64,000 nt of DNA from Methanobacteriota archaeon. Lineage in GTDB: Archaea > Thermoplasmatota > E2 > DHVEG-1. Below, one piece after another: positions 1 through 64,000 of the stretch. The translations under genes and the position numbers were made by a program. The notes under the pieces were generated by a model, which ran no database searches, was not told the DNA's origin, and saw nothing but the letters and a program-made list of their open reading frames with translations. Position 1 is the first letter of the stretch; every line of letters starts with the position of its first letter. The stretch lies in the NCBI GenBank assembly GCA_963769885.1, contig CAVYNH010000005.1, positions 32,001-96,000 of the forward strand, read 5' to 3'.

Positions 1-125
1 CAACAGAAGGGGCTCAATCACCTCCCTTTTGAAGCAAACCAGGAAACCACACCTCAAAAAAAGCAAGGGTTGTCCAATACAATATTTATATTGGAAACAC
101 CGACGTAACCTATGAGGCTAGTGAC

Positions 126-887
126 GTGACCAAAGACGTCGTCATTGAAGCGAGAGGACTCACCAAGGTCTACCCCAGTGGCGACAAGGAATTCAAAGCC
201 CTCGACAACGTCACTTTCAAGATTTTCCGCGGTGAATTCATCATCGTCATGGGCCCCTCAGGATCCGGTAAAAGCACGCTCATGAACATCATCGGCTGCC
301 TCGACCGCCCCACCTCGGGAGAACTCTACATCGAAGGCCAAAGTATCACCGGCCTCTCTGACAGCCAGCTCGCCGAGATTCGCGGTGAAAAAAACGGCTT
401 CATCTTCCAATCCTTCAACCTCATCCCCCACCTCTCTGCCCTTCGCAACGTCGCCCTCCCCCTCGCATTTAAAGGAGTCGCACGCGTCGACCGCGATAAC
501 AAAGCCCGCGAGATGCTGAAGAAAATGGGCATCGACCAATGGGCACAGAAGCATCCCAACCAACTCTCCGGCGGTGAACAGCAGCGTGTCGCGATTGCCC
601 GCGCACTTGCCAACGACCCCGCCGTCATCATCGCCGACGAACCCACCGGCAACCTCGACAGCGCCATCGGCCAACAGGTCATGCACCTCCTTAAAGTCAT
701 CAGCAAGGAAGGCAGGACCATCCTCCTCGTCACTCATGACGCGAACCTCGTCAGCTACGGCACCCGCCTTGTCGGCATGAAAGATGGTAAGATCGTTAGC
801 GGCAGAGAACTCCGCACCCAGTTCACCAGCCGCAGAACCGCCCCTGACACCGCCGCCACCAGAAAGACTACCCGGAGGACCACATAA
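126..887 (+). CDS. ABC transporter ATP-binding protein (LolD/MacB-type)
   Basis: Walker [10 protein letters not shown], signature [15 protein letters not shown], Walker [13 protein letters not shown]-switch VTHD; TAATG overlap with the next gene. Confidence 0.95.
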
Positions 888-2200
888 TGAAGGACATCTT
901 CCGGATGAGCCTGCACACCCTGCGCTCCTACAAGCTCAGATCCTTCCTCACACTCCTCGGCGTCATCATCGGCATCGGCTCCGTTATCATCGTCACCAGC
1001 GCCGGACTCTCCGTCAGCGCCTACATCGAACAACAATGGGCCATCTTCGACCCCACCGGCATGATCATCGGCACCGGCATCTCCGGAAACCCACCCCAAC
1101 TCTCCTTCACCGGCCGCGCCTTCACCACCGATGACGTCGACAAGATCAGCGCCCTCCCCAGCGTTCGATCAGTGGCCCCCATCGGCATCTGGCCAATCGA
1201 CAGCCTCGTCCGACGCAACGGTTTATTGAACCGTTCAACCTCAGGGTCACTGACCGCGTACTGCAGCACCCCAGAGATCCTCGACGTCCTCGGCCTTCAA
1301 GTCGAACAGGGGACCATGTTCCAGGATGGAAAAAACGAGATCGTCATCAGCCACGAGATGACCCAGATCTTTGGCCTAGATAAACCACCGCTCAAAGTCG
1401 GCGACACCATTTACATCAAAAAGCTGAACCAGGTAACAACTATCAAGGCGACCATCGTCGGCATCCTTGAAAAGACGAAGAACTTCTCCATCATCAACCA
1501 ATTCCTCCATCCCACCATCATCTGCCCCATCGACCCCTACTACAAGAGCTTCTCCGCCTCGCAAGTCGGCCCCCTCCTCCACAGAGTCACTGTCTTCTCC
1601 CTCCTCTACGCCACCTCCACGGACCGGGAGCACGTCAACAGCGCAGAGACCGAAATCCTCCAATACCTCAACAGCAGCTCATCCGACGCGATAAAATACA
1701 AGGACCCCAACTCCGACTTCGTCGTCCTCACCCAGCAGTACATCATCTCCCGCATCGACCAACTCCTCAACATCGTCACCCTCTTCATCACCGCCATCGC
1801 GATGATCTCCTTAATCGTCGGCGGCATCGGCATCGCCAACATCATGTTCGCCACCGTCACCGAACGGACCAGGGAAATCGGCATCATGATGGCCGTCGGA
1901 GCAAAAAGAGGCGACATCATGAGACTGTTCCTGTACCAATCGACCGTCATCGGCACCATCGGCGCGATCCTTGGCGCGATCCTCGGCACCGTCGGCTCGA
2001 TCTTCGTCGTCCAAATCATCCAGATAAACCTCGGCACCCTCGGGGGTCTGTACGCCCTCGGAGCCATCCCAGTATTATTCGCGTACAACTGGGTCGTCCT
2101 CGCGACCTTCGTCGGCGTCCTCACCGGCATCCTCGCCGGCGTCCTCCCCGCCCTCAAGGCAGCACGCATGGACCCCGTCGTCGCCCTCCGCCACGAATAA
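887..2200 (+). CDS. ABC transporter permease (MacB/FtsX family)
   Basis: RSFLTLLGVIIGI first TM, large extracellular loop, GGIGIANIM..VTERTREIGI..A.GA motif, C-terminal PALKAARMDPVVALRHE. Confidence 0.95.
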   Translation: MKDIFRMSLHTLRSYKLRSFLTLLGVIIGIGSVIIVTSAGLSVSAYIEQQWAIFDPTGMIIGTGISGNPPQLSFTGRAFTTDDVDKISALPSVRSVAPIGIWPIDSLVRRNGLLNRSTSGSLTAYCSTPEILDVLGLQVEQGTMFQDGKNEIVISHEMTQIFGLDKPPLKVGDTIYIKKLNQVTTIKATIVGILEKTKNFSIINQFLHPTIICPIDPYYKSFSASQVGPLLHRVTVFSLLYATSTDREHVNSAETEILQYLNSSSSDAIKYKDPNSDFVVLTQQYIISRIDQLLNIVTLFITAIAMISLIVGGIGIANIMFATVTERTREIGIMMAVGAKRGDIMRLFLYQSTVIGTIGAILGAILGTVGSIFVVQIIQINLGTLGGLYALGAIPVLFAYNWVVLATFVGVLTGILAGVLPALKAARMDPVVALRHE

Positions 2201-2337
2201 AGAAAAATTTTAGGGGAGCACACCGCACTCAATATTCTCCCTCACGTACGGGTTAGGGCTCCACACCTTGACAATCATCGGTCTTCTCATACTCAATCGC
2301 ACGCTCCTCCCAGTAATCCAAAAGAAAACCCACGGGA

Positions 2338-2907
2338 TTAGGTTCTTTCCGATTCCCGCTCCTCAAGCAGACGGCCGAGGACCGCGAAATCCTGCTCCAT
2401 CGCCTCCCGTACCCGAGGGAACCGCATCCCCGCCGACGGATGGTACGTCACAAAAAACCGCACCCCACCCTTTTCAATCACCGTCCCATGGCGCTGCCGC
2501 AAATCCACTGGCCCGATAAGCGACCGCAGGCTCACCCCGCCTAGACACGCGATTACCCACGGCTTGACGAACGCTATCTGCCTCATCAGCCACAGATCCC
2601 GGCAGGTCTCCAGCTCACAAGGCCGAGGCAGCCGATTCCCCGGAGGGCGACACTTCACCATGGAGGTGATGAAAAACTCATTTCGCGTCCTGCCGATACC
2701 AGCTAATAAGACATCCAGGAATCTCCCGGAACAACCCACGAAGGGCAAGCCGACCTTGTCCTCCTCCCGGCCCGGTGCCTCACCAATGAACATGACCGGG
2801 GCAGAATCCGGGCCTACCCCCGGGACCGCATGATTACGACTCAGCCCAAGCGGACACGCAGTACACCGACGAATCCCCGCTTGAAGGTGCTCAAGGCCGG
2901 AAGTCAT
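2338..2907 (-). CDS. udg: Uracil-DNA glycosylase family 4 (Fe-S)
   Basis: CxxC-L, GEAPGREED, PFVG, VKCRPPGNR, TYHPS motifs; start chosen at ATG 2907. Confidence 0.92.
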   Translation of the reverse strand: MTSGLEHLQAGIRRCTACPLGLSRNHAVPGVGPDSAPVMFIGEAPGREEDKVGLPFVGCSGRFLDVLLAGIGRTRNEFFITSMVKCRPPGNRLPRPCELETCRDLWLMRQIAFVKPWVIACLGGVSLRSLIGPVDLRQRHGTVIEKGGVRFFVTYHPSAGMRFPRVREAMEQDFAVLGRLLEERESERT

Positions 2908-2979
2908 CCAAGAACCCAATCGTCATCACGGTTATGTAGATATCTACGACGCCAAGGACCCCCGCTGACCCACCCTTTT

Positions 2980-3717
2980 CTACCCGCGCCTGGGTCCCCC
3001 CACTCGCCGGTCCAATGCCTCCTTCAGCTCCAGGCAGTTCTCCGGGGCGTACGCGAACGCATCGTTATTGAAGTATCCATAAACGTCCTTCACCGGCAGC
3101 CGAGAAAGCAGATCAGCCCACTGCTCAATCTGCCTTCGACTGTACCTCGTCGCGTACAAGAGGGCATCGCCATGCCACCGCACATAGGCAAACGACGCCG
3201 TCGCCTTCACCACCACAGGAAGTGCGGGTGAGCTTACGATGCACAGGCCGATGTGATACCGCTCCAACAGCGCATACACCTCCTGGGTGAACCAACTCGG
3301 ATGACGAAACTCCACCACCTGAGGAATTTCAGGGTCAAGATCCGCTAAAAACGATTCCAGCAGCGGCAAATCCAACGAAAGCGAAGGCGGCAGCTGCCAT
3401 AAGACAATCCCCAGCTTCTCACCGACCAGACCCACCCGGGCATAGAACCGGGAAAGATACTCGGCAGTCCCCTTCAGTTTCTTCAAGTGCGTGACGACCC
3501 GGCTCCCCTTGAATGCAAAGACGAAGCCCTCCGGAGTCTTCTCCCGCCACCCCGTCACCATCGACTCTGAGGGAAGACGGTAGAACGAAGCATTGACCTC
3601 CACCGTGTTGAACCTCGTGCAATAAAACGACAGCCACTCCTGCCTCGGCAGACCCGAAGGATAGAACCGCCCAGCCCAATGAGCATAATACCACCCAGAG
3701 GTCCCAAGGTAGTTCAT
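2980..3717 (-). CDS. DUF72 (YecE-like) protein
   Basis: GTSGWYY.HW, FNTVEVNASFYR, QLPPS, VEFRHPSW, YVRWHG, YFNND motifs. Confidence 0.93.
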   Translation of the reverse strand: MNYLGTSGWYYAHWAGRFYPSGLPRQEWLSFYCTRFNTVEVNASFYRLPSESMVTGWREKTPEGFVFAFKGSRVVTHLKKLKGTAEYLSRFYARVGLVGEKLGIVLWQLPPSLSLDLPLLESFLADLDPEIPQVVEFRHPSWFTQEVYALLERYHIGLCIVSSPALPVVVKATASFAYVRWHGDALLYATRYSRRQIEQWADLLSRLPVKDVYGYFNNDAFAYAPENCLELKEALDRRVGGPRRG

Positions 3718-3835
3718 AGCTAGATAGGAATGCGCTCAGTGGTATTTGATGGTAGCATCCTCGAAAGGAGGCAAGAGTGACACGACCATTGGGATGCACT
3801 GCTGCTCCCTGCATCATTGAGGAAAGAAATTTACG

Positions 3836-5341
3836 CTATTCCTCGCTTACAAGGGTCGTAAGCGGGTTCGTGCCCTCCGCCATAAGTTTCAAATACGGCT
3901 TAAGTCTCCGATCCATGTAATGAATAACCAGGCTGATAGCCCACCGCTTCGAGAAGCCCATATTCATCGCCCGCAGGTTCTCGTCGGCGATTGACTGCAC
4001 CCATTTGAAATCGTGGCTAATGCAGGCCTCGAGCAGCTGCCAATGTAGCGGCGTCATATCCTTCAGGCTGAAAAACCCCTTACCTTGCAGGTTACCGAGC
4101 GGGACGAAAAACAAGGGAACAATCAGCGATTTGTACTTCCCAAGTTCATGGACCAAGTCAATCGTCTGCTGAACATCCTCGGGCTCCTCACCGGGAAGCC
4201 CCATAATCAAGGTCTCCGCCGGAATCCACTTGTTATCCGCCAGAATCTGGTGCGACTCCCGGACCACATCCGGCCAAGCCTCCGGGACAAACGGCTTGAC
4301 CTTGCCTTTCATCTGATTCTCAATGATCCGCGGGGAGCCGGTCTCCAAGCCCACCTGCCCGCTGATGAACGGACAGGACCGCGAGCCCACCTCCATTATC
4401 TCAGAGAGCTGCTGAATGAGCGATGGCTTCGCGACCACGGAGGCATGCGCGAAATGGCTGATCCCCACGACTGACGTCAGCTTCCGGCCTTCGGTGAAGA
4501 GCGCGGCCACCTCCGTCTCATTGGGCGTGAACCCCTTCGCCTTGTACCGCAGGACATCCTCCGAATGGAAGATGATTCCCGCCCCCGCCTCGACGTTCAC
4601 GCGCGCCTCCTGCATGATATAGTCAATCGGAAAACACCGGTAATTCGTCATCGTCGGAGTACAGAACCGACAGCCGCGACCGCAGCCCCGGGCGATCTCG
4701 ATAAGACCGTTCAGAGTCGGCCGGCGAATCAACGGAATATCCTTGAGCGGGACCACTTGGCCTTGAACGACCATCGGCAGTTTCTCCCCCGCAATAGCCT
4801 TCTTAATCAGTTCGACAGCGGTGATCTCCCCCTCCCCGATGACCACGCTGTCAACGCCCATCTTCGCCATAATCCGCTCATCGGTCAGCTGCCAGGCCCC
4901 AGAGCCACCGACAATCACCTTCACCCCGTAGATACGAATTTGGGGCGTGCGAATGAGCTTACGGAAATAAATTGAGGTGTACGTTTCTCTCCCACCCAGC
5001 TGGCCGAACGTCGTGGAGGCCGGACCGAGCCCGAGGGGATCATGGGTGGTGATACCGACGACCTTGGTGTCCTTGGTGATAGTCTTGCCGAGCATCTGCG
5101 AAGGGACGACGGCGACATCGTCCTCGGAAAAGCCGTTGGCAAGCAAGGCTGCTTCGATCTTCCGCTGACCGCAGTGCGCGTAACGCAGTCGGCCATCTTC
5201 AACTTTGGAGTCGGGAAGGAAGATTCGTTCATACAGCCACTTCGGGATGAAGCTTGGGGCGCATGCCGCAAACCCAAGGAATATATGCCGATTATATTCA
5301 GAAGTGAGTGTCCTGTCGGCCGTTAAGATGACTTTGACCAT
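3836..5341 (-). CDS. Archaeal B12-binding-type radical SAM protein resembling the Grs/Gms tetraether-lipid-modifying family
   Basis: CGRGCRFC radical SAM motif; N-terminal LTADRTL..Y..FLGF, G.RKIEA.L and HDPLGLGP segments recalled as typical of this family. Radical SAM call is firm, subfamily call is tentative. Confidence 0.7.
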   Translation of the reverse strand: MVKVILTADRTLTSEYNRHIFLGFAACAPSFIPKWLYERIFLPDSKVEDGRLRYAHCGQRKIEAALLANGFSEDDVAVVPSQMLGKTITKDTKVVGITTHDPLGLGPASTTFGQLGGRETYTSIYFRKLIRTPQIRIYGVKVIVGGSGAWQLTDERIMAKMGVDSVVIGEGEITAVELIKKAIAGEKLPMVVQGQVVPLKDIPLIRRPTLNGLIEIARGCGRGCRFCTPTMTNYRCFPIDYIMQEARVNVEAGAGIIFHSEDVLRYKAKGFTPNETEVAALFTEGRKLTSVVGISHFAHASVVAKPSLIQQLSEIMEVGSRSCPFISGQVGLETGSPRIIENQMKGKVKPFVPEAWPDVVRESHQILADNKWIPAETLIMGLPGEEPEDVQQTIDLVHELGKYKSLIVPLFFVPLGNLQGKGFFSLKDMTPLHWQLLEACISHDFKWVQSIADENLRAMNMGFSKRWAISLVIHYMDRRLKPYLKLMAEGTNPLTTLVSEE

Positions 5342-5477
5342 TCATTCGCCAGCTGAGTTTTTTCCACTTTTCCGCTAATATCGTTGGCCCTCGCGATTGC
5401 CAACCAGTTCATGACTTGATAATGATTATGGTCCAAAGCCATAATTATACTTCGTATAAAAATAATTTTCAATAGCT

Positions 5478-6470
5478 CTAACCGATATTAATTCCCTGAG
5501 ATTCCCAGGGGGAATCCTCAATTGCATCCAAGAGATGGAGGAATTGCGTATAATCCATCAAGTGGACATCCTTGTTGAAGGCCGCCCGGTTCTTGATTTG
5601 GGGAAAATAGTGGGAAAAGATGCTACGCATGCGGATCGCCGCCCCCCAGGGCGTGTACATGTCTGTGAGATAGTCAAAGTGCTGTCGGCAGATGGTTCGT
5701 CGTTCCTCGAAGCTCGGGGGATGGTACGCGGTGTGGTCGATGGTTGCTTGAATCTCAGGGATAAGCCAGGGGTTGCCGATGAGGAAGCGGCCGGGCATGA
5801 TGCCAGCGCATCCCGTCTTGTTGATGACAGCGCGGGCGATTTCTCCGGAGGAGACCCCGCCGTTTGCGATTACTGGGATGGAGAGCGCGGAGACGGCCTG
5901 CGCGATGCAAGGGTGGTTCACGCTTGGGGAGGTCTTGTGATCTCCGGTTCTGCCGTGGATAGTAATCGCTGTCGCGCCAGCCTCCTGCAGGCGCAGGCAG
6001 AGGGGGAGGTAGTTTTGCAGTGCGGGTGTTGGCCCGAGGCGGATCTTTGTAGTGACCGGGACATCCACCGCCTGGACGAGGGCTGAGACAAGGTTTGCGG
6101 CGTGCTGCTCGTTGAGCATGAGAGCGACGCCCTCGCCGCGCCGTGTGACCTTTGGGGCGGTGCAGCCCATGTTGATGTCGATGAACTCGAAGCCTTCGTT
6201 GACGAGGATCTTGGCGGCGGCAATCATTTCTTGGGGGTCTCGCCCGAGGAGTTGGGCGCCGTTGAGGTGGCCGCCGTCGGTCCGGCGCAGCATCTGCATC
6301 GTGCGTTTGTTGTGTCTGACGACGGCTGAGGTGTGGACCATTTCGGTGGTGATGAATCCGGGGTGGAAGGAGGAGAGGATGACGCGGTACGGGTAGTCGG
6401 TGTACCCCGTGAGGGGCGGTAGGATGCATCGGGTTTTCTGGAGGGTCTGCAGGAACCTGGCGTTGGTCAT
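5478..6470 (-). CDS. tRNA-dihydrouridine synthase (Dus family)
   Basis: P(L)TGYTD.PYR, IDINMGC, KIRLG, IHGRT, PVIANG, GR..IGNPW; likely start ATG 6470 (the track extension overlaps the upstream gene). Confidence 0.9.
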   Translation of the reverse strand: MTNARFLQTLQKTRCILPPLTGYTDYPYRVILSSFHPGFITTEMVHTSAVVRHNKRTMQMLRRTDGGHLNGAQLLGRDPQEMIAAAKILVNEGFEFIDINMGCTAPKVTRRGEGVALMLNEQHAANLVSALVQAVDVPVTTKIRLGPTPALQNYLPLCLRLQEAGATAITIHGRTGDHKTSPSVNHPCIAQAVSALSIPVIANGGVSSGEIARAVINKTGCAGIMPGRFLIGNPWLIPEIQATIDHTAYHPPSFEERRTICRQHFDYLTDMYTPWGAAIRMRSIFSHYFPQIKNRAAFNKDVHLMDYTQFLHLLDAIEDSPWESQGINIG

Positions 6471-6529
6471 TCTCGAGGGGCAGCATCGCGGCTCTATGAT
6501 AAAAGGTCTTCCGAACAATCCAAGGGGAG

Positions 6530-7741
6530 CTATTCGTAGCGGACCGCTTCGATGGGGCTCATCCGGGCGGCCTTCCATGCGGGGTACAAACTGGAGAGAA
6601 CACCAACAATAATAGAGACAGTGACCGCAAGAACCACCGACATCAATGTAATAATAGGAGTAAGGCTCGATGAGCTGCCCATGCTCATAAAACTATTAAG
6701 GATCATCGTGAGTCCCTGAGATCCGAACACCCCAAGGATAATGCCGATAATACCCCCAATGCTACTGACTAGCATTCCTTCGATAATAAAGATACTCATG
6801 ATATCTAGATTGGTCGCACCAATCGCCTTCATAATACCAATTTCTCTTGTCCGCTCCATCACTGAGGTTAACATCGTGTTCATAATTCCAATCGAAGCAA
6901 CGACTAGCGCGATGGAGGCAATAGCGACAAGCACCAACTGAAGGATTCCTATAATAGTTTGAACAGTCTTGAGAATAGAGGTCATCGTGGTTGCTGTCGC
7001 AAAGTCTTTCTGCCCATGGTTTCCATTGATGGTATTCTGAATGGAGGTAGCAATGGATTCTGCGTCATTGACGTTGTATACACGCAAATAAATTAAACTG
7101 ATGTTACTCTGACCAGTTAATTTCTGAAAATCTCGGGAACTCATCAACACCGATGTATCTGAGGACACACCGCCGAAACCCTGTTTCCCGAAGATACCAC
7201 TAACAAAAAATTTCTCACCGTTAATCTTAATCCTTCCACCAATAGAAATCGTAGCATCAAAGGTATCATGTGCGATCCCATAGCCAATCATAATTTCATT
7301 CTGTTCGCCTTCGGTGAGGAATCCCCCCGCCTCAAGATTCTGACTCGCATATTGAAGCCGCATGACACTGATATCCATACCAGTCAGAGACACAATCGTC
7401 GTCTGGCCGTTATATTCCGCGAGACCAGAACCAGATAGCTGTGTACTCACCTCTTTAACACCTTGGAGACGCTGAACATCCGCAATATCGCGCTGCGTAA
7501 AATATTCACCAGTTGAGCCTCCACCGCCAAAGGAGGAAAACATATTTCCTCCGGTAGACACAATGATGACATCTGATAACGACGAGAGCTCTCCGGTGAC
7601 CGCCTGCTGCATACCCTCTCCAAGGGCCATCAGAGAGATAATCGCCATGATACCAATCGCGATGCCAAGCAATGTCAGCAATGACCGCGACATGCGATTC
7701 CTGAGATTTTTCACAGCGATCTTCACATGATCCCTAAACAT
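6530..7741 (-). CDS. ABC transporter permease (MacB/FtsX family)
   Basis: RSLLTLLGIAIGI, IGIMNTM..SVMERTREIGIMKAIGA, PAWKAARMSPIEAVRYE; start ATG 7741. Confidence 0.95.
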   Translation of the reverse strand: MFRDHVKIAVKNLRNRMSRSLLTLLGIAIGIMAIISLMALGEGMQQAVTGELSSLSDVIIVSTGGNMFSSFGGGGSTGEYFTQRDIADVQRLQGVKEVSTQLSGSGLAEYNGQTTIVSLTGMDISVMRLQYASQNLEAGGFLTEGEQNEIMIGYGIAHDTFDATISIGGRIKINGEKFFVSGIFGKQGFGGVSSDTSVLMSSRDFQKLTGQSNISLIYLRVYNVNDAESIATSIQNTINGNHGQKDFATATTMTSILKTVQTIIGILQLVLVAIASIALVVASIGIMNTMLTSVMERTREIGIMKAIGATNLDIMSIFIIEGMLVSSIGGIIGIILGVFGSQGLTMILNSFMSMGSSSSLTPIITLMSVVLAVTVSIIVGVLSSLYPAWKAARMSPIEAVRYE

Positions 7742-8417
7742 GATCCTCCCGAACCTCTCCGTCCTGGATCCGAAGCACCCGTTTCGCACGCTGCGCTATC
7801 GCCATATTATGCGTCACCACGATGATGGTTTCTCCCTTCTTATTGACATCTTCTAAAATACGCATAATATTCTCCCCTGATTTAGAGTCGACATTGCCTG
7901 TGGGTTCATCCGCAAGAATTATCGAAGGATTATTCGCAAGGGCACGCGCAATGGCTACTCGCTGCTGTTCACCACCACTCATCTCTGATGGTTTATGGGT
8001 CAAGCGTTTCGAAAGCTCGACCATCTCTAAAAGCTGTTTTGCTTTTTTCGTCCGCGTTTGAGAATCGACACCAGCAAACCCCATGGAGAGCTCAACATTC
8101 TCCAATGCATTCAACGTAGGAATCAGATTATATTTCTGAAAAATAAAACCAATCTTCTCCCGTCGTATACGAGCAAGCTCTTTTTCATTTAACGTCGATA
8201 CATCATGCCCATCAATGAAAATCTTGCCAGTACTCGGTTTATCAAGACATCCCAGAAGATTCATTAGGGTTGATTTCCCTGATCCGGATGGACCGATAAC
8301 GGCGATGTAATCCCCCTGTTTAATCTCGAGATTGGTATCTCGCAGTGCGAAAACCTGCAACGGGGGCTTGCCATAGGTTTTTGAGATGTGCTGCGTGACA
8401 ATGACGTCCTTGTCCAT
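7734..8417 (-). CDS. ABC transporter ATP-binding protein (LolD/MacB-type)
   Basis: [33 protein letters not shown]; TAATG overlap with the upstream gene at 8417. Confidence 0.95.
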
Positions 8418-9706
8418 TACGCCTTCCTTCGTTTTTTCCACCGCATATAGAGGACTACAAGCGCAGCGCTGACAACGATGATAAGAATCAATGACGTGAC
8501 ACAGACAGTTAACGAAGGTGTCTGAGGCATGCCACTTGACCCGGAGTTGCTGCTCGAGCTACCAGTGGTTTGATAAGTAGTTCCTGGCCCGGAGACCACG
8601 TTATATGTTTTACTGACCAGCGGGGTCTCGTAATAGTCATTTCCCTGTTTGAAGGAGACTTTAAATCCAATGATCTGCGTCCCGTATCCGACCGTGTCTG
8701 TATAGATGTCAAATGATGCTGAGAACACATCATCAGGATCCATTGAGCCGATAAAATATTGCGAGGGAATCACCGTCGCATTGCAGATAGGGGTTACGAG
8801 AACGCCTGTGATCTTCTCTGTTTTTGCGTTATACACCTCGATACTGATCTGGGAGGAGCCGCCTTTCGTGATACTACGGGGAAAATTGGTAATAATCGGT
8901 GCAACATCCAACGCCTCGATTACGGAAAGGGGAGCGGTTAATGCATTTGTATGTAGATTATCCCCATTCTTGTAGTTCACAGAGAAGGAAATATTACCCG
9001 CTCCTGTTTCAATAGGTTTTACCGAAAAAATCACGTCTTCTGATGTTTCTGCGGCAAGTGACCCGATGAAATAACTCTCCGGGACGAACTCGACACCGTC
9101 TCCGTGTGGGGTGATGACGACATCTTTTACCGCGTTTTCTCTTTTGTTGACTGCCGTAACGGTCAGCTCTGTTGTTCCTCCATTAGAGATTTTTGACGGG
9201 ACACTGGTTGGGAGGAGATCAACTGAAGCATTACTTACTTTGACTAAAAGAGGATAGATGACATCGGAACCACCACTGACATCGACATTGACAATGGGAA
9301 AATAGATTCCTTCACTCATGTTCGTATCGACAAGCAGTTTGAAGTTTACCTCGATGCTTGCTCCTGAGGCAAGATAACCGATATCTTCATAGTTGGCTGT
9401 CGCGCGAATTTGTTTTCCCCCAGATTGTGCAGGACTAATCCAGATATTATTAATATCGACTCCAAGGGTATGAGTAGTAGTTGTTGAATCTCCACCCACG
9501 ACGGATGTTGATGATTCTGACGCGATTTCCGCATTTTTCACCTCAAGGGTGAGCACTGCGGAATCACCAGGCATGAGGATTTCTGGGGATAACTGGTATT
9601 GTGTGATCATGACGGCTGGACTTGCATGTACAATGGGAATACACAGGGAGACGAATGCACTGAGAATCAGTGTCGATAGAATCGTTGTTGTCATTATTTT
9701 TTTCAT
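8417..9706 (-). CDS. COG1361-type S-layer-domain/Ig-repeat protein with C-terminal TM anchor
   Basis: Signal peptide, repeated P..YFIGS Ig-like units, Ser/Gly linker, TM helix and basic tail RWKKRRKA; usual partner of archaeal MacB-like ABC pairs. Confidence 0.8.
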   Translation of the reverse strand: MKKIMTTTILSTLILSAFVSLCIPIVHASPAVMITQYQLSPEILMPGDSAVLTLEVKNAEIASESSTSVVGGDSTTTTHTLGVDINNIWISPAQSGGKQIRATANYEDIGYLASGASIEVNFKLLVDTNMSEGIYFPIVNVDVSGGSDVIYPLLVKVSNASVDLLPTSVPSKISNGGTTELTVTAVNKRENAVKDVVITPHGDGVEFVPESYFIGSLAAETSEDVIFSVKPIETGAGNISFSVNYKNGDNLHTNALTAPLSVIEALDVAPIITNFPRSITKGGSSQISIEVYNAKTEKITGVLVTPICNATVIPSQYFIGSMDPDDVFSASFDIYTDTVGYGTQIIGFKVSFKQGNDYYETPLVSKTYNVVSGPGTTYQTTGSSSSNSGSSGMPQTPSLTVCVTSLILIIVVSAALVVLYMRWKKRRKA

Positions 9707-9708
9707 TT

Positions 9709-10191
9709 TTAGTTTACCTCCTTTTGTAAATCAGATGCGCAACGTTTAAGTATTTTTATTACTTCGCATTTTTTTTCTTTGGATGCCATGAACACGGTGT
9801 TTTGTATCCGCATCATAGTTGAGGCGGCTTCATTATCTTCTTCGATAACATCGGTCATTAAATTTCTAAACTTCATGAATTTTTTCATCATGTGTTCCCC
9901 CTGTTTTTTTACCTGGAGTATCATTTTTTTTCCTGTGGGTGTGATTTCAAATATATTTTTTGCTCGTTTGCCTTTGGTTTTTACTTTAATGAGTCCTCCT
10001 TTTTCTAATTGTTTTAAAAGAGGATAGATGGTTCCCTTGCTCGGCACCCAGGTTCCTTCGGTTTTTTCTTTGATTTCTGAAATGATTTCATAACCAGATT
10101 TCGGTTTCTTTTTTAGGGAGCAGAGAAGGTATATAGTGAGTATTCCTCTCTGTTGCCCATTATGAGTTTCAAAATTCATGATGTTGGACAC
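9709..10191 (-). CDS. PadR family transcriptional regulator
   Basis: SGYEII..IKE.T.G.W.PS.GTIYPLL..LE..GLI winged-HTH motif. Confidence 0.92.
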   Translation of the reverse strand: MSNIMNFETHNGQQRGILTIYLLCSLKKKPKSGYEIISEIKEKTEGTWVPSKGTIYPLLKQLEKGGLIKVKTKGKRAKNIFEITPTGKKMILQVKKQGEHMMKKFMKFRNLMTDVIEEDNEAASTMMRIQNTVFMASKEKKCEVIKILKRCASDLQKEVN

Positions 10192-10221
10192 GAGGCTGGG
10201 TAAATAAAGATCAATTTATAA

Positions 10222-10256
10222 ATATTTCGGTAATGAACGGTTCGTTACCGATATAT
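10222..10256. promoter_or_regulatory. Long imperfect palindrome upstream of padR, candidate operator
   Basis: atatttcggtaatgaac-g-gttcgttaccgatatat (17-bp arms, 2 mismatches) next to TATA-like tttataaa at 10215-10222. Confidence 0.6.
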
Positions 10257-10524
10257 TTTTCAATCCGCACGATTTGTGAGATCTCCTGCGTCATCAGACA
10301 CTCGATATCGCCGTTTTTCTCGAGCTGGAGAGCTAGATAAGCTACACGACGCTTGACCACTTCAGATCTGAATTTGTAGACCTTGAGGAGGGAGGATGAT
10401 GATAGCAAGAGGTTTTTGGTTGGTGAGTCTCATTTGTGAACCTCATGGGGTCAGGCGTGGTAACACGCATGGCCGATAAAAGGGTTTGGGATGGTTCAGG
10501 GGTGGTCTTTGGTAAGGGGGTGGG

Positions 10525-11538
10525 TTAAATGAAGAGGTGGATGATGGTGTAGGCGGCGAAGCCGATGAGGGCACTGATGGGGATGGTGAGAATCCAGACC
10601 CAGACGATGTTGCGGGCGATGCCCCAGCGGACGGCGCTGAGGCGTTTGGTAGCGCCGACGCCCATGATGGAGGAGCAGATGACGTGGGTGGTGCTTACGG
10701 GGATGCCGGCGACGGAGGCACCGATGATGGTGGCGGCGCCGGCGGTTTCGGCGGCGAAGCCGTTGACGGGGCGGAGTTTGGTGATTTTTTGGCCCATAGT
10801 TTTGACGATGCGCCAGCCGCCAGCAAGGGTGCCGAGGGCGATGGCGGCGTGGGCGGAGAGGATGACCCAGAAGGGGGTGTCCAGGCCTCCCGTGTTGTTC
10901 AGTGAAATGATGCCGATGCTGAAGAGGAGGGGGGTGATGATGCCCATGGTTTTTTGGGCGTCGTTGGTGCCGTGGCTGAAGCTGTAGAGGCCGGCGGAGA
11001 TGAGTTGGAGGCGTTTGAAGTGGTGGTCGATTTTGTCTTTGGAGGTGTGACGGCAGGCCCAGAGGACGGCGACCATGAAAAGGAAGCCGAAGAGCATGCC
11101 GATGAGGGGGGAGACGATCATGAAGGTGACGGCGAGTTCGACGGTTGCGTAGTGTATGCCTGCCGCTGCCGCAATCCCTGATCCCATGACGCCGCCGATG
11201 AGGGCATGCGAGGAGGAGGTGGGGAGCCCAAGGAACCAGGTGATGATGTTCCAGCTAATCGCGCCGATGAGTCCTCCGAGGATGATGAATGGGATAATGT
11301 CGTGACTGACGGTTTCGAGGTTGATGATCTTGCTGATGGTGCTGGCCACGGCGGTGCCGAAGGTGAAGGCGGCGATGAAGTTGAAGAAGGCGGCGAAGGC
11401 GACGGCGCGTCGAGGTGTGAGGACTTTGGTGGAGACGACAGTGGCGATGGAGTTGGCGGAGTCGTGGAAGCCGTTGGTAAAGTCGAAGATTAAGGCGACG
11501 AAGATGATGGCGATGACGAGGATGAGGAGTGGGGTCAT
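10525..11538 (-). CDS. pit: Inorganic phosphate transporter, PiT family
   Basis: NGFHDSAN.IAT, GLPTSSSHALIG, HGTNDAQK, PVSTTH signatures. Confidence 0.96.
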   Translation of the reverse strand: MTPLLILVIAIIFVALIFDFTNGFHDSANSIATVVSTKVLTPRRAVAFAAFFNFIAAFTFGTAVASTISKIINLETVSHDIIPFIILGGLIGAISWNIITWFLGLPTSSSHALIGGVMGSGIAAAAGIHYATVELAVTFMIVSPLIGMLFGFLFMVAVLWACRHTSKDKIDHHFKRLQLISAGLYSFSHGTNDAQKTMGIITPLLFSIGIISLNNTGGLDTPFWVILSAHAAIALGTLAGGWRIVKTMGQKITKLRPVNGFAAETAGAATIIGASVAGIPVSTTHVICSSIMGVGATKRLSAVRWGIARNIVWVWILTIPISALIGFAAYTIIHLFI

Positions 11539-11553
11539 TCCTGTGGTCTCATT

Positions 11554-12183
11554 TTAGGTGTATTTGACGAGGATGTCTCCAACGACGTCGGCGACGTCTT
11601 CGCAACGGTCGATGGCTGCCTCCATGTCTTCGTAGAGTTCTTTGAACTTGATGATCTCCACTGGGTCTTTCCTAGTGAAAAGCTCGGCGGTCGCTTTGCG
11701 CAGGAGGATGTCGCCTTCGTTTTCGAAGGTGTGGACTTCTTTGCAGAAATTCTGGATTTGTTTGGCTTCTTTGAGGTTGCGCAACAGGCTGATGCCGCGG
11801 TGGACGTTGAACGAGGCTTTTTGGAGTGTTTTGGCGAAGTCGATCATGTACATGGGTGGCTTGGTGACTTCGTAGAGGACGAGGCGTTCGCTGACGGCTT
11901 CGAGGTTGTCGAGGATGTCGTCGAGGGCGCTGGTGAGTTTGGAGATGTCTTCGCGGTCGATGGGGGTGATGAAGGTTTTGTTGAGTTCGGCGAAGGTGTC
12001 GTGGACCATTTTGTCGCCGTCGTTTTCGATTTTTTTGATGTTTTGGCGTTTTTGTTCGGTGTTTTCGTAGTGTTCGAGCATGTCGACGAGGGCGTTGACG
12101 CCTTCGATGACGTTGCTGCTTTGTTTTTCGATCATATCAAAAAAATGTTTTTCTTTTGGTAGTATCCACGAGAGAATACCCAT
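11554..12183 (-). CDS. DUF47 phosphate transport regulator
   Basis: FITPIDREDI..L...LDDI and E..IDRCEDVAD motifs; directly upstream of pit. Confidence 0.93.
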   Translation of the reverse strand: MGILSWILPKEKHFFDMIEKQSSNVIEGVNALVDMLEHYENTEQKRQNIKKIENDGDKMVHDTFAELNKTFITPIDREDISKLTSALDDILDNLEAVSERLVLYEVTKPPMYMIDFAKTLQKASFNVHRGISLLRNLKEAKQIQNFCKEVHTFENEGDILLRKATAELFTRKDPVEIIKFKELYEDMEAAIDRCEDVADVVGDILVKYT

Positions 12184-12279
12184 TATTGTCTCACTCCTGC
12201 CGCTATCTGGTGGATTTCGGACTCGCCCCCGGGATGGAATCTTTTGGGAGAATATAAACCCCGCATATTTTTTCCAGGT

Positions 12280-13290
12280 TTAGCCGGGGTGTTCGGCGAC
12301 GAGGTAATTGATCACGTTCTCTGAGATATCCTCCGCGTATTCCCCGATGCGTCGGATGCTGTCGACCATGTAGCCGATGCTGAGGACGATGCTGCCTTTT
12401 TGCTTGAGGATGAGGGTGTTGATGGATTCGCAGAGGGTCTCGAGTTGCTTGACGGACTCGATGGTCTCGTTCGAGGCGGTGATGTCTTTTTTGAAGAAGG
12501 CGGTGAGGCTTTTGTTGAATATGTTGAGGGCGAGGCTGCTTGAGGAGAGCATCTGGTCGATGACCTTCTGGTCGATCTTCGCGTCAATGATGTTCGGGAT
12601 GTAGTGCGTAATCTTCACGACGTGGTCGGCGATGCGTTCCATAATCCTGCCGATGAGAAAGCAGGTCGAGGCCATGCCGACGGTGAGGTTCATTTTCTCG
12701 GCAAGGGTGACGTTCTGCAGGATGATATTATATTGGCGGGCGAGGAGCCAGTGGAGGCGGTCCACGTCATTATCGCGGGAAACGACGTCCTGCGCAAGGA
12801 GCGTGTCTTTTGCCTGCAGGGCTCGCATGGCGTCCTCCAGCATCCCCTTGATGATGATCTGCATTCGTTTCACCGTTCGGTCCAGCGGCATTTCCGTGGG
12901 GTCAAGGAGGTCTTTGAGCGTGATGGAGGTGTCAGTCTCTTCGACGACTTCGGGGCCGATGGCGAGCTGGGTGAAGGAGCGGATGATGTTGCGCTCATCG
13001 ACGGTGATCCTCGAGGTCGACGTAATCCTCAAGGTCGTGTACCCCGCGATGTACGCCCCGATGAGTCGCTGGAGGAGGTAGGTGGGATTCTTGATCGAGC
13101 GGGCTTTGAATTCAATCTCCCGTGGTGTCCGTTCCTGGAGGATCTTGGGAGTGAGGAGCAGTGATCCGTCAGCTTGCACATACAGGTGCAGGGAATCGTT
13201 TTTCTTAATCTGGTGAGACTGGACCCAATGCTTGGGGAGTGTAATAATATAAGACGAGCCGCCGGTCATCTGAACGCGCCTGACATCCAT
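12280..13290 (-). CDS. Archaeal phosphate uptake regulator (AbrB-like N-terminus plus PhoU domains)
   Basis: RRVQMTGGSSYIITLPK.W N-terminus; DNDVDRL, ERIADH, RRIGEYAEDI PhoU-like helices. Confidence 0.92.
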   Translation of the reverse strand: MDVRRVQMTGGSSYIITLPKHWVQSHQIKKNDSLHLYVQADGSLLLTPKILQERTPREIEFKARSIKNPTYLLQRLIGAYIAGYTTLRITSTSRITVDERNIIRSFTQLAIGPEVVEETDTSITLKDLLDPTEMPLDRTVKRMQIIIKGMLEDAMRALQAKDTLLAQDVVSRDNDVDRLHWLLARQYNIILQNVTLAEKMNLTVGMASTCFLIGRIMERIADHVVKITHYIPNIIDAKIDQKVIDQMLSSSSLALNIFNKSLTAFFKKDITASNETIESVKQLETLCESINTLILKQKGSIVLSIGYMVDSIRRIGEYAEDISENVINYLVAEHPG

Positions 13291-13332
13291 AAGAAGGTCA
13301 CCAGAGGGAAAGACTCATCAGGGTTCATAAGG

Positions 13333-13346
13333 ATTTCTATAGAAAT
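13333..13346. promoter_or_regulatory. Perfect 14-bp palindrome in the divergent regulator/pstS promoter
   Basis: atttctatagaaat, with further TATAG/CTATA units at 13365-13390. Confidence 0.45.
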
Positions 13347-13428
13347 ATTGAGACATCATATTACTATATATGCCAATATAGAATATAGCGACAAAGTATA
13401 TATTTTCATTTTCTTTGTATGAACTAAG

Positions 13429-14298
13429 GTGGTATCCATAAACCTCAAAAAAAATGCAACAAAAATACACGTACTCCCTCTTCTCGTCTGCCTTTTCGCT
13501 ACACTCCTCCTCAGCGGGTGCACACAAAATGCAAATTCCACGACAATCTCCTGCGGCGGGTCAACCACAGTTCAACCCATCGCCGATGCCTGCGCACAAG
13601 CATTCATGGCCACCCACCCCAACATCACCGTCCAAGTCTACGGAGGCGGCTCCGCCGTCGGCATCAAAGGAGTCGCCCAAGGAACCTACACCATCGGTGA
13701 CGCATCCCGAGCTGCGAAAGAAGACGACCTCACCGGCATCTCCGGCGTCACCCTCTCCGGCCTCGTGCAACACAAAATCGCGCTGGACGGCATCGCCATC
13801 ATCGTCAGCAAAGAGATCTACAACGCTGGAGTAACCGGCCTCACAAAAAACCAACTGAAAGGCATCTACAACAACACGATCAACAACTGGAAAGACGTCG
13901 GAGGCCCAGACGAAGACATCTTCGTCGTCGGCAGGGACAGCGCCTCAGGAACCTACGGCAGCATCAACGACATGCTCGGCCTCAACTCCACGACCCAAAT
14001 CCTCGACAAGGCGGCCAGCGAGAACGCCCAGGTGAAAGCAGCGGTCGGCGACCCCAACCAAAGGAACGCCATCGGATACGTCGGACTCGGGTTCGTCGAC
14101 AACTCCACCCCAGCAGTGACCATGAACGGGATATACCCAACCGCAGACACCGTCAAGGACAACACCTACCCACTGTCCCGATCGCTCTATATGTACACAA
14201 AAGGAGAAGCCACAGGAATCGCACAGACGTTCATCGACTTCGTCCTCAGCCCCCAGGGACAACAGATCGTCGCTCAAGAAGAATTCATCCCCATCTAA
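13429..14298 (+). CDS. pstS: Phosphate ABC transporter substrate-binding lipoprotein
   Basis: Lipobox LLSGC, GSTTVQP, GGGS..GI, R...SGT, YPLSR.LY. Confidence 0.95.
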   Translation: MVSINLKKNATKIHVLPLLVCLFATLLLSGCTQNANSTTISCGGSTTVQPIADACAQAFMATHPNITVQVYGGGSAVGIKGVAQGTYTIGDASRAAKEDDLTGISGVTLSGLVQHKIALDGIAIIVSKEIYNAGVTGLTKNQLKGIYNNTINNWKDVGGPDEDIFVVGRDSASGTYGSINDMLGLNSTTQILDKAASENAQVKAAVGDPNQRNAIGYVGLGFVDNSTPAVTMNGIYPTADTVKDNTYPLSRSLYMYTKGEATGIAQTFIDFVLSPQGQQIVAQEEFIPI

Positions 14299-14311
14299 GA
14301 GCGAACACCAA

Positions 14312-15196
14312 ATGCCGATCCAAAGCAGGATCAAAGAACAAATCATCAAAAGCATCTTCTTCGCAGCGGCAGCCTTCTCCGTCTTCATCATCCTCTTCAT
14401 CTTCTACTACCTCTTCCAACAAGCGGCCCCCGCCTTCCAGCACGACGGCCTCGGGATATTCAGCACCACATGGATCAGCGAACAACAACGCTACGGCATC
14501 GGAGCCGCCATCTACGGCACCATCATCGTCACCATCGGCGCGATGATCCTCGCCATCCCCCTCGGCATCGCCGGCGCTATCTTTCTGGCAGAGCTCGCCC
14601 CGGAACGCCTCAGACTCATCCTCAAACCCATGATCGAGCTCCTCGCCGGCATCCCCTCTATCGTCTACGGCTTCATCGGCCTCATCCTCCTCCTCGGATA
14701 CCTCCGAGTATCCTTCATGATGCCCTCCGGATTCTCCTACCTCGCCGGCTCCCTGATCCTCGGAATCATGGCCATCCCCATCATCGTCAGCATCTCTGAC
14801 GACGCCATCAAAGCCGTCCCCCGCGAGATAAAAGAAGCCTCCCTCGCCCTCGGAGCCACCCACTGGCAGACCATCAAAAAAGTCATCCTCCCCACCTCCA
14901 TCTCTGGCATCTCCGCCGCCGTCATCCTCGGCATCGGACGAGCCATCGGAGAAACCATGGCCGTCTCCCTCGTCCTCGGCAACATCATCAAAATCCCCAT
15001 CCCACCATGGAACATCTTCGACAGCCACGTCACCACCGTCACCTCCTTCATCGTCACCGAAATGGGAGAATCCTCAGGACTCCAGACCAGCGCCCTCTTC
15101 GCCAGCGCCGTCATCCTCTTCATCATCGTCGCCCTCATGAGCATCGCCTCGAACATCCTCAAAGAACGCGTCCAAAAAAAATATAGAGGTGGATGA
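14312..15196 (+). CDS. pstC: Phosphate ABC transporter permease PstC
   Basis: ELLAGIPSIVYG, EASLALGAT, GRAIGETMAV. Confidence 0.95.
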   Translation: MPIQSRIKEQIIKSIFFAAAAFSVFIILFIFYYLFQQAAPAFQHDGLGIFSTTWISEQQRYGIGAAIYGTIIVTIGAMILAIPLGIAGAIFLAELAPERLRLILKPMIELLAGIPSIVYGFIGLILLLGYLRVSFMMPSGFSYLAGSLILGIMAIPIIVSISDDAIKAVPREIKEASLALGATHWQTIKKVILPTSISGISAAVILGIGRAIGETMAVSLVLGNIIKIPIPPWNIFDSHVTTVTSFIVTEMGESSGLQTSALFASAVILFIIVALMSIASNILKERVQKKYRGG

Positions 15197-15200
15197 CCCC

Positions 15201-16480
15201 ATGGCACAAGGCAAACCCCCACGGAGCACCCATAACCCCCTTAAGAAAATCTTCATCCGCAGCGCACTCACACCAAAAAACATCCTCTGCGCCACAGCCG
15301 TCTCCTTCTCCGTTGTCACCGCCCTCCTCGGCTTCTTCTCCGCAGCACTCTCCTTCTACATCGGAGACCTCGGAGTACGACTCCTCTTCATCGCCCTCTC
15401 CCTCCTCTTCATCAGCCTCCTCACCTACTCCATGGCAATCCAGAAGAAAGGACGACACGCAATCGGACTGCTCGCCTTCACCATCCTCCTCATCCTCTGC
15501 GCCTACGCCGCCCCCCTCATCCCACCCGCCTACGGCCTCCAACCGTTCCAGTTCACCGCCTCCATCCTCAAGTTCCTCGCCATCTCGATGCTCCTCACCA
15601 TCACCGGCATCATCGGCGCATCCCTCGCACTCAAACCCCTCTACAACTTCTCACGCCGCGCAAACGAACTCTCAGCATACTTCCTGCTGACCTTCGCCGT
15701 CCTCCTCATCATCTACCCCCTCATCGTCATCATCGGCAACATCATCGTCAACGGCGCCGGAGGAATCTCCTGGGACTTTCTCACCCAGGACGTCATCAAA
15801 CACGGCGAACTAGGAGGAGTGAACCACGCGATCATCGGCACCCTCATCATCATCGCCGGAACCGCACTCATCGCACTCCCCCTCGGGATCGCCAGCGCCA
15901 TCTACCTCATCGAATACGCGAAAACCGGGCCCGTCGTCCGCATCATCCGCATCGCCGCCGACATCCTCCAAGGAATCCCCTCCATCGTCTTCGGCCTCTT
16001 CGGCCTCGCCGTCTTCGTCCCAGTCTTCGGCATCTCTATCCTCAGCGGCATCCTCATCATGAGCTTCATGACCCTCCCCATCATTATCCGCTCCTCAGAG
16101 GAAGCACTCCTCTGTGTCCCCCACAGCATCAGGGAAGGATCGTACGCCCTCGGAGCAACGAAATGGCAGACGATCCGCCGCACCGTCCTCCCCCCTCCCT
16201 CCCGGGGATTATCACCGGAGGTGTCCTCGGACTCGGCAGAGCCGCAGGAGAGACCGCACCCATCATCTTCACAGCCTCCATCTTTCGAGCCCCCCTCCCC
16301 TCATCACTATTCAGCCCCGCGCAATCCCTCTCGTATCACCTCTACGTCATATCGAAATATATCGGAGCATATCCAGTCGAACAAAACGCCTGGGCCACAG
16401 CCCTGCTCCTCATCGGAATTGTGCTAGGGATGAATGCCTTTGCAATCCTCATACGCGAGAAATATCGGGTCGAATTCTAA
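15201..16480 (+). CDS. pstA: Phosphate ABC transporter permease PstA with N-terminal membrane extension; one-base frameshift at ~16190
   Basis: GIPSIVFGLFG and REGSYALGATKWQTI in the first frame; LPGIITG..LGLGRAAGETAP continues in the 16163..16480 frame after a C6 run. Confidence 0.88.
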
Positions 16481-16495
16481 AGCGGTGGAAAGACA

Positions 16496-17254
16496 ATGAA
16501 TGAACCAATCATCCGGACGGAAAAACTCAGCCTCTGGTACGGCGAAAAACAAGCCCTCATCGACATCGACGTCGAAATCCTCGCACACAAAATTACCGCC
16601 CTCATCGGCCCCTCCGGCTGCGGTAAATCCACACTCATCCGCTGTTTCAACCGCATGAACGACGTGATACCAAACTGCCGAACCACCGGGAAGGTCTATT
16701 TCAAAGGAGAGGAGATCTACGGGCCCCAAGCGGATGCCGTCGAAGTACGAAAAAAAATAGGAATGGTCTTCCAGAAACCCAATCCCTTCCCAAAAACCAT
16801 CTACGAAAACGTCGCCTACGGCCCCAGAGTCCAAGGCATTCACGAGAAAAAAACACTCGACGACATCGTCGAACGAAGCATCCGCATTGCAGCCCTCTGG
16901 GACGAAGTCAAAGACCGCCTCAACGAATCCGCCATGAGCCTCTCCGGCGGCCAACAACAACGCCTCTGCATCGCCCGAGCACTCTCCATCGAACCAGAAG
17001 TCATCCTCATGGACGAGCCCTGCTCCGCACTCGACCCGATAGCAACCGCGAAAATCGAAGACCTCATCTACGAATTGAAACAACACTACACCGTCATCAT
17101 CGTCACCCATAACATGCAACAGGCTGCCAGAGTCAGCGACTACGCAGCCTATATGTATCTCGGCAAGCTTATCGAATACGGGGACACAACACAAATCTTC
17201 GAAAATCCTAAAGAGGAGCTGACGGAAAACTACATCACCGGACGGTTCGGGTAA
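16496..17254 (+). CDS. pstB: Phosphate ABC transporter ATP-binding protein PstB
   Basis: [46 protein letters not shown]. Confidence 0.97.
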
Positions 17255-17266
17255 GGTGAGAAGACC

Positions 17267-17917
17267 ATGGTCGAAATATTCCACAAAGAACTCGAAAACC
17301 TTAAAACAAAGATCGTGAAGATGGGGGACCTCTCCACAAGCATGCTGTGCGACTCCGTAGAGGCACTCAAGAACCTCGACGTGCCACTGGCTGAAAACGT
17401 TCAAGCACGAAAGACCACCCTCGCGACACAGAACATCGACGTCGAAGAGGAAGCCCTCAAACTCATCGCCCTCTACCAGCCGATGGCCATCGATATGCGT
17501 ACCATCGCATGCATCCTGAAAATGGATACCGCCCTGAACCGAATCGGCCGATATGGTAAAGACATCGCGAAAGTCGCCTCGGAAATCGCCCCCGGCCCTC
17601 ACATCAAAAAAATCGTCAGTATCCCTCACATGACCACCCTGGTCTGTTCCATGATTCACGATGCCCTCGAGGCATTCCAGACATGCAACATTGAGAAACT
17701 CAAGAACTTCACAGAACGGGATAACGACGTTGACGCCCTCCGCTACTCCATCTTCCGAGAATGCCTCTCCTATATGTTAGAGAACCCACAGAACATCACC
17801 ATGTGCACACACTACATCCTCGTCGCCCGCTACCTCGAGCGCTGCGGCGACCACGCCTGCGACATGGCCGAGGAGATCATCTACATGGTCAGCGGCCACC
17901 GAGTCCAGCTGAAATGA
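17267..17917 (+). CDS. phoU: Phosphate transport system accessory protein PhoU
   Basis: IALYQPMAIDMR, DNDVD, LERCGDHACD.AE. Confidence 0.95.
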   Translation: MVEIFHKELENLKTKIVKMGDLSTSMLCDSVEALKNLDVPLAENVQARKTTLATQNIDVEEEALKLIALYQPMAIDMRTIACILKMDTALNRIGRYGKDIAKVASEIAPGPHIKKIVSIPHMTTLVCSMIHDALEAFQTCNIEKLKNFTERDNDVDALRYSIFRECLSYMLENPQNITMCTHYILVARYLERCGDHACDMAEEIIYMVSGHRVQLK

Positions 17918-18321
17918 AACAGACCGTCCTCTTCATCTGCACCCACAATGCGGTCCGATCTCAAATGGCAGAAGGCCTCCTCAACGCCCTCTACGCTGAC
18001 AACTACCAGGCCTTCAGCGCAGGCACCGTAAAGACCGGAGTCGACGAAACCGCACAACAAGTCATGAAGGAAATCGGCATCGATATCTCCAAGCACCGAT
18101 CAAAAACCATTGACGAGTTCCAAGGAAAGACCTTCGATTACGTCGTCACGGTCTGTGATCATGCCCGAGAAGCATGCCCGTATTTCCCAGGGAAGAAAAT
18201 CCTGCATCAAGCATTCTACGATCCTGGCGCCTTTCATGGCACCCCAAAGGAAAGGCTGCAGGAATTCCGCAGGATACGGGACGCTATAAAAGCTTGGATC
18301 ATTCAGACATTTGGACCCTGA
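17914..18321 (+). CDS. arsC: Arsenate reductase, thioredoxin-dependent (LMW-PTP fold)
   Basis: FICTHNAVRSQMAE P-loop, VTVCDHAREACP resolving cysteines, DP motif; ATGA overlap with the phoU stop. Confidence 0.9.
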   Translation: MKQTVLFICTHNAVRSQMAEGLLNALYADNYQAFSAGTVKTGVDETAQQVMKEIGIDISKHRSKTIDEFQGKTFDYVVTVCDHAREACPYFPGKKILHQAFYDPGAFHGTPKERLQEFRRIRDAIKAWIIQTFGP

Positions 18322-18362
18322 GCAAAGAATAGCAATCAAGAATCGTGAGGAGACAAAGAACC

Positions 18363-18524
18363 ATGCAAGTCATCTGTCGAAAATGCGGCCGCGAGTTCGA
18401 CTGGGACAGCACCGACATCTTCATGGTCCCATCCTCGTACGGCTATGGGCTCGACTTCGAATGCCGCGACAACCTGAAAAACAGCCGAGGATACAAAAAA
18501 GGAAAAATCCAACTAAAACGATGA
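18363..18524 (+). CDS. Small hypothetical Cys-containing protein (53 aa), below the ORF-track cutoff
   Basis: MQVICRKCGREFDWDSTDIFMVPSSYGYGLDFECRDNLKNSRGYKKGKIQLKR; GAGGAG upstream; fills the gap between arsC and scpB. Confidence 0.6.
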   Translation: MQVICRKCGREFDWDSTDIFMVPSSYGYGLDFECRDNLKNSRGYKKGKIQLKR

Positions 18525-18533
18525 AGCCCGCTG

Positions 18534-19208
18534 TTAACTCGTATCCTGATCCCCAGGCTCTGGCGTAGGCTTCCGCTCAACGGATTCGTCGGCAGACTGC
18601 TTCCCTTCCTCTTTAGGAGACCGCTTACTTGATGACTTCGGCTCCGGTTCATTGACGGCTTGCGGCTGTTCCTGATTTCGAACCTCCTCGATTACGGACC
18701 CGATGACCTTCTTAGCCAAAAACTCCCTGATCTCCTCCGGCTTCGTCGAATCAATCCCAAAATACTCAGGGAACAGCTTCGTTGTCGTCAGAATCTCAGT
18801 CGACCCATGCGGCTTGGAGAACACAAGACGCATAGTGATCAGCTCGTCGACCTCCTCATAGATCTTCTCCCCAATCATATGCCGCAGGTTCGACTGCTTC
18901 ACCGGCTGATGGAAGGCGATTAGTGCCAGGGTCTTCAGCAGCTCAGCCTTGATCTCCGGCTTGGCCACCATCATGGATTGGTCCGTGTACTTCTTCTTCA
19001 CTTGCATGGTGAACTTATTGCCGGCCTTGATGACCTCAAGGGACGTCACATCCTTCCGCTCCGTATCATAGGCCTGCATGAGCGACTCGAGCGCATGGGT
19101 GACCTGGGCATGCGACAGGCCCGTGGCACTCTGAATCTCCTCGATGCTCACTGGTTTTCCTGCGGAGAACAGGACGGATTCAACCAGACGATTCTCACGG
19201 TTCCCCAT
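18534..19208 (-). CDS. scpB: SMC-Scp complex subunit ScpB
   Basis: VESVLFSAGKPV, LKTLALIAFHQPVKQS, TT..F..YFGI; downstream of scpA. Confidence 0.93.
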   Translation of the reverse strand: MGNRENRLVESVLFSAGKPVSIEEIQSATGLSHAQVTHALESLMQAYDTERKDVTSLEVIKAGNKFTMQVKKKYTDQSMMVAKPEIKAELLKTLALIAFHQPVKQSNLRHMIGEKIYEEVDELITMRLVFSKPHGSTEILTTTKLFPEYFGIDSTKPEEIREFLAKKVIGSVIEEVRNQEQPQAVNEPEPKSSSKRSPKEEGKQSADESVERKPTPEPGDQDTS

Positions 19209-19220
19209 TTTTCTCTACTC

Positions 19221-20084
19221 CTATATACACCCCAGTGTTTTAATATAAATTTCTCCGTATGGGAAGCGTTTCTGATGCACGCTGATCCGCTTCTCATACG
19301 CCAAGAATAAGATGGAGAGGAAGATCCGGATGCGCTCCTCTGGTTCACTGCTATGGCAGAGGTCATGGAAGCCGAGGCTTGGTTTCCCAAGCTCTTGGAT
19401 GTGCTGCCAGACGATGGCGATGTCCTCCTCCAGGTGATCCTCGTGGGCGGAGCCGCGCATGGAACTGCGTGCTTTCTCCGCGAGTTTGAGGCGTTCTTCA
19501 CGGCGGAGATCGTCGAGCATCTGGTGCTGTTCTGCCTCCTTTCGCACCTCGTCGAAGGCCTGCAGCAACTCCATGAGCGTGACTTTTCGTGTAGCATCCC
19601 GGCGGAGCGGCTCGACGAGCGGCGGCTCCGGCATCTTCATCAACAGGTTCGTGTAGGAGTACTCCTGGTCGCTGGCCAACCAGGTAGACATGGGGATGTC
19701 GTCCCAGCCGAACCCCGGGTCTAGTGGCTGCTGTTGCTGTTCTTCCATGGTGACAACGAGGTGGTCGCTTTGCAGGCGGAGGATTTTCCAGGCCATGTAA
19801 ATGATGCGCCCGGCGACCATAAGGTCGATTTTTTCTTGTTTGGCGCGGGCGAGGTAGAGGCCAGAGAAGTTGACGAGGTCGATGTCCCAAGGGTCGAAGT
19901 CCTGGTTGACGACCAGGTCAAAGATGAGGTAGACGCTGCGGTCGAAGACGTTGTCGATGGAGGAGGGCTGTGGCATAGTCTGTGCCATAGTGAGGTATTT
20001 GTTGATGTGGCTGCTGTCGTTGTTTTCGTCAATGAGGGCTTTGTGGAAGAGCAGGTGGTTGACGACGTCGTTGTTAACTTCCAA
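19221..20084 (-). CDS. scpA: Segregation/condensation kleisin ScpA
   Basis: DPWDIDL, RKVTL.ELL.A, FLSILFLA...I..Q..PYGEI. Confidence 0.92.
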   Translation of the reverse strand: MEVNNDVVNHLLFHKALIDENNDSSHINKYLTMAQTMPQPSSIDNVFDRSVYLIFDLVVNQDFDPWDIDLVNFSGLYLARAKQEKIDLMVAGRIIYMAWKILRLQSDHLVVTMEEQQQQPLDPGFGWDDIPMSTWLASDQEYSYTNLLMKMPEPPLVEPLRRDATRKVTLMELLQAFDEVRKEAEQHQMLDDLRREERLKLAEKARSSMRGSAHEDHLEEDIAIVWQHIQELGKPSLGFHDLCHSSEPEERIRIFLSILFLAYEKRISVHQKRFPYGEIYIKTLGCI

Positions 20085-23000
20085 GGGTTTCTACCTCCTG
20101 GTGGGTGGTGATTTCTCCTTTGGGTCCGACGGATTCGGGGTCGATGTTGCCGATCATCTCTGAGATGCCGTTGTCGTGCATGGTGACGCCGTAGAGGTAG
20201 TCGGCTTCTTTGAGTGCGATCTTTCGGAGACTGACGCTGATGAATTGGGAGTGTTCCGCGCGTTTTTTGATCATGCGGCTGACGACTTCGGCGTTGACGC
20301 CGTCGAGGAACATGTCGATTTCGTCGAGGACGTAGAAGGGGCTGGGGTCGTATTGTTGGATGGCGAAGATGAAGCCGAGGCTGGCGATGCTTTTTTCGCC
20401 GCCGGAGAGTGCGGCGAGTCGGAGGATTTTCTTGCCGCGGGGTCTGGCTTTGATGGTGAGGCCGCCGTCGAAGATGCTTTCTTCGTTTTCGAGGATGAGT
20501 TCGGCTTCGCCGCCTTCGGAGAGTTGGGCGTAGATGTCTTTGAAGTTGTGGTTGACTTCGTTGAAGATTTCGAAGAAGCGTTCTTTTTTCTTGGTGGTGA
20601 TCTCGCCGACGAGGTTAACGAGGTTTTTCTTCTGGTCGTTGAGGCGTTTGATGTCGTCGTCGAATTTTTTCTTGCGCTCTGCTTGGTGTTCGTATTCTTC
20701 GAGGGCGCGCATGTTCACGGGTTCGAGGGCTTGCATTTTTTGTTCGATGGTGAGGAGGGATTCTTTCATGGTTTCTAGTGCGGGGAATTTCTGGGTGGTG
20801 AGTTCAACATGGTAGAGGGCGATTTCGGAGTCGAGTTCTTTGATGGCGGATTCGAGGGTGGGGAGGCGGTATTGGCTGCGGGCGATAAGGTCGGCGTAGG
20901 ATTCGGTTTTGGTGGTGAGGTTGTCGAGTTCGTTTTCGAGGCTGACGGATTTGCGGTACAGGCTGTCTCGTTTGCTGGCGAGTTCTTTGGTGGCGCCTGC
21001 CATTTTTTGTTCGACGGTCATGAGGGTTTTGAGGCCGTCGGCGGCCTTGGTTTTGGCGGCTTTGAGTTCGTCTTGGGTGGTTTTGAGTTGGGTGATGGCC
21101 TGGGTGAGGCTGGTTTGCTTGTCGGTGAGTTCTTTGTGGCGGGTGTCGAGAAGTTCTTTTTTCTTCTGGAGGGTGTCAGTTTCGCTTTTAAGGGTGAGGA
21201 GGGTTTCTTGGTGTTTGGCGAGGGTTTGTTCGAGGCTGCGGAGCTCTTGTGCGATCTCTTTTTTGGTGTTTTTGAGGAGTCGTTTGCCTTTTTCTTCTTT
21301 GCTGGCGTCGAGTTCGGTGAGGCGCTGCTGCAGTGTGGAGAGGGCGTTGGTCAGTTGGGTGTCTTCGGTGGCGAGGGCGTCTTTTTCCTTGAGCCTGGCG
21401 TGGAGGTCTTTGGTGAGGACGCCGAGTTTGCCTTGGTATTCTTTCTTTCTGACGTCGAGGTTTTTGAGTTGGGTCTCGGTGTCTCCCTGGGTTCGTGCCT
21501 CGCGGAGGGTGCCTTCGAGGTCGGTGAGGTCTTTGCGGACGGTGGCGAGCTCTTGGTGGAGTTCTTCTTGGTGGGTGATGGCGGTTTGGAGTTTGTGGGC
21601 GAGGTCGTCGAGGGCGTGTTGGTCTTGGGTGCCGAAGCTGATTTTTTCGTTGGGTGGGCTGCCGCCGATCATGGCGCCGCTGGCCTCGATGAGGTCTCCT
21701 TTCATGTCGACGAGTCGGACGCCGCCCATGAGGCGGCGGGCGTCGGTGAGGGTATCGACGATGATGGTGTCGCCGAAGACGTACCAGAAGGCGCCTTTGT
21801 AGTCTGGGTTGTATTTGACGAGGTCGACGGCGAAGCCGTGCGCGTGTTCGTCTTTGACGGCCATGAGGGCTTGGGCGCGGGGTTTGCCGACGATCATTTT
21901 GTTGAGTGGGAGGAAGGTGGCGCGGCCGAGTTTTTTCTTGCGGAGGTAGTCGATGGCGTCGGCGGCGGCGGTGTCGTCGGTGACGATGATGGCCTGCATG
22001 CGGGGGCCGGCCGCGATTTCGAGGGCGAGTTTGAACTCGTCTTGGACGTGGGCGAGTTCGGCGATGGTGCCGCGGATACCTTGGAGTTCTTTGGCGTCGC
22101 GGGCGGTGAGGATAGCGTTGACGGCTTGGTTGTAGCGTGATTGGACGGTTTGGGCAGCGTCGCGTTCTGCTTGGAGGCGTGCTTGTTCGCGTTGGAGTTT
22201 GGTGATGGCTTGTTCGAGGTCGGTGAGCTGTTCTTGGAGGGCGCTTTCGTGTTTCTTTTTCTTGAGGAGTTGTGCTTCGAGGTCTTTGAGTTTCTTGGTG
22301 GATTCTTGTTTGCCTTTGCTCTGCTCTTGGGCCTGCCAGTCGATGTCCTTGAGTTCGAATTCGTAGGTGGATTTAGTTTCTTGGAGCTCGGCGATCTGGT
22401 GGTCGAGGGTTTCGCGGGATTGTTTGAGGCGGTCTTTTTTGAGCTGGAGTTCGTGGATTTGGGTTTGTTTTTCGGTGTATTCCTCGCGCATTTTGACGAG
22501 GTCTCGGGTGAGGTCCATGGAGAGGTCGTCGGATTGAGCGACTTCGTTGCGTAGGCTGGTGAGTTTGTCGTCGGTGGTTTTTCTGGCGGTCTCGGCGTCG
22601 GTGGTTTTGGTGGTGAGTTCGGTTTGGTGTTCGGTGAGGTCTTCGAGGTCGGCGGCGACTTGTTCGAAGGCTGTGTCGAGGTCTTTGAGTTCTTTTTTGC
22701 GTTCGGCGATCTCATCGGCGGTGTAGTTGAGGCGTTCTTCGATTTTAATGGCGTCTGCGCGGAGGGAGTCGATCTTGGTTTTGAGTTCGCCGGCTTCGTC
22801 GCCGCCGGCGTCCGCAATCTTCTCTTCGATCTCGCGGAGTTCGTCGAGGACTTTGATGTGGTCGTCTTGGAGTTTTTGCTTGGTACCGTCGAATTTTTTC
22901 TGTTCGGTCTCGTAGCTGGTGATCTGTTTGTTGACTTCGGCAATCTGGGATTCGACTTCCTGTTTTTTCTTGGCGGCGATCATCGCCTTGGTCTCATAGA

Positions 23001-23691
23001 GTTTGTCTTTGAGTTCCTTATATTGGTAGGCGGCGTCGCGGTCCTTTTTAAGCTGGCGGATCTGGGTGCCGATCTCGTTGAGGATGATGTCGATGCGTTC
23101 GAGGTTCTTGTCGACGTCTTCGCGTTCTTTCTCGGCTTTGGCGATGTCTTCGTCGAAGGTGCTGATGCCGGCGATCTCGTCGATGATCTTGCGGCGGTCG
23201 ACGCTGCCCATTTCGACGAGGCTGGTGACATCGCCTTGTTTGACGATGTTGTAGCCTTCCCCGCTGATGCGGGCGTGGGTGAGGAGGTCGATGAACTCGG
23301 TGTAGGTGGCGGCGCGGTCGTTGATGTAATAGTAGCTGTAGTAGTTATCGGGGTTGTCCTTGAGCGGGGCGCGTTTGATGACGCGGGTGAGGGTGACCTC
23401 GTCGGCGTTGACATCCATCTTGCGCTGGGTGTTGTCGAAGACGAGGGAGACTTTGCAGTATTTGGAGGGGTTTTTCTGTTTCTTGCCGCCGTTGAAGATG
23501 AGGTCGGTGAGTCTGCCGGCGCGCATGACCTTGGAGCTTCTCGGTCCAAGGACGAAGAGGATTGCGTCGACGATGTTGCTCTTCCCGGCGCCGTTGGGCC
23601 CGGTGATGGCGGTGAACCCGGGGAAGAACGGCACTTCGAGCTTCTGCCCGAATGACTTAAAATTCTCCATCTGTACTTCTTTCAGATACAC
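20074..23691 (-). CDS. smc: Chromosome segregation protein SMC
   Basis: GPNGAGKSN, Q-loop VKQGD, hinge GRATFLPL/GAMIGG, long coiled coils, LSGGEKS, FYVLDEID. Confidence 0.98.
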   Translation of the reverse strand: MYLKEVQMENFKSFGQKLEVPFFPGFTAITGPNGAGKSNIVDAILFVLGPRSSKVMRAGRLTDLIFNGGKKQKNPSKYCKVSLVFDNTQRKMDVNADEVTLTRVIKRAPLKDNPDNYYSYYYINDRAATYTEFIDLLTHARISGEGYNIVKQGDVTSLVEMGSVDRRKIIDEIAGISTFDEDIAKAEKEREDVDKNLERIDIILNEIGTQIRQLKKDRDAAYQYKELKDKLYETKAMIAAKKKQEVESQIAEVNKQITSYETEQKKFDGTKQKLQDDHIKVLDELREIEEKIADAGGDEAGELKTKIDSLRADAIKIEERLNYTADEIAERKKELKDLDTAFEQVAADLEDLTEHQTELTTKTTDAETARKTTDDKLTSLRNEVAQSDDLSMDLTRDLVKMREEYTEKQTQIHELQLKKDRLKQSRETLDHQIAELQETKSTYEFELKDIDWQAQEQSKGKQESTKKLKDLEAQLLKKKKHESALQEQLTDLEQAITKLQREQARLQAERDAAQTVQSRYNQAVNAILTARDAKELQGIRGTIAELAHVQDEFKLALEIAAGPRMQAIIVTDDTAAADAIDYLRKKKLGRATFLPLNKMIVGKPRAQALMAVKDEHAHGFAVDLVKYNPDYKGAFWYVFGDTIIVDTLTDARRLMGGVRLVDMKGDLIEASGAMIGGSPPNEKISFGTQDQHALDDLAHKLQTAITHQEELHQELATVRKDLTDLEGTLREARTQGDTETQLKNLDVRKKEYQGKLGVLTKDLHARLKEKDALATEDTQLTNALSTLQQRLTELDASKEEKGKRLLKNTKKEIAQELRSLEQTLAKHQETLLTLKSETDTLQKKKELLDTRHKELTDKQTSLTQAITQLKTTQDELKAAKTKAADGLKTLMTVEQKMAGATKELASKRDSLYRKSVSLENELDNLTTKTESYADLIARSQYRLPTLESAIKELDSEIALYHVELTTQKFPALETMKESLLTIEQKMQALEPVNMRALEEYEHQAERKKKFDDDIKRLNDQKKNLVNLVGEITTKKKERFFEIFNEVNHNFKDIYAQLSEGGEAELILENEESIFDGGLTIKARPRGKKILRLAALSGGEKSIASLGFIFAIQQYDPSPFYVLDEIDMFLDGVNAEVVSRMIKKRAEHSQFISVSLRKIALKEADYLYGVTMHDNGISEMIGNIDPESVGPKGEITTHQEVETLGS

Positions 23692-23769
23692 TAGTCATCC
23701 CTTCCGCGATGAATGGGGTACACTGCGTCTATCTACTCCGGCATCCCAAAGGGAAGAAACGGGGGACCG

Positions 23770-23779
23770 TATTTAAAAG
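23770..23779 (-). promoter_or_regulatory. TATA box upstream of smc
   Basis: Minus-strand CTTTTAAATA; the same 10-mer recurs at 49132-49141 and 50937-50946. Confidence 0.55.
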
Positions 23780-23804
23780 TTAGGATAATTATCTTTCAGG
23801 GGCG

Positions 23805-24911
23805 TCATGGTCGTTGGCGGAGGGTGGCGATCAAATCCAGGAGTCGCTGGAGGAGGTTAGGCTGGGAGCTGTGCTTGCCGATATTGATGAACTCCAGCGT
23901 TGTGATGTTACCTATGTTGTAGGGCTGGTGGACCTTATCGCCACGGAGGTGGAGCGGCCAGCTGGGCCGGTCTCGGGGTGTTCGTAGGGGGAGTGGTTCA
24001 CCGTTGATGGTGTTGGTGACGAGGTAGCCGGAGTCGTTTGCGATGCTGGCAGCCTTGAAGCTGACGACGAAGTCGTCGCCGGCTGTGAGTCGTATCTTGT
24101 ATCCTTTTTCAACGAGACTCATGTTGAGTGAGGTCGTTTCATTGTCGAAGTCGTCGATCATAGCGGCAAGGCGCCAGAGCGGGATGCCGTGCCAGGTGTT
24201 GTCCCCATCAGACCAGCCCAGGCCATAGGCGGTGACGAGAGCCTCAAATTCACGACGATGGATGACGCGAGAGACGAGGCCATGCATAGTCAGCGACCAG
24301 TCTCGGATGGACGATGTGATCCTGACTGTGGTGTTAGCAATGGATGTTGCTCCATCATTGTCGGTTGCCTGGGCTTGGATTGTGTAGTTACCCTCGATGT
24401 CGAAGCGGTGGAACAGGCTGGCATTCGTTTCGTTGATGGCTGATCCGTTGATCTGCCAGTGGTATTCGACGATGCTTCCATCGGGGTCCGTCGCGTTAGC
24501 ATTGAAGAGAATTTGGAGTGGTGGTTCTCCAGCCGTCTGATTTGCCTGTACTTGGATGTTTGGGGGGCGGTTGAGGACATGGATGGTTTTATTTTGATAG
24601 AGTACGGTGCCGTTGAAAAGCGTCAGTGAGGCGACGACAGCGTAGGTGCCGTAATAATAGGTATGCGATGATAGTGGCTCGCTTGTGGTCCCTCCGTCCC
24701 CATATTGGATGATGAGGCTGCTGTTGCCTTGATCGGTGACAAGAGTCTGGATGCTCACGGTTAATGGCTGGTAGCCAGTCTCAGCACTGATTACGAGACT
24801 GAGGCGGGGAACGGCGGGTTGGGTCTTGGGGGGTGGCGAGGTTTCAAGACAGCCGCTGAGCACTAGGCAACAGACGCAGGGGAGTAAAGCAAAGCACCAT
24901 TTTCGATTCAT
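23805..24911 (-). CDS. Lipoprotein with two PKD domains and a C-terminal molybdopterin-oxidoreductase-like domain
   Basis: Lipobox LSGC; GDG..HTY and DPDGSIVEYHW..TDNDGA PKD motifs; W.GIPLW.L..A.D..NGEPL..WPL.L.G domain. Confidence 0.7.
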   Translation of the reverse strand: MNRKWCFALLPCVCCLVLSGCLETSPPPKTQPAVPRLSLVISAETGYQPLTVSIQTLVTDQGNSSLIIQYGDGGTTSEPLSSHTYYYGTYAVVASLTLFNGTVLYQNKTIHVLNRPPNIQVQANQTAGEPPLQILFNANATDPDGSIVEYHWQINGSAINETNASLFHRFDIEGNYTIQAQATDNDGATSIANTTVRITSSIRDWSLTMHGLVSRVIHRREFEALVTAYGLGWSDGDNTWHGIPLWRLAAMIDDFDNETTSLNMSLVEKGYKIRLTAGDDFVVSFKAASIANDSGYLVTNTINGEPLPLRTPRDRPSWPLHLRGDKVHQPYNIGNITTLEFINIGKHSSQPNLLQRLLDLIATLRQRP

Positions 24912-24932
24912 TTTACTCGTATCACAAGTGTC

Positions 24933-25346
24933 TTAATGTAGTTCAAGGGAGGAGCAGATACCGCAGAGTCGGATTCGTCCACCGATGGTCTTCTTGACGG
25001 CCCACTGGAGGTATCCAGGGGCGATCCCCTTAAAATCCTGCATATAGAGTCTCACCGGTTCTGATGTGATCGTGGGTCGACCATTGATGATCATTAACGT
25101 GGTTCCCGTAAACCCAAAGGAGACCCATGCATCCCCAGTCTGAAACCATAAGGGGGTGAAATGCAATCCAGCAGAGCAGCCGAACAAAGTGCATCGTCCG
25201 GCAGCATAAACAAGATAGATGCCCTTCGAGGATGAATGTGGCATCTTTTCGTTGTAATGAAGGGGCTCAGCGGCGATTACCGTCGTCGTCAATAAGCTGA
25301 AAATAAGCAGGGAAACTAGAACGCCTCTCGTCTGCATAGATATCAA
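24933..25346 (-). CDS. Hypothetical secreted protein
   Basis: Signal peptide; TATA-like sequence just upstream; no family recognised. Confidence 0.7.
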   Translation of the reverse strand: MISMQTRGVLVSLLIFSLLTTTVIAAEPLHYNEKMPHSSSKGIYLVYAAGRCTLFGCSAGLHFTPLWFQTGDAWVSFGFTGTTLMIINGRPTITSEPVRLYMQDFKGIAPGYLQWAVKKTIGGRIRLCGICSSLELH

Positions 25347-25451
25347 AAACTAGGAACAATACCCATTCTTATATATTTTTTCACAACAATTTAAACGTTT
25401 TGTTGACTTTCTCTCTCGATGTCTTTAAAGCGAAATTTGATTTACTGGGAT

Positions 25452-26180
25452 ATGAGTATGAACAGATTTCTTGACCGAATCAGAAAAGATCTTCGTGAAC
25501 AAGCAGACGAGAAGACATACCAAAGCTTCCAGCGGTTCTTCAAGGAACCCATGAAATGCTACGGTGTAAAAACCGGCACGGTCAATACCATTGCCAGGAG
25601 ACATTATCCTGAGGTTAAACAGTGTTCGAAGAAAGAGATCTATACTCATTGTGAAGCCTTGTATGCATCGGGCTTCACTGAGGAGGCATTTGTCGCCAAC
25701 ATCCTCCTCCCTCGTTTTATTAGACTGTTTGAAAAAACAGATCTGAAGATTTTCAAACAATGGATCGAGACGTATATCGATAATTGGGCGAAATGCGACG
25801 GGTTCTGCAATCATACCATTGGCGATTTCGTTAGAAAATATCCAGACACGGTCCAGGAGCTTAAACACTGGACAAGTTCACCAAATCGATGGCTTCGACG
25901 TGCGGCGGCTGTCAGCCTCATCGTCCCAGCGAAGAAGGGTGATTTCCTCCATGACGCCTTTGAAATCGCGGATCAACTCCTCCTCGATGAAGATGATATG
26001 GTCCAGAAGGGATATGGCTGGCTCCTCAAAGAAGAGAGCAGGATGCATCCAAAGGAGGTTTTTGACTACATCCTTTGCACCAAGGACCGGATGCCCCGGA
26101 CGGCGCTGCGCTACGCGATAGAGCTGCTCCCTACAGACTGGCGGCAGCAGGCGATGAAAAAAGAAAGGAAAAAAGAGTGA
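25452..26180 (+). CDS. alkD: DNA alkylation repair protein (AlkD-like HEAT repeat)
   Basis: IDNWAKCD, W..SPNRWLRRAAAV, DMVQKGYGWLLKE, MPRTALRYAIE; start uncertain (25419/25452/25458). Confidence 0.9.
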   Translation: MSMNRFLDRIRKDLREQADEKTYQSFQRFFKEPMKCYGVKTGTVNTIARRHYPEVKQCSKKEIYTHCEALYASGFTEEAFVANILLPRFIRLFEKTDLKIFKQWIETYIDNWAKCDGFCNHTIGDFVRKYPDTVQELKHWTSSPNRWLRRAAAVSLIVPAKKGDFLHDAFEIADQLLLDEDDMVQKGYGWLLKEESRMHPKEVFDYILCTKDRMPRTALRYAIELLPTDWRQQAMKKERKKE

Positions 26181-26189
26181 AGGGGTTTC

Positions 26190-27668
26190 TTAAGAGGGGA
26201 GAATCTTCACGAAGATGAGGAAGACCTGTGTCTGGACGGACTTTGTAACATTGCCGACCGTCACCGACAGCGTCACGGGTTTCCCGAAACCGAAGATGAG
26301 GTTCGAGCGAACAACCGTGTAATCGTAGGGGTAAATGTTCACGGTGCCCGTGTTCTTCCGTCCGAGGATTATGAGGCCGCCTTGGAAATTGATGCTGTAG
26401 TTTAGGGTGAGGTTCTGCGGGCTGTTGTTCCGCACGCGAGCGAAAACGGTGAAGAACCCGCCTTCGATGGAGCTGATCTCCAGGAGTGAGCCGAAGCAGT
26501 AGAGATGGTGGTCGTTTGAGCCGACGAAGACCTTACCGTCGGCAATCGCCGGTGAGGAGGCGAAGTAGTCCCCGCCCGTGAAGTTCCAGAGCTTGGTGCC
26601 GTTGTCGGCATCGAAGCAGTAGAAGCTGTTGTCCTGGCAGGTGCCGACGTAGACCTTGCCGTCGGCGACGGCGGGTGAGGAGTAGACGGCGCCGTTGAGT
26701 GTGCGGTTCCAGATGATGTCCCCGTTCGAGGCGTTCAGGCAGAAGAAGCCGCCCTGCGGCGTCCAGTCGACGCCGATGTAGACCTTGCCGCCAGCGACTG
26801 CCGGCGTAGCGAAGATCGCGCCGAGCGTTCCTGATCCGATGTCCTTCTTCCAGAGCTGCACGCCGGTATCGGCGTTAAGGCAGTAGACAGAGTGGCCCCA
26901 GGAACCGAAGTAGACCTTGCCGTTGACGATGGTGGGACTGGAGTAGATGATCATGCCGGTGGTGAAGTTCCAGAGGTGGGCGCCGGTGGTGGCGTTCAGG
27001 CAGTACATCTTGGCGTCCATGGAGCCGATATAGACCTTGCCATTGGTGACGGCAGGCGAGCACCAGACGAAGCCGCCGGTCGTGAAGTTCCAGAGGTCGC
27101 CGCCGGTGGTGGCGTCGAGGCAGTAGAGTTTGTTGTCGCTTGAGCCGATGTAGAGGCGGTTGTTGACGATGGTGGGGCTGGAGTAGACCATGCCGCCGGT
27201 GGTGTGGTTCCAGATTTGTGCGCCGGTACTGGCGTTGAGGCAGTAGATGTTCTTGTCTTTGGAACCGATGTAGACTTTGTTATTGATGATGGCGGGTGAG
27301 GAGTAGGGGATGAAGTCTGCTTCGGTGAATTTCCAGAGGAGGGCGCCGTCTGCTTCTCGGACGCAGAAGACGGAGCTCGTGTTGTAGGAGGCGCAGTAGA
27401 CTTTGCCGTTGACGATGGCGGGTGAGGAGAGGACTTCTCCGTCGGCCTCGTAGGACCAGAGGACGTTGTTTTTCTCTGGGGCTGTGCCGTTGGCGATGCC
27501 GGTGTGGGTGAGGTCGTGGTGGAACATCGGCCAGGTGGTGTCCTGGGCGAGGGGCGTCTGGAGCCGTAGGTGTTGGGTTGGTCGGGCGGCTGCAGCCGGG
27601 ATGAGCATGGTCAGGGCCAAGATAAGGGTGATGATGGTCTTGTAGGGTGTGTTATAGTGGTTCTTCAT
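26190..27668 (-). CDS. Secreted PQQ-like (BamB-type) beta-propeller protein with conserved C-terminal domain
   Basis: Signal peptide, WPMFHHD..HTG, eight ~40-aa repeats SSP.I.NGKVY.GS.D...YCL.A.TG...W. Confidence 0.92.
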   Translation of the reverse strand: MKNHYNTPYKTIITLILALTMLIPAAAARPTQHLRLQTPLAQDTTWPMFHHDLTHTGIANGTAPEKNNVLWSYEADGEVLSSPAIVNGKVYCASYNTSSVFCVREADGALLWKFTEADFIPYSSPAIINNKVYIGSKDKNIYCLNASTGAQIWNHTTGGMVYSSPTIVNNRLYIGSSDNKLYCLDATTGGDLWNFTTGGFVWCSPAVTNGKVYIGSMDAKMYCLNATTGAHLWNFTTGMIIYSSPTIVNGKVYFGSWGHSVYCLNADTGVQLWKKDIGSGTLGAIFATPAVAGGKVYIGVDWTPQGGFFCLNASNGDIIWNRTLNGAVYSSPAVADGKVYVGTCQDNSFYCFDADNGTKLWNFTGGDYFASSPAIADGKVFVGSNDHHLYCFGSLLEISSIEGGFFTVFARVRNNSPQNLTLNYSINFQGGLIILGRKNTGTVNIYPYDYTVVRSNLIFGFGKPVTLSVTVGNVTKSVQTQVFLIFVKILPS

Positions 27669-27846
27669 TAGGAGTTCTCCCCCATTGTTAGAACATGAGT
27701 CTGATCTTTATATATAAACTATTTGATTTTATATGGTCTATTGATTATTAATAGATTTTCTCTGTGTTTTGAAGATTGAAAAGTGATTTTTGAGTATTTT
27801 TATAGAAATGGAGACGATCATTGTGTTTCCTGTGGGGATTTGGCTT

Positions 27847-28986
27847 CTAGGCGGTGAGCGGTGTGGGCCGTTTGTAGTCGTATTCCTTGAGGGCATAGCC
27901 CCAGTGGTTCTCGATCTTTGTGAGGTCCTGGGTGGTGAACTGGTAGTGGTCGGTGCGGACGGCCTTCTGGGTGGCGATGTAGTCCTTGAAGGCGGGCTCG
28001 GCGTCTTCGTAGCCGGAGAGGTCGAGTCTCTTGTAGAGGCTGTGGACGGTGTGGAGGGGTTGTTCGAGGAAGCTTTCGTATTTCACCTCGGCGAGGTGGT
28101 GCGGGGGGATGCGCTGTCTGTCTTGGAGGTATTTCTTGGTCGTCTCCGAGAAGAGGGCCGCCATCTGGTCCTCGACCGCGTCGTAGGGAGGCGGGGTCTG
28201 GACGCAGTAGCGGGGGATGACGGTGAGCATGAACTTGCGCATGGACATGAAGAGGTCGTAGGGGCTGCGGTAGAGGTAGATGAATTTGGCGTCCGGGAAC
28301 AGCTCGAGGAGTTGGGGGATCTTGCCGGTGTTGTCCTGGTTTTTCAGGAGGAGCTGCCGTCCTTTGGAGTACAGGGTGAGCTTCTTGAGGAGGGCGAGGT
28401 AGGTGCGTTTCCAGTCGTCGATGGTTCTGGGGGAGGCGTTGGCCATGCAGACGTAGTCGTTGTATTGTGCCATGTTGCGGGGGAAGCACCAGCCGTGGTA
28501 GTAGGAATAGGGGGAGACCGCGCCCAGGGCATATTGGTCCTCCTGGGGGAGGTCGGCGTCCATGTCCGCGTCGTCCATGGGGCGTTTCTTCGGCAGGCTG
28601 GAGACGACGAGGGGCTTGAAAAGCTTCTCGCCGCTGAGGTAGATGGTCGGCAGGTACGCCTGGAAGGTGGAGAAGTAGCCGAACTGCGGGTCGCAGGAGA
28701 GGATATTGTGCAGGTAGGTGGTCCCGCAGCGCCAGAGGCCGATGATGAAGATCGGGTCCTTGGTGATCCGGGTGTCGTCGACTTTTTTGTCGTACTTGAG
28801 CCGCTCGCGGATGTAGAACGGGGTCATGATGCCGCTGAGAGCGATGCTATAGGTGAGCCGGGGGATGTACCGAGGGCTGACGTGGAAGCGGTTCTGGGTG
28901 AGAAGGCGCAGGAGGTTCGGGAGGCTGTACCCTGGGAGTGGCGTGTTTTTGACCATGAGGCAGTCGTCACGCACGTTGAAGTCCAC
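27847..28986 (-). CDS. PAPS-dependent sulfotransferase (Sulfotransfer_3-like)
   Basis: PIFIIGLWRCGTTYLHNIL, LLLKN, FPDAKFI..YR.P, V.YE; start at GTG 28986, about 25 nt from a TATA box (ATG 28956 is an alternative). Confidence 0.88.
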   Translation of the reverse strand: MDFNVRDDCLMVKNTPLPGYSLPNLLRLLTQNRFHVSPRYIPRLTYSIALSGIMTPFYIRERLKYDKKVDDTRITKDPIFIIGLWRCGTTYLHNILSCDPQFGYFSTFQAYLPTIYLSGEKLFKPLVVSSLPKKRPMDDADMDADLPQEDQYALGAVSPYSYYHGWCFPRNMAQYNDYVCMANASPRTIDDWKRTYLALLKKLTLYSKGRQLLLKNQDNTGKIPQLLELFPDAKFIYLYRSPYDLFMSMRKFMLTVIPRYCVQTPPPYDAVEDQMAALFSETTKKYLQDRQRIPPHHLAEVKYESFLEQPLHTVHSLYKRLDLSGYEDAEPAFKDYIATQKAVRTDHYQFTTQDLTKIENHWGYALKEYDYKRPTPLTA

Positions 28987-29039
28987 GCTCTCGCATACCT
29001 CCTTATCGTATATAAAATATCTGGTACGGATATCGGCAA

Positions 29040-30566
29040 TCACCGATTCTTTCGTTTCCAGGATATCGCCAGCGCCCCCGCGGCCAAGGACAGGCCTGCG
29101 GAGATGAAGAACAGCAGGCTGAGGCTTTCCATGAAGATGGGGGCAAACACCGAGGTGAAGGCCGTAAAACTCACCCCCGAGGGAGTAAGACCGAGGAAGA
29201 CGGAGAACAGCGCTGACGCCGCGGGCACTTTACTGAGGGTTGTGCCGGCGAAATTCACTTCCAACGCGATAATCAGGATGGCAAAATAGATTGTCATGCT
29301 CAGCGACTGGGCCACGTTCTGCATCGTCGCCCGCATCCCGGAGGCCACCCCGCGGTTGCTCGCCGGTATCGCGCTCATGACCAGGGACGTGTTAGGCGCA
29401 ACGAACATCCCCGCACCGATCCCCTGGAAGAAAATCGCGGCTGCGAGGAGCGCATAATGCACGTCATAGGGCATGAACGCCATCCATAGGAACGACGCCG
29501 CGATGATGACGCTCCCTACCACCATGAACAGCCGCTGACCATATTTGTCCGACAGGTACCCGCTCAGCGGCCCCATGATAAAGAACCCGGCGGTCATCGG
29601 CAGCATGTAGATCCCCGCCCAGAACGGAGTGGATTCGATGGAATACCCATGGAGCGGCAGCCAGATGCCCTGCAGCCAGATGACCAGCATGAACAGCAAT
29701 CCACCCCGGGCGACTGTGGAGATGAACAGGGAACTGGCGCCAGCGCTGAAGTCGCGGATGCGGAACAGCTCCAGCTTGAACATCGGAGACTTCACGCGAC
29801 GCTCGATGAGGACGAAGGCGCCGATGAGCAGACACCCCAGCACCAACGCGAGAATCACCCAAGGATTCTCATAGCCGAGCTCCGATGCCCCGTACGGGAT
29901 TAGGAAATACGTGACACCCAACAAGATCAGGGTCAGGCCCACGCCGAACGTGATGTTCCCCAGCCAGTCGATCCGCTGCGCCCGCTCAATCGTCCCCAGC
30001 TCCTTGAGGTTGACGTGAGCCCAAATGAATCCGATGATGGCGAAGGGGACGGTCACCCAGAAGATGTACTCCCAGCCGTACGGCGCGATGACCCCGCCCA
30101 TGATGAGGCCGATGAACTGCCCGGCGAGAAACGAGATCTGGTTGATCCCTAGAGCCTTGCCCCGCTCCTTGACCTCGAACGCATCGGTGATGATCGCCGC
30201 GCTGTTCGCGAACAGAAACGCCCCACCCAGCCCCTGGAAGAGCCGGAAGATGATCAGTTCGAGGATATTCTGAGACAAGGCGCAGGCAATCGTGCCGATG
30301 ATAAAAATCAGAAACCCAAGCTTGTACAACCGGACCCGGCCGAAGATATCGGAAAACCGGCCAATCGTCACCAGGATCACCGCGGTGACCAGCCCGTACC
30401 CGGCTATCGTCCACAGCAAGTACGGGAAGTTCGCCGGGTCGGCCGGGTTGATATGCAGCCCACGGAAGATGTCGGGCAGAGAAATCAGGACAATCGTCAT
30501 GTCGATAGAGGCAATCAACGCCCCCAACGACGTGTTCGACAGCACCGTCCACTTGTACTGAACCAT
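29040..30566 (-). CDS. MFS transporter (DHA2/14-TMS, archaeal type)
   Basis: GRFSDIFGR motif A, FRLFQGLGGA, ERGKALG, G.LSDKYG. Confidence 0.93.
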   Translation of the reverse strand: MVQYKWTVLSNTSLGALIASIDMTIVLISLPDIFRGLHINPADPANFPYLLWTIAGYGLVTAVILVTIGRFSDIFGRVRLYKLGFLIFIIGTIACALSQNILELIIFRLFQGLGGAFLFANSAAIITDAFEVKERGKALGINQISFLAGQFIGLIMGGVIAPYGWEYIFWVTVPFAIIGFIWAHVNLKELGTIERAQRIDWLGNITFGVGLTLILLGVTYFLIPYGASELGYENPWVILALVLGCLLIGAFVLIERRVKSPMFKLELFRIRDFSAGASSLFISTVARGGLLFMLVIWLQGIWLPLHGYSIESTPFWAGIYMLPMTAGFFIMGPLSGYLSDKYGQRLFMVVGSVIIAASFLWMAFMPYDVHYALLAAAIFFQGIGAGMFVAPNTSLVMSAIPASNRGVASGMRATMQNVAQSLSMTIYFAILIIALEVNFAGTTLSKVPAASALFSVFLGLTPSGVSFTAFTSVFAPIFMESLSLLFFISAGLSLAAGALAISWKRKNR

Positions 30567-30584
30567 GAGGACACCCTGAAACTT

Positions 30585-30610
30585 GCTGAGAGATTACGCT
30601 GAGAGATTAC
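30585..30610. repeat. Perfect 13-bp tandem duplication
   Basis: gctgagagattac x2, just upstream of the MFS start. Confidence 0.85.
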
Positions 30611-30720
30611 CACCGGGTAGCCCTGTGGAATTCAAATACTTTGGGTTTCTGATCACTCCCGCGATTCCAGCCAATCGGTCATGAAGCAGGGGATGGGCAT
30701 GCCGACGAAAGCTTTTAAGC

Positions 30721-31383
30721 ATGGCCTCTATCAAGTCCCCCATGGATGGTCGCATGGGACAGCGCATGCCTCTTGACGTACCCTACGTGCGTCAGACGCA
30801 GAGCGCCACCTGCGGCCCCGCCTGCTTGATGATGGTCCTGAAATATTGGGATCCTTCTTTCGTACTTTCTCCACGTGTCGAATACCGCCTCTGGTGGAAG
30901 AGCTTCTCGCTGGTATTCTTCGGCGGGACGCTGCCCGGCGGTTTGGCAGCAGCTGCCCACGCCTATGGCTTTCGAAGCGAAATCTGCCGCAAGACGCCCT
31001 GGGCCTCATGCTACCCCAAGGCAACCCGACTTGTTGGCCTCCTTGATGACTGGACGTTGGCCCGGGCACGCCGTCAGCACATCCCCATCACCTACGGAAG
31101 GGAAAACGACACCGTCGCCCGAGAGGCCCTAAACCAGGGAATCCCGCCAATCGTCATGGTGAACCTGAAGCCGCTCATCGGCGAGAACGTCTTCCACTGG
31201 ATCGTCCTCACCGGCCTCGATGATGACACCGCCTACATCAACGACCCCTACGTCCCTGCAGGATCCCCAAGCAAGATGAAGAAGAACCACCCCGTCCCCC
31301 TAGACCTCTTTGGACAGGCGATGGCGACCGACACCTACCGGCATCTCCGACTCCCGCCAACCATCGTCCTCGTCCACAAATAA
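30721..31383 (+). CDS. Peptidase C39-like protein (DUF3335-like)
   Basis: VPYVRQ....TCGPACLMM, HWIVLTG, YINDP catalytic Q/C/H/D; true start may be 30742 or 30766. Confidence 0.85.
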   Translation: MASIKSPMDGRMGQRMPLDVPYVRQTQSATCGPACLMMVLKYWDPSFVLSPRVEYRLWWKSFSLVFFGGTLPGGLAAAAHAYGFRSEICRKTPWASCYPKATRLVGLLDDWTLARARRQHIPITYGRENDTVAREALNQGIPPIVMVNLKPLIGENVFHWIVLTGLDDDTAYINDPYVPAGSPSKMKKNHPVPLDLFGQAMATDTYRHLRLPPTIVLVHK

Positions 31384-31434
31384 CAAAATGGGGGTACCAA
31401 GCTTCTAATAGCCCCACGGGCATTGAGCACAACG

Positions 31435-32724
31435 ATGCGCATCCTCATCACCGACGAGCTCAGCCTCAGCACCATCCTCTCCCCCGCCCACCGCTCCTTC
31501 CTCTACACCTTCTCCTTTATGCCCACCGTCATCACCGCCCGTCAGCTCGCCGCCGTCACCCCACCCCACCACCAGGTCACGATCCTCGAAGGCAGCCGCA
31601 CCCCCGACCCCACCATCCACTTCGATGTCGTCCACATCAACTTCAAGACCGCCCTCGCCCCCCGCGCCTACCAGATCGCCGACCGCTATCGCTCCCATGA
31701 GACCACCGTCATCCTCAGCGGCTACCACCCCACCGCCCTCCCCCAAGAGGCGGCCCAGCACGCCGACAGCGTCCTCATCGGTGACGCCACCACGCTGTGG
31801 CCCCGCGTCATCACCGACCTCGAGCACCATACTCTAAAACCAACCTACACCACCACCCCCTCCGACCGCCTCCTCCTCCCCTCCACCCGCGACGTGCACC
31901 TCTACGGCATCCAACTCTCCGCCTCCATCGAAGCCACCCGCGGCTGCCCCCACCGCTGCGACTTCTGCCAAGACTCCAACATCAGAGAAGGCGACCTCTT
32001 CCGCGCCCGACCCCTCGACGACGTCATCGCCGAGGTCACCGCCCTCCCCCAGAAGATCTTCTTCTTCACCGACTTCTCCCTCACCATCGACCTCGCCTAC
32101 ACCAAAGACCTCTTCTGCCGCCTCCGCCACACCCACAAGAAATTCATCTGCGGCGGCAACATCGACGTCCTCGGCACCGACCCTGAACTCCTCGCCCTCG
32201 CCTCCCAGGCCGGGTGCATCGAATGGATCAGCGGACTGGAGACCTTCACCCAAGCAGCCCTCGACCACGCACACAAACCCACCAACATCGTCGACGAGTA
32301 CGCCGCCGCCGTCCGCGCCGTCCACCGCCACCACATGGCAATCTTTGGGACCTTCATCCTCGGCTTCGACGAAGACACCTCCGACGTCTTCGCCGCCATG
32401 CACGCTCACATCAACCGCGTCGGCCTCGACTCCGTCAACTTCGCGCTCCTCACCCCCTACCCCGGCACCCCCCTATTTGACCGCCTCGACCGAGAAGGCC
32501 GGCTCCTCACCAAAGACTGGGCCTTGTACGACCGTCATCACGTCGTCTTCAGACCAAAACACATGACGCCAGACGAACTCTACGCTGGATTCCGACGACT
32601 CACCCGCGTCTACAGTCGACTTCCCTCGATGGGATATCGGTCGTTGCGCAGCCTCCGTGCCGGACCTTACCCATTCATCGCCACCGCCGCCGGCAACCTC
32701 AGCCAATACCTCAAAGCAACCTGA
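31435..32724 (+). CDS. B12-binding domain radical SAM protein
   Basis: LAAVTP..APRAYQIAD..G.HPT..P.EA..HAD cobalamin-binding domain; RGCPHRCDFC; TPYPGTPLF. Confidence 0.92.
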   Translation: MRILITDELSLSTILSPAHRSFLYTFSFMPTVITARQLAAVTPPHHQVTILEGSRTPDPTIHFDVVHINFKTALAPRAYQIADRYRSHETTVILSGYHPTALPQEAAQHADSVLIGDATTLWPRVITDLEHHTLKPTYTTTPSDRLLLPSTRDVHLYGIQLSASIEATRGCPHRCDFCQDSNIREGDLFRARPLDDVIAEVTALPQKIFFFTDFSLTIDLAYTKDLFCRLRHTHKKFICGGNIDVLGTDPELLALASQAGCIEWISGLETFTQAALDHAHKPTNIVDEYAAAVRAVHRHHMAIFGTFILGFDEDTSDVFAAMHAHINRVGLDSVNFALLTPYPGTPLFDRLDREGRLLTKDWALYDRHHVVFRPKHMTPDELYAGFRRLTRVYSRLPSMGYRSLRSLRAGPYPFIATAAGNLSQYLKAT

Positions 32725-32734
32725 CTCGATCCTG

Positions 32735-32921
32735 GATTCCCGCCTTTGTACTAATCTCCTGTTTCGCCTGCGACTACACCACACGGCTCCCTCGGCGGAA
32801 CACTATACGTCAACCACACGTTCCCACCAATCACTGAGCCCTGCCCAATCGTCACCCGACCCAGGATCGTCGTCTCGGAGTAAATGATCACGTCATCCTC
32901 CATAATCAGATGCCGCGGGAG
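32735..32921 (-). pseudogene. cysE: Decayed C-terminal fragment of serine O-acetyltransferase (CysE/EpsC-type)
   Basis: Translates LPRHLIMEDDVIIYSETTILGRVTIGQGSVIGGNVWLTYSVPP, then a frameshift to GSRVV*SQAKQE; in-frame stop just upstream, N-terminal part missing. Confidence 0.78.
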
Positions 32922-33008
32922 AAAAATACTGAGCTAGAGTGCAATCCCCATGGAAGTAATAGAGGATATTTTTTAGCGACCTCCAACAGGAGAAAAAAAA
33001 GTACAAAG

Positions 33009-33081
33009 TGCCGCAGGAGGGGATCGAACCCTCGACATCACGGTCTTCAGCCGTGCACTCTCCCTGCTGAGTTACCGCGGC
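33009..33081 (-). tRNA. tRNA-Phe (GAA)
   Basis: GCCGCGG acceptor, anticodon arm CACGG-CTGAAGA-CCGTG, T-arm GAGGG-TTCGATC-CCCTC; no encoded CCA, no intron. Confidence 0.97.
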
Positions 33082-33113
33082 AAAGAAACCCCAGACAAAA
33101 CACCACGGGTATT

Positions 33114-33434
33114 TTATCCGAGCTCCGACATGATGTCACTAATAGTCCCACTCATCTCTTTAAGCTTTGCCTTCAACACCGGAATCGCCTTGTTCACCGA
33201 CTCCGTCGTCACCGCCCCCTGCGGCGACGGCTCAATCAACCCCTCCTGCTCCAAAATCCGCAACGAATACCGCACCATATGCTGCGGATGCTTCGTCAAC
33301 TCACTAAGCTTAATGATCCCCGCCGGCTCATTCTCCTTCAACGTCTTCAACACCAGCACATGCCGGCGCAAAATATCAAGCTCAGTCTCAATCACATTCG
33401 TCAACACAATACGGTCCTTCCGCTCGGATTTCAT
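33114..33434 (-). CDS. Archaeal winged-HTH transcriptional regulator (COG3388-like)
   Basis: RH..VL......P.GI.KLS......H.VRYSLR.LE..GLI.PS..GA. Confidence 0.8.
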   Translation of the reverse strand: MKSERKDRIVLTNVIETELDILRRHVLVLKTLKENEPAGIIKLSELTKHPQHMVRYSLRILEQEGLIEPSPQGAVTTESVNKAIPVLKAKLKEMSGTISDIMSELG

Positions 33435-33552
33435 GTCCTAAAATACCCCCAAAGCTAGGATACTTGCTAACACACGTAATTACCAACCTATATTTAAAAT
33501 CTCCCCGAAACACAAACTACATAACACCACACCAAACTACCACACCCCACCC

Positions 33553-34449
33553 ATGACGCACGCCCTCACCACCACCTGGTTCGGCACCTTCCTCCTCCAC
33601 AACAACACCATCACCCAACACATCCTCTTCCCTCCCACTCCCACCGACATCGCCGACCGCCTCCACCACATCCACACCAACCGCATCCTGCCCGAAGAAC
33701 ACGCCCTCGCAGACCACCACCCTGACCTTCTCATTAACGAAAAACGCCTCGAACCCCTCGGCCATTACAACCCCACCAACCCCATCTTCCGCCACACCCC
33801 AGACCCCACCGCCTACGGCATCTCCACAAGCCTCCTCCACGACGCCGCCCTCCACCTCACCAAACAACAAGTCACCGCACAACTCCGCCGCCCAGACCTC
33901 GGCATCATCCAACAAGTCAACGCCCTCGACAACCTTATCCAGACCGCCAACCTCCTCTCTGAACGACTCACCAGTTGGAGCCAACTCCCCGACACCGAAG
34001 GCAAACGACAGCCCTTCGCCGCCGTCCTCTCCACCGTCAACGCCGAAATCGACCGCCTCCAAACTCAGATTGACGCAGACATGTACGCCACCGCCCCTAA
34101 CTTGGCGACCCTCGCCGGCCCGCTTATTGGTGCCCGTCTTATCGCCTATGCTGGCGGCCTGGACCACCTCGCGATGCTGCCGGCCTCCACCATTCAGCTC
34201 CTCGGCGCGGAAAAAGCCCTGTTCCGTTTCAAAAAAGAAGGCGGCCGGCCCCCCAAGCATGGTATCCTGTTCCAACACCCGCTCATCAACCGCGCCCCGC
34301 GCACTGAACGCGGACGGCGCGCACGCACCCTCGCCGCGACCCTGACCATCGCGGTCAAAGCAGACGTCTTCACAAAACGACTCATCCACGAGGAACTCAG
34401 CAGAGACCTGGAAAAAAAACTCGCCGGGTTCGCCCCACGGACCCGCTAG
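33553..34449 (+). CDS. nop5: C/D box sRNP protein Nop5 (Nop56/58)
   Basis: APNL..LAGP.IGARLIA.AGGL..LA.LPASTIQLLGAEKALFR, PPKHGILFQHP, RGR.AR.LA. Confidence 0.93.
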   Translation: MTHALTTTWFGTFLLHNNTITQHILFPPTPTDIADRLHHIHTNRILPEEHALADHHPDLLINEKRLEPLGHYNPTNPIFRHTPDPTAYGISTSLLHDAALHLTKQQVTAQLRRPDLGIIQQVNALDNLIQTANLLSERLTSWSQLPDTEGKRQPFAAVLSTVNAEIDRLQTQIDADMYATAPNLATLAGPLIGARLIAYAGGLDHLAMLPASTIQLLGAEKALFRFKKEGGRPPKHGILFQHPLINRAPRTERGRRARTLAATLTIAVKADVFTKRLIHEELSRDLEKKLAGFAPRTR

Positions 34450-34688
34450 GACTCTTCCTTCAACGCGTGAAACTGCTCGTCCTGCAGCTCCTTAATGTAC
34501 TTCTCCAGCTGCTGAATCGCCATCAGCAATTTGTAGATATCCCCATCGTGAGGACCAGGAGGGACCGCAGTCTGCGGAAATTTCTCTTTACGTTTATGGA
34601 AATCCGAGGCCTCATACTTCGCCTTCAGGAGATCACGGGCCCGAATCAAGGTCTTGATCTGATCAGATAATTCTTGGAACTTGTTCAT
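34446..34688 (-). CDS. Small helical hypothetical protein
   Basis: 80-aa ORF with coiled-coil-like pattern, same strand as tgtA. Confidence 0.7.
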   Translation of the reverse strand: MNKFQELSDQIKTLIRARDLLKAKYEASDFHKRKEKFPQTAVPPGPHDGDIYKLLMAIQQLEKYIKELQDEQFHALKEES

Positions 34689-34768
34689 AGCAGTCCACGT
34701 TCCCAGCGCATACCAACCGATGACGGCTCTGAAATAAATTTTGATTAGTTATAGTTTGTGTCCCGGGA

Positions 34769-36703
34769 CTACCCGGGGAGCGTCTCCCGGGGCTTTACCG
34801 CCACGCCCACCGAAAACGCCGCCATCTCATCCGGGGAAAGCAATACGCGGCCCACTCCCAGCAGCTGATCCTCGGAATCAACGATTAGGCATTCATCACC
34901 GGGGCGCAGGCTCGGGTCACAGGAGTCGACGAACTTGGCAAACACGCTCTTGCCCTCACGGACAAACGGCATCGCATCCGCATGGACACAAACCCGCAAC
35001 AGTGGCCGTGGGAATGCCTGATGCAAACGTTCCCCCCCTGCCAGCTTCAAGGTGAACAATCCATCCTCCGCCCGCATCGAGACGACGTGCGTGTCATCAG
35101 CGAGTACGTTTCGGATCTTCTGTGTCGTCTTTGATTTTATGATCTTGAGATTGCCAGTGAAGAGGGCGGTTCCAGCCCCACGGCCGAACTGCATATCGGC
35201 GACCGCTCGTATCCGACGGTGATCGAGGTCCTCCGCCGTACCGGTGAGGCCTAGGGGGAGGTCTTCTCCGGGCTCCCATGGGACCACGGTCTGTGATTGG
35301 AGGAATTCACCAAGCCGTTTCTGGGCCTCGAGCTGGGTCTCTAGGTCAGGCGTGGCCGGGAACACGGATTGCGCACAGGGGAACATCTCGTCTAAAGCGA
35401 GGGGGACGGGGCCGAGGGTGGAGTCGACGACGACATCCGCGGCGAGGGTCGGAAGCGCGAAGACGATGGTTGGATAGGAGCTGGAGAACGGCTTGGTGCG
35501 TTCAGGGATGACGATCGTCGTCGTGTACATCGGCTCATAGCGTGTCATGAGCTGCGTGTGGTAGCGATGAAGGAGCGGGCGGTGGATCGTGGCGGGGCCG
35601 GTATAGCGGATGGCGCGGGTTTTGCTTCGCGGCTCGTGGTGTTCGAGGAATGATTGGATTGGGGGGTCTCTGAGGCGTCGGAGGGCGTCGGCGAGCGCGG
35701 GGGTGGTGGCGGCGCTGTGTTCGACGAGTTCCCAAAGCCATCCTTCGGTGATTGCGGTGCGGATGGTGCGCAGCTCCGCGTAGCTGACGTAGAGGTTGTG
35801 CAGGGCGAGGGTCTTGACGCGTTCGTCGCCGGTCATTTCCTGCAGCTCCTCGGCGGTGTATTTGGTGCAGATGGGGCAGGGGCAGGGGAGGTCGGAGAGA
35901 TCGGGGAGTCGTTCGGTGCCCCAAGGGAGGAGGTAGCGGTCGTCTTGGGCGTACTTGGCGTAGGCGGAGGAGTCGAAGAGGTCGCAGCCGAGGGCGACGG
36001 CGAGGGGGAAAAGGAGGGGGTGGCCTGCGCCGAAGAGGTGGACGGGCCGGGAGGGGTCGAGGCCTTGTTTGGCGGCGGCGATGACAGTGACGAGGTCGGG
36101 GTAGCGTTGGGTCTCCATGAGGGGGACGACGCCGCCTATGGGGTAGACGTCGGCGTGGAGTTTGGAGAGTTCTTGGGCGCAGTGGGTGCGGAGGTCTGGG
36201 TAGAGGCCGCCTTGGACGGGGCAGGCGAGCATCATGGGGCCTTTGTGTGGGAGGCTTTGTTGGGCGCGGTGGATGGTTTCGGTGATGCCTGCCTGGGCTT
36301 GTGCGTGGGTGTGGTGTGGTTCGCTGAAGATGTCGAGGATGGTGCCGATGTCGCTTTTGATGTCGCGTTGGAATTCGACGATCTGGATGGGGTCGAGGTG
36401 GACATCGCCGTAGACGTGGCTTTGGAAGGTGCCGGAGTCGGTCATGATGGTGCTGTGGAAGTGGAGGAGGCGGTGGAGGCCTTGTTTGAGGGCGGCGGTG
36501 TGGAGGTCTGGGTGTTTGTAGATGATGTAGGCGTTGGTGATGAGGATGTCGGTGTGGTAGCGTCTGGTGAGTTCGGGTGGGGGGATGAGGAGTTTGTTGG
36601 GGTTGATGACGGGCAGGAGGGTGGGGGTGGTGATGGTGCCGTGGGGTGTGGTGAGGCGGCCGAGGCGGCCGGTGGCGTCGCGTGCTTTGAGTTCGAAGGT
36701 CAT
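34769..36703 (-). CDS. tgtA: Archaeosine tRNA-guanine(15) transglycosylase with C-terminal PUA domain
   Basis: MTDSGTFQ, PVQGG, GGVVPLME, HLFGAGHP, DLFDSSAY, Zn site CPCPIC..H, PUA GKSVFAKFV; start ATG 36703. Confidence 0.95.
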   Translation of the reverse strand: MTFELKARDATGRLGRLTTPHGTITTPTLLPVINPNKLLIPPPELTRRYHTDILITNAYIIYKHPDLHTAALKQGLHRLLHFHSTIMTDSGTFQSHVYGDVHLDPIQIVEFQRDIKSDIGTILDIFSEPHHTHAQAQAGITETIHRAQQSLPHKGPMMLACPVQGGLYPDLRTHCAQELSKLHADVYPIGGVVPLMETQRYPDLVTVIAAAKQGLDPSRPVHLFGAGHPLLFPLAVALGCDLFDSSAYAKYAQDDRYLLPWGTERLPDLSDLPCPCPICTKYTAEELQEMTGDERVKTLALHNLYVSYAELRTIRTAITEGWLWELVEHSAATTPALADALRRLRDPPIQSFLEHHEPRSKTRAIRYTGPATIHRPLLHRYHTQLMTRYEPMYTTTIVIPERTKPFSSSYPTIVFALPTLAADVVVDSTLGPVPLALDEMFPCAQSVFPATPDLETQLEAQKRLGEFLQSQTVVPWEPGEDLPLGLTGTAEDLDHRRIRAVADMQFGRGAGTALFTGNLKIIKSKTTQKIRNVLADDTHVVSMRAEDGLFTLKLAGGERLHQAFPRPLLRVCVHADAMPFVREGKSVFAKFVDSCDPSLRPGDECLIVDSEDQLLGVGRVLLSPDEMAAFSVGVAVKPRETLPG

Positions 36704-36839
36704 GTGGTGCGTGGTGTATAGGCGGGGTGGTTTTTTTATTCTTCCCAGGGTTCGCGTTCGAAGACTTTGAGGAGGTCGTTGCGGGTGACGAGAAGGAGTA
36801 AGAGTTGTGTACGGACTTCGTTCTTTGTTATAAGTGGTG

Positions 36840-37607
36840 TTACAGGATCTGGATTGGATCGAGGATTTTTCGTAACACTGCGATGGCCGAGAGGGATGCC
36901 ATGTAGCTGGATTTGGGGTTGTTCGGGTTTGGCATGTTCTCGACTTCGGCGCGTAGTCTGCCGAAGTGGCCGTGGGCGAGGATGCGGTGGTCGATACGGG
37001 TGGAGACGGGATCGGCGACGATCTGGACGCGGGTGCGGTCGAAGCCGAGGCCGGCGAGGCTGAGGCAGGCAGCGACGTTGATGTTTTTTGGGTATTTTTT
37101 GACGGCGTCGCGGGCGCTGCCTTCATAGACGACGGTGCGTTTGTCGGCCTGGATGCCGAGGGACTCGGGGGGTTTGGTGGTGACGAGGGTGACGCTGTCG
37201 AGTTGGGCCATGTGAGCGGCGAAGATACCGTCGATGCCGCAGACGGCTCCAGAGGGCAGGTAGATGCGGCAGTTGTTTTGGCGGGCGGTGACTTCGAGCC
37301 GTTTGAGGAGGTCGGAGTCGAAGAGGCTGCCGATGCTCATGATGACGATGTCTTTTCTGGCGTCGAGGATGTCATAGGCGTATTGTGTTACGGCTTCTTG
37401 TGAGGCGGCTTCGAAGACGGTGTCGACGTGTGGTAGGAGCTCCTGGAGGCTGTTGACCGTGGTTGCTCTAGTGCATTTTTTTTCGAGTCGGTGCATGGCC
37501 TCGGGGACTTTGTCGAAGAGATAGAGGGCTTCGATGCCGGGCATCGTGTCGGCGGCGAGGGCGACGTCGGTGCCGATGGCGCCGCATCCGATGATTCCGA
37601 GTTTCAT
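36840..37607 (-). CDS. nadX: L-aspartate dehydrogenase
   Basis: IIGCGAIG, EAASQEAV, PSGAVCGID, P.N.NVAA.L, NP.NPKSS. Confidence 0.94.
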   Translation of the reverse strand: MKLGIIGCGAIGTDVALAADTMPGIEALYLFDKVPEAMHRLEKKCTRATTVNSLQELLPHVDTVFEAASQEAVTQYAYDILDARKDIVIMSIGSLFDSDLLKRLEVTARQNNCRIYLPSGAVCGIDGIFAAHMAQLDSVTLVTTKPPESLGIQADKRTVVYEGSARDAVKKYPKNINVAACLSLAGLGFDRTRVQIVADPVSTRIDHRILAHGHFGRLRAEVENMPNPNNPKSSYMASLSAIAVLRKILDPIQIL

Positions 37608-37656
37608 AGGGGAAAACCAAAACCTTAAACCAGAGACCTATATAAAAGCTGACAGT

Positions 37657-38475
37657 ATGGATGCTATTGACCGGTTCTTCGAGGAGGATTTAGGCAGACA
37701 GGGTGATATCACGTCTGATGCCTTGTTTTCGTCTGAAAACGCGGTGGGGGAGGTGTGGGTGAAGCAGCCGTGCATGCTCGCGGGTCTTGAGGAGGCGTCG
37801 GTGGTCTTCGCTCGAGCGGGGGCGTCCTTCTCTGGGAGGTTTCATGATGGGGATATGATTACAGAGAAGTCCGTGGTCGGGGCCGTTTCGGGTCCGGTTA
37901 AGGGGATTTTGAAGGCGGAGCGTCTGGCGTTGAATTTCTTGGGTCGGATGAGTGGGATTGCGACGCAGACGAAGGAGCTGGTCGATCTCTGCCGTACGGT
38001 GAATCCGCGTGTTCATGTTGCGGCGACGCGGAAGACAACGCCGGGATTCCGTGCTTTTGAGAAAAAAGCGGTGGTGATCGGGGGCGGTGAGCCGCATCGG
38101 ATGGGTTTGTATGATGCCATCTTAATCAAAGACAATCATTTACGGGTCATCGGGTCGGTGGAGAAAGCGGTGGCGGCGGTGCAGCGGGCGCGGCCGGGGA
38201 TGCCGGTTGAGATCGAGGTTGAGGACGAGCATGATGCGCTGGTCGCGGCGCGTCTGGGGGTCGCATGCATCATGTTGGATAATATGGATCCGTGGATGGG
38301 GTCTGCGGTCGCCTCGAAGATTCGGGCGCTTGATCCGAAGATTCTGATTGAGGTTTCTGGTGGCATCACGACCGCGAACATCGCGCAGTATGCTCGGTAT
38401 GCGGATCGCATCTCGGTGGGTGCACTCACGCATTCGGTGCGTAGCGTGGATTTTTCTCTTGAGCTGATCGGCTGA
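37657..38475 (+). CDS. nadC: Quinolinate phosphoribosyltransferase
   Basis: ED....GDIT, ERLALN..MSGIAT, TRKTTPG, HRMGL.D.ILIKDNH, EIEV, MLDN, EVSGGI, GALTHS; start ATG 37657. Confidence 0.96.
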   Translation: MDAIDRFFEEDLGRQGDITSDALFSSENAVGEVWVKQPCMLAGLEEASVVFARAGASFSGRFHDGDMITEKSVVGAVSGPVKGILKAERLALNFLGRMSGIATQTKELVDLCRTVNPRVHVAATRKTTPGFRAFEKKAVVIGGGEPHRMGLYDAILIKDNHLRVIGSVEKAVAAVQRARPGMPVEIEVEDEHDALVAARLGVACIMLDNMDPWMGSAVASKIRALDPKILIEVSGGITTANIAQYARYADRISVGALTHSVRSVDFSLELIG

Positions 38476-38553
38476 GGAAATATTTAAGAAGCATTCAGCG
38501 GTTACCATTATTAGACTTCCGTAATAATTAATGAGGGGTTTTATCGAAGGAGG

Positions 38554-39690
38554 ATGGTGAAGAGAGCTATGATGCGTAAGATGGTTGAGGATGTGATTTC
38601 TACTAACGACGTTGCTCAAACTGAGGAAAAGACCCGGACGAAGGGGACGATAAAGGTCGCCGGCGTCCAGGACGAAGAGCTTGAGGAGGTCCTGAACAGT
38701 CTGACGACCACGATCAAAGTCGTGGGCTGCGGCGGCGCCGGGACGAACACGATCTCCCGCTGCTTCGAGGCGGGGATCAACGGCGCGGAACTGATTTCTA
38801 TTAATACTGATGCGCAGCATCTGCTGCTTGCTGATTCTCCGCATAAGATCCTCATCGGGCGGCATCTGACCCGCGGCCTCGGGGCGGGGTCGCTGCCGCA
38901 GATTGGTGAGGAGGCCGCGAAGGAAAGTGAAAAAGACATCCGTGAGAGCATCATCCCAGCGGACATGGTGTTCATTACCGCCGGGCTGGGCGGCGGGACT
39001 GGGACTGGGTCTGCGCCGATCATTGCCCAGATTGCTCGTGAGGCGGGTGCGCTCACCATAGGTGTGGTGACGATGCCGTTCAACGTCGAGGGGCAGATCC
39101 GCCGGGACAATGCTGAAGCGGGGCTGAAGTCCCTGCGGGAGACCTGTGACACCGTCATCGTGATTCCGAATGATAAGCTGCTGGAGATCGTGCCGAACCT
39201 GGCGATCAACGCGGCGTTCAAGGTCGCGGATGAGGTCCTCATGCGGTCCATTAAGGGCATCACGGAGATGATCACCATGCCGGGGCTGGTGAACCTCGAC
39301 TTCGCTGATTTGAAGACGGTGATGAAGCGCGGCGGCGTTGCCCTTATCGGCCTGGGTGAGGCTGAGGGGGAGAACAAGGCCGTGGATGCGGTCGCGGAGG
39401 CGATCAACTCCCCGCTGCTTGAGGTGGATGTGACTGAAGCGACTGGCGCCTTGGTGAACGTCATCGGCGGCTCGGATATGACGCTGCGTGAGGCGGAACG
39501 CGTGGTGGAGGAGATCTACACGCGGATCGACAAGAACGCGCGGATCATCTGGGGAACGACGATCGATCCGACGATGAAGAAGTCGATCCGGGCGATGCTG
39601 GTCGTGACCGGGGTGAAGTCTAAGCAGATTTTCGGGCCGAGTGCGAAATCGAAGGATGAGGCGGAGTTCGGGATTGATTTTATCTCTTAA
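38554..39690 (+). CDS. ftsZ: Cell division protein FtsZ (FtsZ1)
   Basis: [23 protein letters not shown] tubulin signature, NLDFAD. Confidence 0.98.
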
Positions 39691-39756
39691 ACCCTGCCCA
39701 AATCCTTTATATATCTCTTTCCCTTTGCCCCTATCTAATTACCCTGAGGTGATACT

Positions 39757-40005
39757 GTGGCTGAGAAAGAGCGATTTCTCGAGAGAGCCTGGCGGGTTCA
39801 GCATAAGATTGAAGAGCGTAATGCGCGCATCGGCAAGGGCAAGTACGGGCGCGTCCTGAAGATGGCCCGCAAGCCGACGGACGAGGAGTACAGCCGCACG
39901 GTCAAAATCACAGGGATCGGCATCCTGGCCATCGGCGCGGTCGGGTTTCTCATCTACATCGTCCGTGAGCTCGTCGCCCCCTGGATCCTGAGTTTCTTCC
40001 ATTAA
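39757..40005 (+). CDS. secE: Protein translocase SecE/Sec61-gamma
   Basis: YGRVLKMARKP..EEY plus one TM; conserved position between ftsZ and spt5. Confidence 0.93.
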   Translation: MAEKERFLERAWRVQHKIEERNARIGKGKYGRVLKMARKPTDEEYSRTVKITGIGILAIGAVGFLIYIVRELVAPWILSFFH

Positions 40006-40041
40006 TTCTATGAGGTTTTGAGGCGAGGAGGACAGTAGTTT

Positions 40042-40545
40042 ATGGAGAACGAGAACACGGTTGCTGAAGAGGCCCCGAAGTCCTGCATCTTTTCGATTAA
40101 GACCCAGGTCGGCAAGGAGCAGAATACAGCGGACCTGCTGACGAGCCGGGCTCGGAAGGGGAAACTGGACATCACTTCTATCCTGGTCACGCCGGAGTTG
40201 CGTGGCTACATCTTCGTCGAGGCGTTCGACGAGGAATTGATTAAGAACACGATTAAGACGATTTCCTATGCGCGCAATATGCTGGAGGGGAGCATCCCTA
40301 TCGAGCAGATTGCGCATTTCCTGACGCCGACGTCCGCGGTCGCAAAGATCACGGAAGGCGACGTCGTCGAGATGATCGCTGGGCCGTTCCGCGGGGAGAA
40401 GGCCAAGATCACCCACATCGACTACGCCAAGGAGGAGATCACCGTGGAGTTCTTGGAGTCCATGGTCCCCATCCCGATCACGGTCCGCGGCGACCAAGTC
40501 CGGATCATCAAGCGTAAAGAAGAAGACAGAAGAGAAGAGAAATAA
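40042..40545 (+). CDS. spt5: Transcription elongation factor Spt5 (NusG)
   Basis: T.VG.E, LRGYIFVE NGN domain; KOW motif GDVVE.IAGPFRGEKA. Confidence 0.96.
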   Translation: MENENTVAEEAPKSCIFSIKTQVGKEQNTADLLTSRARKGKLDITSILVTPELRGYIFVEAFDEELIKNTIKTISYARNMLEGSIPIEQIAHFLTPTSAVAKITEGDVVEMIAGPFRGEKAKITHIDYAKEEITVEFLESMVPIPITVRGDQVRIIKRKEEDRREEK

Positions 40546-40560
40546 GGAGACATCTCACGC

Positions 40561-41040
40561 ATGCCAGAAATCATTGAAGCCCTCGTGGACGGCGGCAAGG
40601 CGTCCGCGGGCGCACCGCTCGGACCCGCCCTTGGGCCCAAGGGCGTCAACATCATGCAGGTCATCACCGCCATCAACGACAAAACGAAGCAGTTTCAGGG
40701 GATGAAGGTCCCCGTCAAGATCATCATCGACCCCAAGACCAAAGAGTTCACTATCGAGGTCGGCACACCGCCGGCCGCGTCCCTGATCCTCCGGGAGGTC
40801 GGCGCGGAGAAGGGCTCCGGGGTACCGTCCAAGTCGAAGATCGGGAACTTGACCATCGACCAGGCAGTCAAGATCGCGAAGATGAAGTACGACAGCATCC
40901 AGGGCAGGGACCTCAAGGCGAAGACCAAGGAGGTCATCGGCACCTGCACGTCCATGGGAGTGACCGTCGAAGGGAAGAGGCCCAAGGACGTCAACGTCGA
41001 CATCGACAACGGGCAGTACGACGCGAAGTTCAAGGAATAA
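40561..41040 (+). CDS. rpl11: 50S ribosomal protein L11
   Basis: GGKA.AG.PLGPALGP.G, GM.VPVK, GTPPA, GTC.SMG. Confidence 0.97.
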   Translation: MPEIIEALVDGGKASAGAPLGPALGPKGVNIMQVITAINDKTKQFQGMKVPVKIIIDPKTKEFTIEVGTPPAASLILREVGAEKGSGVPSKSKIGNLTIDQAVKIAKMKYDSIQGRDLKAKTKEVIGTCTSMGVTVEGKRPKDVNVDIDNGQYDAKFKE

Positions 41041-41048
41041 GCCGTCCG

Positions 41049-41062
41049 CCCTTTTTTTCTCT
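41049..41062 (+). terminator. Oligo-pyrimidine/T-tract terminator after rpl11
   Basis: cccttttttctct just after the stop; the next gene is convergent. Confidence 0.5.
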
Positions 41063-41097
41063 CCCTTAAGACTCTAGCTTTTTTGTCGATTCTTACC

Positions 41098-42450
41098 TTA
41101 TGGAGTGTTGATCTCAAAGGGGGTTTTCGCAGGGTGCTTGTCGAAGATGAACCAGGGAAGAATGATATAGAAGGGATAATGGTGGGGTAACTGTATTTTA
41201 AGGATTAGGTTAATGCCGTAGATCAGTTTCCATCCGAAGCGCAGCTCTTGGTAGTAGTTCCCGTCGATGCAGGGACTGCCCGGTGCCTGGGCATGGAACG
41301 GTTTAATCAGGGTGAAGAAAAGCGAGCGGTTGTTCTCAACAAAGTTGTTTTCGGTGATGGTGACCGCGCTGCGAAAGATTTCGGTTTGAATCCCGAGGTC
41401 GTTGTGTCGAAGTTCGTTGCGTGTAAAGAGGTTGTCCGTATGTATCATGGAGATGGCCATGCCGACCCTGCAATTGGAGATGTTGTTGAGCCTCACCTGC
41501 CCATGGGAGCCGTTGCCGGTATAGACAATAGCATAATCATTGTTCCAGAATCTATTCCCATAAATAATGTTATAATCGCCGCGATTGATCTCGATGCCGT
41601 GATTGCCGTTTCGGAATGAGTTCTTCGAGATGTTTACCTGATCCGAGTAAACGATGACGCCTGTTGAGCCCCCCTCGAACGTGTTTTCAAAAGCAACGAC
41701 GTTCTCAGAATCGTAGATCTGGACCGCCATGAGGGTTGCATTGAAGGAATTGTTCACGACAAGACAGTTACCCGAGTTCTTGCACATATAGAGCTCATTA
41801 ACCAGGATATCGGAAAAACGGTTGTTTCGAATCTGCGTGTTGGGGCTTCCTTCGAGGTAGATACCAGTGGTGCTAAGGATATTGTCGGTAATGTAGGTGG
41901 TCGAGGCGTTGTACAGGCCGATACTGCGCCAGGTTCCAGTAATGATGTTTCGCGCGATAAAGTTCTCGTCCCCACGGACCGTTATCCCGGTGGTCATCGT
42001 CATGTTCCCGTTCACCGTGCCATTCAAGATGTTGTCAGCGATCGTGTTGCCATCAGATAAAATGAGGACAAGGGAGGCAGTCCAGTTGCCGGACGTGTTT
42101 CGAATGGTGAACCCGGTGATAGCGCAACTAGCGAGAAGCACGGTACCGTTCCCTCGTTGACCGGCGTCGATGATAGTCGTATCCTTATCCTCGCCTTCTA
42201 AGATTATGGACTGATTAACGACGACGTTTTCCATGTACGGCGAGCCTTGACTATAGACGAACACCGTGTCCCCAAACGCGGCTGCATCGATTGCATCCTG
42301 AATCTTGCTATAATTCCCGGGTCCCGACCCACCCACATACAGGGTTGTGTACCTTTGTGACGCCCCATGCCTGTCGCTGGATTGCGCAAGCACCGAGATG
42401 CTCGTCCCAAGAAACAGCAGGACAACGCCTACGGCCATGGATTTCTTCAT
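41098..42450 (-). CDS. Secreted parallel beta-helix (NosD/CASH) protein
   Basis: Signal peptide, YVGGSGPGNYSKIQDAID, Asn-ladder repeats, C-terminal GNYY...W..FD.HPA..P. Confidence 0.88.
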   Translation of the reverse strand: MKKSMAVGVVLLFLGTSISVLAQSSDRHGASQRYTTLYVGGSGPGNYSKIQDAIDAAAFGDTVFVYSQGSPYMENVVVNQSIILEGEDKDTTIIDAGQRGNGTVLLASCAITGFTIRNTSGNWTASLVLILSDGNTIADNILNGTVNGNMTMTTGITVRGDENFIARNIITGTWRSIGLYNASTTYITDNILSTTGIYLEGSPNTQIRNNRFSDILVNELYMCKNSGNCLVVNNSFNATLMAVQIYDSENVVAFENTFEGGSTGVIVYSDQVNISKNSFRNGNHGIEINRGDYNIIYGNRFWNNDYAIVYTGNGSHGQVRLNNISNCRVGMAISMIHTDNLFTRNELRHNDLGIQTEIFRSAVTITENNFVENNRSLFFTLIKPFHAQAPGSPCIDGNYYQELRFGWKLIYGINLILKIQLPHHYPFYIILPWFIFDKHPAKTPFEINTP

Positions 42451-42576
42451 AGCAGTCCCCCTGATTAGTTATCGTTAAAGCAGCTATTAAGCATATCCCT
42501 GCCCTTTATATATTAAAAAAACGAGTAATAAGACGTTCAGACCACGCCTCGTAAGGATAATTCAAAATTCGATGAG

Positions 42577-43248
42577 TTATATCCGCCGAAATCCGCGGGT
42601 GAAGAACTGTCGAATCGACAGCGCCATCCGATCGCTCCGATAACTCAGCGGGATGGTCTGCCCCCCACCCCAGCAACGCCCCTTCTGTATCTCCGAGACG
42701 ACCGTGTCCAACCGATCGTCCGTGGTATCAACCGTGGTGTAGGCGTACCCAACGTACTGCGGCATATGCGAGTCGCTACCACCGGTCCCCCCCAAATGCA
42801 TGGACCGGGCGATCCGCGCGCACTTGACGTTCGTCCGCGGCAGGCTACACCCGTTGAACACCTCGATCGCGGGAACCTTCGACGAGATCACCTCGAGCCT
42901 CTCCACATGGACCCCGGACAGGAACCGGTACACATGCGGCACGACCGGAATCCCACCCCGATCCACCACCGCCTCCACCGTCTCTACTATGGGAAGCCCC
43001 CGAGGAACCGGCTCCGTGACATTCAGCGCAAGCAGATGCCCCTCACCCGTGGAAATCTCTATGGCGGGGATGGCGATGAAGCCTTTCGGCGCCGCCGCCT
43101 GCGCCTTCAACCCCCCCTCCACCGTGTTGTGATCCGTGATGGCGACTCCGTGCAAACCCCTCTTCTGAAGTACAGCCATGATTTCCTGCGGCGTCCCCGC
43201 GCCATCTTCAGAGTAACACGAATGGACATGAAGATCAAGCCGAAGCAT
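42577..43248 (-). CDS. PHP domain metal-dependent phosphoesterase
   Basis: DLHVHS..S.DG, AITDHN, EI...GHLL, PH, EVFNG, GGSDSH; start ATG 43248. Confidence 0.92.
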   Translation of the reverse strand: MLRLDLHVHSCYSEDGAGTPQEIMAVLQKRGLHGVAITDHNTVEGGLKAQAAAPKGFIAIPAIEISTGEGHLLALNVTEPVPRGLPIVETVEAVVDRGGIPVVPHVYRFLSGVHVERLEVISSKVPAIEVFNGCSLPRTNVKCARIARSMHLGGTGGSDSHMPQYVGYAYTTVDTTDDRLDTVVSEIQKGRCWGGGQTIPLSYRSDRMALSIRQFFTRGFRRI

Positions 43249-43560
43249 AATGAACCGTCCGAAAGCCCCGGCCGTTTTTGTAGCTTCCGGTAAACACTCA
43301 CAATAAAAAGAAAGTGTTAAATAAGCCAACCCAATTGACGGGCAGTGGGAGAGGCAGAAATTCCTATGATGGCCGAGAAGCCACGACAACTGAGCAGACA
43401 TAAGTTTGGGGACCTCGAACTCGTCGACAAAACCCTCTTTTTCATCTGTGCAAACCGACGAGACAACTAGCCCACCCCAAAAAAAAGAGCCGCACACGGC
43501 AAAAACTTATTTAAGCCTCCGATGGATTAATACACCCTACGTGAGACCATAGGAGGAAAG

Positions 43561-44331
43561 ATGCAAATGGAGAAATATTTAGAGTCAATGACATCACAAA
43601 AAGGAACTCGGGTCACCACCGGGATCAAAGGCCTCGACGAACTCCTCCACGGAGGACTCCCCACCGGCTCCATCACCCTCGTCTCCGGCACCCCAGGCAC
43701 CGGCAAGACGATCCTCTGCTTCCAATTCATCAACGCCGGACTCACCAACGGCGAAAAATGCCTCTTCCTCACCAGCGACGACCGCATCCCCAACCTCATC
43801 CTCCAAGCCCGCGAATTCGGCTTCGACTTCGACGCTCCCACCAAAACCGGCCAACTCCGCTTCGTCTACCTCAACCCCGAAAAACACACCCTCCACCGCG
43901 ACCTCGAAGACGAACTCCAATCCCAAAACTATACCCGCCTCGTCCTCGACTCCCTCACCCCCCTCTCCGAAATGCCGGTCTGGGTCGTCAGCCACGGCAC
44001 CGAAATCATCCCCTCCGACGACAGCACCGCCAACTCCCCCTACCCCCTCAACTCCATCCAAGCCATGCGCGTCCACCTCCGCCGCCTCATGACCATCCTC
44101 AAATCCGAACACTGCACCAGCCTCGTCACCAGCGAAGTCCCCGAAGGCTCCCGAGACCTCTCCCGCGACTCCATCTCCGAATTCATGGTCGACGGCATCT
44201 TCGTCCTCGACCTCGATCCCACCATGGACCGACGCAAACTCACCATCCGCAAAATGCGCGCCACCAAACACACCCTCAAACCCCACACCATCGAAATCAC
44301 CGACCACGGCGGCATGCAACTCCAACTTTAA
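43561..44331 (+). CDS. Single-domain KaiC/RAD55-like RecA-family ATPase
   Basis: TGI.GLDELL.GG.P, GTPGTGKT, RLVLDSL, DG, KMR.T.H; SD AGGAGG upstream. Confidence 0.9.
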   Translation: MQMEKYLESMTSQKGTRVTTGIKGLDELLHGGLPTGSITLVSGTPGTGKTILCFQFINAGLTNGEKCLFLTSDDRIPNLILQAREFGFDFDAPTKTGQLRFVYLNPEKHTLHRDLEDELQSQNYTRLVLDSLTPLSEMPVWVVSHGTEIIPSDDSTANSPYPLNSIQAMRVHLRRLMTILKSEHCTSLVTSEVPEGSRDLSRDSISEFMVDGIFVLDLDPTMDRRKLTIRKMRATKHTLKPHTIEITDHGGMQLQL

Positions 44332-44407
44332 ACCCCGCCCTACCCCAGCCTCGTTTTTCCCGCAATAAAAGTAAAATAGTCACAGCCCATCACCCACCCA
44401 GGACGCC

Positions 44408-44965
44408 ATGCTCCCAAAAAACAGCCTCACCCGATCCCCACAGATCCTCGTCATCACCCGAGAAACCAGCCACTGCCCCCTCATCACCAACATGAGCCGC
44501 CTCGGCACCCGCTGCACCGACCTCGGCATAGCAGACGCCGACAAAGTCCTCATCAGCTACGACTACGGCCGCCGCCTCCTCACCACCGCACAACACGCCG
44601 ACGCCAAAACACTCCACCAAGACGACGTCGTCGAAATCGTCGACTACAACCCCCTCAACGACATCATGATGATCATCGGCCCCCAAGACCCCACCCCCGA
44701 AGCCCCCGTCCAATGGATGATCCAAAAAGCACGCCACGACATCAACATCACCCTCCACATCACCAACCCCGCCCTCAACGACACCCTCCCCCCCACCACC
44801 CCCCGCATCACCGACCCACTCCCCACCTCCACCATCGACAAAGCCAAAACCCTCCTCAAAGTACTCCACCAATCCCCCGTCATCGGCACCCCCACTGGCC
44901 CCCTCTTCATCGGCGTCAACGCCGCCACCATCGAACACCTCATCCAAACCCGCCTCCCGAAGTGA
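44408..44965 (+). CDS. Degenerate class II aldolase/adducin-like protein
   Basis: Pattern S..YG.R.L.T......L...DVVE.V..P(T)PE...W.I...R.D....LH resembles aldolase II but lacks the Zn-binding His set; directly upstream of mtnA. Confidence 0.55.
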   Translation: MLPKNSLTRSPQILVITRETSHCPLITNMSRLGTRCTDLGIADADKVLISYDYGRRLLTTAQHADAKTLHQDDVVEIVDYNPLNDIMMIIGPQDPTPEAPVQWMIQKARHDINITLHITNPALNDTLPPTTPRITDPLPTSTIDKAKTLLKVLHQSPVIGTPTGPLFIGVNAATIEHLIQTRLPK

Positions 44966-44972
44966 ACCATCT

Positions 44973-45932
44973 ATGAAATACCAAGGCAAAGACTACAAAG
45001 CACTCTGGCGCGAAGGTGACCGCATCCACTTCATCGACCAACGCCACCTCCCCTTCACCTTCGACATCTACACCGCGCGCACCGTCGACGACATCGCCTT
45101 CGCCATCAAAGACATGATCGTCCGCGGCGCCCCCGCCATCGGTGCCACCGCCGCCTACGGCATGGCCCTCAACAGCCACGACCCAAAACGCGCCGCCCAA
45201 CTCCTCGAGTCCACCCGGCCCACCGCCCATGACCTCTTCTACGCCGTCCGCTACATGACCCACGCCCTCCAAAAAGGAGAAGACCCCTTCATCGCTGCAG
45301 ACCAATACACCGACGAGCTCCTCCGCCGCTGTAAAAAAATCGGCGAACACGGCGCCCAGCTCATCTCCGACGGCACCCGCATCCTGACTCACTGCAACGC
45401 CGGCGCCCTCGCCACCGTTGACTACGGCACCGCCCTCGCCGTCCTGCGCGAAGCCCATCACCAAGACAAAAAGATGTACGTCTACGCCGACGAGACCCGA
45501 CCGCGGCTCCAAGGACTCCTCACCGCCTGGGAACTCTTCCACGAAGGCATCCCCTTCTCCCTCATCGCGGACAACGCCGCCGGCTACTACATAGCCAAAG
45601 GCGACATCGACCTCGTCATTGTCGGAGCCGACCGTATCGCCAAGAACGGCGATATCGCGAACAAGATCGGCACCTACGAAAAAGCCGTCCTCGCCCACCA
45701 CAACGACATCCCCTTCTACGTCGCAGCCCCAGAGAACACCTTTGACCCCACCCTCCTGCACGGAGCCCAGATCGTCATCGAAGAACGCTTCGGCAACGAA
45801 CTGAAGGAAGCCCACGGGGCGCGCCTCATCCCCGACTGGGTCCCCGTGAAAAACCCGGCCTTCGACGTCACCCCCCACCAGCTCATCACCGGCTACATCA
45901 CCGAGAATGGCATCCGAAAAACCTGGCAATAA
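44973..45932 (+). CDS. mtnA: S-methyl-5-thioribose-1-phosphate isomerase
   Basis: DQR.LP, MIVRGAPAIG, TRPTA, THCNAGALAT, ETRPRLQG, GADRI, NKIGTY, NPAFDVTP. Confidence 0.93.
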   Translation: MKYQGKDYKALWREGDRIHFIDQRHLPFTFDIYTARTVDDIAFAIKDMIVRGAPAIGATAAYGMALNSHDPKRAAQLLESTRPTAHDLFYAVRYMTHALQKGEDPFIAADQYTDELLRRCKKIGEHGAQLISDGTRILTHCNAGALATVDYGTALAVLREAHHQDKKMYVYADETRPRLQGLLTAWELFHEGIPFSLIADNAAGYYIAKGDIDLVIVGADRIAKNGDIANKIGTYEKAVLAHHNDIPFYVAAPENTFDPTLLHGAQIVIEERFGNELKEAHGARLIPDWVPVKNPAFDVTPHQLITGYITENGIRKTWQ

Positions 45933-46001
45933 CACTCCAGGCTTACCTCTGTTTTCCCCATGAAGCCTGAGATTTAAATAGCCAGAACCAGATGCATCCC
46001 T

Positions 46002-46262
46002 TTGAGCTTGATGAAGCTAGAAACCTGGGACGAATGCGAAGACCAGAACCCCTTCTTCTGTTGGTCCTGCGGTAAGCAACTTATAATAACTGACGAAATC
46101 AAGGAACGAATCTGCGCAGACTGTAAAAAAAGCCCTCGTAAGAAACCAACCGACAACACCTTCTACTGCTGGGCCTGCGGCAAACCACTCCGCTCTATGG
46201 ACGAAGTCGCCCAAGGCATTTGCGCCGCCTGCCGCAGCGCGATCCTCCGAAAACTGCGATAA
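46002..46262 (+). CDS. Small tandem C4 zinc-ribbon protein
   Basis: Two repeats FFCWSCGKQL..ICADC and FYCWACGKPL..ICAAC; TTTAAATA about 25 nt upstream. Confidence 0.8.
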   Translation: MSLMKLETWDECEDQNPFFCWSCGKQLIITDEIKERICADCKKSPRKKPTDNTFYCWACGKPLRSMDEVAQGICAACRSAILRKLR

Positions 46263-46290
46263 ATAAAGAAAGGAGGAGGGGGAGCCCGAA

Positions 46291-49101
46291 CTATGAGGCT
46301 CCATCCAAACTGCCCTCGTTACAGGGCTGGTACGGGTTGAACGCAGGGTCGCCATACAAGGCGAACTCATGTAAGGCGACGTACTTCTTGTCCAACACCC
46401 TCGTCCGCTCATTCTGCAGCTGCGGGGCGATGGACGACGCCAGCATAGCATTCAGCGCCGGACAATCCGTGAACAGCGACAGCGGCGGCGTCCACAAGAA
46501 GGTCGCGTTCGCATCCGCGGGGAGGTACGCGTTCTTGGAGTCGCGCAGCGCCCGGCCGATGTCCGCATCGTTGTCAATCAGGTTCTGGATGGTCTTCTCC
46601 GCTATGACCGCACCGAAATGCAGGTCGGGGAACCGATGCCGCAGCTTATACTGCAGGATCGCCTTCAACAGCCCGAGGATGCCGAAGCCGAGCCCGTTGG
46701 CGAACAGCCGAGGCTCCAGGTACCCGGGGTCCGCGGTGACCCGCGTCGACCCGATGTAGGCGTTCACGCCCACATGGAGGTACTCCTGGGACAGGACACT
46801 CTCCGCGAGCATCCCATCCGTCCGCGCCGTGATGCAGCTCTCCACGAAGATGACGGCCGGACCGTACTTCATCCCGCTCACCGCCCGCAGGTCATAGGCG
46901 CCCTTATCGGATAGGCTGCTGCGGGCCTTGGGGTAGATCCGGGCCCAGGTGGTTACCCCTGGGAACCCCCGGGAGTCGATGAAGACGTCGCCGAACTCAT
47001 ACATGTTGAAGAACCCATGGGAGAACGCGAAGATCAGGCTGCTGTTTTCCTGCATCGAGCCGCCCTTAACCTTCTCTGTTGCACTCAAGAGGTTGATGAG
47101 TTTCTTTGGGAAGAGGAGTTTGCTGAGAAGCCCTGTGTTCTTGATGCGGTCCAGCCCGGTGAGGGTGAAGCCTTCGCGCTGGGACTGCAGCCAGAACGTA
47201 TGTTTGGCGTCGTACCCGCCCGTGGCCATGAGTTCGGTAAGCTTGGTGTTAATGAACCAGCTCTCACCGGTGGGGAACTTCGTCGGCTCCCCTCGGCCAC
47301 TGTAGAGGATGGATTCAAGCTTGGTCGCGATTGGTAGGTTTTGGAACTCCAGGCCGCAGCCGGTCTGCACCAGCGAGGTGTTCTTCCACTCGCTCATGTT
47401 CGCGATGATGTTCTCATAAAAGAAAGTCCGGTCGAGCAGGGCGCTGACGTCCTGGGCATCAATCCCGGTAACCCGACCGACGGCGTTCTCCTGGACCGGC
47501 CAATAGGTCAGGGTGTCATTCTCTGGGTCAGTGGGCCGGGGGTCGATGTCCCCGAAGTAGAAGTCGCTGGGGACGTAGTAACCCATGATTGCCCCGTTGT
47601 GCGTGTCTGCCATCCCGTCGGGGTTGTGGTAGAAGTACATCGGGACCATGGTGGGGTCTGCGACAATCGCGATGTAGGCGGGGTCCTGGTAGTAATGCTC
47701 TCGGAGGGATTTCGTGTCGTTGGTGTCGATGTGGGCGAGGCTTGCGAGGAGTGTGTTGAGCTGGTCGTGGATCGCCTTAGTATGTTCGTTGGAGGCGGGC
47801 CCGAGGTAGAAGTTACTGCCGGGCTGGGTGACGCCGGGGCAGGGGCTGCCGTTGTAGAGAACGTTGTCATCTGCGGCGAAGGCGAATGAGGTGTTGGCGA
47901 AGACAATCCCCTGGTGGTACGCGGCGAGGTAGGCTGCTGTGCTGGAGATGTTGGACATGAGGGGGACGAGGGGGGAGTCGATGCTGTCGACGGTGATACG
48001 GAGGTTGTATTTGCCGGAGGTCTGGGCGAACCAGCTGCCGTAGACCTTGACGTGGTACGTGCCTGGCTTATTGTACATGACGGTCTCGAAGTGGACGCGG
48101 TCTTCGACAATCAAGCCCTCAGGGTCCCGGATGGGGGTGCCGCCGGCCGAGGATCCGTAGAAGTAGGTCTGGTTGGCGGAGTCGGTGAGCATGAACATGA
48201 TGCGGTCGCCGAGGAGCTGGACGTTCTGGGAGTCGAGGTTGCGCAAGTCGAAGCTGAGGACGGCGTACTTATATCCCTCAGGGATGGTGAAGTCGTGGGT
48301 GGCGAGGGCACCATGCCGCAGCACGGCCCACGCCTGGCTGGGGAGGACGACGGAGGAGGTCGCGGTGCCGTTGAACTCGTAGCGGGTGCTGTTGAGGATG
48401 GCTGGCTGGTGGGCGTCGAGAGGGTTGGTGATGACGATGTAGTTGGAGGGTGAGCCGAACTTGGTCTTGATGACGGCCTGGGTCTCGGATAGGATCTGGG
48501 CGGGGGAGGTGAAGTAGATGGCGTTGTAGGTCTCGGTGCAGGCGATGTTGCCGCAGACGTAGAGGTTGTGGATGCCGAGGTAGTCGAGGACGTCGACGAC
48601 GTCGCTGTCGAACTGCGCGGCGACGATGACGGGGATGCTGAGATACGAGGCGAGGGGGGTGATGCAGACGCCAAGGTCGTAGCCGGTCTGGTCTTCGCTG
48701 AGCAGGACCGCGGTGTCACTATGTTTCCAGAGGAGGACGGCGGCGGCGAGGGAGGCGCGTTCGGGGCTGGCGCCACCCACGATGTAGTCGGCGTAGATGC
48801 CGGTCATGGATTCGGCGCGCTGGACCGCGGTGGAGGGGCTATTGAAGTTTTTGATGTAGAGCGGGATAATTTCCTGGTTTTTCCCATTGTAGTGGATGGC
48901 GAGGGGGGTGGCGATGAGGGCGTAGAAGGGGCTGGCGTCAGAGGCGGCGATGGCGGTGGGGAAGTCGGGGATGAACGCCGCGGAGGCGTTGAAATACGGC
49001 TGTGGGGTGGAGGGGGCGCTGGTCGCGGGGGTCAGGGGGACCGCCGTGGTCAGGAGCAGGACGACGGCTGCAATTGAGAGGAGAGAAGTGTTCTTATGCA
49101 T
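46291..49101 (-). CDS. Secreted peptidase C25 (gingipain/PorU-like) family protein with N-terminal CWB2-like region
   Basis: Signal peptide; I.AD...VP, PSD...D.D, E.AVGR, catalytic SHG and ESC, G...YIG, F.LYGDP; W..S..AVL...D....PLASYL.IP resembles cell-wall-binding repeat 2. Confidence 0.8.
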   Translation of the reverse strand: MHKNTSLLSIAAVVLLLTTAVPLTPATSAPSTPQPYFNASAAFIPDFPTAIAASDASPFYALIATPLAIHYNGKNQEIIPLYIKNFNSPSTAVQRAESMTGIYADYIVGGASPERASLAAAVLLWKHSDTAVLLSEDQTGYDLGVCITPLASYLSIPVIVAAQFDSDVVDVLDYLGIHNLYVCGNIACTETYNAIYFTSPAQILSETQAVIKTKFGSPSNYIVITNPLDAHQPAILNSTRYEFNGTATSSVVLPSQAWAVLRHGALATHDFTIPEGYKYAVLSFDLRNLDSQNVQLLGDRIMFMLTDSANQTYFYGSSAGGTPIRDPEGLIVEDRVHFETVMYNKPGTYHVKVYGSWFAQTSGKYNLRITVDSIDSPLVPLMSNISSTAAYLAAYHQGIVFANTSFAFAADDNVLYNGSPCPGVTQPGSNFYLGPASNEHTKAIHDQLNTLLASLAHIDTNDTKSLREHYYQDPAYIAIVADPTMVPMYFYHNPDGMADTHNGAIMGYYVPSDFYFGDIDPRPTDPENDTLTYWPVQENAVGRVTGIDAQDVSALLDRTFFYENIIANMSEWKNTSLVQTGCGLEFQNLPIATKLESILYSGRGEPTKFPTGESWFINTKLTELMATGGYDAKHTFWLQSQREGFTLTGLDRIKNTGLLSKLLFPKKLINLLSATEKVKGGSMQENSSLIFAFSHGFFNMYEFGDVFIDSRGFPGVTTWARIYPKARSSLSDKGAYDLRAVSGMKYGPAVIFVESCITARTDGMLAESVLSQEYLHVGVNAYIGSTRVTADPGYLEPRLFANGLGFGILGLLKAILQYKLRHRFPDLHFGAVIAEKTIQNLIDNDADIGRALRDSKNAYLPADANATFLWTPPLSLFTDCPALNAMLASSIAPQLQNERTRVLDKKYVALHEFALYGDPAFNPYQPCNEGSLDGAS

Positions 49102-49131
49102 AGAAATCAAGAGTAATTTATCCGAGAAGGT

Positions 49132-49141
49132 TATTTAAAAG
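49132..49141 (-). promoter_or_regulatory. TATA box of the C25 peptidase gene
   Basis: Minus-strand CTTTTAAATA about 30 nt upstream of the ATG. Confidence 0.55.
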
Positions 49142-49241
49142 TATTGAATATATAAAAGATTGATATAAATAGGTACAGCAAAGAGTCCTGGGATGGGAGA
49201 AAAAAAGAAGAAGGGGGAGGGGGGGTGCCCCTCTCGTAGTC

Positions 49242-50858
49242 TTAGGTGATCTTGACGAAGATCAGGTGTACTTTGCCGGTCGCGGTCTTCGAGGCGGCTT
49301 TGGCCGTGCACTGGACGTTGATGCTGCCCCAGCCGAAGATGAACTTGTCGGTCTTTACTGTGACAGACGCGCTCTTGTTGAGGCTGGGGATGGTCCCGTT
49401 GCTGCTGACGTTGATCTTGTGCAAGATGCCGCCAGTCACGGTGATGCTCCAGTCGAATGGGGTGGTCTGGTCGCCGGTCCCGGTATTCGTGATCTGCATG
49501 GTGACCTTGCCGATGGCGCCGGCGATGGTGCCGATCTCGATGACGGGGACCGCGGGCGTGTAGGCCGTGTTGTAGTAGATGTCAGTGTTGGTGGGGACGC
49601 GGGCGTCGTTCCAGACGGAGTAGATGTAGGTGCCGGAGCCGAAGAGGTCGTGGGCGTTGTTGTCGATGGGGCCGACGGTGTCGTCGGTGTTGATGAGCTG
49701 TTCAGTGCCCCAGTTGGCGCCGTTGTCGAGGCTGACTTTCCCGTAGATCTGGGTGCCCTTGATGTAGGTGCAGACCGCGGCGTTGCCGAGGATGGTGATC
49801 TGTGGGTAGAGCTCATCGTCGCCGGAGTTGGCGACGGTGACGGGGGCGAAGCTGGAGAATCCGTTCGTGGACCGGTAGCAGACGACGTCCTGGTTCCCTG
49901 CCTTGTCTGCGTTCACGACGAGCAGGACGGTGTTGTTGTTCGCGGCGACGTCAGGGTATTTCAAGTTGCCGGTGTCCGTGATCTGCTTGTTGAAGACGTA
50001 TGTGTGCCGACTGTTGACGTCCCAGACGCCGAAGTTGTCCTTACGGAGCAGCAGCTGGTAGTTGCCGCCACTGGGGTTGCGGTCCCAGACGGCGTAGGAC
50101 ATGTTCGTCACCTGGTCGATGTCGTTGGCCGCGTGTACACAGTTCGTTATGCCGGTCAGCCAGGAGATCGTCGCGGCTCCCGCCGAGCTGGTCTCATAGG
50201 TCATCAGGCAGGAGCCGGCGAGGTTGGCACCGCCATAGTTGTTGTAGCCGGAGAGGGCAATCTGGCCGAAGTTCCAGAGGCCGGGGTCTCCCCCTGGGCC
50301 TGTATGGGAGTAGGCCGCCAGGTGGAGGTTCTGGAACTCGCTGAAGTTGTTGTCTGACCATTCCCAGTAGACGCCCTGGGGGTTGGTCGGGTCGGTCGCG
50401 TCGGCGAGGAACACTTGCCCAGAGGTTGTGGGGTCCTGGTTCGGGGTCATGGTGCCCCAGAAGCTTCCCGTCTTGTAGTCGGTGCGGGGGAGGGTGAAGC
50501 CGAAGGTGTCAGGCCAGTAGACCGGCGTGGTCCAGTCGTTGGAGCTGGCGAAGACACAGAAGTAATCACTCGCGTCTGGGACGTAGGTCTGATAGCCGGC
50601 GAAGAAGACGCCTGCGGTGGAGTCCCCAGCCATGCCGGGGTGGGTGTCGTTGTAGTCGCCGCCGCTGATCGCCTCGCCGCCTTTGCCCAGGCACGCCGTG
50701 GAGATGTGCACAGATGGCAAGGAACGGCTTGTGGTCGTGCAGTATCTGGCTTCGATGTTGGAGTCAGAGGTCGTTTGTGCGGTCAAGCTTACACAGCTTG
50801 TAATCATCAGCCCAACAAACACTACAAGTGTTGTCCATTTCACGAGGTTGCGTTTCAT
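49242..50858 (-). CDS. Secreted beta-propeller (BNR/Asp-box-like) protein with conserved C-terminal domain
   Basis: Signal peptide, S.DNG..W and S.NG..SF Asp-box-like motifs, VW.D.R...DIYY; CTD homologous to that of 26190..27668. Confidence 0.75.
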   Translation of the reverse strand: MKRNLVKWTTLVVFVGLMITSCVSLTAQTTSDSNIEARYCTTTSRSLPSVHISTACLGKGGEAISGGDYNDTHPGMAGDSTAGVFFAGYQTYVPDASDYFCVFASSNDWTTPVYWPDTFGFTLPRTDYKTGSFWGTMTPNQDPTTSGQVFLADATDPTNPQGVYWEWSDNNFSEFQNLHLAAYSHTGPGGDPGLWNFGQIALSGYNNYGGANLAGSCLMTYETSSAGAATISWLTGITNCVHAANDIDQVTNMSYAVWDRNPSGGNYQLLLRKDNFGVWDVNSRHTYVFNKQITDTGNLKYPDVAANNNTVLLVVNADKAGNQDVVCYRSTNGFSSFAPVTVANSGDDELYPQITILGNAAVCTYIKGTQIYGKVSLDNGANWGTEQLINTDDTVGPIDNNAHDLFGSGTYIYSVWNDARVPTNTDIYYNTAYTPAVPVIEIGTIAGAIGKVTMQITNTGTGDQTTPFDWSITVTGGILHKINVSSNGTIPSLNKSASVTVKTDKFIFGWGSINVQCTAKAASKTATGKVHLIFVKIT

Positions 50859-50936
50859 AGGTAGAATATCCCCCTATCTTGTTTCTGGCTGCATTTCCGG
50901 AATAGATTATATAAGTACAAAGATATATTGAAGAGA

Positions 50937-50946
50937 TATTTAAAAG
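50937..50946 (-). promoter_or_regulatory. TATA box of gene 49242..50858
   Basis: tatttaaaagtat.gaa on the plus strand, nearly identical to 49132-49148. Confidence 0.5.
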
Positions 50947-51149
50947 TATCGAAAATAAAATTCATGTCCGCAGATTTTTATACCAAAAACCTACCTAGGT
51001 GGACCACACAGTCTCGTAGAGATTGCTAAAAAGGCTCAGGCACACTTCAGGAAGGAACAACAATTAAATAGGGGCTTCAGTAATATATATTCCGAAAGGA
51101 ACATTGACGTTTGCGTCAACAAGGGGGAAGTGAACGAGAGGTGAAACTC

Positions 51150-53813
51150 ATGAAAACCGCATGGTTAGGAACCATCCTGTTAGCTACCTTGCTCTGCCTG
51201 CCGCCCATCAGCGCGGCGCCCATCACCCGAACGCCAACCGAGGCCACGCCCACCGCACCCAGCACCCCATATCAAGCGACAGCCCCGCTGACGGCCAGCA
51301 TCCACATCGCCAGGCCCGTCGCCGGCTACGCCTACTTCTTTAACCTCAAACCCGTCCACCTCCCACGTCTCACCCAGGGCGCCCTCGTCGTCGGCCGCCA
51401 ACTTGTCATTGATACCGTCACCGACGGCATCGACCACACCAAGTTCGTCGCCACCCGCAAGGTCACCGGCTGGACCACCACCGCCTGGGACTACTCCGAC
51501 CTCGACGGCACCGGCACCAGCCTCGCCGTCACCACCGGCATCTACACCGTCACGGCCATCGGCTACGACGCGGACGACCACGAGATCGCCAGCGACGCCG
51601 TCAAGGTCTTCTACCTCAAGCTCGGCAACAGCGACTTCGGCGTCTGGGCCCACACCAAATACGACAACGGTATGACCATCACCACCCCCCTCAACATCGG
51701 CATCACCGACTTCGGCTCCATGCTCACCACTGGCACCGAGCACACCTACGCCGTCTCCCTGCAAAAACACGCGGACTCCACCCTCCGCCTCCGCTTCTCC
51801 CGCACCACCATCATGAACGACACCCACAACGTCGTCCAAGTCAGCTGCGGCCTGTCCACCACCGCAGACACCACCAAGGCCTACGAGATCTCCCTCGAAG
51901 TCCGCTTCCCCTTCGACACCCTCTCCGGCAACACCAGCCGCACCAAGAACGTCTCCGTCTTCAGCGCCTCCATCGGCTACCGCTCCACCTCCGGCACCAC
52001 CCCAGGCCTCAACAACGTCAACACCACCTTCTACTTCGGCCGCGAGAACCTCTCCGACCCCCGCATCTTCCGCCTCTGCCTCCAGCCTGAGAACGTCGAC
52101 GAACGCTCCAGCGTCACCTACTTCAGCCGCTACCAGACCGTCGACACCGCCGGCCAGGAGCGGTTCTTCCGCGAGTTCTCCGTCGCCTTCACCCCCGCCA
52201 CCGACCTTACCATCACCACGATCCCCCGCGAGGCCAAGGTTTCCTACGACTTCGGCCGCAGCGCCGGCATGCCCACCAGCATCGCCTTCCGCGCCGAAGG
52301 CGGCCTCCTCGACGACATCGTCCAGACCTTCCACGTTGACCCGCTCCCGCAGTACATGAACTTCGACCTCACCATCCTGGGCAGCCGGGAGTTCATCTAC
52401 CAAAGCGACCGCGCCTACAATATCTCCTACGCCCTGGACTCCGACCAGAACGGCAACCTTGTCACCCTCCAGGCCCAAAGCCTGCCCACCAACATCCACG
52501 CCACCTGGGGCGTCGACTTCGGCCTCCTCAGCGGCCACTCCTTCCAAAGCTTCCTCGACATCAACATGAGCGCTGAGATCGCCGGCCTCATCATCACCCA
52601 AGCGAACCTTACCACCCCCCTCGTCAACATCACCCACTTCCCCCGCCACTTCCGCGTCGACAGCCAAATCGACCTCCAAGCCGGCACCGGCAACATCACC
52701 CTCCATCGAAACCAGCCGGAACCCCGCACCGTCGCCCTCACCCTAGCCTATGACCACTTCACCATCTCTAAGTCCTTCATCCTCGCCAACGAATACCTCA
52801 CCCTCGCCTGGCAGCTCGACGTCGACAACGGCACCGGCCACGTCACCATCACCCGCGACAACAACGCAACCCTCCAATACCACACCGAGCTCAACTATCA
52901 GGGCTGGACCTTCGCCCACGACATGACCCTCACCAACCCACACGTCTCCTTCGCCTGGACCGTCGACCGCCTCACCCGCAAGGGCCACCTCGTCTTCACC
53001 CGCGACCCCACGGGCGACGCCCCAACGTTCTCCTCCCGGATCTCCTACATAGGCTGGGCGCTGCAGAACACCCTGCAGCTCAACAACCCCAGCACCGACC
53101 TCTATTGGGACCTCGCTGACGCCTCCGACCACCATGCTGTCATCAACCTCACCACCGGCGGAGGCCTGCTCCTCACCGACACCCTCAGCCTCATCGACAA
53201 CGGCAACACCATCCTTAACGTCAGCATCGGCCTGCAGACCGACAACCACTTCCAGGTCTCCTGGGACAACATCAACGGCACCATCAAGAACTTCCAATGG
53301 TCCGGCCACCTCATCAAGCTGACCAACCTCGCCCTGGCCGTCGACCTCCCCGGCGACCTCCTCACCATTCAGGGCGCCTGGCAGATGGGCAGCGGTGGCA
53401 CCGTCGACCTCACCATCAACAAACCCGTCACCGTCACCTTCGCCGACGTCCAGACCCCCCGATTCCAAATCCTCGGCTACGTGTCCTTCGCCGCCACCCG
53501 GCACCTCACCCTCCGCTGGAGCTTCGGCAGCCTCGGCTACCTGCGCGTCTACACCAACGGCCAGCCCCTCGGCGATGCCGCCGGCTTCAAGATCTTCTAC
53601 AACCCCAGCAACAGCGGCAACTACCAATACGGCTTCAACGCTACCACCACCAGCTTCCTGAATGCGAACTTCAACATCACCTGGAACACCAACCTCCCGC
53701 TCCCACGGGTCTGGTGCGCCGGGACCCTACCCCTCAACTGGCTGCTTAATTGGAACGCGGCCGTCATGCTCAACTCCGTCTGGTACCAATGCGACGGCTG
53801 GATCTACACTTAA
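51150..53813 (+). CDS. Large secreted all-beta protein with N-terminal Ig-like module and 49-aa internal repeats
   Basis: SD GAGGTG, signal peptide from ATG 51150, amphipathic beta-strand pattern throughout, no TM anchor. Confidence 0.85.
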   Translation: MKTAWLGTILLATLLCLPPISAAPITRTPTEATPTAPSTPYQATAPLTASIHIARPVAGYAYFFNLKPVHLPRLTQGALVVGRQLVIDTVTDGIDHTKFVATRKVTGWTTTAWDYSDLDGTGTSLAVTTGIYTVTAIGYDADDHEIASDAVKVFYLKLGNSDFGVWAHTKYDNGMTITTPLNIGITDFGSMLTTGTEHTYAVSLQKHADSTLRLRFSRTTIMNDTHNVVQVSCGLSTTADTTKAYEISLEVRFPFDTLSGNTSRTKNVSVFSASIGYRSTSGTTPGLNNVNTTFYFGRENLSDPRIFRLCLQPENVDERSSVTYFSRYQTVDTAGQERFFREFSVAFTPATDLTITTIPREAKVSYDFGRSAGMPTSIAFRAEGGLLDDIVQTFHVDPLPQYMNFDLTILGSREFIYQSDRAYNISYALDSDQNGNLVTLQAQSLPTNIHATWGVDFGLLSGHSFQSFLDINMSAEIAGLIITQANLTTPLVNITHFPRHFRVDSQIDLQAGTGNITLHRNQPEPRTVALTLAYDHFTISKSFILANEYLTLAWQLDVDNGTGHVTITRDNNATLQYHTELNYQGWTFAHDMTLTNPHVSFAWTVDRLTRKGHLVFTRDPTGDAPTFSSRISYIGWALQNTLQLNNPSTDLYWDLADASDHHAVINLTTGGGLLLTDTLSLIDNGNTILNVSIGLQTDNHFQVSWDNINGTIKNFQWSGHLIKLTNLALAVDLPGDLLTIQGAWQMGSGGTVDLTINKPVTVTFADVQTPRFQILGYVSFAATRHLTLRWSFGSLGYLRVYTNGQPLGDAAGFKIFYNPSNSGNYQYGFNATTTSFLNANFNITWNTNLPLPRVWCAGTLPLNWLLNWNAAVMLNSVWYQCDGWIYT

Positions 53814-53869
53814 AAGAACATTACCAAAGAACACATCCAAACCACAGAAAGAGTAGGAGTACACACGCC

Positions 53870-56843
53870 ATGCGACGACAAATCCTCTCCGGGACCATCC
53901 TCGTCCTCATGCTGACCGGCGGCCTTACCGGCACCCTGGCCGCCCAAGCACACGAACCGGGGATTCTCCACCTACACCTTCCAGGACGAATTCCTCGACA
54001 CCAGCCTTATCGACCCCACCCTCACCACCGGCGTCCAGATCCAAAGCGGCGTCGTCTCCATGCTGTACACCATCCCCGCCTGGGCGACCTACCCCGCCTG
54101 GCAGCGCCTCCGCCCCGTCTACCTCACCAACAACGGCTCCGCCGCCACCAACGCGATCGTCCGCATCGTCGTACCCTACGACGGCACCATGCAGTCCGAC
54201 TTCGACGACCTCCGGTTCACCACCAGCACCGGCGTCCCCCTCCTCTACAACCGCATCATTAAAACCGACGGCGACTCCGCCACCGTCCTCATCAAGATCC
54301 CCAGCCTCCCCCACGGCATGACCCAGATCTACATGTTTTACGCGAACCCCACCGCCACGGACGGCAGCTCCATGCTGCTCACCTGGACCAAGGTCACAGT
54401 CGACGACGTCCGCATCTCCTATGTGGGAGCGACAGAAGGCTGCTGGGGCCCTGCCGTCGCCCACGGCGTCAACCAGTTCCTTGTCACCTGGGCCGAAGGG
54501 CTCCCCCCAGAGACTTCGAGCGACGAGAGCCACCGGCTCATCCACCGCGAAATCCACGGGCGGCTCTACAACGGCCAGGGCGGCAACCCGATCCCCGTCC
54601 CCGGCGTCGGCGGCGACATCGTCATCAGCCCGACCACGGCGGTGCACGCCGAGAACCCTAGCGTCGCCTATAGCCCGCTGACCTCCCGGTATCTTGTCGC
54701 CTGGGAGGAGAACCCCACCCTCGCCCGCTATGCCATCGGCATCCATGCCACCGTTGTGCGGGCCTCCGACCACTTTGTGTACACCCCTGTGACCGTGGAC
54801 GACCCCATTTTTAGCGGCGGGTCGTACTGGCCCTGCCGCAACCCCTGCGTGGCCTTCGACAACCTCAGCGACCGGTTCCTCATCGTCTGGAGCAAATGCG
54901 ACGCGAGCTCCAACATCGACGTCTACGGCCGGCTTCTGGACTCCTACGGCGGCTGGATCGGCGGCGCCTTCGCCATCGCCAGCGGCGTCGGCTACCAGGG
55001 ACAGCCGTTCGTCGCCTCGGACAACGACGGCCATTTCCAAGTCTCCTTCGAGAACGGGACGAGCGGGACCAACGGGCCGCTCAGTGTGCGGTCAATCCTG
55101 TTGAACTCGAACGGCGCGCCAGTCAGCGCCTTCTACACCCTTGAGACGGGTAGTACCTATACAGACTGCATCTATCCCTCCTCAGCGTACAACCCCGCCA
55201 AGCAGCAGTACCTCACGGCCTGGAACACCGGGGACATCAGTGGATTGAACTACGCGGGCCGTATTGACGCCTTCCGGCTCTCCTATTACGGCATCCCGCA
55301 GGCGAGCATGCTGACGGTGAAGTCTAGCACAATCGCCAAGAGGACCAGTGTCGTCCCCTACTTCACCCCCGACTACCTCGTCTCGTATGATTATTTGGCG
55401 AAGGTCTACGGCCGGGTCGTCACCGACGACGGTATCCCCATCGAGACGGAGCTGCAGTTGTGTGACTCGCTCGCTGCGGGGGCGGACAACGCCGTCCTCG
55501 CCGTCAACGGCAGTAACGTCTTCGCGATCTGGGAGGATGAGCGGAACCATTACTACACGGAGGTCTACGGGAGTGTCTGGCATGTGGACCAGACCATGGT
55601 CACGACGCAGATGAGCTTCGGTGCGGAAGCCCCACTACTGTTGGACGCGACGTTGACCTCAGTTCCAATCACGCCGGAGAACTTCGTCCATTGGAAGCAT
55701 TTCGGCGACCGTAGCACGTTAAATAACTGCACGATCAACTTCCGGCTTCTCAACCAGAGCGGCACTCTCGTGCTGAAGTCCTGGATGAACAACGGCGAGG
55801 ACATCAGTCTGATCACCCAGCCTATCGTCCGAGTGCAGGCGCTTTTCCATCGGACCCAGCCGGTCACCAGCCCGGCGGTCGACTACTGGAACGTCACGGC
55901 CCTAGTAGGCGGCGACCTGGAGGCTCCGCACACGTGGGCGAACGTGTCTCCCGCGGTGCCGAACGGGGAGAACGGTTGGTACACGACGCCGATCCAGGTG
56001 ACATTGCAGAGCTTTGACAACGATTCACCGCCGCAGAACGTCAGCACCTACTACCGGCTCAACGGCGGTGCGGTGCAGAATTACACGGGTCCGTTTAACG
56101 TCTCTGAGGAGCAGGCGAACAACAGTGTCGAGTACTGGTCGCGGGACCTGGCGGGCAACGAGGAGCTTCCCCATAAGCTACTCTCAGGTTTGAACATCGA
56201 CGGCACCATGCCTTTTGTGACCATCACCTCTCCCAGCATGGTTATCTTCCTCGGCGAGGCGCAGATTGCGGGTGTGTCGGTGGAGGAGACGTCCGGGTCC
56301 GGGATTGACTTGGTGAGCGTCCTCATTAACGACGAGGAGGTCTATAGCCAGTCGTTTAATCAGACCCGCTGGGCGAATGTCTCGTGGAACTTCACGGCGC
56401 TCACGGGGGATTCCTATGATATCAAGATTCGGGCGTTCGACCATGCCGGGAATATCGGCACAGACCGCCGGTTGGTGAGCGCCTCAGAGTACGGCCTGTA
56501 TCTCCCTGGGTACCTCTACCTGTTCGACTCCCCCAAGATCGGGCCCCTATATCAGCTACAGAAACTAATGATGGCCGTGGTGATCAACTACGACATTTTG
56601 CATGTGGTCCTCCATTCCTTCCCAGCGGACGCGGTGTCCGCGGAGTTCACGGCGACGCGGCAGCTGCTGGCGGGGAACTACTCGTTCTATGATATGAACC
56701 TCAGCGACGGGGCGTCCTATGACATGCCGCTGCCGGTGGGGGTGTACCAGATCAGCGTGACCCTCTACGACGTCCAAGGGAGTCCAGTAAACCAGGAAGT
56801 CCTGATCTATAAGGTATTCGTGCTGCTGCTGAAGACCGCGTAG
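53870..56843 (+). CDS. Large secreted DUF2341 / beta-propeller / Ig-domain protein; frameshift after the signal peptide
   Basis: SD AGGAG, ATG 53870 and signal peptide in one frame, body in the +1 frame; MQSDFDDLRF..KIP.L..IYMFY.NP (DUF2341); seven P.VA..FLV.W blades; PNG.NGWY..YWS.D.AGN.E Ig module. Confidence 0.8.
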
Positions 56844-56946
56844 GTTTGGTTGCAGTCTTTTTTCTCTCTTTTTATATATCTTTTTGTATATTCTTCTGTA
56901 TAGCTTAAGGAAAATCATGGGGGTGTCCGCCCCCGACGGTAGAAAA

Positions 56947-57019
56947 CGCCCCGGTCGGGATTCGGACCCGAGTCGCGAACTCGACAGGCTCGCATGATAG
57001 GCCGCTACACTACCGGGGC
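56947..57019 (-). tRNA. tRNA-Asp (GTC)
   Basis: GCCCCGG acceptor, anticodon arm CGAGC-CTGTCGA-GTTCG, T-arm TCGGG-TCCGAAT-CCCGA; no encoded CCA. Confidence 0.95.
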
Positions 57020-57101
57020 AGCGGGGGGATAATCACTTCGGTTTCTTTAACCTTTTGGACTCCCCCAACAGTAGAAAAAACCCGATATTCAGCGGACTGC
57101 T

Positions 57102-57791
57102 TTACTCGATGGTGTCGGGGATCTCGCGAATCTCGCTAAAGAAGAGGTAACCGTCGATTTGCTGGCGGTAGTCGTCGTAGCCCTGCTGCTCCTGGCTGAT
57201 GATATCCTCCAGGCCGGTGAGGTTCTCGAGCAACTCGGCGACGGCCGTGCCATTGCCCAAGGAAAGGTTCTCAGCCGCCTGGCGCAGCAGCGCGGTCGCA
57301 TTGTACCGCAGCAAGGAAATGTTGCGGCCGGCGTTCGCAAAGCCGATATAGTAGCCGATGACTTCCAAATACTTCGAGGTGTTCGTCATCCCGCGGGCGG
57401 TGATGAAGTAGGGGACCGATGCGTTGAAGTTCTGGGCCGCCGTAAGGTACTGGCCTGCGGCCTCCGAGCAGTTCTCCAGGCTCTGGGGAATCAGCGAGAG
57501 GTTCTCCGTGTTCAAGGCCAGATTGAACCAGAACAAGGCGAAGTCGAAATGATAGTTCGCGATTTCCCGGGTCTCGCGAGCCGCATCTAACTTGATCGAG
57601 CCCTGGAGCATATGGTTGGTGAAGTTCTCGTTGCGGCTATTCAGGCCGACGATCTCGTTGAAATGCTGCGTATTGAGGATGTCGATTTGAGAGCGATTCA
57701 CGATGTCGGCCGCGAAAAAGGTGATAATGACGGCACCGACCATGATGGCTACCAGCATGATAAACATGTTCCTAGTGAATTCACGGGCCAT
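57102..57791 (-). CDS. Membrane-anchored helical hypothetical protein at the end of the pilus operon
   Basis: N-terminal TM helix followed by long amphipathic helices with N-x-S/T sequons; 12 nt from the upstream gene. Confidence 0.8.
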   Translation of the reverse strand: MAREFTRNMFIMLVAIMVGAVIITFFAADIVNRSQIDILNTQHFNEIVGLNSRNENFTNHMLQGSIKLDAARETREIANYHFDFALFWFNLALNTENLSLIPQSLENCSEAAGQYLTAAQNFNASVPYFITARGMTNTSKYLEVIGYYIGFANAGRNISLLRYNATALLRQAAENLSLGNGTAVAELLENLTGLEDIISQEQQGYDDYRQQIDGYLFFSEIREIPDTIE

Positions 57792-57803
57792 TGGACTCAG
57801 ACC

Positions 57804-59768
57804 TCACGAGATGGGGAGCAGCGTCAGCGTGTGCTCATCCCAGAAGAGGATTGGACAGACCGTCGGCTCTCGATTCGACGTCCAGACGACCTGGGAGAGA
57901 TTTGACAAAGCCGGGCCCTGACGGGGCTCTGTGGCTTGACTGATGTACCCAGTCGCATGGTTCACTAATCTGTAACTAAGGGTTGATGCGTCGATCTTCT
58001 CCACCCGCAGGTTATACCAGCCGTTGTATAAATACCCGTTTGGGCTGCCGGAGGACAGCGTAATCCAGCCGGAGGCCGTCTGGTACGACAGCCGCGGTTG
58101 GTACGCCGCGGAGCCGATCGCGCCAGCGACGTACACGTACTCGAACTTGAGCTTCGCGATGGTCACCCCGCCGAGCGCCTTGAAGTCTAGAGTGAGGTCC
58201 GCGGGCTCGCTGCTGTTGCCGCAGGTGAACCAGCAGGACCAGGCGATGAGCTCGCTGTTCAACGAAGTGAGGGTATAGTTCCAGTATTGTGCCCCGGCGG
58301 AGGCGCGCAGCTTAGTCTTGAACGATTGGGCTGTGGAGAAGAAGTAATCAGAGGCGACCTCGAAGTTGCTGGTGACGTCCCGCTGGCTGGTTTCGAACCA
58401 GACCTGGCCGCAATAGGAGTCGAGGGCTTTACCGCCTACGGTGTCGTCGGCGTCCGCAAAGTCTTCTATGAGGGTCGTCGGCGGCGCGTAGGACCAGACT
58501 GTGATGACCGTAGGGTCGTCGTCCCCGGTGTCGCCGTCCCCGTCCTGGTCAATGAGGTCGTCGATGGCCGGGTCGTCAGTAAGTTCGCTTTTCTCGTTGA
58601 TCCCATCTTCGTTTTCGTCCCAGTACACAGTTCCCTGGTTGGAGATCTTTGTGGAATTTATCAGTGAATGGTTGACGGTGACCTGGAAGCTTATTGCGAC
58701 GCTGCTCTGTGAGGGGATGGCGCCGTCCCAGTAGACTTTTTTCGCGGTGGCATCATAGGTGATGGTCCCAGAGCCGCATGTTGCGGAACCGGGGACGTAT
58801 TGGGAGTACCGTGGGATGTGGTCTTCGAATTCATGGCCCGGGTTGTTGTTCTGGTTCGCAGTCCCGATGTTGCTGAGCGTGAGGTCGTATTCGATGATGT
58901 CGCCGCATTGGACGAGGCCGCCGTTGAGGTCCACGGCGGTTTTGCGGGCCATGATCTGGGCTTTGGCGTAGCCGGAGAAGTGCATGTTGTCGATGAAGGC
59001 ACCGCTGTTGAACTGGTTGTCACCAGCATCGAAGAGGTCTATGGTGACGGTGACCACCTCGTCTGGGGAGACGGGGTGTTCACGGCCGACGAGTGCGGTT
59101 GCGCCGGCGTCGGCCCCGTGGACAACCGGCGTGGTCTGTAGCCAGTCTACGCCTGTAGGGTTTCCATCCTGCGCATAGAGGTTGAAACCGGTGCCCAGCA
59201 AGGGTGGGTCGTTGGCGTGCAGGACGAAGTCGCCGCCGTTGACGTCGATGAGGTAGGTGGAGAGGCCTTGAGAGGGCGAGTTGACGGAAATGGTGAGCTT
59301 GTCGTTGTATTGGGTGCCGATGTAGTCGGGGTATTCGACGGTATAGAATTGGACGTCATAGTAGAGGAAGTGCATATAGTGGGGGACGCGCAGCTGCATC
59401 TGGAGGTTGGCCTCATCTCGTGGGGTGCCATATTGGCCTCCCACGAACCAGTCGCCGCGTTCGTTGCCGGGGTTCAGGCCGTTGGTGGTGGCGAATGTGA
59501 GGTCGGCGCGGCCAGTGCTGAACCAGGCGAAGGTGGTGCCTTCGGTGGGGATCATGGCGCCGCGTGAGGCGAGAACGGTGGACAGGCGGTGGCCGACAGT
59601 GTCGCGATCCCAGTAGCTGGAGCTGACGAGGGTAGATTGGTTGGTCAGCATGGCGACGGCGAGGTCGTGGCCGTCGTAGGATCCTGCTCTGGCGATGGGT
59701 GCGAGTGCCGGGATGATGGTGGCGGTCAGCATGAGTGTGATTGCTATGGCGAGTAGGTGTCTAGTCAT
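57804..59768 (-). CDS. Secreted adhesin-like protein (choice-of-anchor L-like, DUF11 and Asp-rich loop)
   Basis: Signal peptide from ATG 59768; EYPDYIGTQYND..DAGD..FNSGAFID; K...D.NGG....GD.IEY.L...N.G..D.IP....YVPGS (DUF11); DQDGDGDTGDDDPT. Confidence 0.75.
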   Translation of the reverse strand: MTRHLLAIAITLMLTATIIPALAPIARAGSYDGHDLAVAMLTNQSTLVSSSYWDRDTVGHRLSTVLASRGAMIPTEGTTFAWFSTGRADLTFATTNGLNPGNERGDWFVGGQYGTPRDEANLQMQLRVPHYMHFLYYDVQFYTVEYPDYIGTQYNDKLTISVNSPSQGLSTYLIDVNGGDFVLHANDPPLLGTGFNLYAQDGNPTGVDWLQTTPVVHGADAGATALVGREHPVSPDEVVTVTIDLFDAGDNQFNSGAFIDNMHFSGYAKAQIMARKTAVDLNGGLVQCGDIIEYDLTLSNIGTANQNNNPGHEFEDHIPRYSQYVPGSATCGSGTITYDATAKKVYWDGAIPSQSSVAISFQVTVNHSLINSTKISNQGTVYWDENEDGINEKSELTDDPAIDDLIDQDGDGDTGDDDPTVITVWSYAPPTTLIEDFADADDTVGGKALDSYCGQVWFETSQRDVTSNFEVASDYFFSTAQSFKTKLRASAGAQYWNYTLTSLNSELIAWSCWFTCGNSSEPADLTLDFKALGGVTIAKLKFEYVYVAGAIGSAAYQPRLSYQTASGWITLSSGSPNGYLYNGWYNLRVEKIDASTLSYRLVNHATGYISQATEPRQGPALSNLSQVVWTSNREPTVCPILFWDEHTLTLLPIS

Positions 59769-59775
59769 GGTCCCT

Positions 59776-62112
59776 TCAACCCCCGATGTAGTGATGTATG
59801 AGTAGTGAGAGGGATTCGGAGTAGAGGTCGTCGCGGATGCTGTTGTTTGGGGTGACGCGGCAGACCCAGGTTTGGCCAAGGCTGAGTGATTCGGAGACGA
59901 GGACACTGCGGTCTGAGGAGCCGGTGCAGGAGCAAAGGTAGTCTTGGTAGCATTGTTCTGATGGGAGGATGGTTGGGTAGATCTTGACGTCGTCGATGGT
60001 GCCGGTGAAGTTGTTCTCTCCTCCGAGGGGGATGCCGGTGACTTCCAGGTCGTCAATGGCAAAGAAGCTGGTGAGGGCGCTCGTGCGCCATTTGAACTGC
60101 AGCGTCAGGCTGGTCAGGGCCCGGGGCAGAGTAATGGTGACTTTGGCCCAGGGGCTCTGTCCGCTGTAGGTGGGATTTGTGATTTCGTAGAGGGGAATCC
60201 ACTGGCTGTTGTTGCGGTAGTAGAGGCCGAAGAAGTCGGCGGCGGCGGTGTTCTTGCGGCTGTACCAGAATGAAATCTGGAAGTCTTTGTAGCCGGTGAG
60301 TGGGATGGCGGTGCGGTTGTAGATGGCGTATTCGGGGTCGAAGTCACCGGTGCCGCCCAGCGAGTAGCTGCCGGTGTGGGGGACGAGGATGGAGGTTGGG
60401 AGGAGGTCGAAGTCGCATTCGAGGCGGCCGTAGCTGGTGGCGTTGAGGTAGAGTTGGTCGATGTAGACTTGGCTGTTGTCACCGTCAGCGTTGCACATGA
60501 AGCGGATGAACATGTTGGTGGGGAAGCGGTAGGTGGATTCGTTGACGTAGACAATCTTGTGGTACCAGGTGCTGGTTGCGTAGCCGCTGGGGTAGGTGAT
60601 GGTGAGGATGTTGGTCCAAGCGGTGCCGTTGTAGTATTGGAGCCACCAGGTTTTGCCGGTGGACCAGGTGTTGCCGCGCCACATCCACCAGAAGTCGATT
60701 TTGAGGGATTTGTAGCCTGGTGTGTCCATGTCGATGGGGGTGGTGAGTCGGAAGGAAGAGGCGACGCCGCTGTCGTCGCGGATGCCGGCAGAGGCGGTGC
60801 CTTCGTGTTTGTAGGTGGCGGAGCGGTAGGCGTCGGCGGAGGAGCCGTTGCTGCCGGGGATGTAGTTGCCCCAGCCGGTGTTGAAGTTATCGTACCGGAG
60901 AGTGGACCAGGTAGGGGTCTGGCTGCCGCTGGTGTTCTGTTCTTTCCAGGTGTCGCGTTCGGCGGTGGTTTCGAAGCCGGTCGTGAAGAGGGGACGGCGG
61001 GTGGAGGGGCCGGTGCCGGTGCCGATCTTGCCGGCGGGTCGATCGCCGGAGCCGAGGGGGCGGCCGGCGGTATGGGCTTGGGTGGTGGCGTCCTGGAGGC
61101 CATCGAGGTAGATGGCGGCGATGCCGGTGGTGGCGTCGTAGGTGGCGGTGGCGTGGTGCCAGAGGTTGTCGGTGACGATGCGGGTGCCGAGGAGGTCATT
61201 GGTGTCGTCAGAGGCGGTGGTGCTCCATTTGAGGCGGCTGTCGCTGACTGCGAGTTCGAAGTAGTCGCTGCGGTTGTAGGAGAGGATGGTGCCAGAGGCT
61301 TGGGTGGTTTTGAACCAGACTTGGATGGTGACCTGGGTGAGGGTGGCGGTACTGAAGGGGTAGGGGAGGGTGATGGCGTCGTGGCCGCTGTATTGGTAGG
61401 CACCGCCGAGGCGGCCGTTTTGGGTCCAGGTGGGGCCGGTGATGGTGCCGTTATGGTTCAAGGTGGAGTAGTCTTTGGTCGTGTCAGTGGTCTGGGTATC
61501 AAAGGGGAGGAGCAAGCAGGCGCGTGGGATGTAGGCACCGCCGTTGTATCGCATCCAGTTGTAGATGTAGGAGGTGGGGAGGGGGAAGATGGAGGGGTGG
61601 ATGGTGTAGCTGTAGCAGATGAGGTCTTCGTCGGGGGTGTCGGTGAGGAGGGTAGAGATGGACATAGGATCGAGGATGTGGGGGACTGGGCCGGGGGGTG
61701 TGGGTTTGGGTTTGAGGGTGCCTTGGAAAATGATCTCGGTGGTGCCGTCGGTGTTGCGGTTGACGACGGTGACGTTGATTAATTCGTCAGGGGCGAGGTG
61801 GTAGTCGGTGAGGGGGATGGTATCACCCATTTGCCAGGGATCGGTGTGATGGTAGGCGACGCTGTCTTGGCCTTGGGTGACGAGGATGTCGTAGTCGGTG
61901 ATGGTGGTACCGCCGACGTGTTGGAGGATGGGGGTGGCAGTCTCGTTGACGTAGCCGGCGATCTTGATGTTGGATTGATGGGAGGGCATGGGGAGGGGGA
62001 AGACTCTGAGGTAGATGACGGCGAAGGCGGCGAGGGCGATGACAACGAGGAGGAGTACGGCGATGACTTCTGATACGGCATAGGGTCTTCGGTAAGAAGG
62101 TTTGTTGTGCAT
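59776..62112 (-). CDS. Giant archaeal type IV (minor) pilin with LamG and MAM-like domains
   Basis: Class III-like signal RRPYA|VSEVIAVLLLVVIA, L.H.GG pilin motif; LamG WHH.TATYD..YLDG..F.G.IDDV.IY. Confidence 0.85.
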   Translation of the reverse strand: MHNKPSYRRPYAVSEVIAVLLLVVIALAAFAVIYLRVFPLPMPSHQSNIKIAGYVNETATPILQHVGGTTITDYDILVTQGQDSVAYHHTDPWQMGDTIPLTDYHLAPDELINVTVVNRNTDGTTEIIFQGTLKPKPTPPGPVPHILDPMSISTLLTDTPDEDLICYSYTIHPSIFPLPTSYIYNWMRYNGGAYIPRACLLLPFDTQTTDTTKDYSTLNHNGTITGPTWTQNGRLGGAYQYSGHDAITLPYPFSTATLTQVTIQVWFKTTQASGTILSYNRSDYFELAVSDSRLKWSTTASDDTNDLLGTRIVTDNLWHHATATYDATTGIAAIYLDGLQDATTQAHTAGRPLGSGDRPAGKIGTGTGPSTRRPLFTTGFETTAERDTWKEQNTSGSQTPTWSTLRYDNFNTGWGNYIPGSNGSSADAYRSATYKHEGTASAGIRDDSGVASSFRLTTPIDMDTPGYKSLKIDFWWMWRGNTWSTGKTWWLQYYNGTAWTNILTITYPSGYATSTWYHKIVYVNESTYRFPTNMFIRFMCNADGDNSQVYIDQLYLNATSYGRLECDFDLLPTSILVPHTGSYSLGGTGDFDPEYAIYNRTAIPLTGYKDFQISFWYSRKNTAAADFFGLYYRNNSQWIPLYEITNPTYSGQSPWAKVTITLPRALTSLTLQFKWRTSALTSFFAIDDLEVTGIPLGGENNFTGTIDDVKIYPTILPSEQCYQDYLCSCTGSSDRSVLVSESLSLGQTWVCRVTPNNSIRDDLYSESLSLLIHHYIGG

Positions 62113-62197
62113 CTGCCTACCCTGAAGTTCTTTCTGTTGCGCTTTGTTTATATGGGCTTCGTGGCATTTTCTCAGGGGTGTCATTTTATTGGGTTTT

Positions 62198-63085
62198 TTA
62201 GAACAGGAGTTTGAAGATGATGAAGCTGATGATGACGAGGATGAAGCCTTGGCGGATGCCTGCGGAGAGTTTGCCTTCCATCATGAAGCCGCCGAGCATG
62301 CCGCCGCCGAGGGATTGGACGAAGACGAAGGTGAAGAGCATGTTTTTGACTTCGACGGGGTCGATCTGGGCGATTCTGAGGTTGCCGATGGCCTTGCCCG
62401 CCATTTTGCCTTGCAAGCCTTCGATGGCTTGGAAGATGGTGCCGTTGATGATGAGGATGACGGCGAGGAAGACGAAGAAGCTGATGAAGATGACGATGCT
62501 ATACATCGACATCTCGGTGCGGCGCTGCTGCTCGACTCTCCGTATTTGGTCGAGTTCTTTGGCGGCGGCGTTGAAGACACTGCTTGTGTTGCCGCCGATT
62601 TCGAGGGCTTTATTGATCGTGATGGCGAGGCGTTTGACTTCGTTGCTGTTGAGGCGTTCGCCGAAGTTGGTGAGGGTGTCGGTGACGGGGATGCCCCAGG
62701 AGAGCTGGGCGCTGACGGTTTTGAGCTCTGGGGTGAGGGCGCCGTATTCGCCTTCCGCAGCGCTTCGTATGGAATCGTAGATGGTCATGCCGGAGGCGCT
62801 AGAGTTGGCGATGTCTCGGAGGAAGTCGGGGAGTTTCTCCATGACTTCGCGCTTGCGTTTCTGTTTTTTGCTATTGTAGAAACCGAGGGGGCCGATGCAG
62901 CCCAGGACGCCGAAGACGAGGTAGTCGACAGTGGACAGATACGGTAGGATGGGGTGGTTGATCATGGCGAAGAAGCCGAAGACGAAGAAGATGCTGGATA
63001 TCAGGATGCTGCCGGCGATGATGAGGTCGACGGTCTTGTCTTTGCCGTAGTGGCGGCTGACGTCGTATTGTTTCGTATGGGCTAT
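62198..63085 (-). CDS. Type II secretion system F family (TadC-like) pilus platform protein
   Basis: LPDFLRD.A....SGM...I...A.G.YG.L..E....LSWG; probable ATA start at 63085 (first ATG is 62965). Confidence 0.88.
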   Translation of the reverse strand: MAHTKQYDVSRHYGKDKTVDLIIAGSILISSIFFVFGFFAMINHPILPYLSTVDYLVFGVLGCIGPLGFYNSKKQKRKREVMEKLPDFLRDIANSSASGMTIYDSIRSAAEGEYGALTPELKTVSAQLSWGIPVTDTLTNFGERLNSNEVKRLAITINKALEIGGNTSSVFNAAAKELDQIRRVEQQRRTEMSMYSIVIFISFFVFLAVILIINGTIFQAIEGLQGKMAGKAIGNLRIAQIDPVEVKNMLFTFVFVQSLGGGMLGGFMMEGKLSAGIRQGFILVIISFIIFKLLF

Positions 63086-63945
63086 ACGTCCTCACCCATC
63101 CCTGATTTCATCATGACGTAGAAGCCGAAGTAGGCCATCGGCAGAATCATGAGCGACAGGACATAAAGGAAGCTGAAGGAGATACCGCCGCCGGTGAGGC
63201 CCATGACGGAGAAGATGATGACGAGAAAGAGGGGGAAGGCGATGACGGTGACGACGAAGCTTTCGGCCATGATGGCGAGGCTTTCGAGGTTTTTTTTGCG
63301 TTCTTGGAGGTCGTCGAACATGTAGCGGTCGACGCAGCGGTCGAAGAAGGGGGCGAGTTCGCTGCCGGATTGGAGGACTTCGACGATGCCTTGGAGGAAT
63401 TCCTTGAATTTGCGGGAGGGGCTGATGGCGATGGCGTTTTTAAGGGCGGTGACGGCGTCAACGCCCATGAGCTCGATTTCGGTGGTGATCTTTTTAGCTT
63501 CTTTTTGTACTTCGCCGTAGAGAGGGATGCCGGCGAGGGTGCCGAAGATCTCAGAGGGGCTGACACCGGCGACGGACATGGTGTTGATGAAGTTGGCGAC
63601 GTAAGGGAGATGTAGGTCTATCTTTTTTCCGCGGGCTTTGGCTTTGGAGGCGGGGAGCTGCAGGTAGACGAGGCTCATGAACAGGGGAATCGTCGTGGAG
63701 ATTACCAGGAGGAGTAGGGAGGTCGTGGTGGTTGGGAGGAGGATGTAAAGGACGAGGGTGGAGAGGAAGCTTGAGGTGAAACCAACGAGGATGTTCATGA
63801 TGACCATGGAGTAGTATTCCTGGTACACCATGCTGATGTCCGCTTTTTCGAGGAGGCGGTTTTTGCTGGTTTCACTGATGTTGAGTCGTGCGAAGATGGG
63901 GGAGAAGACCCGGCGGCAGAAGCGGGTGTAGTTCGTGGATTTCAT
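63082..63945 (-). CDS. Type II secretion system F family (TadB/TadC-like) pilus platform protein
   Basis: ID..LPY....M..AG, YGE...E...I......G.D...AL, SPS..F..FL.G.....SG, L...AE. Confidence 0.9.
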   Translation of the reverse strand: MKSTNYTRFCRRVFSPIFARLNISETSKNRLLEKADISMVYQEYYSMVIMNILVGFTSSFLSTLVLYILLPTTTTSLLLLVISTTIPLFMSLVYLQLPASKAKARGKKIDLHLPYVANFINTMSVAGVSPSEIFGTLAGIPLYGEVQKEAKKITTEIELMGVDAVTALKNAIAISPSRKFKEFLQGIVEVLQSGSELAPFFDRCVDRYMFDDLQERKKNLESLAIMAESFVVTVIAFPLFLVIIFSVMGLTGGGISFSFLYVLSLMILPMAYFGFYVMMKSGMGEDV

Positions 63946-64000
63946 TGCGCAAGCTCCTTTCTGGCGATTTCAAGGACGCGGTCGGGGAACTTGCGGTATT
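63942..64000 (-). CDS. 3' end of a probable type II/IV secretion ATPase (partial)
   Basis: ...YRKFPDRVLEIARKELAQ* with ATGA overlap into the platform gene; Y..P..V ending and position fit archaeal pilus ATPases. Confidence 0.55.
   Translation of the reverse strand, partial: YRKFPDRVLEIARKELAQ

Follow-up and report, generated by a model that had tools for sequence, protein, structure and literature searches.

Strand composition in the genome of an uncultured wetland archaeon alternates in kilobase arms whose polarity follows position

The window analysed here, a stretch of 64,000 nucleotides from the genome of an uncultured wetland archaeon (a 7-contig metagenome assembly of 2.09 Mb), has a plus strand that is by turns C/A-rich and G/T-rich, which raises the question of whether this polarity belongs to the genes or to their place, and what kind of process would produce it. 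The skew is confirmed as real and far above chance. The standard deviation of GC skew in 1-kb windows is 0.263 in the window, against a binomial expectation of 0.042, and 0.24 genome-wide (2085 windows), and extremes of ±0.97 are reached at four-fold degenerate sites. Four 60-nt hand counts given in an earlier note on this DNA were recounted with identical numbers; the five C-rich intervals named there have GC skews of -0.23 to -0.29 and AT skews of +0.12 to +0.23, and the seven G-rich intervals have GC skews of +0.23 to +0.31 and AT skews of -0.12 to -0.39. Flips were placed by cumulative G-C at four-fold sites, which gave G>C flips at 13.28, ~29.0, ~42.24 and 50.8-51.1 kb and C>G flips at 5.01, 19.30, 35.08, 46.89 and 55.52 kb, in agreement with the coordinates proposed earlier.

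The plus strand is C/A-rich at 1..5012, where two genes on the plus strand (126-2200; -0.86 and -0.71 at four-fold sites) are followed by three minus-strand genes with the same plus-strand polarity, namely udg (2338-2919), a DUF72 gene (2980-3717) and a radical SAM gene (3836-5341), all discordant. The G/T-rich domain 5013..13282 (four-fold skew up to +0.94, peak at 10.5-12.2 kb) is broken by a low-GC, near-unskewed island of MacB/FtsX-type transporter genes (6530-10191, GC 0.40-0.47), which is probably a recent insertion. A G>C flip, or source, in an AT-rich divergent spacer of 138 bp (13291..13428, GC 0.30) leads to the C/A-rich domain 13429..19299, in which plus-strand genes, including those for an ABC-transporter ATPase and PhoU, have four-fold skews of -0.58 to -0.86 (local windows down to -0.97) and precede the discordant minus-strand ScpB gene (18534-19208). 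The G/T-rich domain 19300..29035 contains the SMC gene (20074-23691), saturated at +0.92 to +1.0, and its skew dips to ~0 (25.2-26.2 kb) around a low-GC gene of the plus strand. The C/A-rich domain 29036..35078 begins without a spacer at an overlapping gene junction (29040-29043) and holds the discordant minus-strand MFS gene (29040-30566), a minus-strand tRNA-Phe (33008-33081), a discordant minus-strand ORF (33114-33434; k +0.84; 92 % orthologue in the sister species), Nop5 (33553-34449) and the 3' end of the minus-strand tgtA (34769-37126). G/T-rich polarity at 35079..42240 covers the discordant plus-strand genes nadC (37534-38475; k +0.62) and ftsZ (38554-39690; k +0.33) and fades across nusG/spt5 and L11, with minor flips at 40.3 and 41.0 kb. 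The C/A-rich domain 42241..46888 starts near the 5' end of the gene at 41098-42450 and the spacer 42451-42576, includes the discordant minus-strand PHP gene (42577-43497) and, at 43.8-45.3 kb, plus-strand genes with saturated skew (-0.92 to -1.0), and ends within the minus-strand C25 peptidase gene (46291-49110). Two minus-strand genes occupy the G/T-rich domain 46889..50858 (four-fold skew +0.4 to +0.8); another source lies in the AT-rich divergent spacer 50859..51110 (GC 0.26 at 50900-50999), and the C/A-rich domain 51111..55520 (-0.7 to -0.95, fading) ends inside the plus-strand DUF2341 gene (54060-56843). The final G/T-rich domain (55521..64000), with a minus-strand tRNA-Asp (56946-57020), is weak at 55.7-58.5 kb, broken over a stretch of uncertain annotation (58.8-59.6 kb) and saturated (+0.9 to +1.0) at 60.4-62 kb. 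The C>G flips claimed to be internal to tgtA, the C25 peptidase gene and the DUF2341 gene were thus located at 35.08, 46.89 and 55.52 kb.

That the skew is partly independent of gene orientation, as the earlier note held, was borne out by a genome-wide regression at four-fold sites, in which R2 was 0.21 for gene strand, 0.47 for the neighbours' skew and 0.57 for both. Coding-strand skew is correlated at +0.60 between same-strand neighbours and at -0.47 and -0.45 between convergent and divergent neighbours, opposite-strand neighbours having the plus-strand polarity in common, and beside a strongly skewed flank the skew carries across 64 % of convergent and 47 % of divergent junctions. The genes already called discordant (udg, DUF72, MFS, PHP and nadC) are all real by Pfam, and the radical SAM gene, ScpB, FtsZ and the ORF at 33114-33434 were added to them. 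Solid Pfam matches were obtained for 19 of the 20 strongest discordant genes, including MCM, UvrB, enolase, AspRS and PriS, and the "wrong" polarity occurs in Pfam-verified housekeeping genes (MCM, enolase, AspRS, FtsZ, nadC, and ribosomal proteins S2 and L30). Along a ribosomal-protein cluster with all genes on one strand, the skew is -0.95, +0.2, -0.94 and +0.8 in succession. The coding strand is the C-rich strand in ~69 % of genes, an excess that could reflect start sites in promoter-bearing spacers, selection for co-orientation, or both.

At four-fold sites, concordant genes have A.08, C.83, G.05 and T.04, and discordant genes A.03, C.06, G.80 and T.12; the discordant spectrum is the reverse complement of the concordant one, and two-fold codons behave likewise. 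Intergenic spacers track the flanking skew (r=0.86, n=151), amino-acid usage shifts along with it, and the tRNA set has C34 tRNAs reading G-ending codons. The C:G ratio, ~17:1 on average and up to ~70:1 locally, is near-saturated, and pyrimidines make up 87 % of four-fold sites on the C-rich strand, so that strand-biased transversions are needed besides transitions. Arm polarity is very probably a property of position and of mutational origin, with neutral sites driven to C on one strand and to G on the other.

The flip points are conserved in the sister species, where skew is correlated at r=0.92 over 17 orthologues and the ribosomal cluster shows the same wave, in an independent assembly. 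In the relative G014 the L3-L2 skew has the opposite sign with identical synteny, G008 and G018 show almost no skew across the sampled syntenic regions, and the pattern is weak or absent in the low-GC relatives sampled. The "many fixed sites" of the earlier note are accordingly fixed at genus level but redrawn between genera on the same synteny. Inversions do not account for the discordant genes, because an inversion carries the gene's skew along, and the order and orientation tgtA-nadC-ftsZ-nusG-L11-PHP are kept to family level. Strain contigs from other wetland samples are colinear over the region, with ~565 differences per 20 kb (~2.8 %). A genetic correlate of the skew was not found among the relatives compared; two Orc1/Cdc6 genes are present in all of them, skewed or unskewed, and EndoV, PolB and NucS occur in both skewed and unskewed relatives. 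On this positional, intergenic and conservation evidence, selection on codons, the direction of transcription, inversions and artefacts of assembly are rejected or disfavoured.

About 290 arms (median 5.5 kb) tile the 2.09-Mb genome, in blocks of 4-10 kb heedless of gene direction, and within arms neutral positions run to C, with A next, on one strand and to G, with T next, on the opposite one. There are ~145 switches of each kind, and like switches lie ~11 kb apart. G>C switches tend to lie in long open spacers between genes, where tRNA genes are over-represented, and show a twofold excess in intergenic DNA (36 % vs 18 %); C>G switches are mostly gene-internal. The placing of G>C flips at AT-rich gaps held at 13.3 and 51.0 kb (the divergent spacers, GC 0.30 and 0.26) and failed at 29.0 kb, where two minus-strand genes overlap (29040-29043) and GC is at least 0.52 throughout. 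The view that G>C flips are sharp and C>G flips gradual survives as a genome-wide tendency (very sharp steps, 44 G>C vs 18 C>G), but the average arm is a near-symmetric plateau, with sinks on average nearly as sharp as sources. Single arms are also plateaus, in which skew is not maximal beside the source and, if anything, rises slightly toward the sink, and the mean amplitude of 7-10 kb arms (0.55) equals that of 3-5 kb arms, with no fall with length up to 10 kb, so that the genome is tiled and not dotted with decaying zones. The source-anchored mean profile has faded by ~5.5 kb. Except for T-arm k-mers of tRNAs, no motif common to the source spacers was found. The sense strand upstream of tRNA genes is G-rich even with a co-oriented upstream gene (+0.15 vs a genome mean of -0.25), at divergent junctions the skew outlasts gene co-orientation, to ~4.3 kb, and sharp G>C flips also occur in convergent spacers between Pfam-verified genes, without an annotated gene start. 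Replichore-scale GC skew is absent from the genome.

The regression, conservation and non-inversion results support a process of mutation or repair that is strand-asymmetric and acts from many sites. Among the mechanisms listed earlier, dense local initiation is kept as the best guess, and R-loops and simple resection are disfavoured. The explanation as a whole, positional arms with outward local synthesis, is offered with a little under even confidence, and its mechanism, locally initiated, origin-independent synthesis outward from open intergenic sites, more tentatively still. DNA synthesis or unwinding would start at such sites and proceed outward both ways, each arm would record the prevailing direction of that process, and C and A would accumulate on the strand that leads away from the start site. 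Replication would be locally initiated, ORB-independent and recombination- or bubble-primed, and not organised as two replichores; the asymmetry may come from a split in which PolD makes the leading and PolB the lagging strand, provided that deaminated bases are caught on one template only. This polarity is the one reported for neutral sites at a Haloferax origin, where the cumulative GC skew of third positions and non-coding DNA peaks (PMC12999951), and for the A/C-rich leading strands of yeast (PMC3459929), and for Euryarchaeota with a retained oriC, RadA-dependent replication independent of origins has been documented (PMC11005403). In the spacer next to orc1, two ORB cores flank an AT-rich stretch, and the spacer is a G>C flip like the others; genome-wide, exact ORB cores are confined to the orc1 locus, and 1-mismatch matches are at control level. 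Against local initiation, ~145 initiation zones in 2 Mb would to our knowledge be unprecedented for a prokaryote, known replication skews are far weaker than the near-saturated asymmetry here, and the near-equal sharpness of sinks and sources is contrary to the prediction of random termination.

An appreciably less probable account invokes recurrent breaks or nicks at open intergenic sites, 5'-3' end resection and frequent homologous recombination between genome copies, in which the surviving 3'-ended strand, being single-stranded to either side of the break, would lose C and A by deamination and become G/T-rich, and the strand away from the break C/A-rich. The polarity fits ordinary ssDNA deamination without special assumptions, both amino bases being depleted on the same strand, and sources in long open spacers and near tRNA genes, the predominance of G>C among very sharp steps, the fading of the source-anchored profile and the expected turnover of hot spots between genera are all as seen. 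Exposure should decay with distance, yet the arms plateau at equal amplitude in both length classes; tiling is near-complete, so no unskewed zones separate hot spots, and the break frequency per site would have to be very high.

Strong, inherently bidirectional promoters that fire RNA polymerase outward, with read-through and antisense transcription carrying the bias into opposite genes, are an unlikely cause, although the 69 % excess, the intergenic enrichment of G>C flips, the G-rich sense strand upstream of tRNA genes and the reach of skew beyond co-orientation at divergent junctions would suit them. Polarity reverses twice within the co-oriented, presumably highly expressed ribosomal cluster and is opposite there in another genus; L30, S2 and their neighbours are G-rich on the coding strand, discordance is strong in MCM, enolase, AspRS, primase and FtsZ, convergent spacers without an annotated gene start contain sharp G>C flips, and 47 % of divergent junctions beside a strong flank have no flip. 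Non-template exposure or transcription-coupled repair would give a polarity opposite to the C-rich coding strand, and the majority polarity is contrary to that expectation. Transcription-associated skews, for example those reported to be opposite at gene ends in unicellular fungi (PMC3315797), resemble the present case in a coding strand C-biased in most genes and in switches near promoters, but here, as the ribosomal cluster, MCM and enolase show, the sign is not tied to transcription of one strand, and the bias spans kilobases across gene boundaries.

Codon-usage selection, by a tRNA pool favouring C-ending codons in highly expressed genes, would account for third-position GC skews of -0.6 to -0.9 in most genes (crude first gene call) but is refuted, and highly improbable, given the mirror-image preference of discordant genes for G-/T-ending codons, ribosomal proteins in both classes, the same polarity in intergenic DNA and the C34 tRNAs for G-ending codons. 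A mosaic of recent inversions or of segments gained by horizontal transfer, or an artefact of assembly or binning, has in its favour one unskewed, foreign-looking low-GC island (6.5-10.2 kb) and the 7-contig metagenome assembly, and is for the pattern as a whole refuted and just as improbable in view of the family-level synteny, the sister-species assembly and the divergent strain contigs; nor can an inversion turn a C-rich coding strand G-rich.

Outward local synthesis may be compared with known systems. As here, the yeast and human "N-domain" origin skews (PMC3459929, which also summarises the human case) have many switch points per chromosome, neutral-site skew independent of gene strand and one kind of switch with a tendency to the sharper jump, and the leading strands of S. 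cerevisiae and K. lactis are A/C-rich, like the strand leaving the putative start site. Replication-associated skews are generally known to be far weaker than the near-saturated amplitude here (±0.97); here like switches are ~11 kb apart, both kinds are nearly equally sharp on average, the switches have no origin-recognition motif, and the link to replication is a proposal. In Haloferax an origin at the cumulative neutral-site GC skew maximum has the polarity of the G>C flips here, including that at the ORB/orc1 locus, but is reported at whole-chromosome scale, unlike these kilobase arms (PMC12999951). The same study concluded that archaea are largely without strand-specific mutational skews, and this lineage contradicts that conclusion. 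Bacterial replichore skew is likewise a mutational asymmetry that shows in intergenic DNA as well as at four-fold sites, with most genes oriented along it, but has two switch points (origin and terminus) and a G-rich leading strand, against ~145 switches of each kind here, an opposite sign at the single recognisable origin and no replichore-scale signal. In vertebrate mitochondria the H strand is G+T-rich and the L strand A+C-rich. The strength there is, by general knowledge, comparable, the asymmetry here is likened to their ssDNA type, and in both C and A are depleted on one strand and "wrong"-strand genes have mirrored codon and amino-acid usage; mitochondria have one polarity, whereas hundreds of domains alternate in this 2-Mb chromosome, the sink is C:G (87 % pyrimidines at four-fold sites of the C-rich strand) and not a balanced A/C versus G/T, and no gradient with distance is seen. 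No description of kilobase strand-bias domains of this kind was found for archaea. The skew bears the mark of a strong DNA process that is tied to place and works in one direction.

The 2.09 Mb genome (seven contigs, GC content 0.55), which belongs to an uncultured Thermoplasmatota archaeon whose nearest records are sediment and wetland MAGs, is under a place-bound, strand-asymmetric mutation pressure arranged in bipolar units. An earlier note, made by eye from the window, which spans 32001-96000 of contig C5, had described a strand skew flipping every 5 to 10 kb, partly independent of gene orientation. Its four 60-nt hand counts were all exact on recount, and the sign was right for each of its intervals, with GC skews of -0.23 to -0.29 for those called C-rich and +0.23 to +0.31 for those called G-rich; AT skew was opposite in sign to GC skew in every one. 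The standard deviation of 1-kb GC skew in the window is 0.263, compared with 0.042 from sampling alone, and because it stays at 0.24 over the whole genome the skew is a genome-wide property. Flips of the plus strand from G-rich to C-rich (G>C flips, termed sources) were located in the window at 13.28 kb and 50.8-51.1 kb, both AT-rich divergent spacers, at ~29.0 kb, an overlapping gene junction that is not AT-rich, and at ~42.24 kb; the proposal that such flips fall at AT-rich gaps therefore held for the first two sites and failed at ~29.0 kb. The opposite flips (C>G, termed sinks) were located at 5.01 kb, 19.30 kb, 35.08 kb, 46.89 kb and 55.52 kb, the last three within tgtA, a C25 peptidase gene and a DUF2341 gene, respectively, where the earlier note had seen the skew change inside genes.

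Genes were called with a two-class codon model supported by Pfam checks, which was used for all later analyses. A single-class, self-trained caller gave a picture of third-position C-rich coding strands only, favoured C3-rich ORFs and overlooked udg, DUF72, nadC and PHP, all of which were Pfam-confirmed; an amino-acid-composition score was dropped as too weak. The two-class model recovered all 14 Pfam-verified genes of the window and rejected four shadow ORFs. Genes with a G-rich coding strand are termed discordant and those with a C-rich coding strand concordant. Solid Pfam matches were obtained for 19 of the 20 longest strongly discordant genes, and matches for 9 of 10 ribosomal-cluster genes and 7 of 10 genes beside sharp flips, the other three being small ORFs without a match. 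Gene finders, and codon-based predictors of expression or HGT, break down in this genome if fitted to one codon class. The annotation of window positions 57804-60062 is uncertain, as a 752-aa minus-strand ORF with only a weak DUF7927 match (E 0.003) rivals three short plus-strand ORFs chosen by the codon model; a local dip and reversal of the skew at 58.8-59.6 kb lies within this stretch.

Coding-strand GC skew at four-fold degenerate sites (k) spans -1 to +0.9 over 1685 genes and is negative in 69 % of them. Between adjacent genes k is correlated at +0.60 for same-strand pairs, -0.47 for convergent pairs and -0.45 for divergent pairs, and since opposite-strand neighbours are anticorrelated, plus-strand polarity is common to neighbours regardless of their orientation. 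The partial independence from gene orientation claimed earlier was borne out by regression of plus-strand four-fold skew, in which the gene's own strand gave an R2 of 0.21, the skew of its neighbours 0.47 and both together 0.57 (joint coefficients -0.19 for own strand and +0.80 for neighbours). Where a gene is opposite to both neighbours and these have a clear polarity, 62 % carry the neighbours' sign, and from a strongly skewed gene end the polarity crosses the junction in 64 % of convergent and 47 % of divergent cases. Of the 52 genes in the window, 12 are discordant, nine of them clearly, and strand there accounts for 39 % of the variance. Discordant genes include nadC, FtsZ, ScpB, udg, DUF72, PHP and an MFS transporter in the window, and MCM, UvrB, enolase, AspRS and the primase subunit PriS elsewhere in the genome. 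An SMC and ScpB cluster lies on the minus strand of the window (18534-23691). SMC (20074-23691) is saturated at k -0.92, codon polarity is reversed (k +0.27) in ScpB (18534-19208), which follows ~0.9 kb downstream, and the intervening ORF (19221-20084) contains the 19.30-kb C>G flip, all inside one apparent operon.

The strongest case against transcription direction or expression is the ribosomal-protein supercluster (contig C4, 271868-288939), 17 kb long with all genes on one strand. Polarity reverses twice along these co-oriented genes, k being -0.95 in L3, +0.21 in L14, -0.88 in L6, -0.94 in L19e, +0.03 in S5, +0.42 in L30, +0.64 in S2 and +0.69 in an M50 peptidase gene. Sharp G>C flips were also found in spacers separating co-oriented genes and in spacers where Pfam-verified genes converge with their 3' ends facing, one between flavodoxin and DUF4097 genes (contig C6, 45250-45405) and another adjoining AspRS. 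Across genes and operons, the sign of the skew does not follow the transcribed strand, as judged from the low R2 for strand, the supercluster and the discordant housekeeping genes.

The skew is mutational and not selective. At four-fold sites of the coding strand, the most concordant genes have A.08, C.83, G.05 and T.04, compared with A.03, C.06, G.80 and T.12 for the most discordant, so that the two spectra are reverse complements; C/(C+T) at NNY codons is.94 in concordant and.24 in discordant genes, and G/(A+G) at NNR codons is.26 and.95, respectively. Spacers inside a domain share the polarity of their flanks (r=0.86, n=151, mean ±0.30), and the skew is present at neutral sites whatever the gene strand, as in replichore-type replication skew. 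Amino-acid usage also shifts, with Thr, His, Pro, Asn and Ile increased where coding strands are C-rich and Val, Gly, Arg and Glu where they are G-rich. Translational codon-usage bias was rejected, as there are two mirror-image codon classes, ribosomal genes occur in both and spacers are biased too; avoidance of G-ending codons for want of C34 tRNAs was ruled out by the presence of C34 species in the tRNA set. C and A are both depleted on the same, G-rich strand, as in the deamination asymmetry of single-stranded mitochondrial DNA; this is seen in composition, with substitutions unpolarised. Four-fold sites on the C-rich strand are 87 % pyrimidine, a proportion that would need strand-biased transversions beside C>T and A>G changes on the opposite strand; the endpoint of the pressure is an oriented C:G pair.

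An IS-like element of ~710 bp with seven near-identical copies offered only 11 singleton changes for polarising recent mutations, too few to be informative. A ~708-bp element with seven copies on contig C7 (at 64565, 76927, 105013, 179826, 274399, 335590 and 457859; 98.4-100 % identity) and older copies of 85-89 % identity at C7:69706 and C4:357804 is a small mobile element, recently active and confined to that one contig. Contig C1 ends in a 9.7-kb inverted duplication (1-19446; 98.9 % identity, 86 mismatches), either real or an assembly fold-back, which contains internal repeats of ~1.15 kb at ~81 % identity. In the window, positions 45000-45900 (gene 44973-45932) are matched by many unrelated public contigs with joints and loose ends, at a depth of 91 compared with ~35 elsewhere, which suggests a domain that is widely conserved or repeated, and not the copy number in the organism itself.

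Cumulative G-C curves gave about 154 G>C and 155 C>G flips genome-wide, and four-fold sites resolved 291 arms (stretches of one polarity between consecutive flips) with a median length of 5.5 kb (IQR 3.7-8.1 kb). Autocorrelation is negative at 4-7 kb for the skew but shows no such lobe for gene strand. Up to 10 kb, arm amplitude (mean absolute skew 0.55-0.60) does not depend on length; the source-to-sink profile is a flat plateau with similar shoulders at both ends; no grading of asymmetry with distance from the source, of the kind left by mitochondrial-type exposure of single-stranded DNA, was seen over these lengths. No replichore-scale G-C trend, and no chromosome-scale V or sawtooth, was found on the three largest contigs, and contig C6 has only a vague T-A and gene-strand trend at that scale. 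A low-GC island in the window (6530-10191; GC 0.40-0.47 compared with ~0.57 around it) encodes ABC transporters of the MacB/FtsX type and is nearly free of strand skew despite a strongly G-rich host arm, which without the island measures ~4.8 kb. The island looks like a recent insertion that has yet to take on the local polarity, and could act as a clock for the process.

Signs are mixed for a sharp jump at sources and a gradual change at sinks, as in eukaryote-like multi-origin replication skew: very sharp steps number 44 for G>C and 18 for C>G (20 and 7 at a higher threshold), but the mean arm has similar shoulders at both ends. G>C flips are enriched two-fold in intergenic DNA (36 % compared with 18 %), which C>G flips are not. 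Spacers at sources are longer (225 compared with 138 bp), and tRNA T-arm k-mers, present in 11 of 51 source spacers and 43 of 873 spacers in the comparison set, were the only enrichment to come from the motif search at flips that the earlier note had proposed; no other common motif was found in the 51 source spacers. DNA upstream of tRNA genes has a G-rich sense strand (mean +0.35), and where the upstream gene is co-oriented the value is still +0.15, compared with a genome mean of -0.25. From divergent junctions polarity lasts to ~4.3 kb, while gene co-orientation is gone by 2.5 kb; at convergent junctions polarity does not outlive gene orientation. Sinks lie nearer the midpoint between two sources than a uniform placement predicts (sd of r 0.19 compared with 0.29); since sources are placed likewise between two sinks, and since the detection threshold limits the sd, this test does not discriminate.

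The polarity of the sources was calibrated at the 402-bp spacer (C6:261631-262032, outside the window) upstream of orc1/cdc6 (C6:260359-261630), with NucS adjacent. This spacer is a predicted replication origin, having a T/A-rich stretch between two ORB-type cores (TTCGAGTGGAAA and TTCCAGTGGAAA) with a G-run beside each, and the core TTCSAGTGGAAA has two exact copies in the genome, both in this spacer. It is a G>C flip, with skews of +0.85 on the left and of -0.21 and -0.41, in discordant genes, on the right; its arms are of ordinary local size, and as a single locus it shares its polarity with the other sources. The neutral-site polarity at a Haloferax origin (PMC12999951) and the polarity of yeast leading strands (PMC3459929) are the same. 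No exact ORB core was found at any other source, and one-mismatch matches over the whole genome number 25 compared with 22 for a control pattern; sources other than the orc1 locus are not ORB origins.

The flips proved to be conserved in the sister species of the same genus (G001), in which k of 17 window orthologues agrees with r=0.92; the amplitude there is about half and the ribosomal cluster has the same wave. On identical synteny in other genera, L3-L2 have the opposite sign in G014 (+0.30 to +0.83), the pattern in G015 is different, and G018 and G008 are nearly flat. The sites are thus kept within the genus and positioned afresh in other genera. The opposite-neighbour signature, scored on samples of 34-100 kb per relative, is present in G001 (GC.52), G014 (.44) and G015 (.42), weak in G003 (.31; closed genome) and absent from G008 (.34; closed genome) and G027 (.40; same order). 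The trait seems to be of within-family origin and to go along with a rise in GC, a link consistent with a pressure that ends in C:G. No genetic correlate was found among 21 family genomes, with EndoV, PolB and NucS occurring in skewed and unskewed relatives alike and exactly two Orc1/Cdc6 genes in all 21. Discordant genes are not recent inversions, the refutation that the earlier note had named, for the order and orientation of tgtA(-), nadC(+), ftsZ(+), nusG(+), L11(+) and PHP(-) are kept in G001 and four other genera, and an inverted gene keeps its own skew, so inversion cannot turn a C-rich coding strand G-rich. The sister-species assembly was made independently and has the same pattern, and strain contigs from other wetland samples are colinear over the window, with ~565 differences per 20 kb (~2.8 %). 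Conserved order, the independent assembly and these colinear contigs together counter inversions, an HGT mosaic and artefact. In window positions 43001-63000, compared with the wetland strain (run X1), ~565 of 20,000 positions differ; among the sites listed (40 of 594), 39 were classified, which are unpolarised and give no usable estimate of asymmetry, and of the 33 that lie in coding sequence 17 are non-synonymous, a large proportion at 2.8 % divergence.

The arms probably record the prevailing direction of a DNA transaction. Locally initiated, ORB-independent replication is the first-ranked candidate, held tentatively and at a little below an even chance, and it is favoured because its polarity agrees with the orc1 locus and the literature and because plateaus tile the genome with no decaying zones. 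RadA-dependent, origin-independent replication has been documented in Euryarchaeota in which oriC is still present (PMC11005403), and a division of labour has been described between PolD on the leading and PolB on the lagging strand (PMC13136892); such a division could produce asymmetry if deaminated template bases were intercepted on one template only. A fuller version, possible if rather doubtful, is that the chromosome is copied not as two replichores but from well over 100 preferred ORB-independent zones in open intergenic DNA, primed by recombination or transcription bubbles, with a leading/lagging asymmetry strong enough to write fork direction into nearly every silent site. Resection at recurrent breaks would fit in chemistry and polarity but not with plateau-shaped arms, and we consider it unlikely. 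Transcription would account for the promoter and tRNA association, yet it is contradicted by the ribosomal cluster, by the reversal of sign between genera and by its own expected sign, and is very improbable as the cause. Selection, inversions and artefact are essentially excluded. A substantial remainder of probability stays with a mechanism that is none of these.

A 2026 survey attributed archaeal skews to gene orientation and the genetic code, and saw little capacity for strand-specific mutation or repair in archaea (PMC12999951); this genome is a clear counter-example to that general statement. Strand compositional asymmetry is of a known kind, but the literature searched, mostly outside subscription journals, holds no description of an archaeal chromosome tiled in this near-saturated, gene-independent, bipolar way on a kilobase scale. 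To our knowledge the reversals within the ribosomal cluster, the redrawing between genera on identical synteny, the reverse-complement site spectra, the plateau-shaped arms, the ORB/orc1 calibration and the within-family link to GC are new. In this organism the strand-specific pressure dominates silent sites, alters the use of amino acids and seems to go with a large GC increase inside one family, and the direction of the process, whatever its nature, can be read base by base from the sequence of uncultured organisms. Were the cause not local replication, an unknown kilobase-scale, one-directional DNA transaction would exist. If the cause is locally initiated replication, how and how much archaea use origin-independent replication in nature, a long-standing question, would become testable from metagenomes. 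Should the reading with well over 100 zones be true, natural origin-independent replication in archaea could be mapped directly from the genome sequence, and the increase in GC from ~31-44 % in relatives to 55 % in this genome would follow from this pressure.

Follow-up and report, generated by a model that had tools for sequence, protein, structure and literature searches.

A portable CARDB-like domain on secreted proteins of a Thermoplasmatota archaeon as a candidate non-covalent membrane anchor

The window, which is the whole stretch of 64,000 nucleotides that was analysed, encodes two secreted proteins with unrelated bodies whose last ~100 aa are homologous (29% identity, E 3e-8) and lie 22.8 kb apart, as the earlier note had claimed (Table 1). 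The 492-aa carrier is a PQQ-type beta-propeller protein. The 538-aa carrier is a probable BNR/Asp-box beta-propeller, taken as a lead only; its matches to sialidase/BNR clusters scored 0.76-0.78, under 0.9. The family of the 538-aa protein was found in all members of two families of related genomes (25/25 in f3 and 13/13 in f9), and in the sister families its members often carry the domain. Most homologs of the 538-aa protein ended in the domain, four in a helix-type tail (one recognised by HMM, three by eye) and one in a Big tail. The next gene downstream encodes a C25 peptidase, called C25-W below.

Table 1. Features of the window discussed in the text
Feature	Coordinates	Strand	Remarks
492-aa secreted PQQ-type beta-propeller protein	26190..27668	-	signal peptide; PF13570 E 3.6e-70, PF13360
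Putative anchor domain, copy A	26190..26486	-	~3-residue linker, abuts last propeller strand
538-aa secreted protein	49242..50858	-	signal peptide; no Pfam match
Putative anchor domain, copy B	49242..49544	-	predicted ~100-aa CARDB-like Ig sandwich; four Gly-hydrophobic turns, flanking lysines
TATA-type promoter element, 538-aa gene	50937..50949	-	13-mer shared with C25-W gene
C25-W, conserved low-copy C25 peptidase	46291..49110	-	ATG start 49101, 936 aa; signal peptide; without anchor domain
C25-W N-terminal CWB2-like (cell-wall-binding 2) alpha/beta region	48457..48978	-	residues ~45-218
C25-W inserted jelly-roll domain	47983..48402	-	residues 237-376
C25-W Pfam C25 match	46336..47682	-	residues 477-925
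TATA-type promoter element, C25-W gene	49132..49144	-	13-mer same as at 538-aa gene

The near-identical TATA regions reported for the 538-aa gene and the C25-W gene were confirmed as an identical 13-mer, which is a canonical archaeal TATA-type element. Three exact copies of the 13-mer and 19 at one mismatch were found in the genome, and its TTTAAATA core occurred 185 times. The presence of the element at both genes suggested separate promoters, and as evidence of co-regulation it was considered weak. A scan for bacterial promoters and terminators found nothing.

C25-W matched Pfam C25 (PF01364) with E 1.3e-11 (44.9 bits, cut-off 23). As claimed beforehand, its His-Gly/Ser-Cys dyad is intact; H698-G699 and S758-C759 were invariant in 32 close homologs, and the catalytic codons lie at 47019-47017 (His698) and 46836-46834 (Cys759). 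The fold was close to RgpB (Z 30.7, rmsd 2.8, 320 aligned) and Kgp (Z 29.3). Searched against PDB sequences, the C25-W profile returned nothing meaningful. For the N-terminal region, structural matches to Cwp8 (5j6q, Z 11.3), Cwp6 (Z 11.0) and SlpA (Z 10.1) were obtained on the whole-protein model with an aligned range of 51-543, so that its boundaries are approximate; Pfam CWB2 reached only E 0.15. The inserted jelly roll gave a middling match to that of Tk-SP (Z 7.8, rmsd 2.7, 101 aligned).

The domain phenomenon proved much larger than the two copies first noticed. In the 2.09-Mb Thermoplasmatota genome, the scan detected this unnamed ~100-aa domain in 56 ORFs, 53 of them with the domain at the C-terminus, and 48 of 59 carrier ORFs passed a signal-peptide test based on a simple hydropathy heuristic. 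At least four of the carriers failing it are pieces of split genes, in which the signal sits on the upstream piece. Among full-length global matches the domain was terminal in 131 of 134, with a few internal copies, and in relatives it was restricted to five families of the host's order and one or two sister orders. Tandem copies were found in P0015 and P0049, and three proteins of the host genome consist of a signal peptide and the domain only. No model for the domain was found in Pfam or NCBIfam, and no description in the literature. The hexapeptide LIFVKI, formerly regarded as the shared end, does not hold for the family, whose consensus end is F-V-L-(L/G)-(F/P/I)-F-V. The predicted abundance, mostly C-terminal position and frequent signal peptides were thus observed, whereas an exclusively C-terminal position was not: in the glucose/sorbosone-dehydrogenase (GSDH) family the order is signal, domain, enzyme in 16 of 18 homologs, and the remaining two have instead a PKD-like domain and an amphipathic-helix-like tail at the end. 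The domain is therefore a real, portable and position-independent unit on secreted proteins, and the idea of a portable surface tag is strongly supported.

The model of copy B was predicted with a pLDDT of 97.6 as a CARDB-like Ig sandwich, with strands read from DSSP at residues 7-16, 18-25, 35-43, 49-57, 65-69, 76-86, 89-99 and 101-104. By strand order from DSSP and the sequence, rather than by coordinates, the four Gly-hydrophobic turns (the A-B turn, the C-C' loop, the E-F loop and the final hairpin) would be grouped at one end of the model, opposite the N-terminal linker. Of 13 turn positions, a mean of 11.6 were hydrophobic across 184 aligned copies, and at least 10 in 164 of them; the hydrophobic residues form runs, not alternating patterns, between near-invariant glycines. 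The turns were conserved by residue class, with F, L, I and V interchangeable, and not by identity (mean column identity among paralogs 27%). In the same alignment, K/R was enriched at positions 51, 69 and 79, and conserved lysines flank the turns. The net charge per 100 aa was +3.0 for the domain and -5.5 for the body, and 41 of 42 proteins had a higher net charge in the domain than in the body. The pattern of hydrophobic loops flanked by basic residues is thus present in sequence and charge, and its clustering is read from strand order.

The earlier note had allowed that the domain might be an ordinary CARDB, in which case it would be a spacer with no targeting role. The fold is indeed CARDB-like, with Z 8.9, rmsd 2.4-2.6 and 88-89 residues aligned to the archaeal CARDBs 3idu and 2l0d, although other Ig domains tie; Atlas neighbours carry the name CARDB, and 12 of 53 copies reached E 0.1 against Pfam CARDB (best 1e-6). 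However, the window copy scored 15.8 bits against a gathering score of 22.7 (profile 22-83 of 101), and the acidic D/N/E loop motif of the C-terminal half, which several ordinary CARDBs from other lineages possess, was absent from the 184-sequence domain profile. The ordinary CARDBs of other Thermoplasmatota had polar loops and this motif and were either internal or had a TM helix after them, whereas the domain is nearly always terminal and not followed by another tether in the host genome. A mere spacer was accordingly disfavoured and given next to no credence. It is moderately probable that the domain is a CARDB-derived Ig sandwich specific to the lineage, with a role as a membrane anchor.

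In some homologous bodies the place of the domain was taken by another tail: an amphipathic helix, a Big_7-like Ig or a TM tail. Within the gingipain-type C25 cluster, eight tails were the domain, one a helix, one a Big and one a TM tail, and no ORF of the host genome bore both the domain and one of the helix or Big tails. The net charge of the helix tail was similarly raised (+4.1, higher in 20 of 21), and this tail would also act as an anchor. As stated beforehand, the domain is not a PGF-CTERM/archaeosortase signal. ArtA is present in the host genome (127 bits, cut-off 75, TIGR04125), and a carrier lies directly upstream of artA (C6:433185-434285). As a processing enzyme ArtA was ruled out by its psd- and pssA-like neighbours, by its eight PGF-CTERM substrates, none of which is a carrier, and by a distribution differing from that of the domain (5/25 in f3, 18/32 in f5).

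Processing of the domain by the adjacent C25 enzyme, in the manner of PorU, had been proposed in the earlier note. In the T9SS, an Ig-like terminal domain (CTD) is carried by signal-peptide proteins, including gingipain-type C25 proteases, and PorU cuts it and then attaches an anchor to the new C-terminus (PMC5445135). By analogy, C25-W or a propeptide-type paralog would cut the domain and transpeptidate the cargo onto a surface molecule. The Ig-like fold, mostly terminal position and linked signal peptides of the domain agree with this, as do the invariant dyad and CWB2-like surface domain of C25-W and its near-universal, low-copy presence in the same families (64/67 in f1, 24/25 in f3 and 13/13 in f9, with 0/32 in f5). 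A PorU-like mechanism, however, cannot apply to the N-terminal GSDH copies, conserved in 16 genomes, because the anchor goes on the new C-terminus. The linkers between cargo and domain are short, many of 2-6 residues, and share no common motif, albeit the specificity of PorU is loose. C25-W gave no match to the PorU model NF033707 (cut-off 420 bits), eight carrier C25s reached 80 bits at most, and the NCBIfam and Pfam models of the T9SS CTD matched neither the domain nor the carriers. Structurally, C25-W was nearer to the gingipains than to latent PorU (Z 15.1). The match of phylogenetic profiles, suggested previously as a check, held at the class level only in a form common to all C25s, and dyad-intact homologs of C25-W also occurred in families that yielded no copy of the domain. 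The adjacency of C25-W to a carrier was kept only within the host's own genus; the genome has 34 C25 matches, and 6 of 33 C25 genes lie next to a carrier. Processing by a C25 enzyme was therefore judged very improbable, and C25-W is probably a separate, envelope-bound conserved protease not dedicated to the domain. One genome 97% complete (G001), with 28 domain matches and no C25-W, was considered as a counter-example but given no weight, since incomplete MAGs can be expected to lack a gene now and then. The complex prediction for C25-W (45-934) and the domain scored 0.00 and was weighed neither way.

The other branch of the earlier proposal, non-covalent docking to the membrane or S-layer, gave the best reading: judging from sequence patterns and the predicted model, the domain is probably an uncleaved, monotopic membrane anchor. 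After export and removal of the signal peptide, the four turns of the folded domain would insert in the outer leaflet of the cytoplasmic membrane, and the conserved lysines beside them would touch anionic head groups. The cargo enzyme would then face outward and stay at the cell surface, the domain being one of four interchangeable tethers together with the amphipathic helix, the Big_7-like Ig and the PGF-CTERM/TM tails. Lipid would suit the turns better than a single protein partner because they are conserved by residue class, not identity; a hydrophobic tip would, however, serve just as well for binding a protein or for oligomerisation. The three signal-plus-domain-only proteins have no cargo to anchor, which counts against an anchor. 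No description of the cell envelope of this lineage was found in the literature searched.

An uncleaved module that docks to an S-layer or receptor protein, or self-assembles through its tip, would also account for the large conserved hydrophobic patch, the stand-alone proteins and the tandem copies. Binding to S-layers is known for Ig folds such as FlaF, and the structural match of the domain to FlaF was only Z 7.2. Conservation by class, with low identity among paralogs, and the swapping of the domain with a simple amphipathic helix argue against such docking, which was considered unlikely. Alternatively, released enzymes might adsorb through the tip to detrital lipid or organic particles and not to their own cell. 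Hydrolases (C25, C1, M14, M28 and S8) are numerous among the carriers, and Thermoprofundales encode abundant extracellular peptidases (PMC9585477). However, redox and sulfur-transfer proteins are carriers too (GSDH, with nitroreductase and rhodanese clusters among structural neighbours), and among paralogs the domain stands where others have TM-type tails, by which a protein stays attached to the cell that made it; adsorption to particles thus retains little likelihood.

The host appears to be an archaeon of the Thermoprofundales (MBG-D) type, a widespread sediment lineage with known extracellular gingipains and clostripains (PMC9585477). Who benefits from protein breakdown in sediments depends on whether such enzymes remain attached to the cell or are lost by diffusion. 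With about 50 proteins per genome bearing a tether that can be exchanged for two other unnamed tails, a coat of enzymes bound to the cell is predicted. The chance that these sediment archaea keep their secreted enzymes on the cell by interchangeable, enzyme-free tethers of a set not yet described (the hydrophobic-tipped Ig, the amphipathic helix and the Big_7-like tail) was put slightly above even. If so, this would be an anchoring route without TM helix, lipidation or sortase, and a new archaeal mode of surface anchoring besides TM helices, lipoboxes and archaeosortases. The domain, with 100 aa and a confidently predicted fold, could also serve as a marker for surface proteins of the clade.

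Several known systems resemble parts of this one. C25-W shares the catalytic fold and dyad of the gingipains RgpB and Kgp, and differs in its CWB2-like region and inserted jelly roll and in having neither a Pfam C25 propeptide match nor a C-terminal Ig or anchor domain. The T9SS CTD is likewise a portable Ig-like terminal domain of signal-peptide proteins, gingipain-type C25 carriers included, whereas the archaeal domain is longer (~100 aa), hydrophobic at its tip, also N-terminal and without a PorU ortholog (NF033707). Archaeosortase A with PGF-CTERM (TIGR04125) ties secreted proteins to the archaeal membrane in the same genome, but PGF motif, TM helix and basic tail are all missing from the domain, and the archaeosortase profile does not track it. 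CARDB (PF07705; 3idu, 2l0d) is an Ig sandwich of equal size from archaeal surface proteins with the same N-x-G motif after strand B; where it has polar acidic loops, the domain has four Gly-hydrophobic turns and a final hydrophobic hairpin, and the domain is basic, nearly always single and terminal, its window copy falling under the Pfam cut-off. Foldseek with the domain model gave generic Ig or beta-sandwich matches only, with no T9SS CTD or C2/PLAT structure among the matches listed. Monotopic beta-sandwich lipid anchors are known in the C2 discoidin domains of coagulation factors V/VIII, in PLAT and in cytolysin domain 4. By analogy, the domain may resemble them as a soluble beta domain with hydrophobic loops at one tip and basic residues, but no sequence or top structural match to them was found, and it is a CARDB-type Ig present on about 50 different proteins of one genome.

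The two ORFs ending in the ~100-aa anchor domain (hereafter carriers) and the C25 peptidase gene C25-W, next downstream of the 538-aa carrier, were all present in the window, which covers C5:32001-96000 of a 2.09-Mb genome, as the earlier note had given them, and the C-terminal 100-mers of the two carriers were homologous in pairwise alignment (29% identity, E 3e-8). An iterated HMM, run to convergence, detected the domain in 56 ORFs of the host genome, 53 of them with a C-terminal position, which confirmed the observation and exceeded what was first described. The expectation of a domain always C-terminal and always accompanied by a signal peptide held in part: 16 of 18 homologs in the GSDH family had the domain ahead of the enzyme, following the signal peptide, and 48 of 59 host ORFs at E<0.1 passed a simple signal-peptide heuristic while the remainder failed, at least four failures being downstream parts of split genes. 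Several carrier genes were split, possibly by assembly indels. The host carriers were mutually unrelated, including eight gingipain-type C25s with propeptide, C1, M14, M28 and S8 peptidases, PQQ and FG-GAP propellers, NosD, GSDH and one arylsulfotransferase; 11 had a PKD domain.

With E up to 1e-10 allowed, a search of 1.84 billion representatives matched 2,456 proteins; this number also takes in long repeat proteins matched only across the CARDB-like first half. Among the best 150, 134 matches spanned the full length, and 131 of the 134 were terminal. Within the class of the host, the domain was found in the family-level groups f1 (67/67), f2 (3/4), f3 (25/25), f9 (13/13) and f10 (1/1) and not in f5 (0/32), f7 (0/4) or f8 (0/2). 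Outside the class, only one of ~230 genomes gave a match. Neither Pfam nor NCBIfam held a model describing the domain, and no mention of it was found in the literature searched.

The predicted structure was an eight-strand sandwich (pLDDT 97.6), matched by archaeal CARDB structures at Z 8.9, level with other Ig domains. Across 184 copies, four segments (positions 14-17, 43-49, 72-78 and 96-102) were hydrophobic runs between near-invariant glycines, with Lys/Arg enriched beside them at positions 51, 69 and 79; on average 11.6 of the 13 turn positions were hydrophobic. As read from DSSP strand order, the four hydrophobic turns would cluster at one end of the predicted fold, opposite the N-terminal linker, because each strand reverses direction. 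Net charge per 100 aa was +3.0 in the domain versus -5.5 in the body, the domain being higher in 41 of 42 proteins. We consider it rather probable that the domain remains attached to its cargo and anchors it by a hydrophobic tip, which would insert in the outer membrane leaflet with the assistance of the lysines. The domain may bind lipid, as we infer by analogy with discoidin C2 and PLAT domains. It could instead dock onto an envelope protein or self-assemble, which is unlikely, or bind external organic particles, which is very doubtful; a role as plain spacer is extremely improbable.

Four tail classes were found on secreted proteins of the host: the anchor domain (53 terminal), an amphipathic helix (22/22 terminal), a Big_7-like Ig domain (26/43 terminal) and PGF-CTERM (8 proteins). 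No host ORF combined any of the first three, and no host carrier had a PGF-CTERM ending. Homologous bodies exchanged tails, the gingipain-type C25 cluster having 8 anchor-domain, 1 helix, 1 Big, 1 TM and 11 tailless members and the propeller cluster 5 anchor-domain, 8 helix, 10 Big and 2 TM tails. Every f3 and f9 genome had homologs of the 538-aa protein; most such homologs ended in the anchor domain, but four had a helix-type tail (one recognised by HMM, three by eye) and one a Big tail. The remaining two GSDH homologs had a PKD-like domain and a helix-like tail at the end. Portability, conservation pattern, tail swapping and position independence were all demonstrated, as was the fold. The helix tail, which has no name, is ~30 aa long and has an F-P-x-A-F-P core; it is net basic, and each of the 22 secreted proteins bearing it has it at the terminus. 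The one protein with this tail that was scanned gave no NCBIfam match. The Big_7-like tail, not combined with other tails, frequently ended in (V/W)-(K/R)-F-(F/L).

The earlier note had also proposed processing by the adjacent C25 in the manner of PorU, which cuts the CTD and then modifies the new C-terminus (PMC5445135). The catalytic dyad was intact as claimed: C25-W passed Pfam PF01364, and H698, G699, S758 and C759 were invariant in 32 homologs. Relatives of the gene were titled Thermoplasmatota or Thermoplasmata MAGs. The host may belong to the order Thermoprofundales (MBG-D/DHVEG-1), as its large C25 expansion resembles the one reported there (PMC9585477). C25-W was low-copy and near-universal in the families that have the anchor domain, which at first sight supports a C25-processed sorting signal. 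However, the whole C25 family has the same phylogenetic profile, which makes this one clade-level event and takes weight from the apparent match. In other families, 11 genomes that were examined had homologs of the same architecture in which His-Gly and Ser-Cys were intact; ten such genomes, searched directly for the anchor domain, gave no match or only weak ones (best E 1e-6), and those inspected were ordinary CARDB. The C25-W model resembled RgpB (Z 30.7) and Kgp (Z 29.3) more closely than latent PorU (Z 15.1); a jelly roll and a CWB2-like region (Cwp8 Z 11.3) came in addition. C25-W did not match the PorU model, and carrier C25s reached at most 80 of 420 bits. The PorU mechanism is inapplicable to N-terminal copies of the domain, since PorU acts on a new C-terminus. 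Many linkers before the domain had 2-6 residues and shared no motif, although the missing motif counts less because PorU specificity is loose. A carrier adjoined C25-W in the host's own genus only; elsewhere the upstream gene was a second C25-W or one for a phospholipase-B/propeller protein. The host had 34 C25 matches, and 6 of 33 C25 genes adjoined a carrier. Processing by C25 is thus highly improbable: the sortase pairing falls, and the anchoring interpretation stands.

In 10 related loci, among L055, L056 and L061-L071, the gene upstream of C25-W encoded a secreted ~930-aa phospholipase B and PQQ-propeller protein; the gene downstream was of the IF-2B family at 11 loci and gyrase A-like at 10. 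The near-identical TATA regions noticed earlier do share a promoter 13-mer, but it is not specific to the pair, occurring exactly three times in the host genome and 185 times as its core. The host also encodes a true archaeosortase A, which has substrates of its own; the genes beside it read like phosphatidylserine decarboxylase and synthase.

Coordinates of features in the window and on host contigs C1, C5 and C6
Feature	Location	Remark
SMC-like protein	window 20074-23691	by sequence; ordinary
PKD protein	window 23805-24911	looser amphipathic helix at end, missed by helix-tail HMM; possible helix-tail case
Carrier	window 26190-27668 (-)	
Sulfotransferase gene	window 27847-29043	ordinary
tRNA-guanine transglycosylase gene	window 34769-37126	ordinary
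KaiC-like ATPase gene	window 43561-44331	ordinary
IF-2B-family gene	window 44973-45932	
C25-W	window 46291-49110 (-)	
538-aa carrier	window 49242-50858 (-)	
900-aa protein	window 51111-53813 (+)	secreted, beta-rich, repetitive Trp-containing strands; no Pfam or NCBIfam match
927-aa protein	window 54060-56843 (+)	DUF2341 and OmpL47-type Ig domains
Type IV pilin fusion	window 59776-62184 (-)	archaeal pilin N-terminus with laminin G domain
Little beyond signal peptide and anchor domain	C6:425024-425500; C6:552485-552979; C6:753241-753744	three proteins
Archaeosortase A and neighbouring genes	C6:430872-434285	archaeosortase TIGR04125, 127 bits; directly downstream of a carrier
Second C25-W paralog	C6:198364-201334	split over two ORFs
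More distant C25-W paralog	C6:385513-387748	split over two ORFs
Helix-tail examples	C1:39648-42173; C6:528735-530303	
Big_7-like tail examples	C5:16139-18958; C6:133877-135700	

That the domain might be an ordinary CARDB was borne out in fold only; Pfam CARDB matches were weak, and by the tested features the domain is CARDB-derived in fold yet outside CARDB, T9SS CTD and PGF-CTERM. The weak matches in other Thermoplasmatota were ordinary CARDBs, which have polar loops there and lie internally or before a TM helix, whereas the anchor domain has hydrophobic turns and is mostly terminal. Unlike T9SS cargo, whose new C-terminus is modified by PorU, the GSDH family bears the domain N-terminally. 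In the proposed mode, the anchor domain would work like a monotopic anchor.
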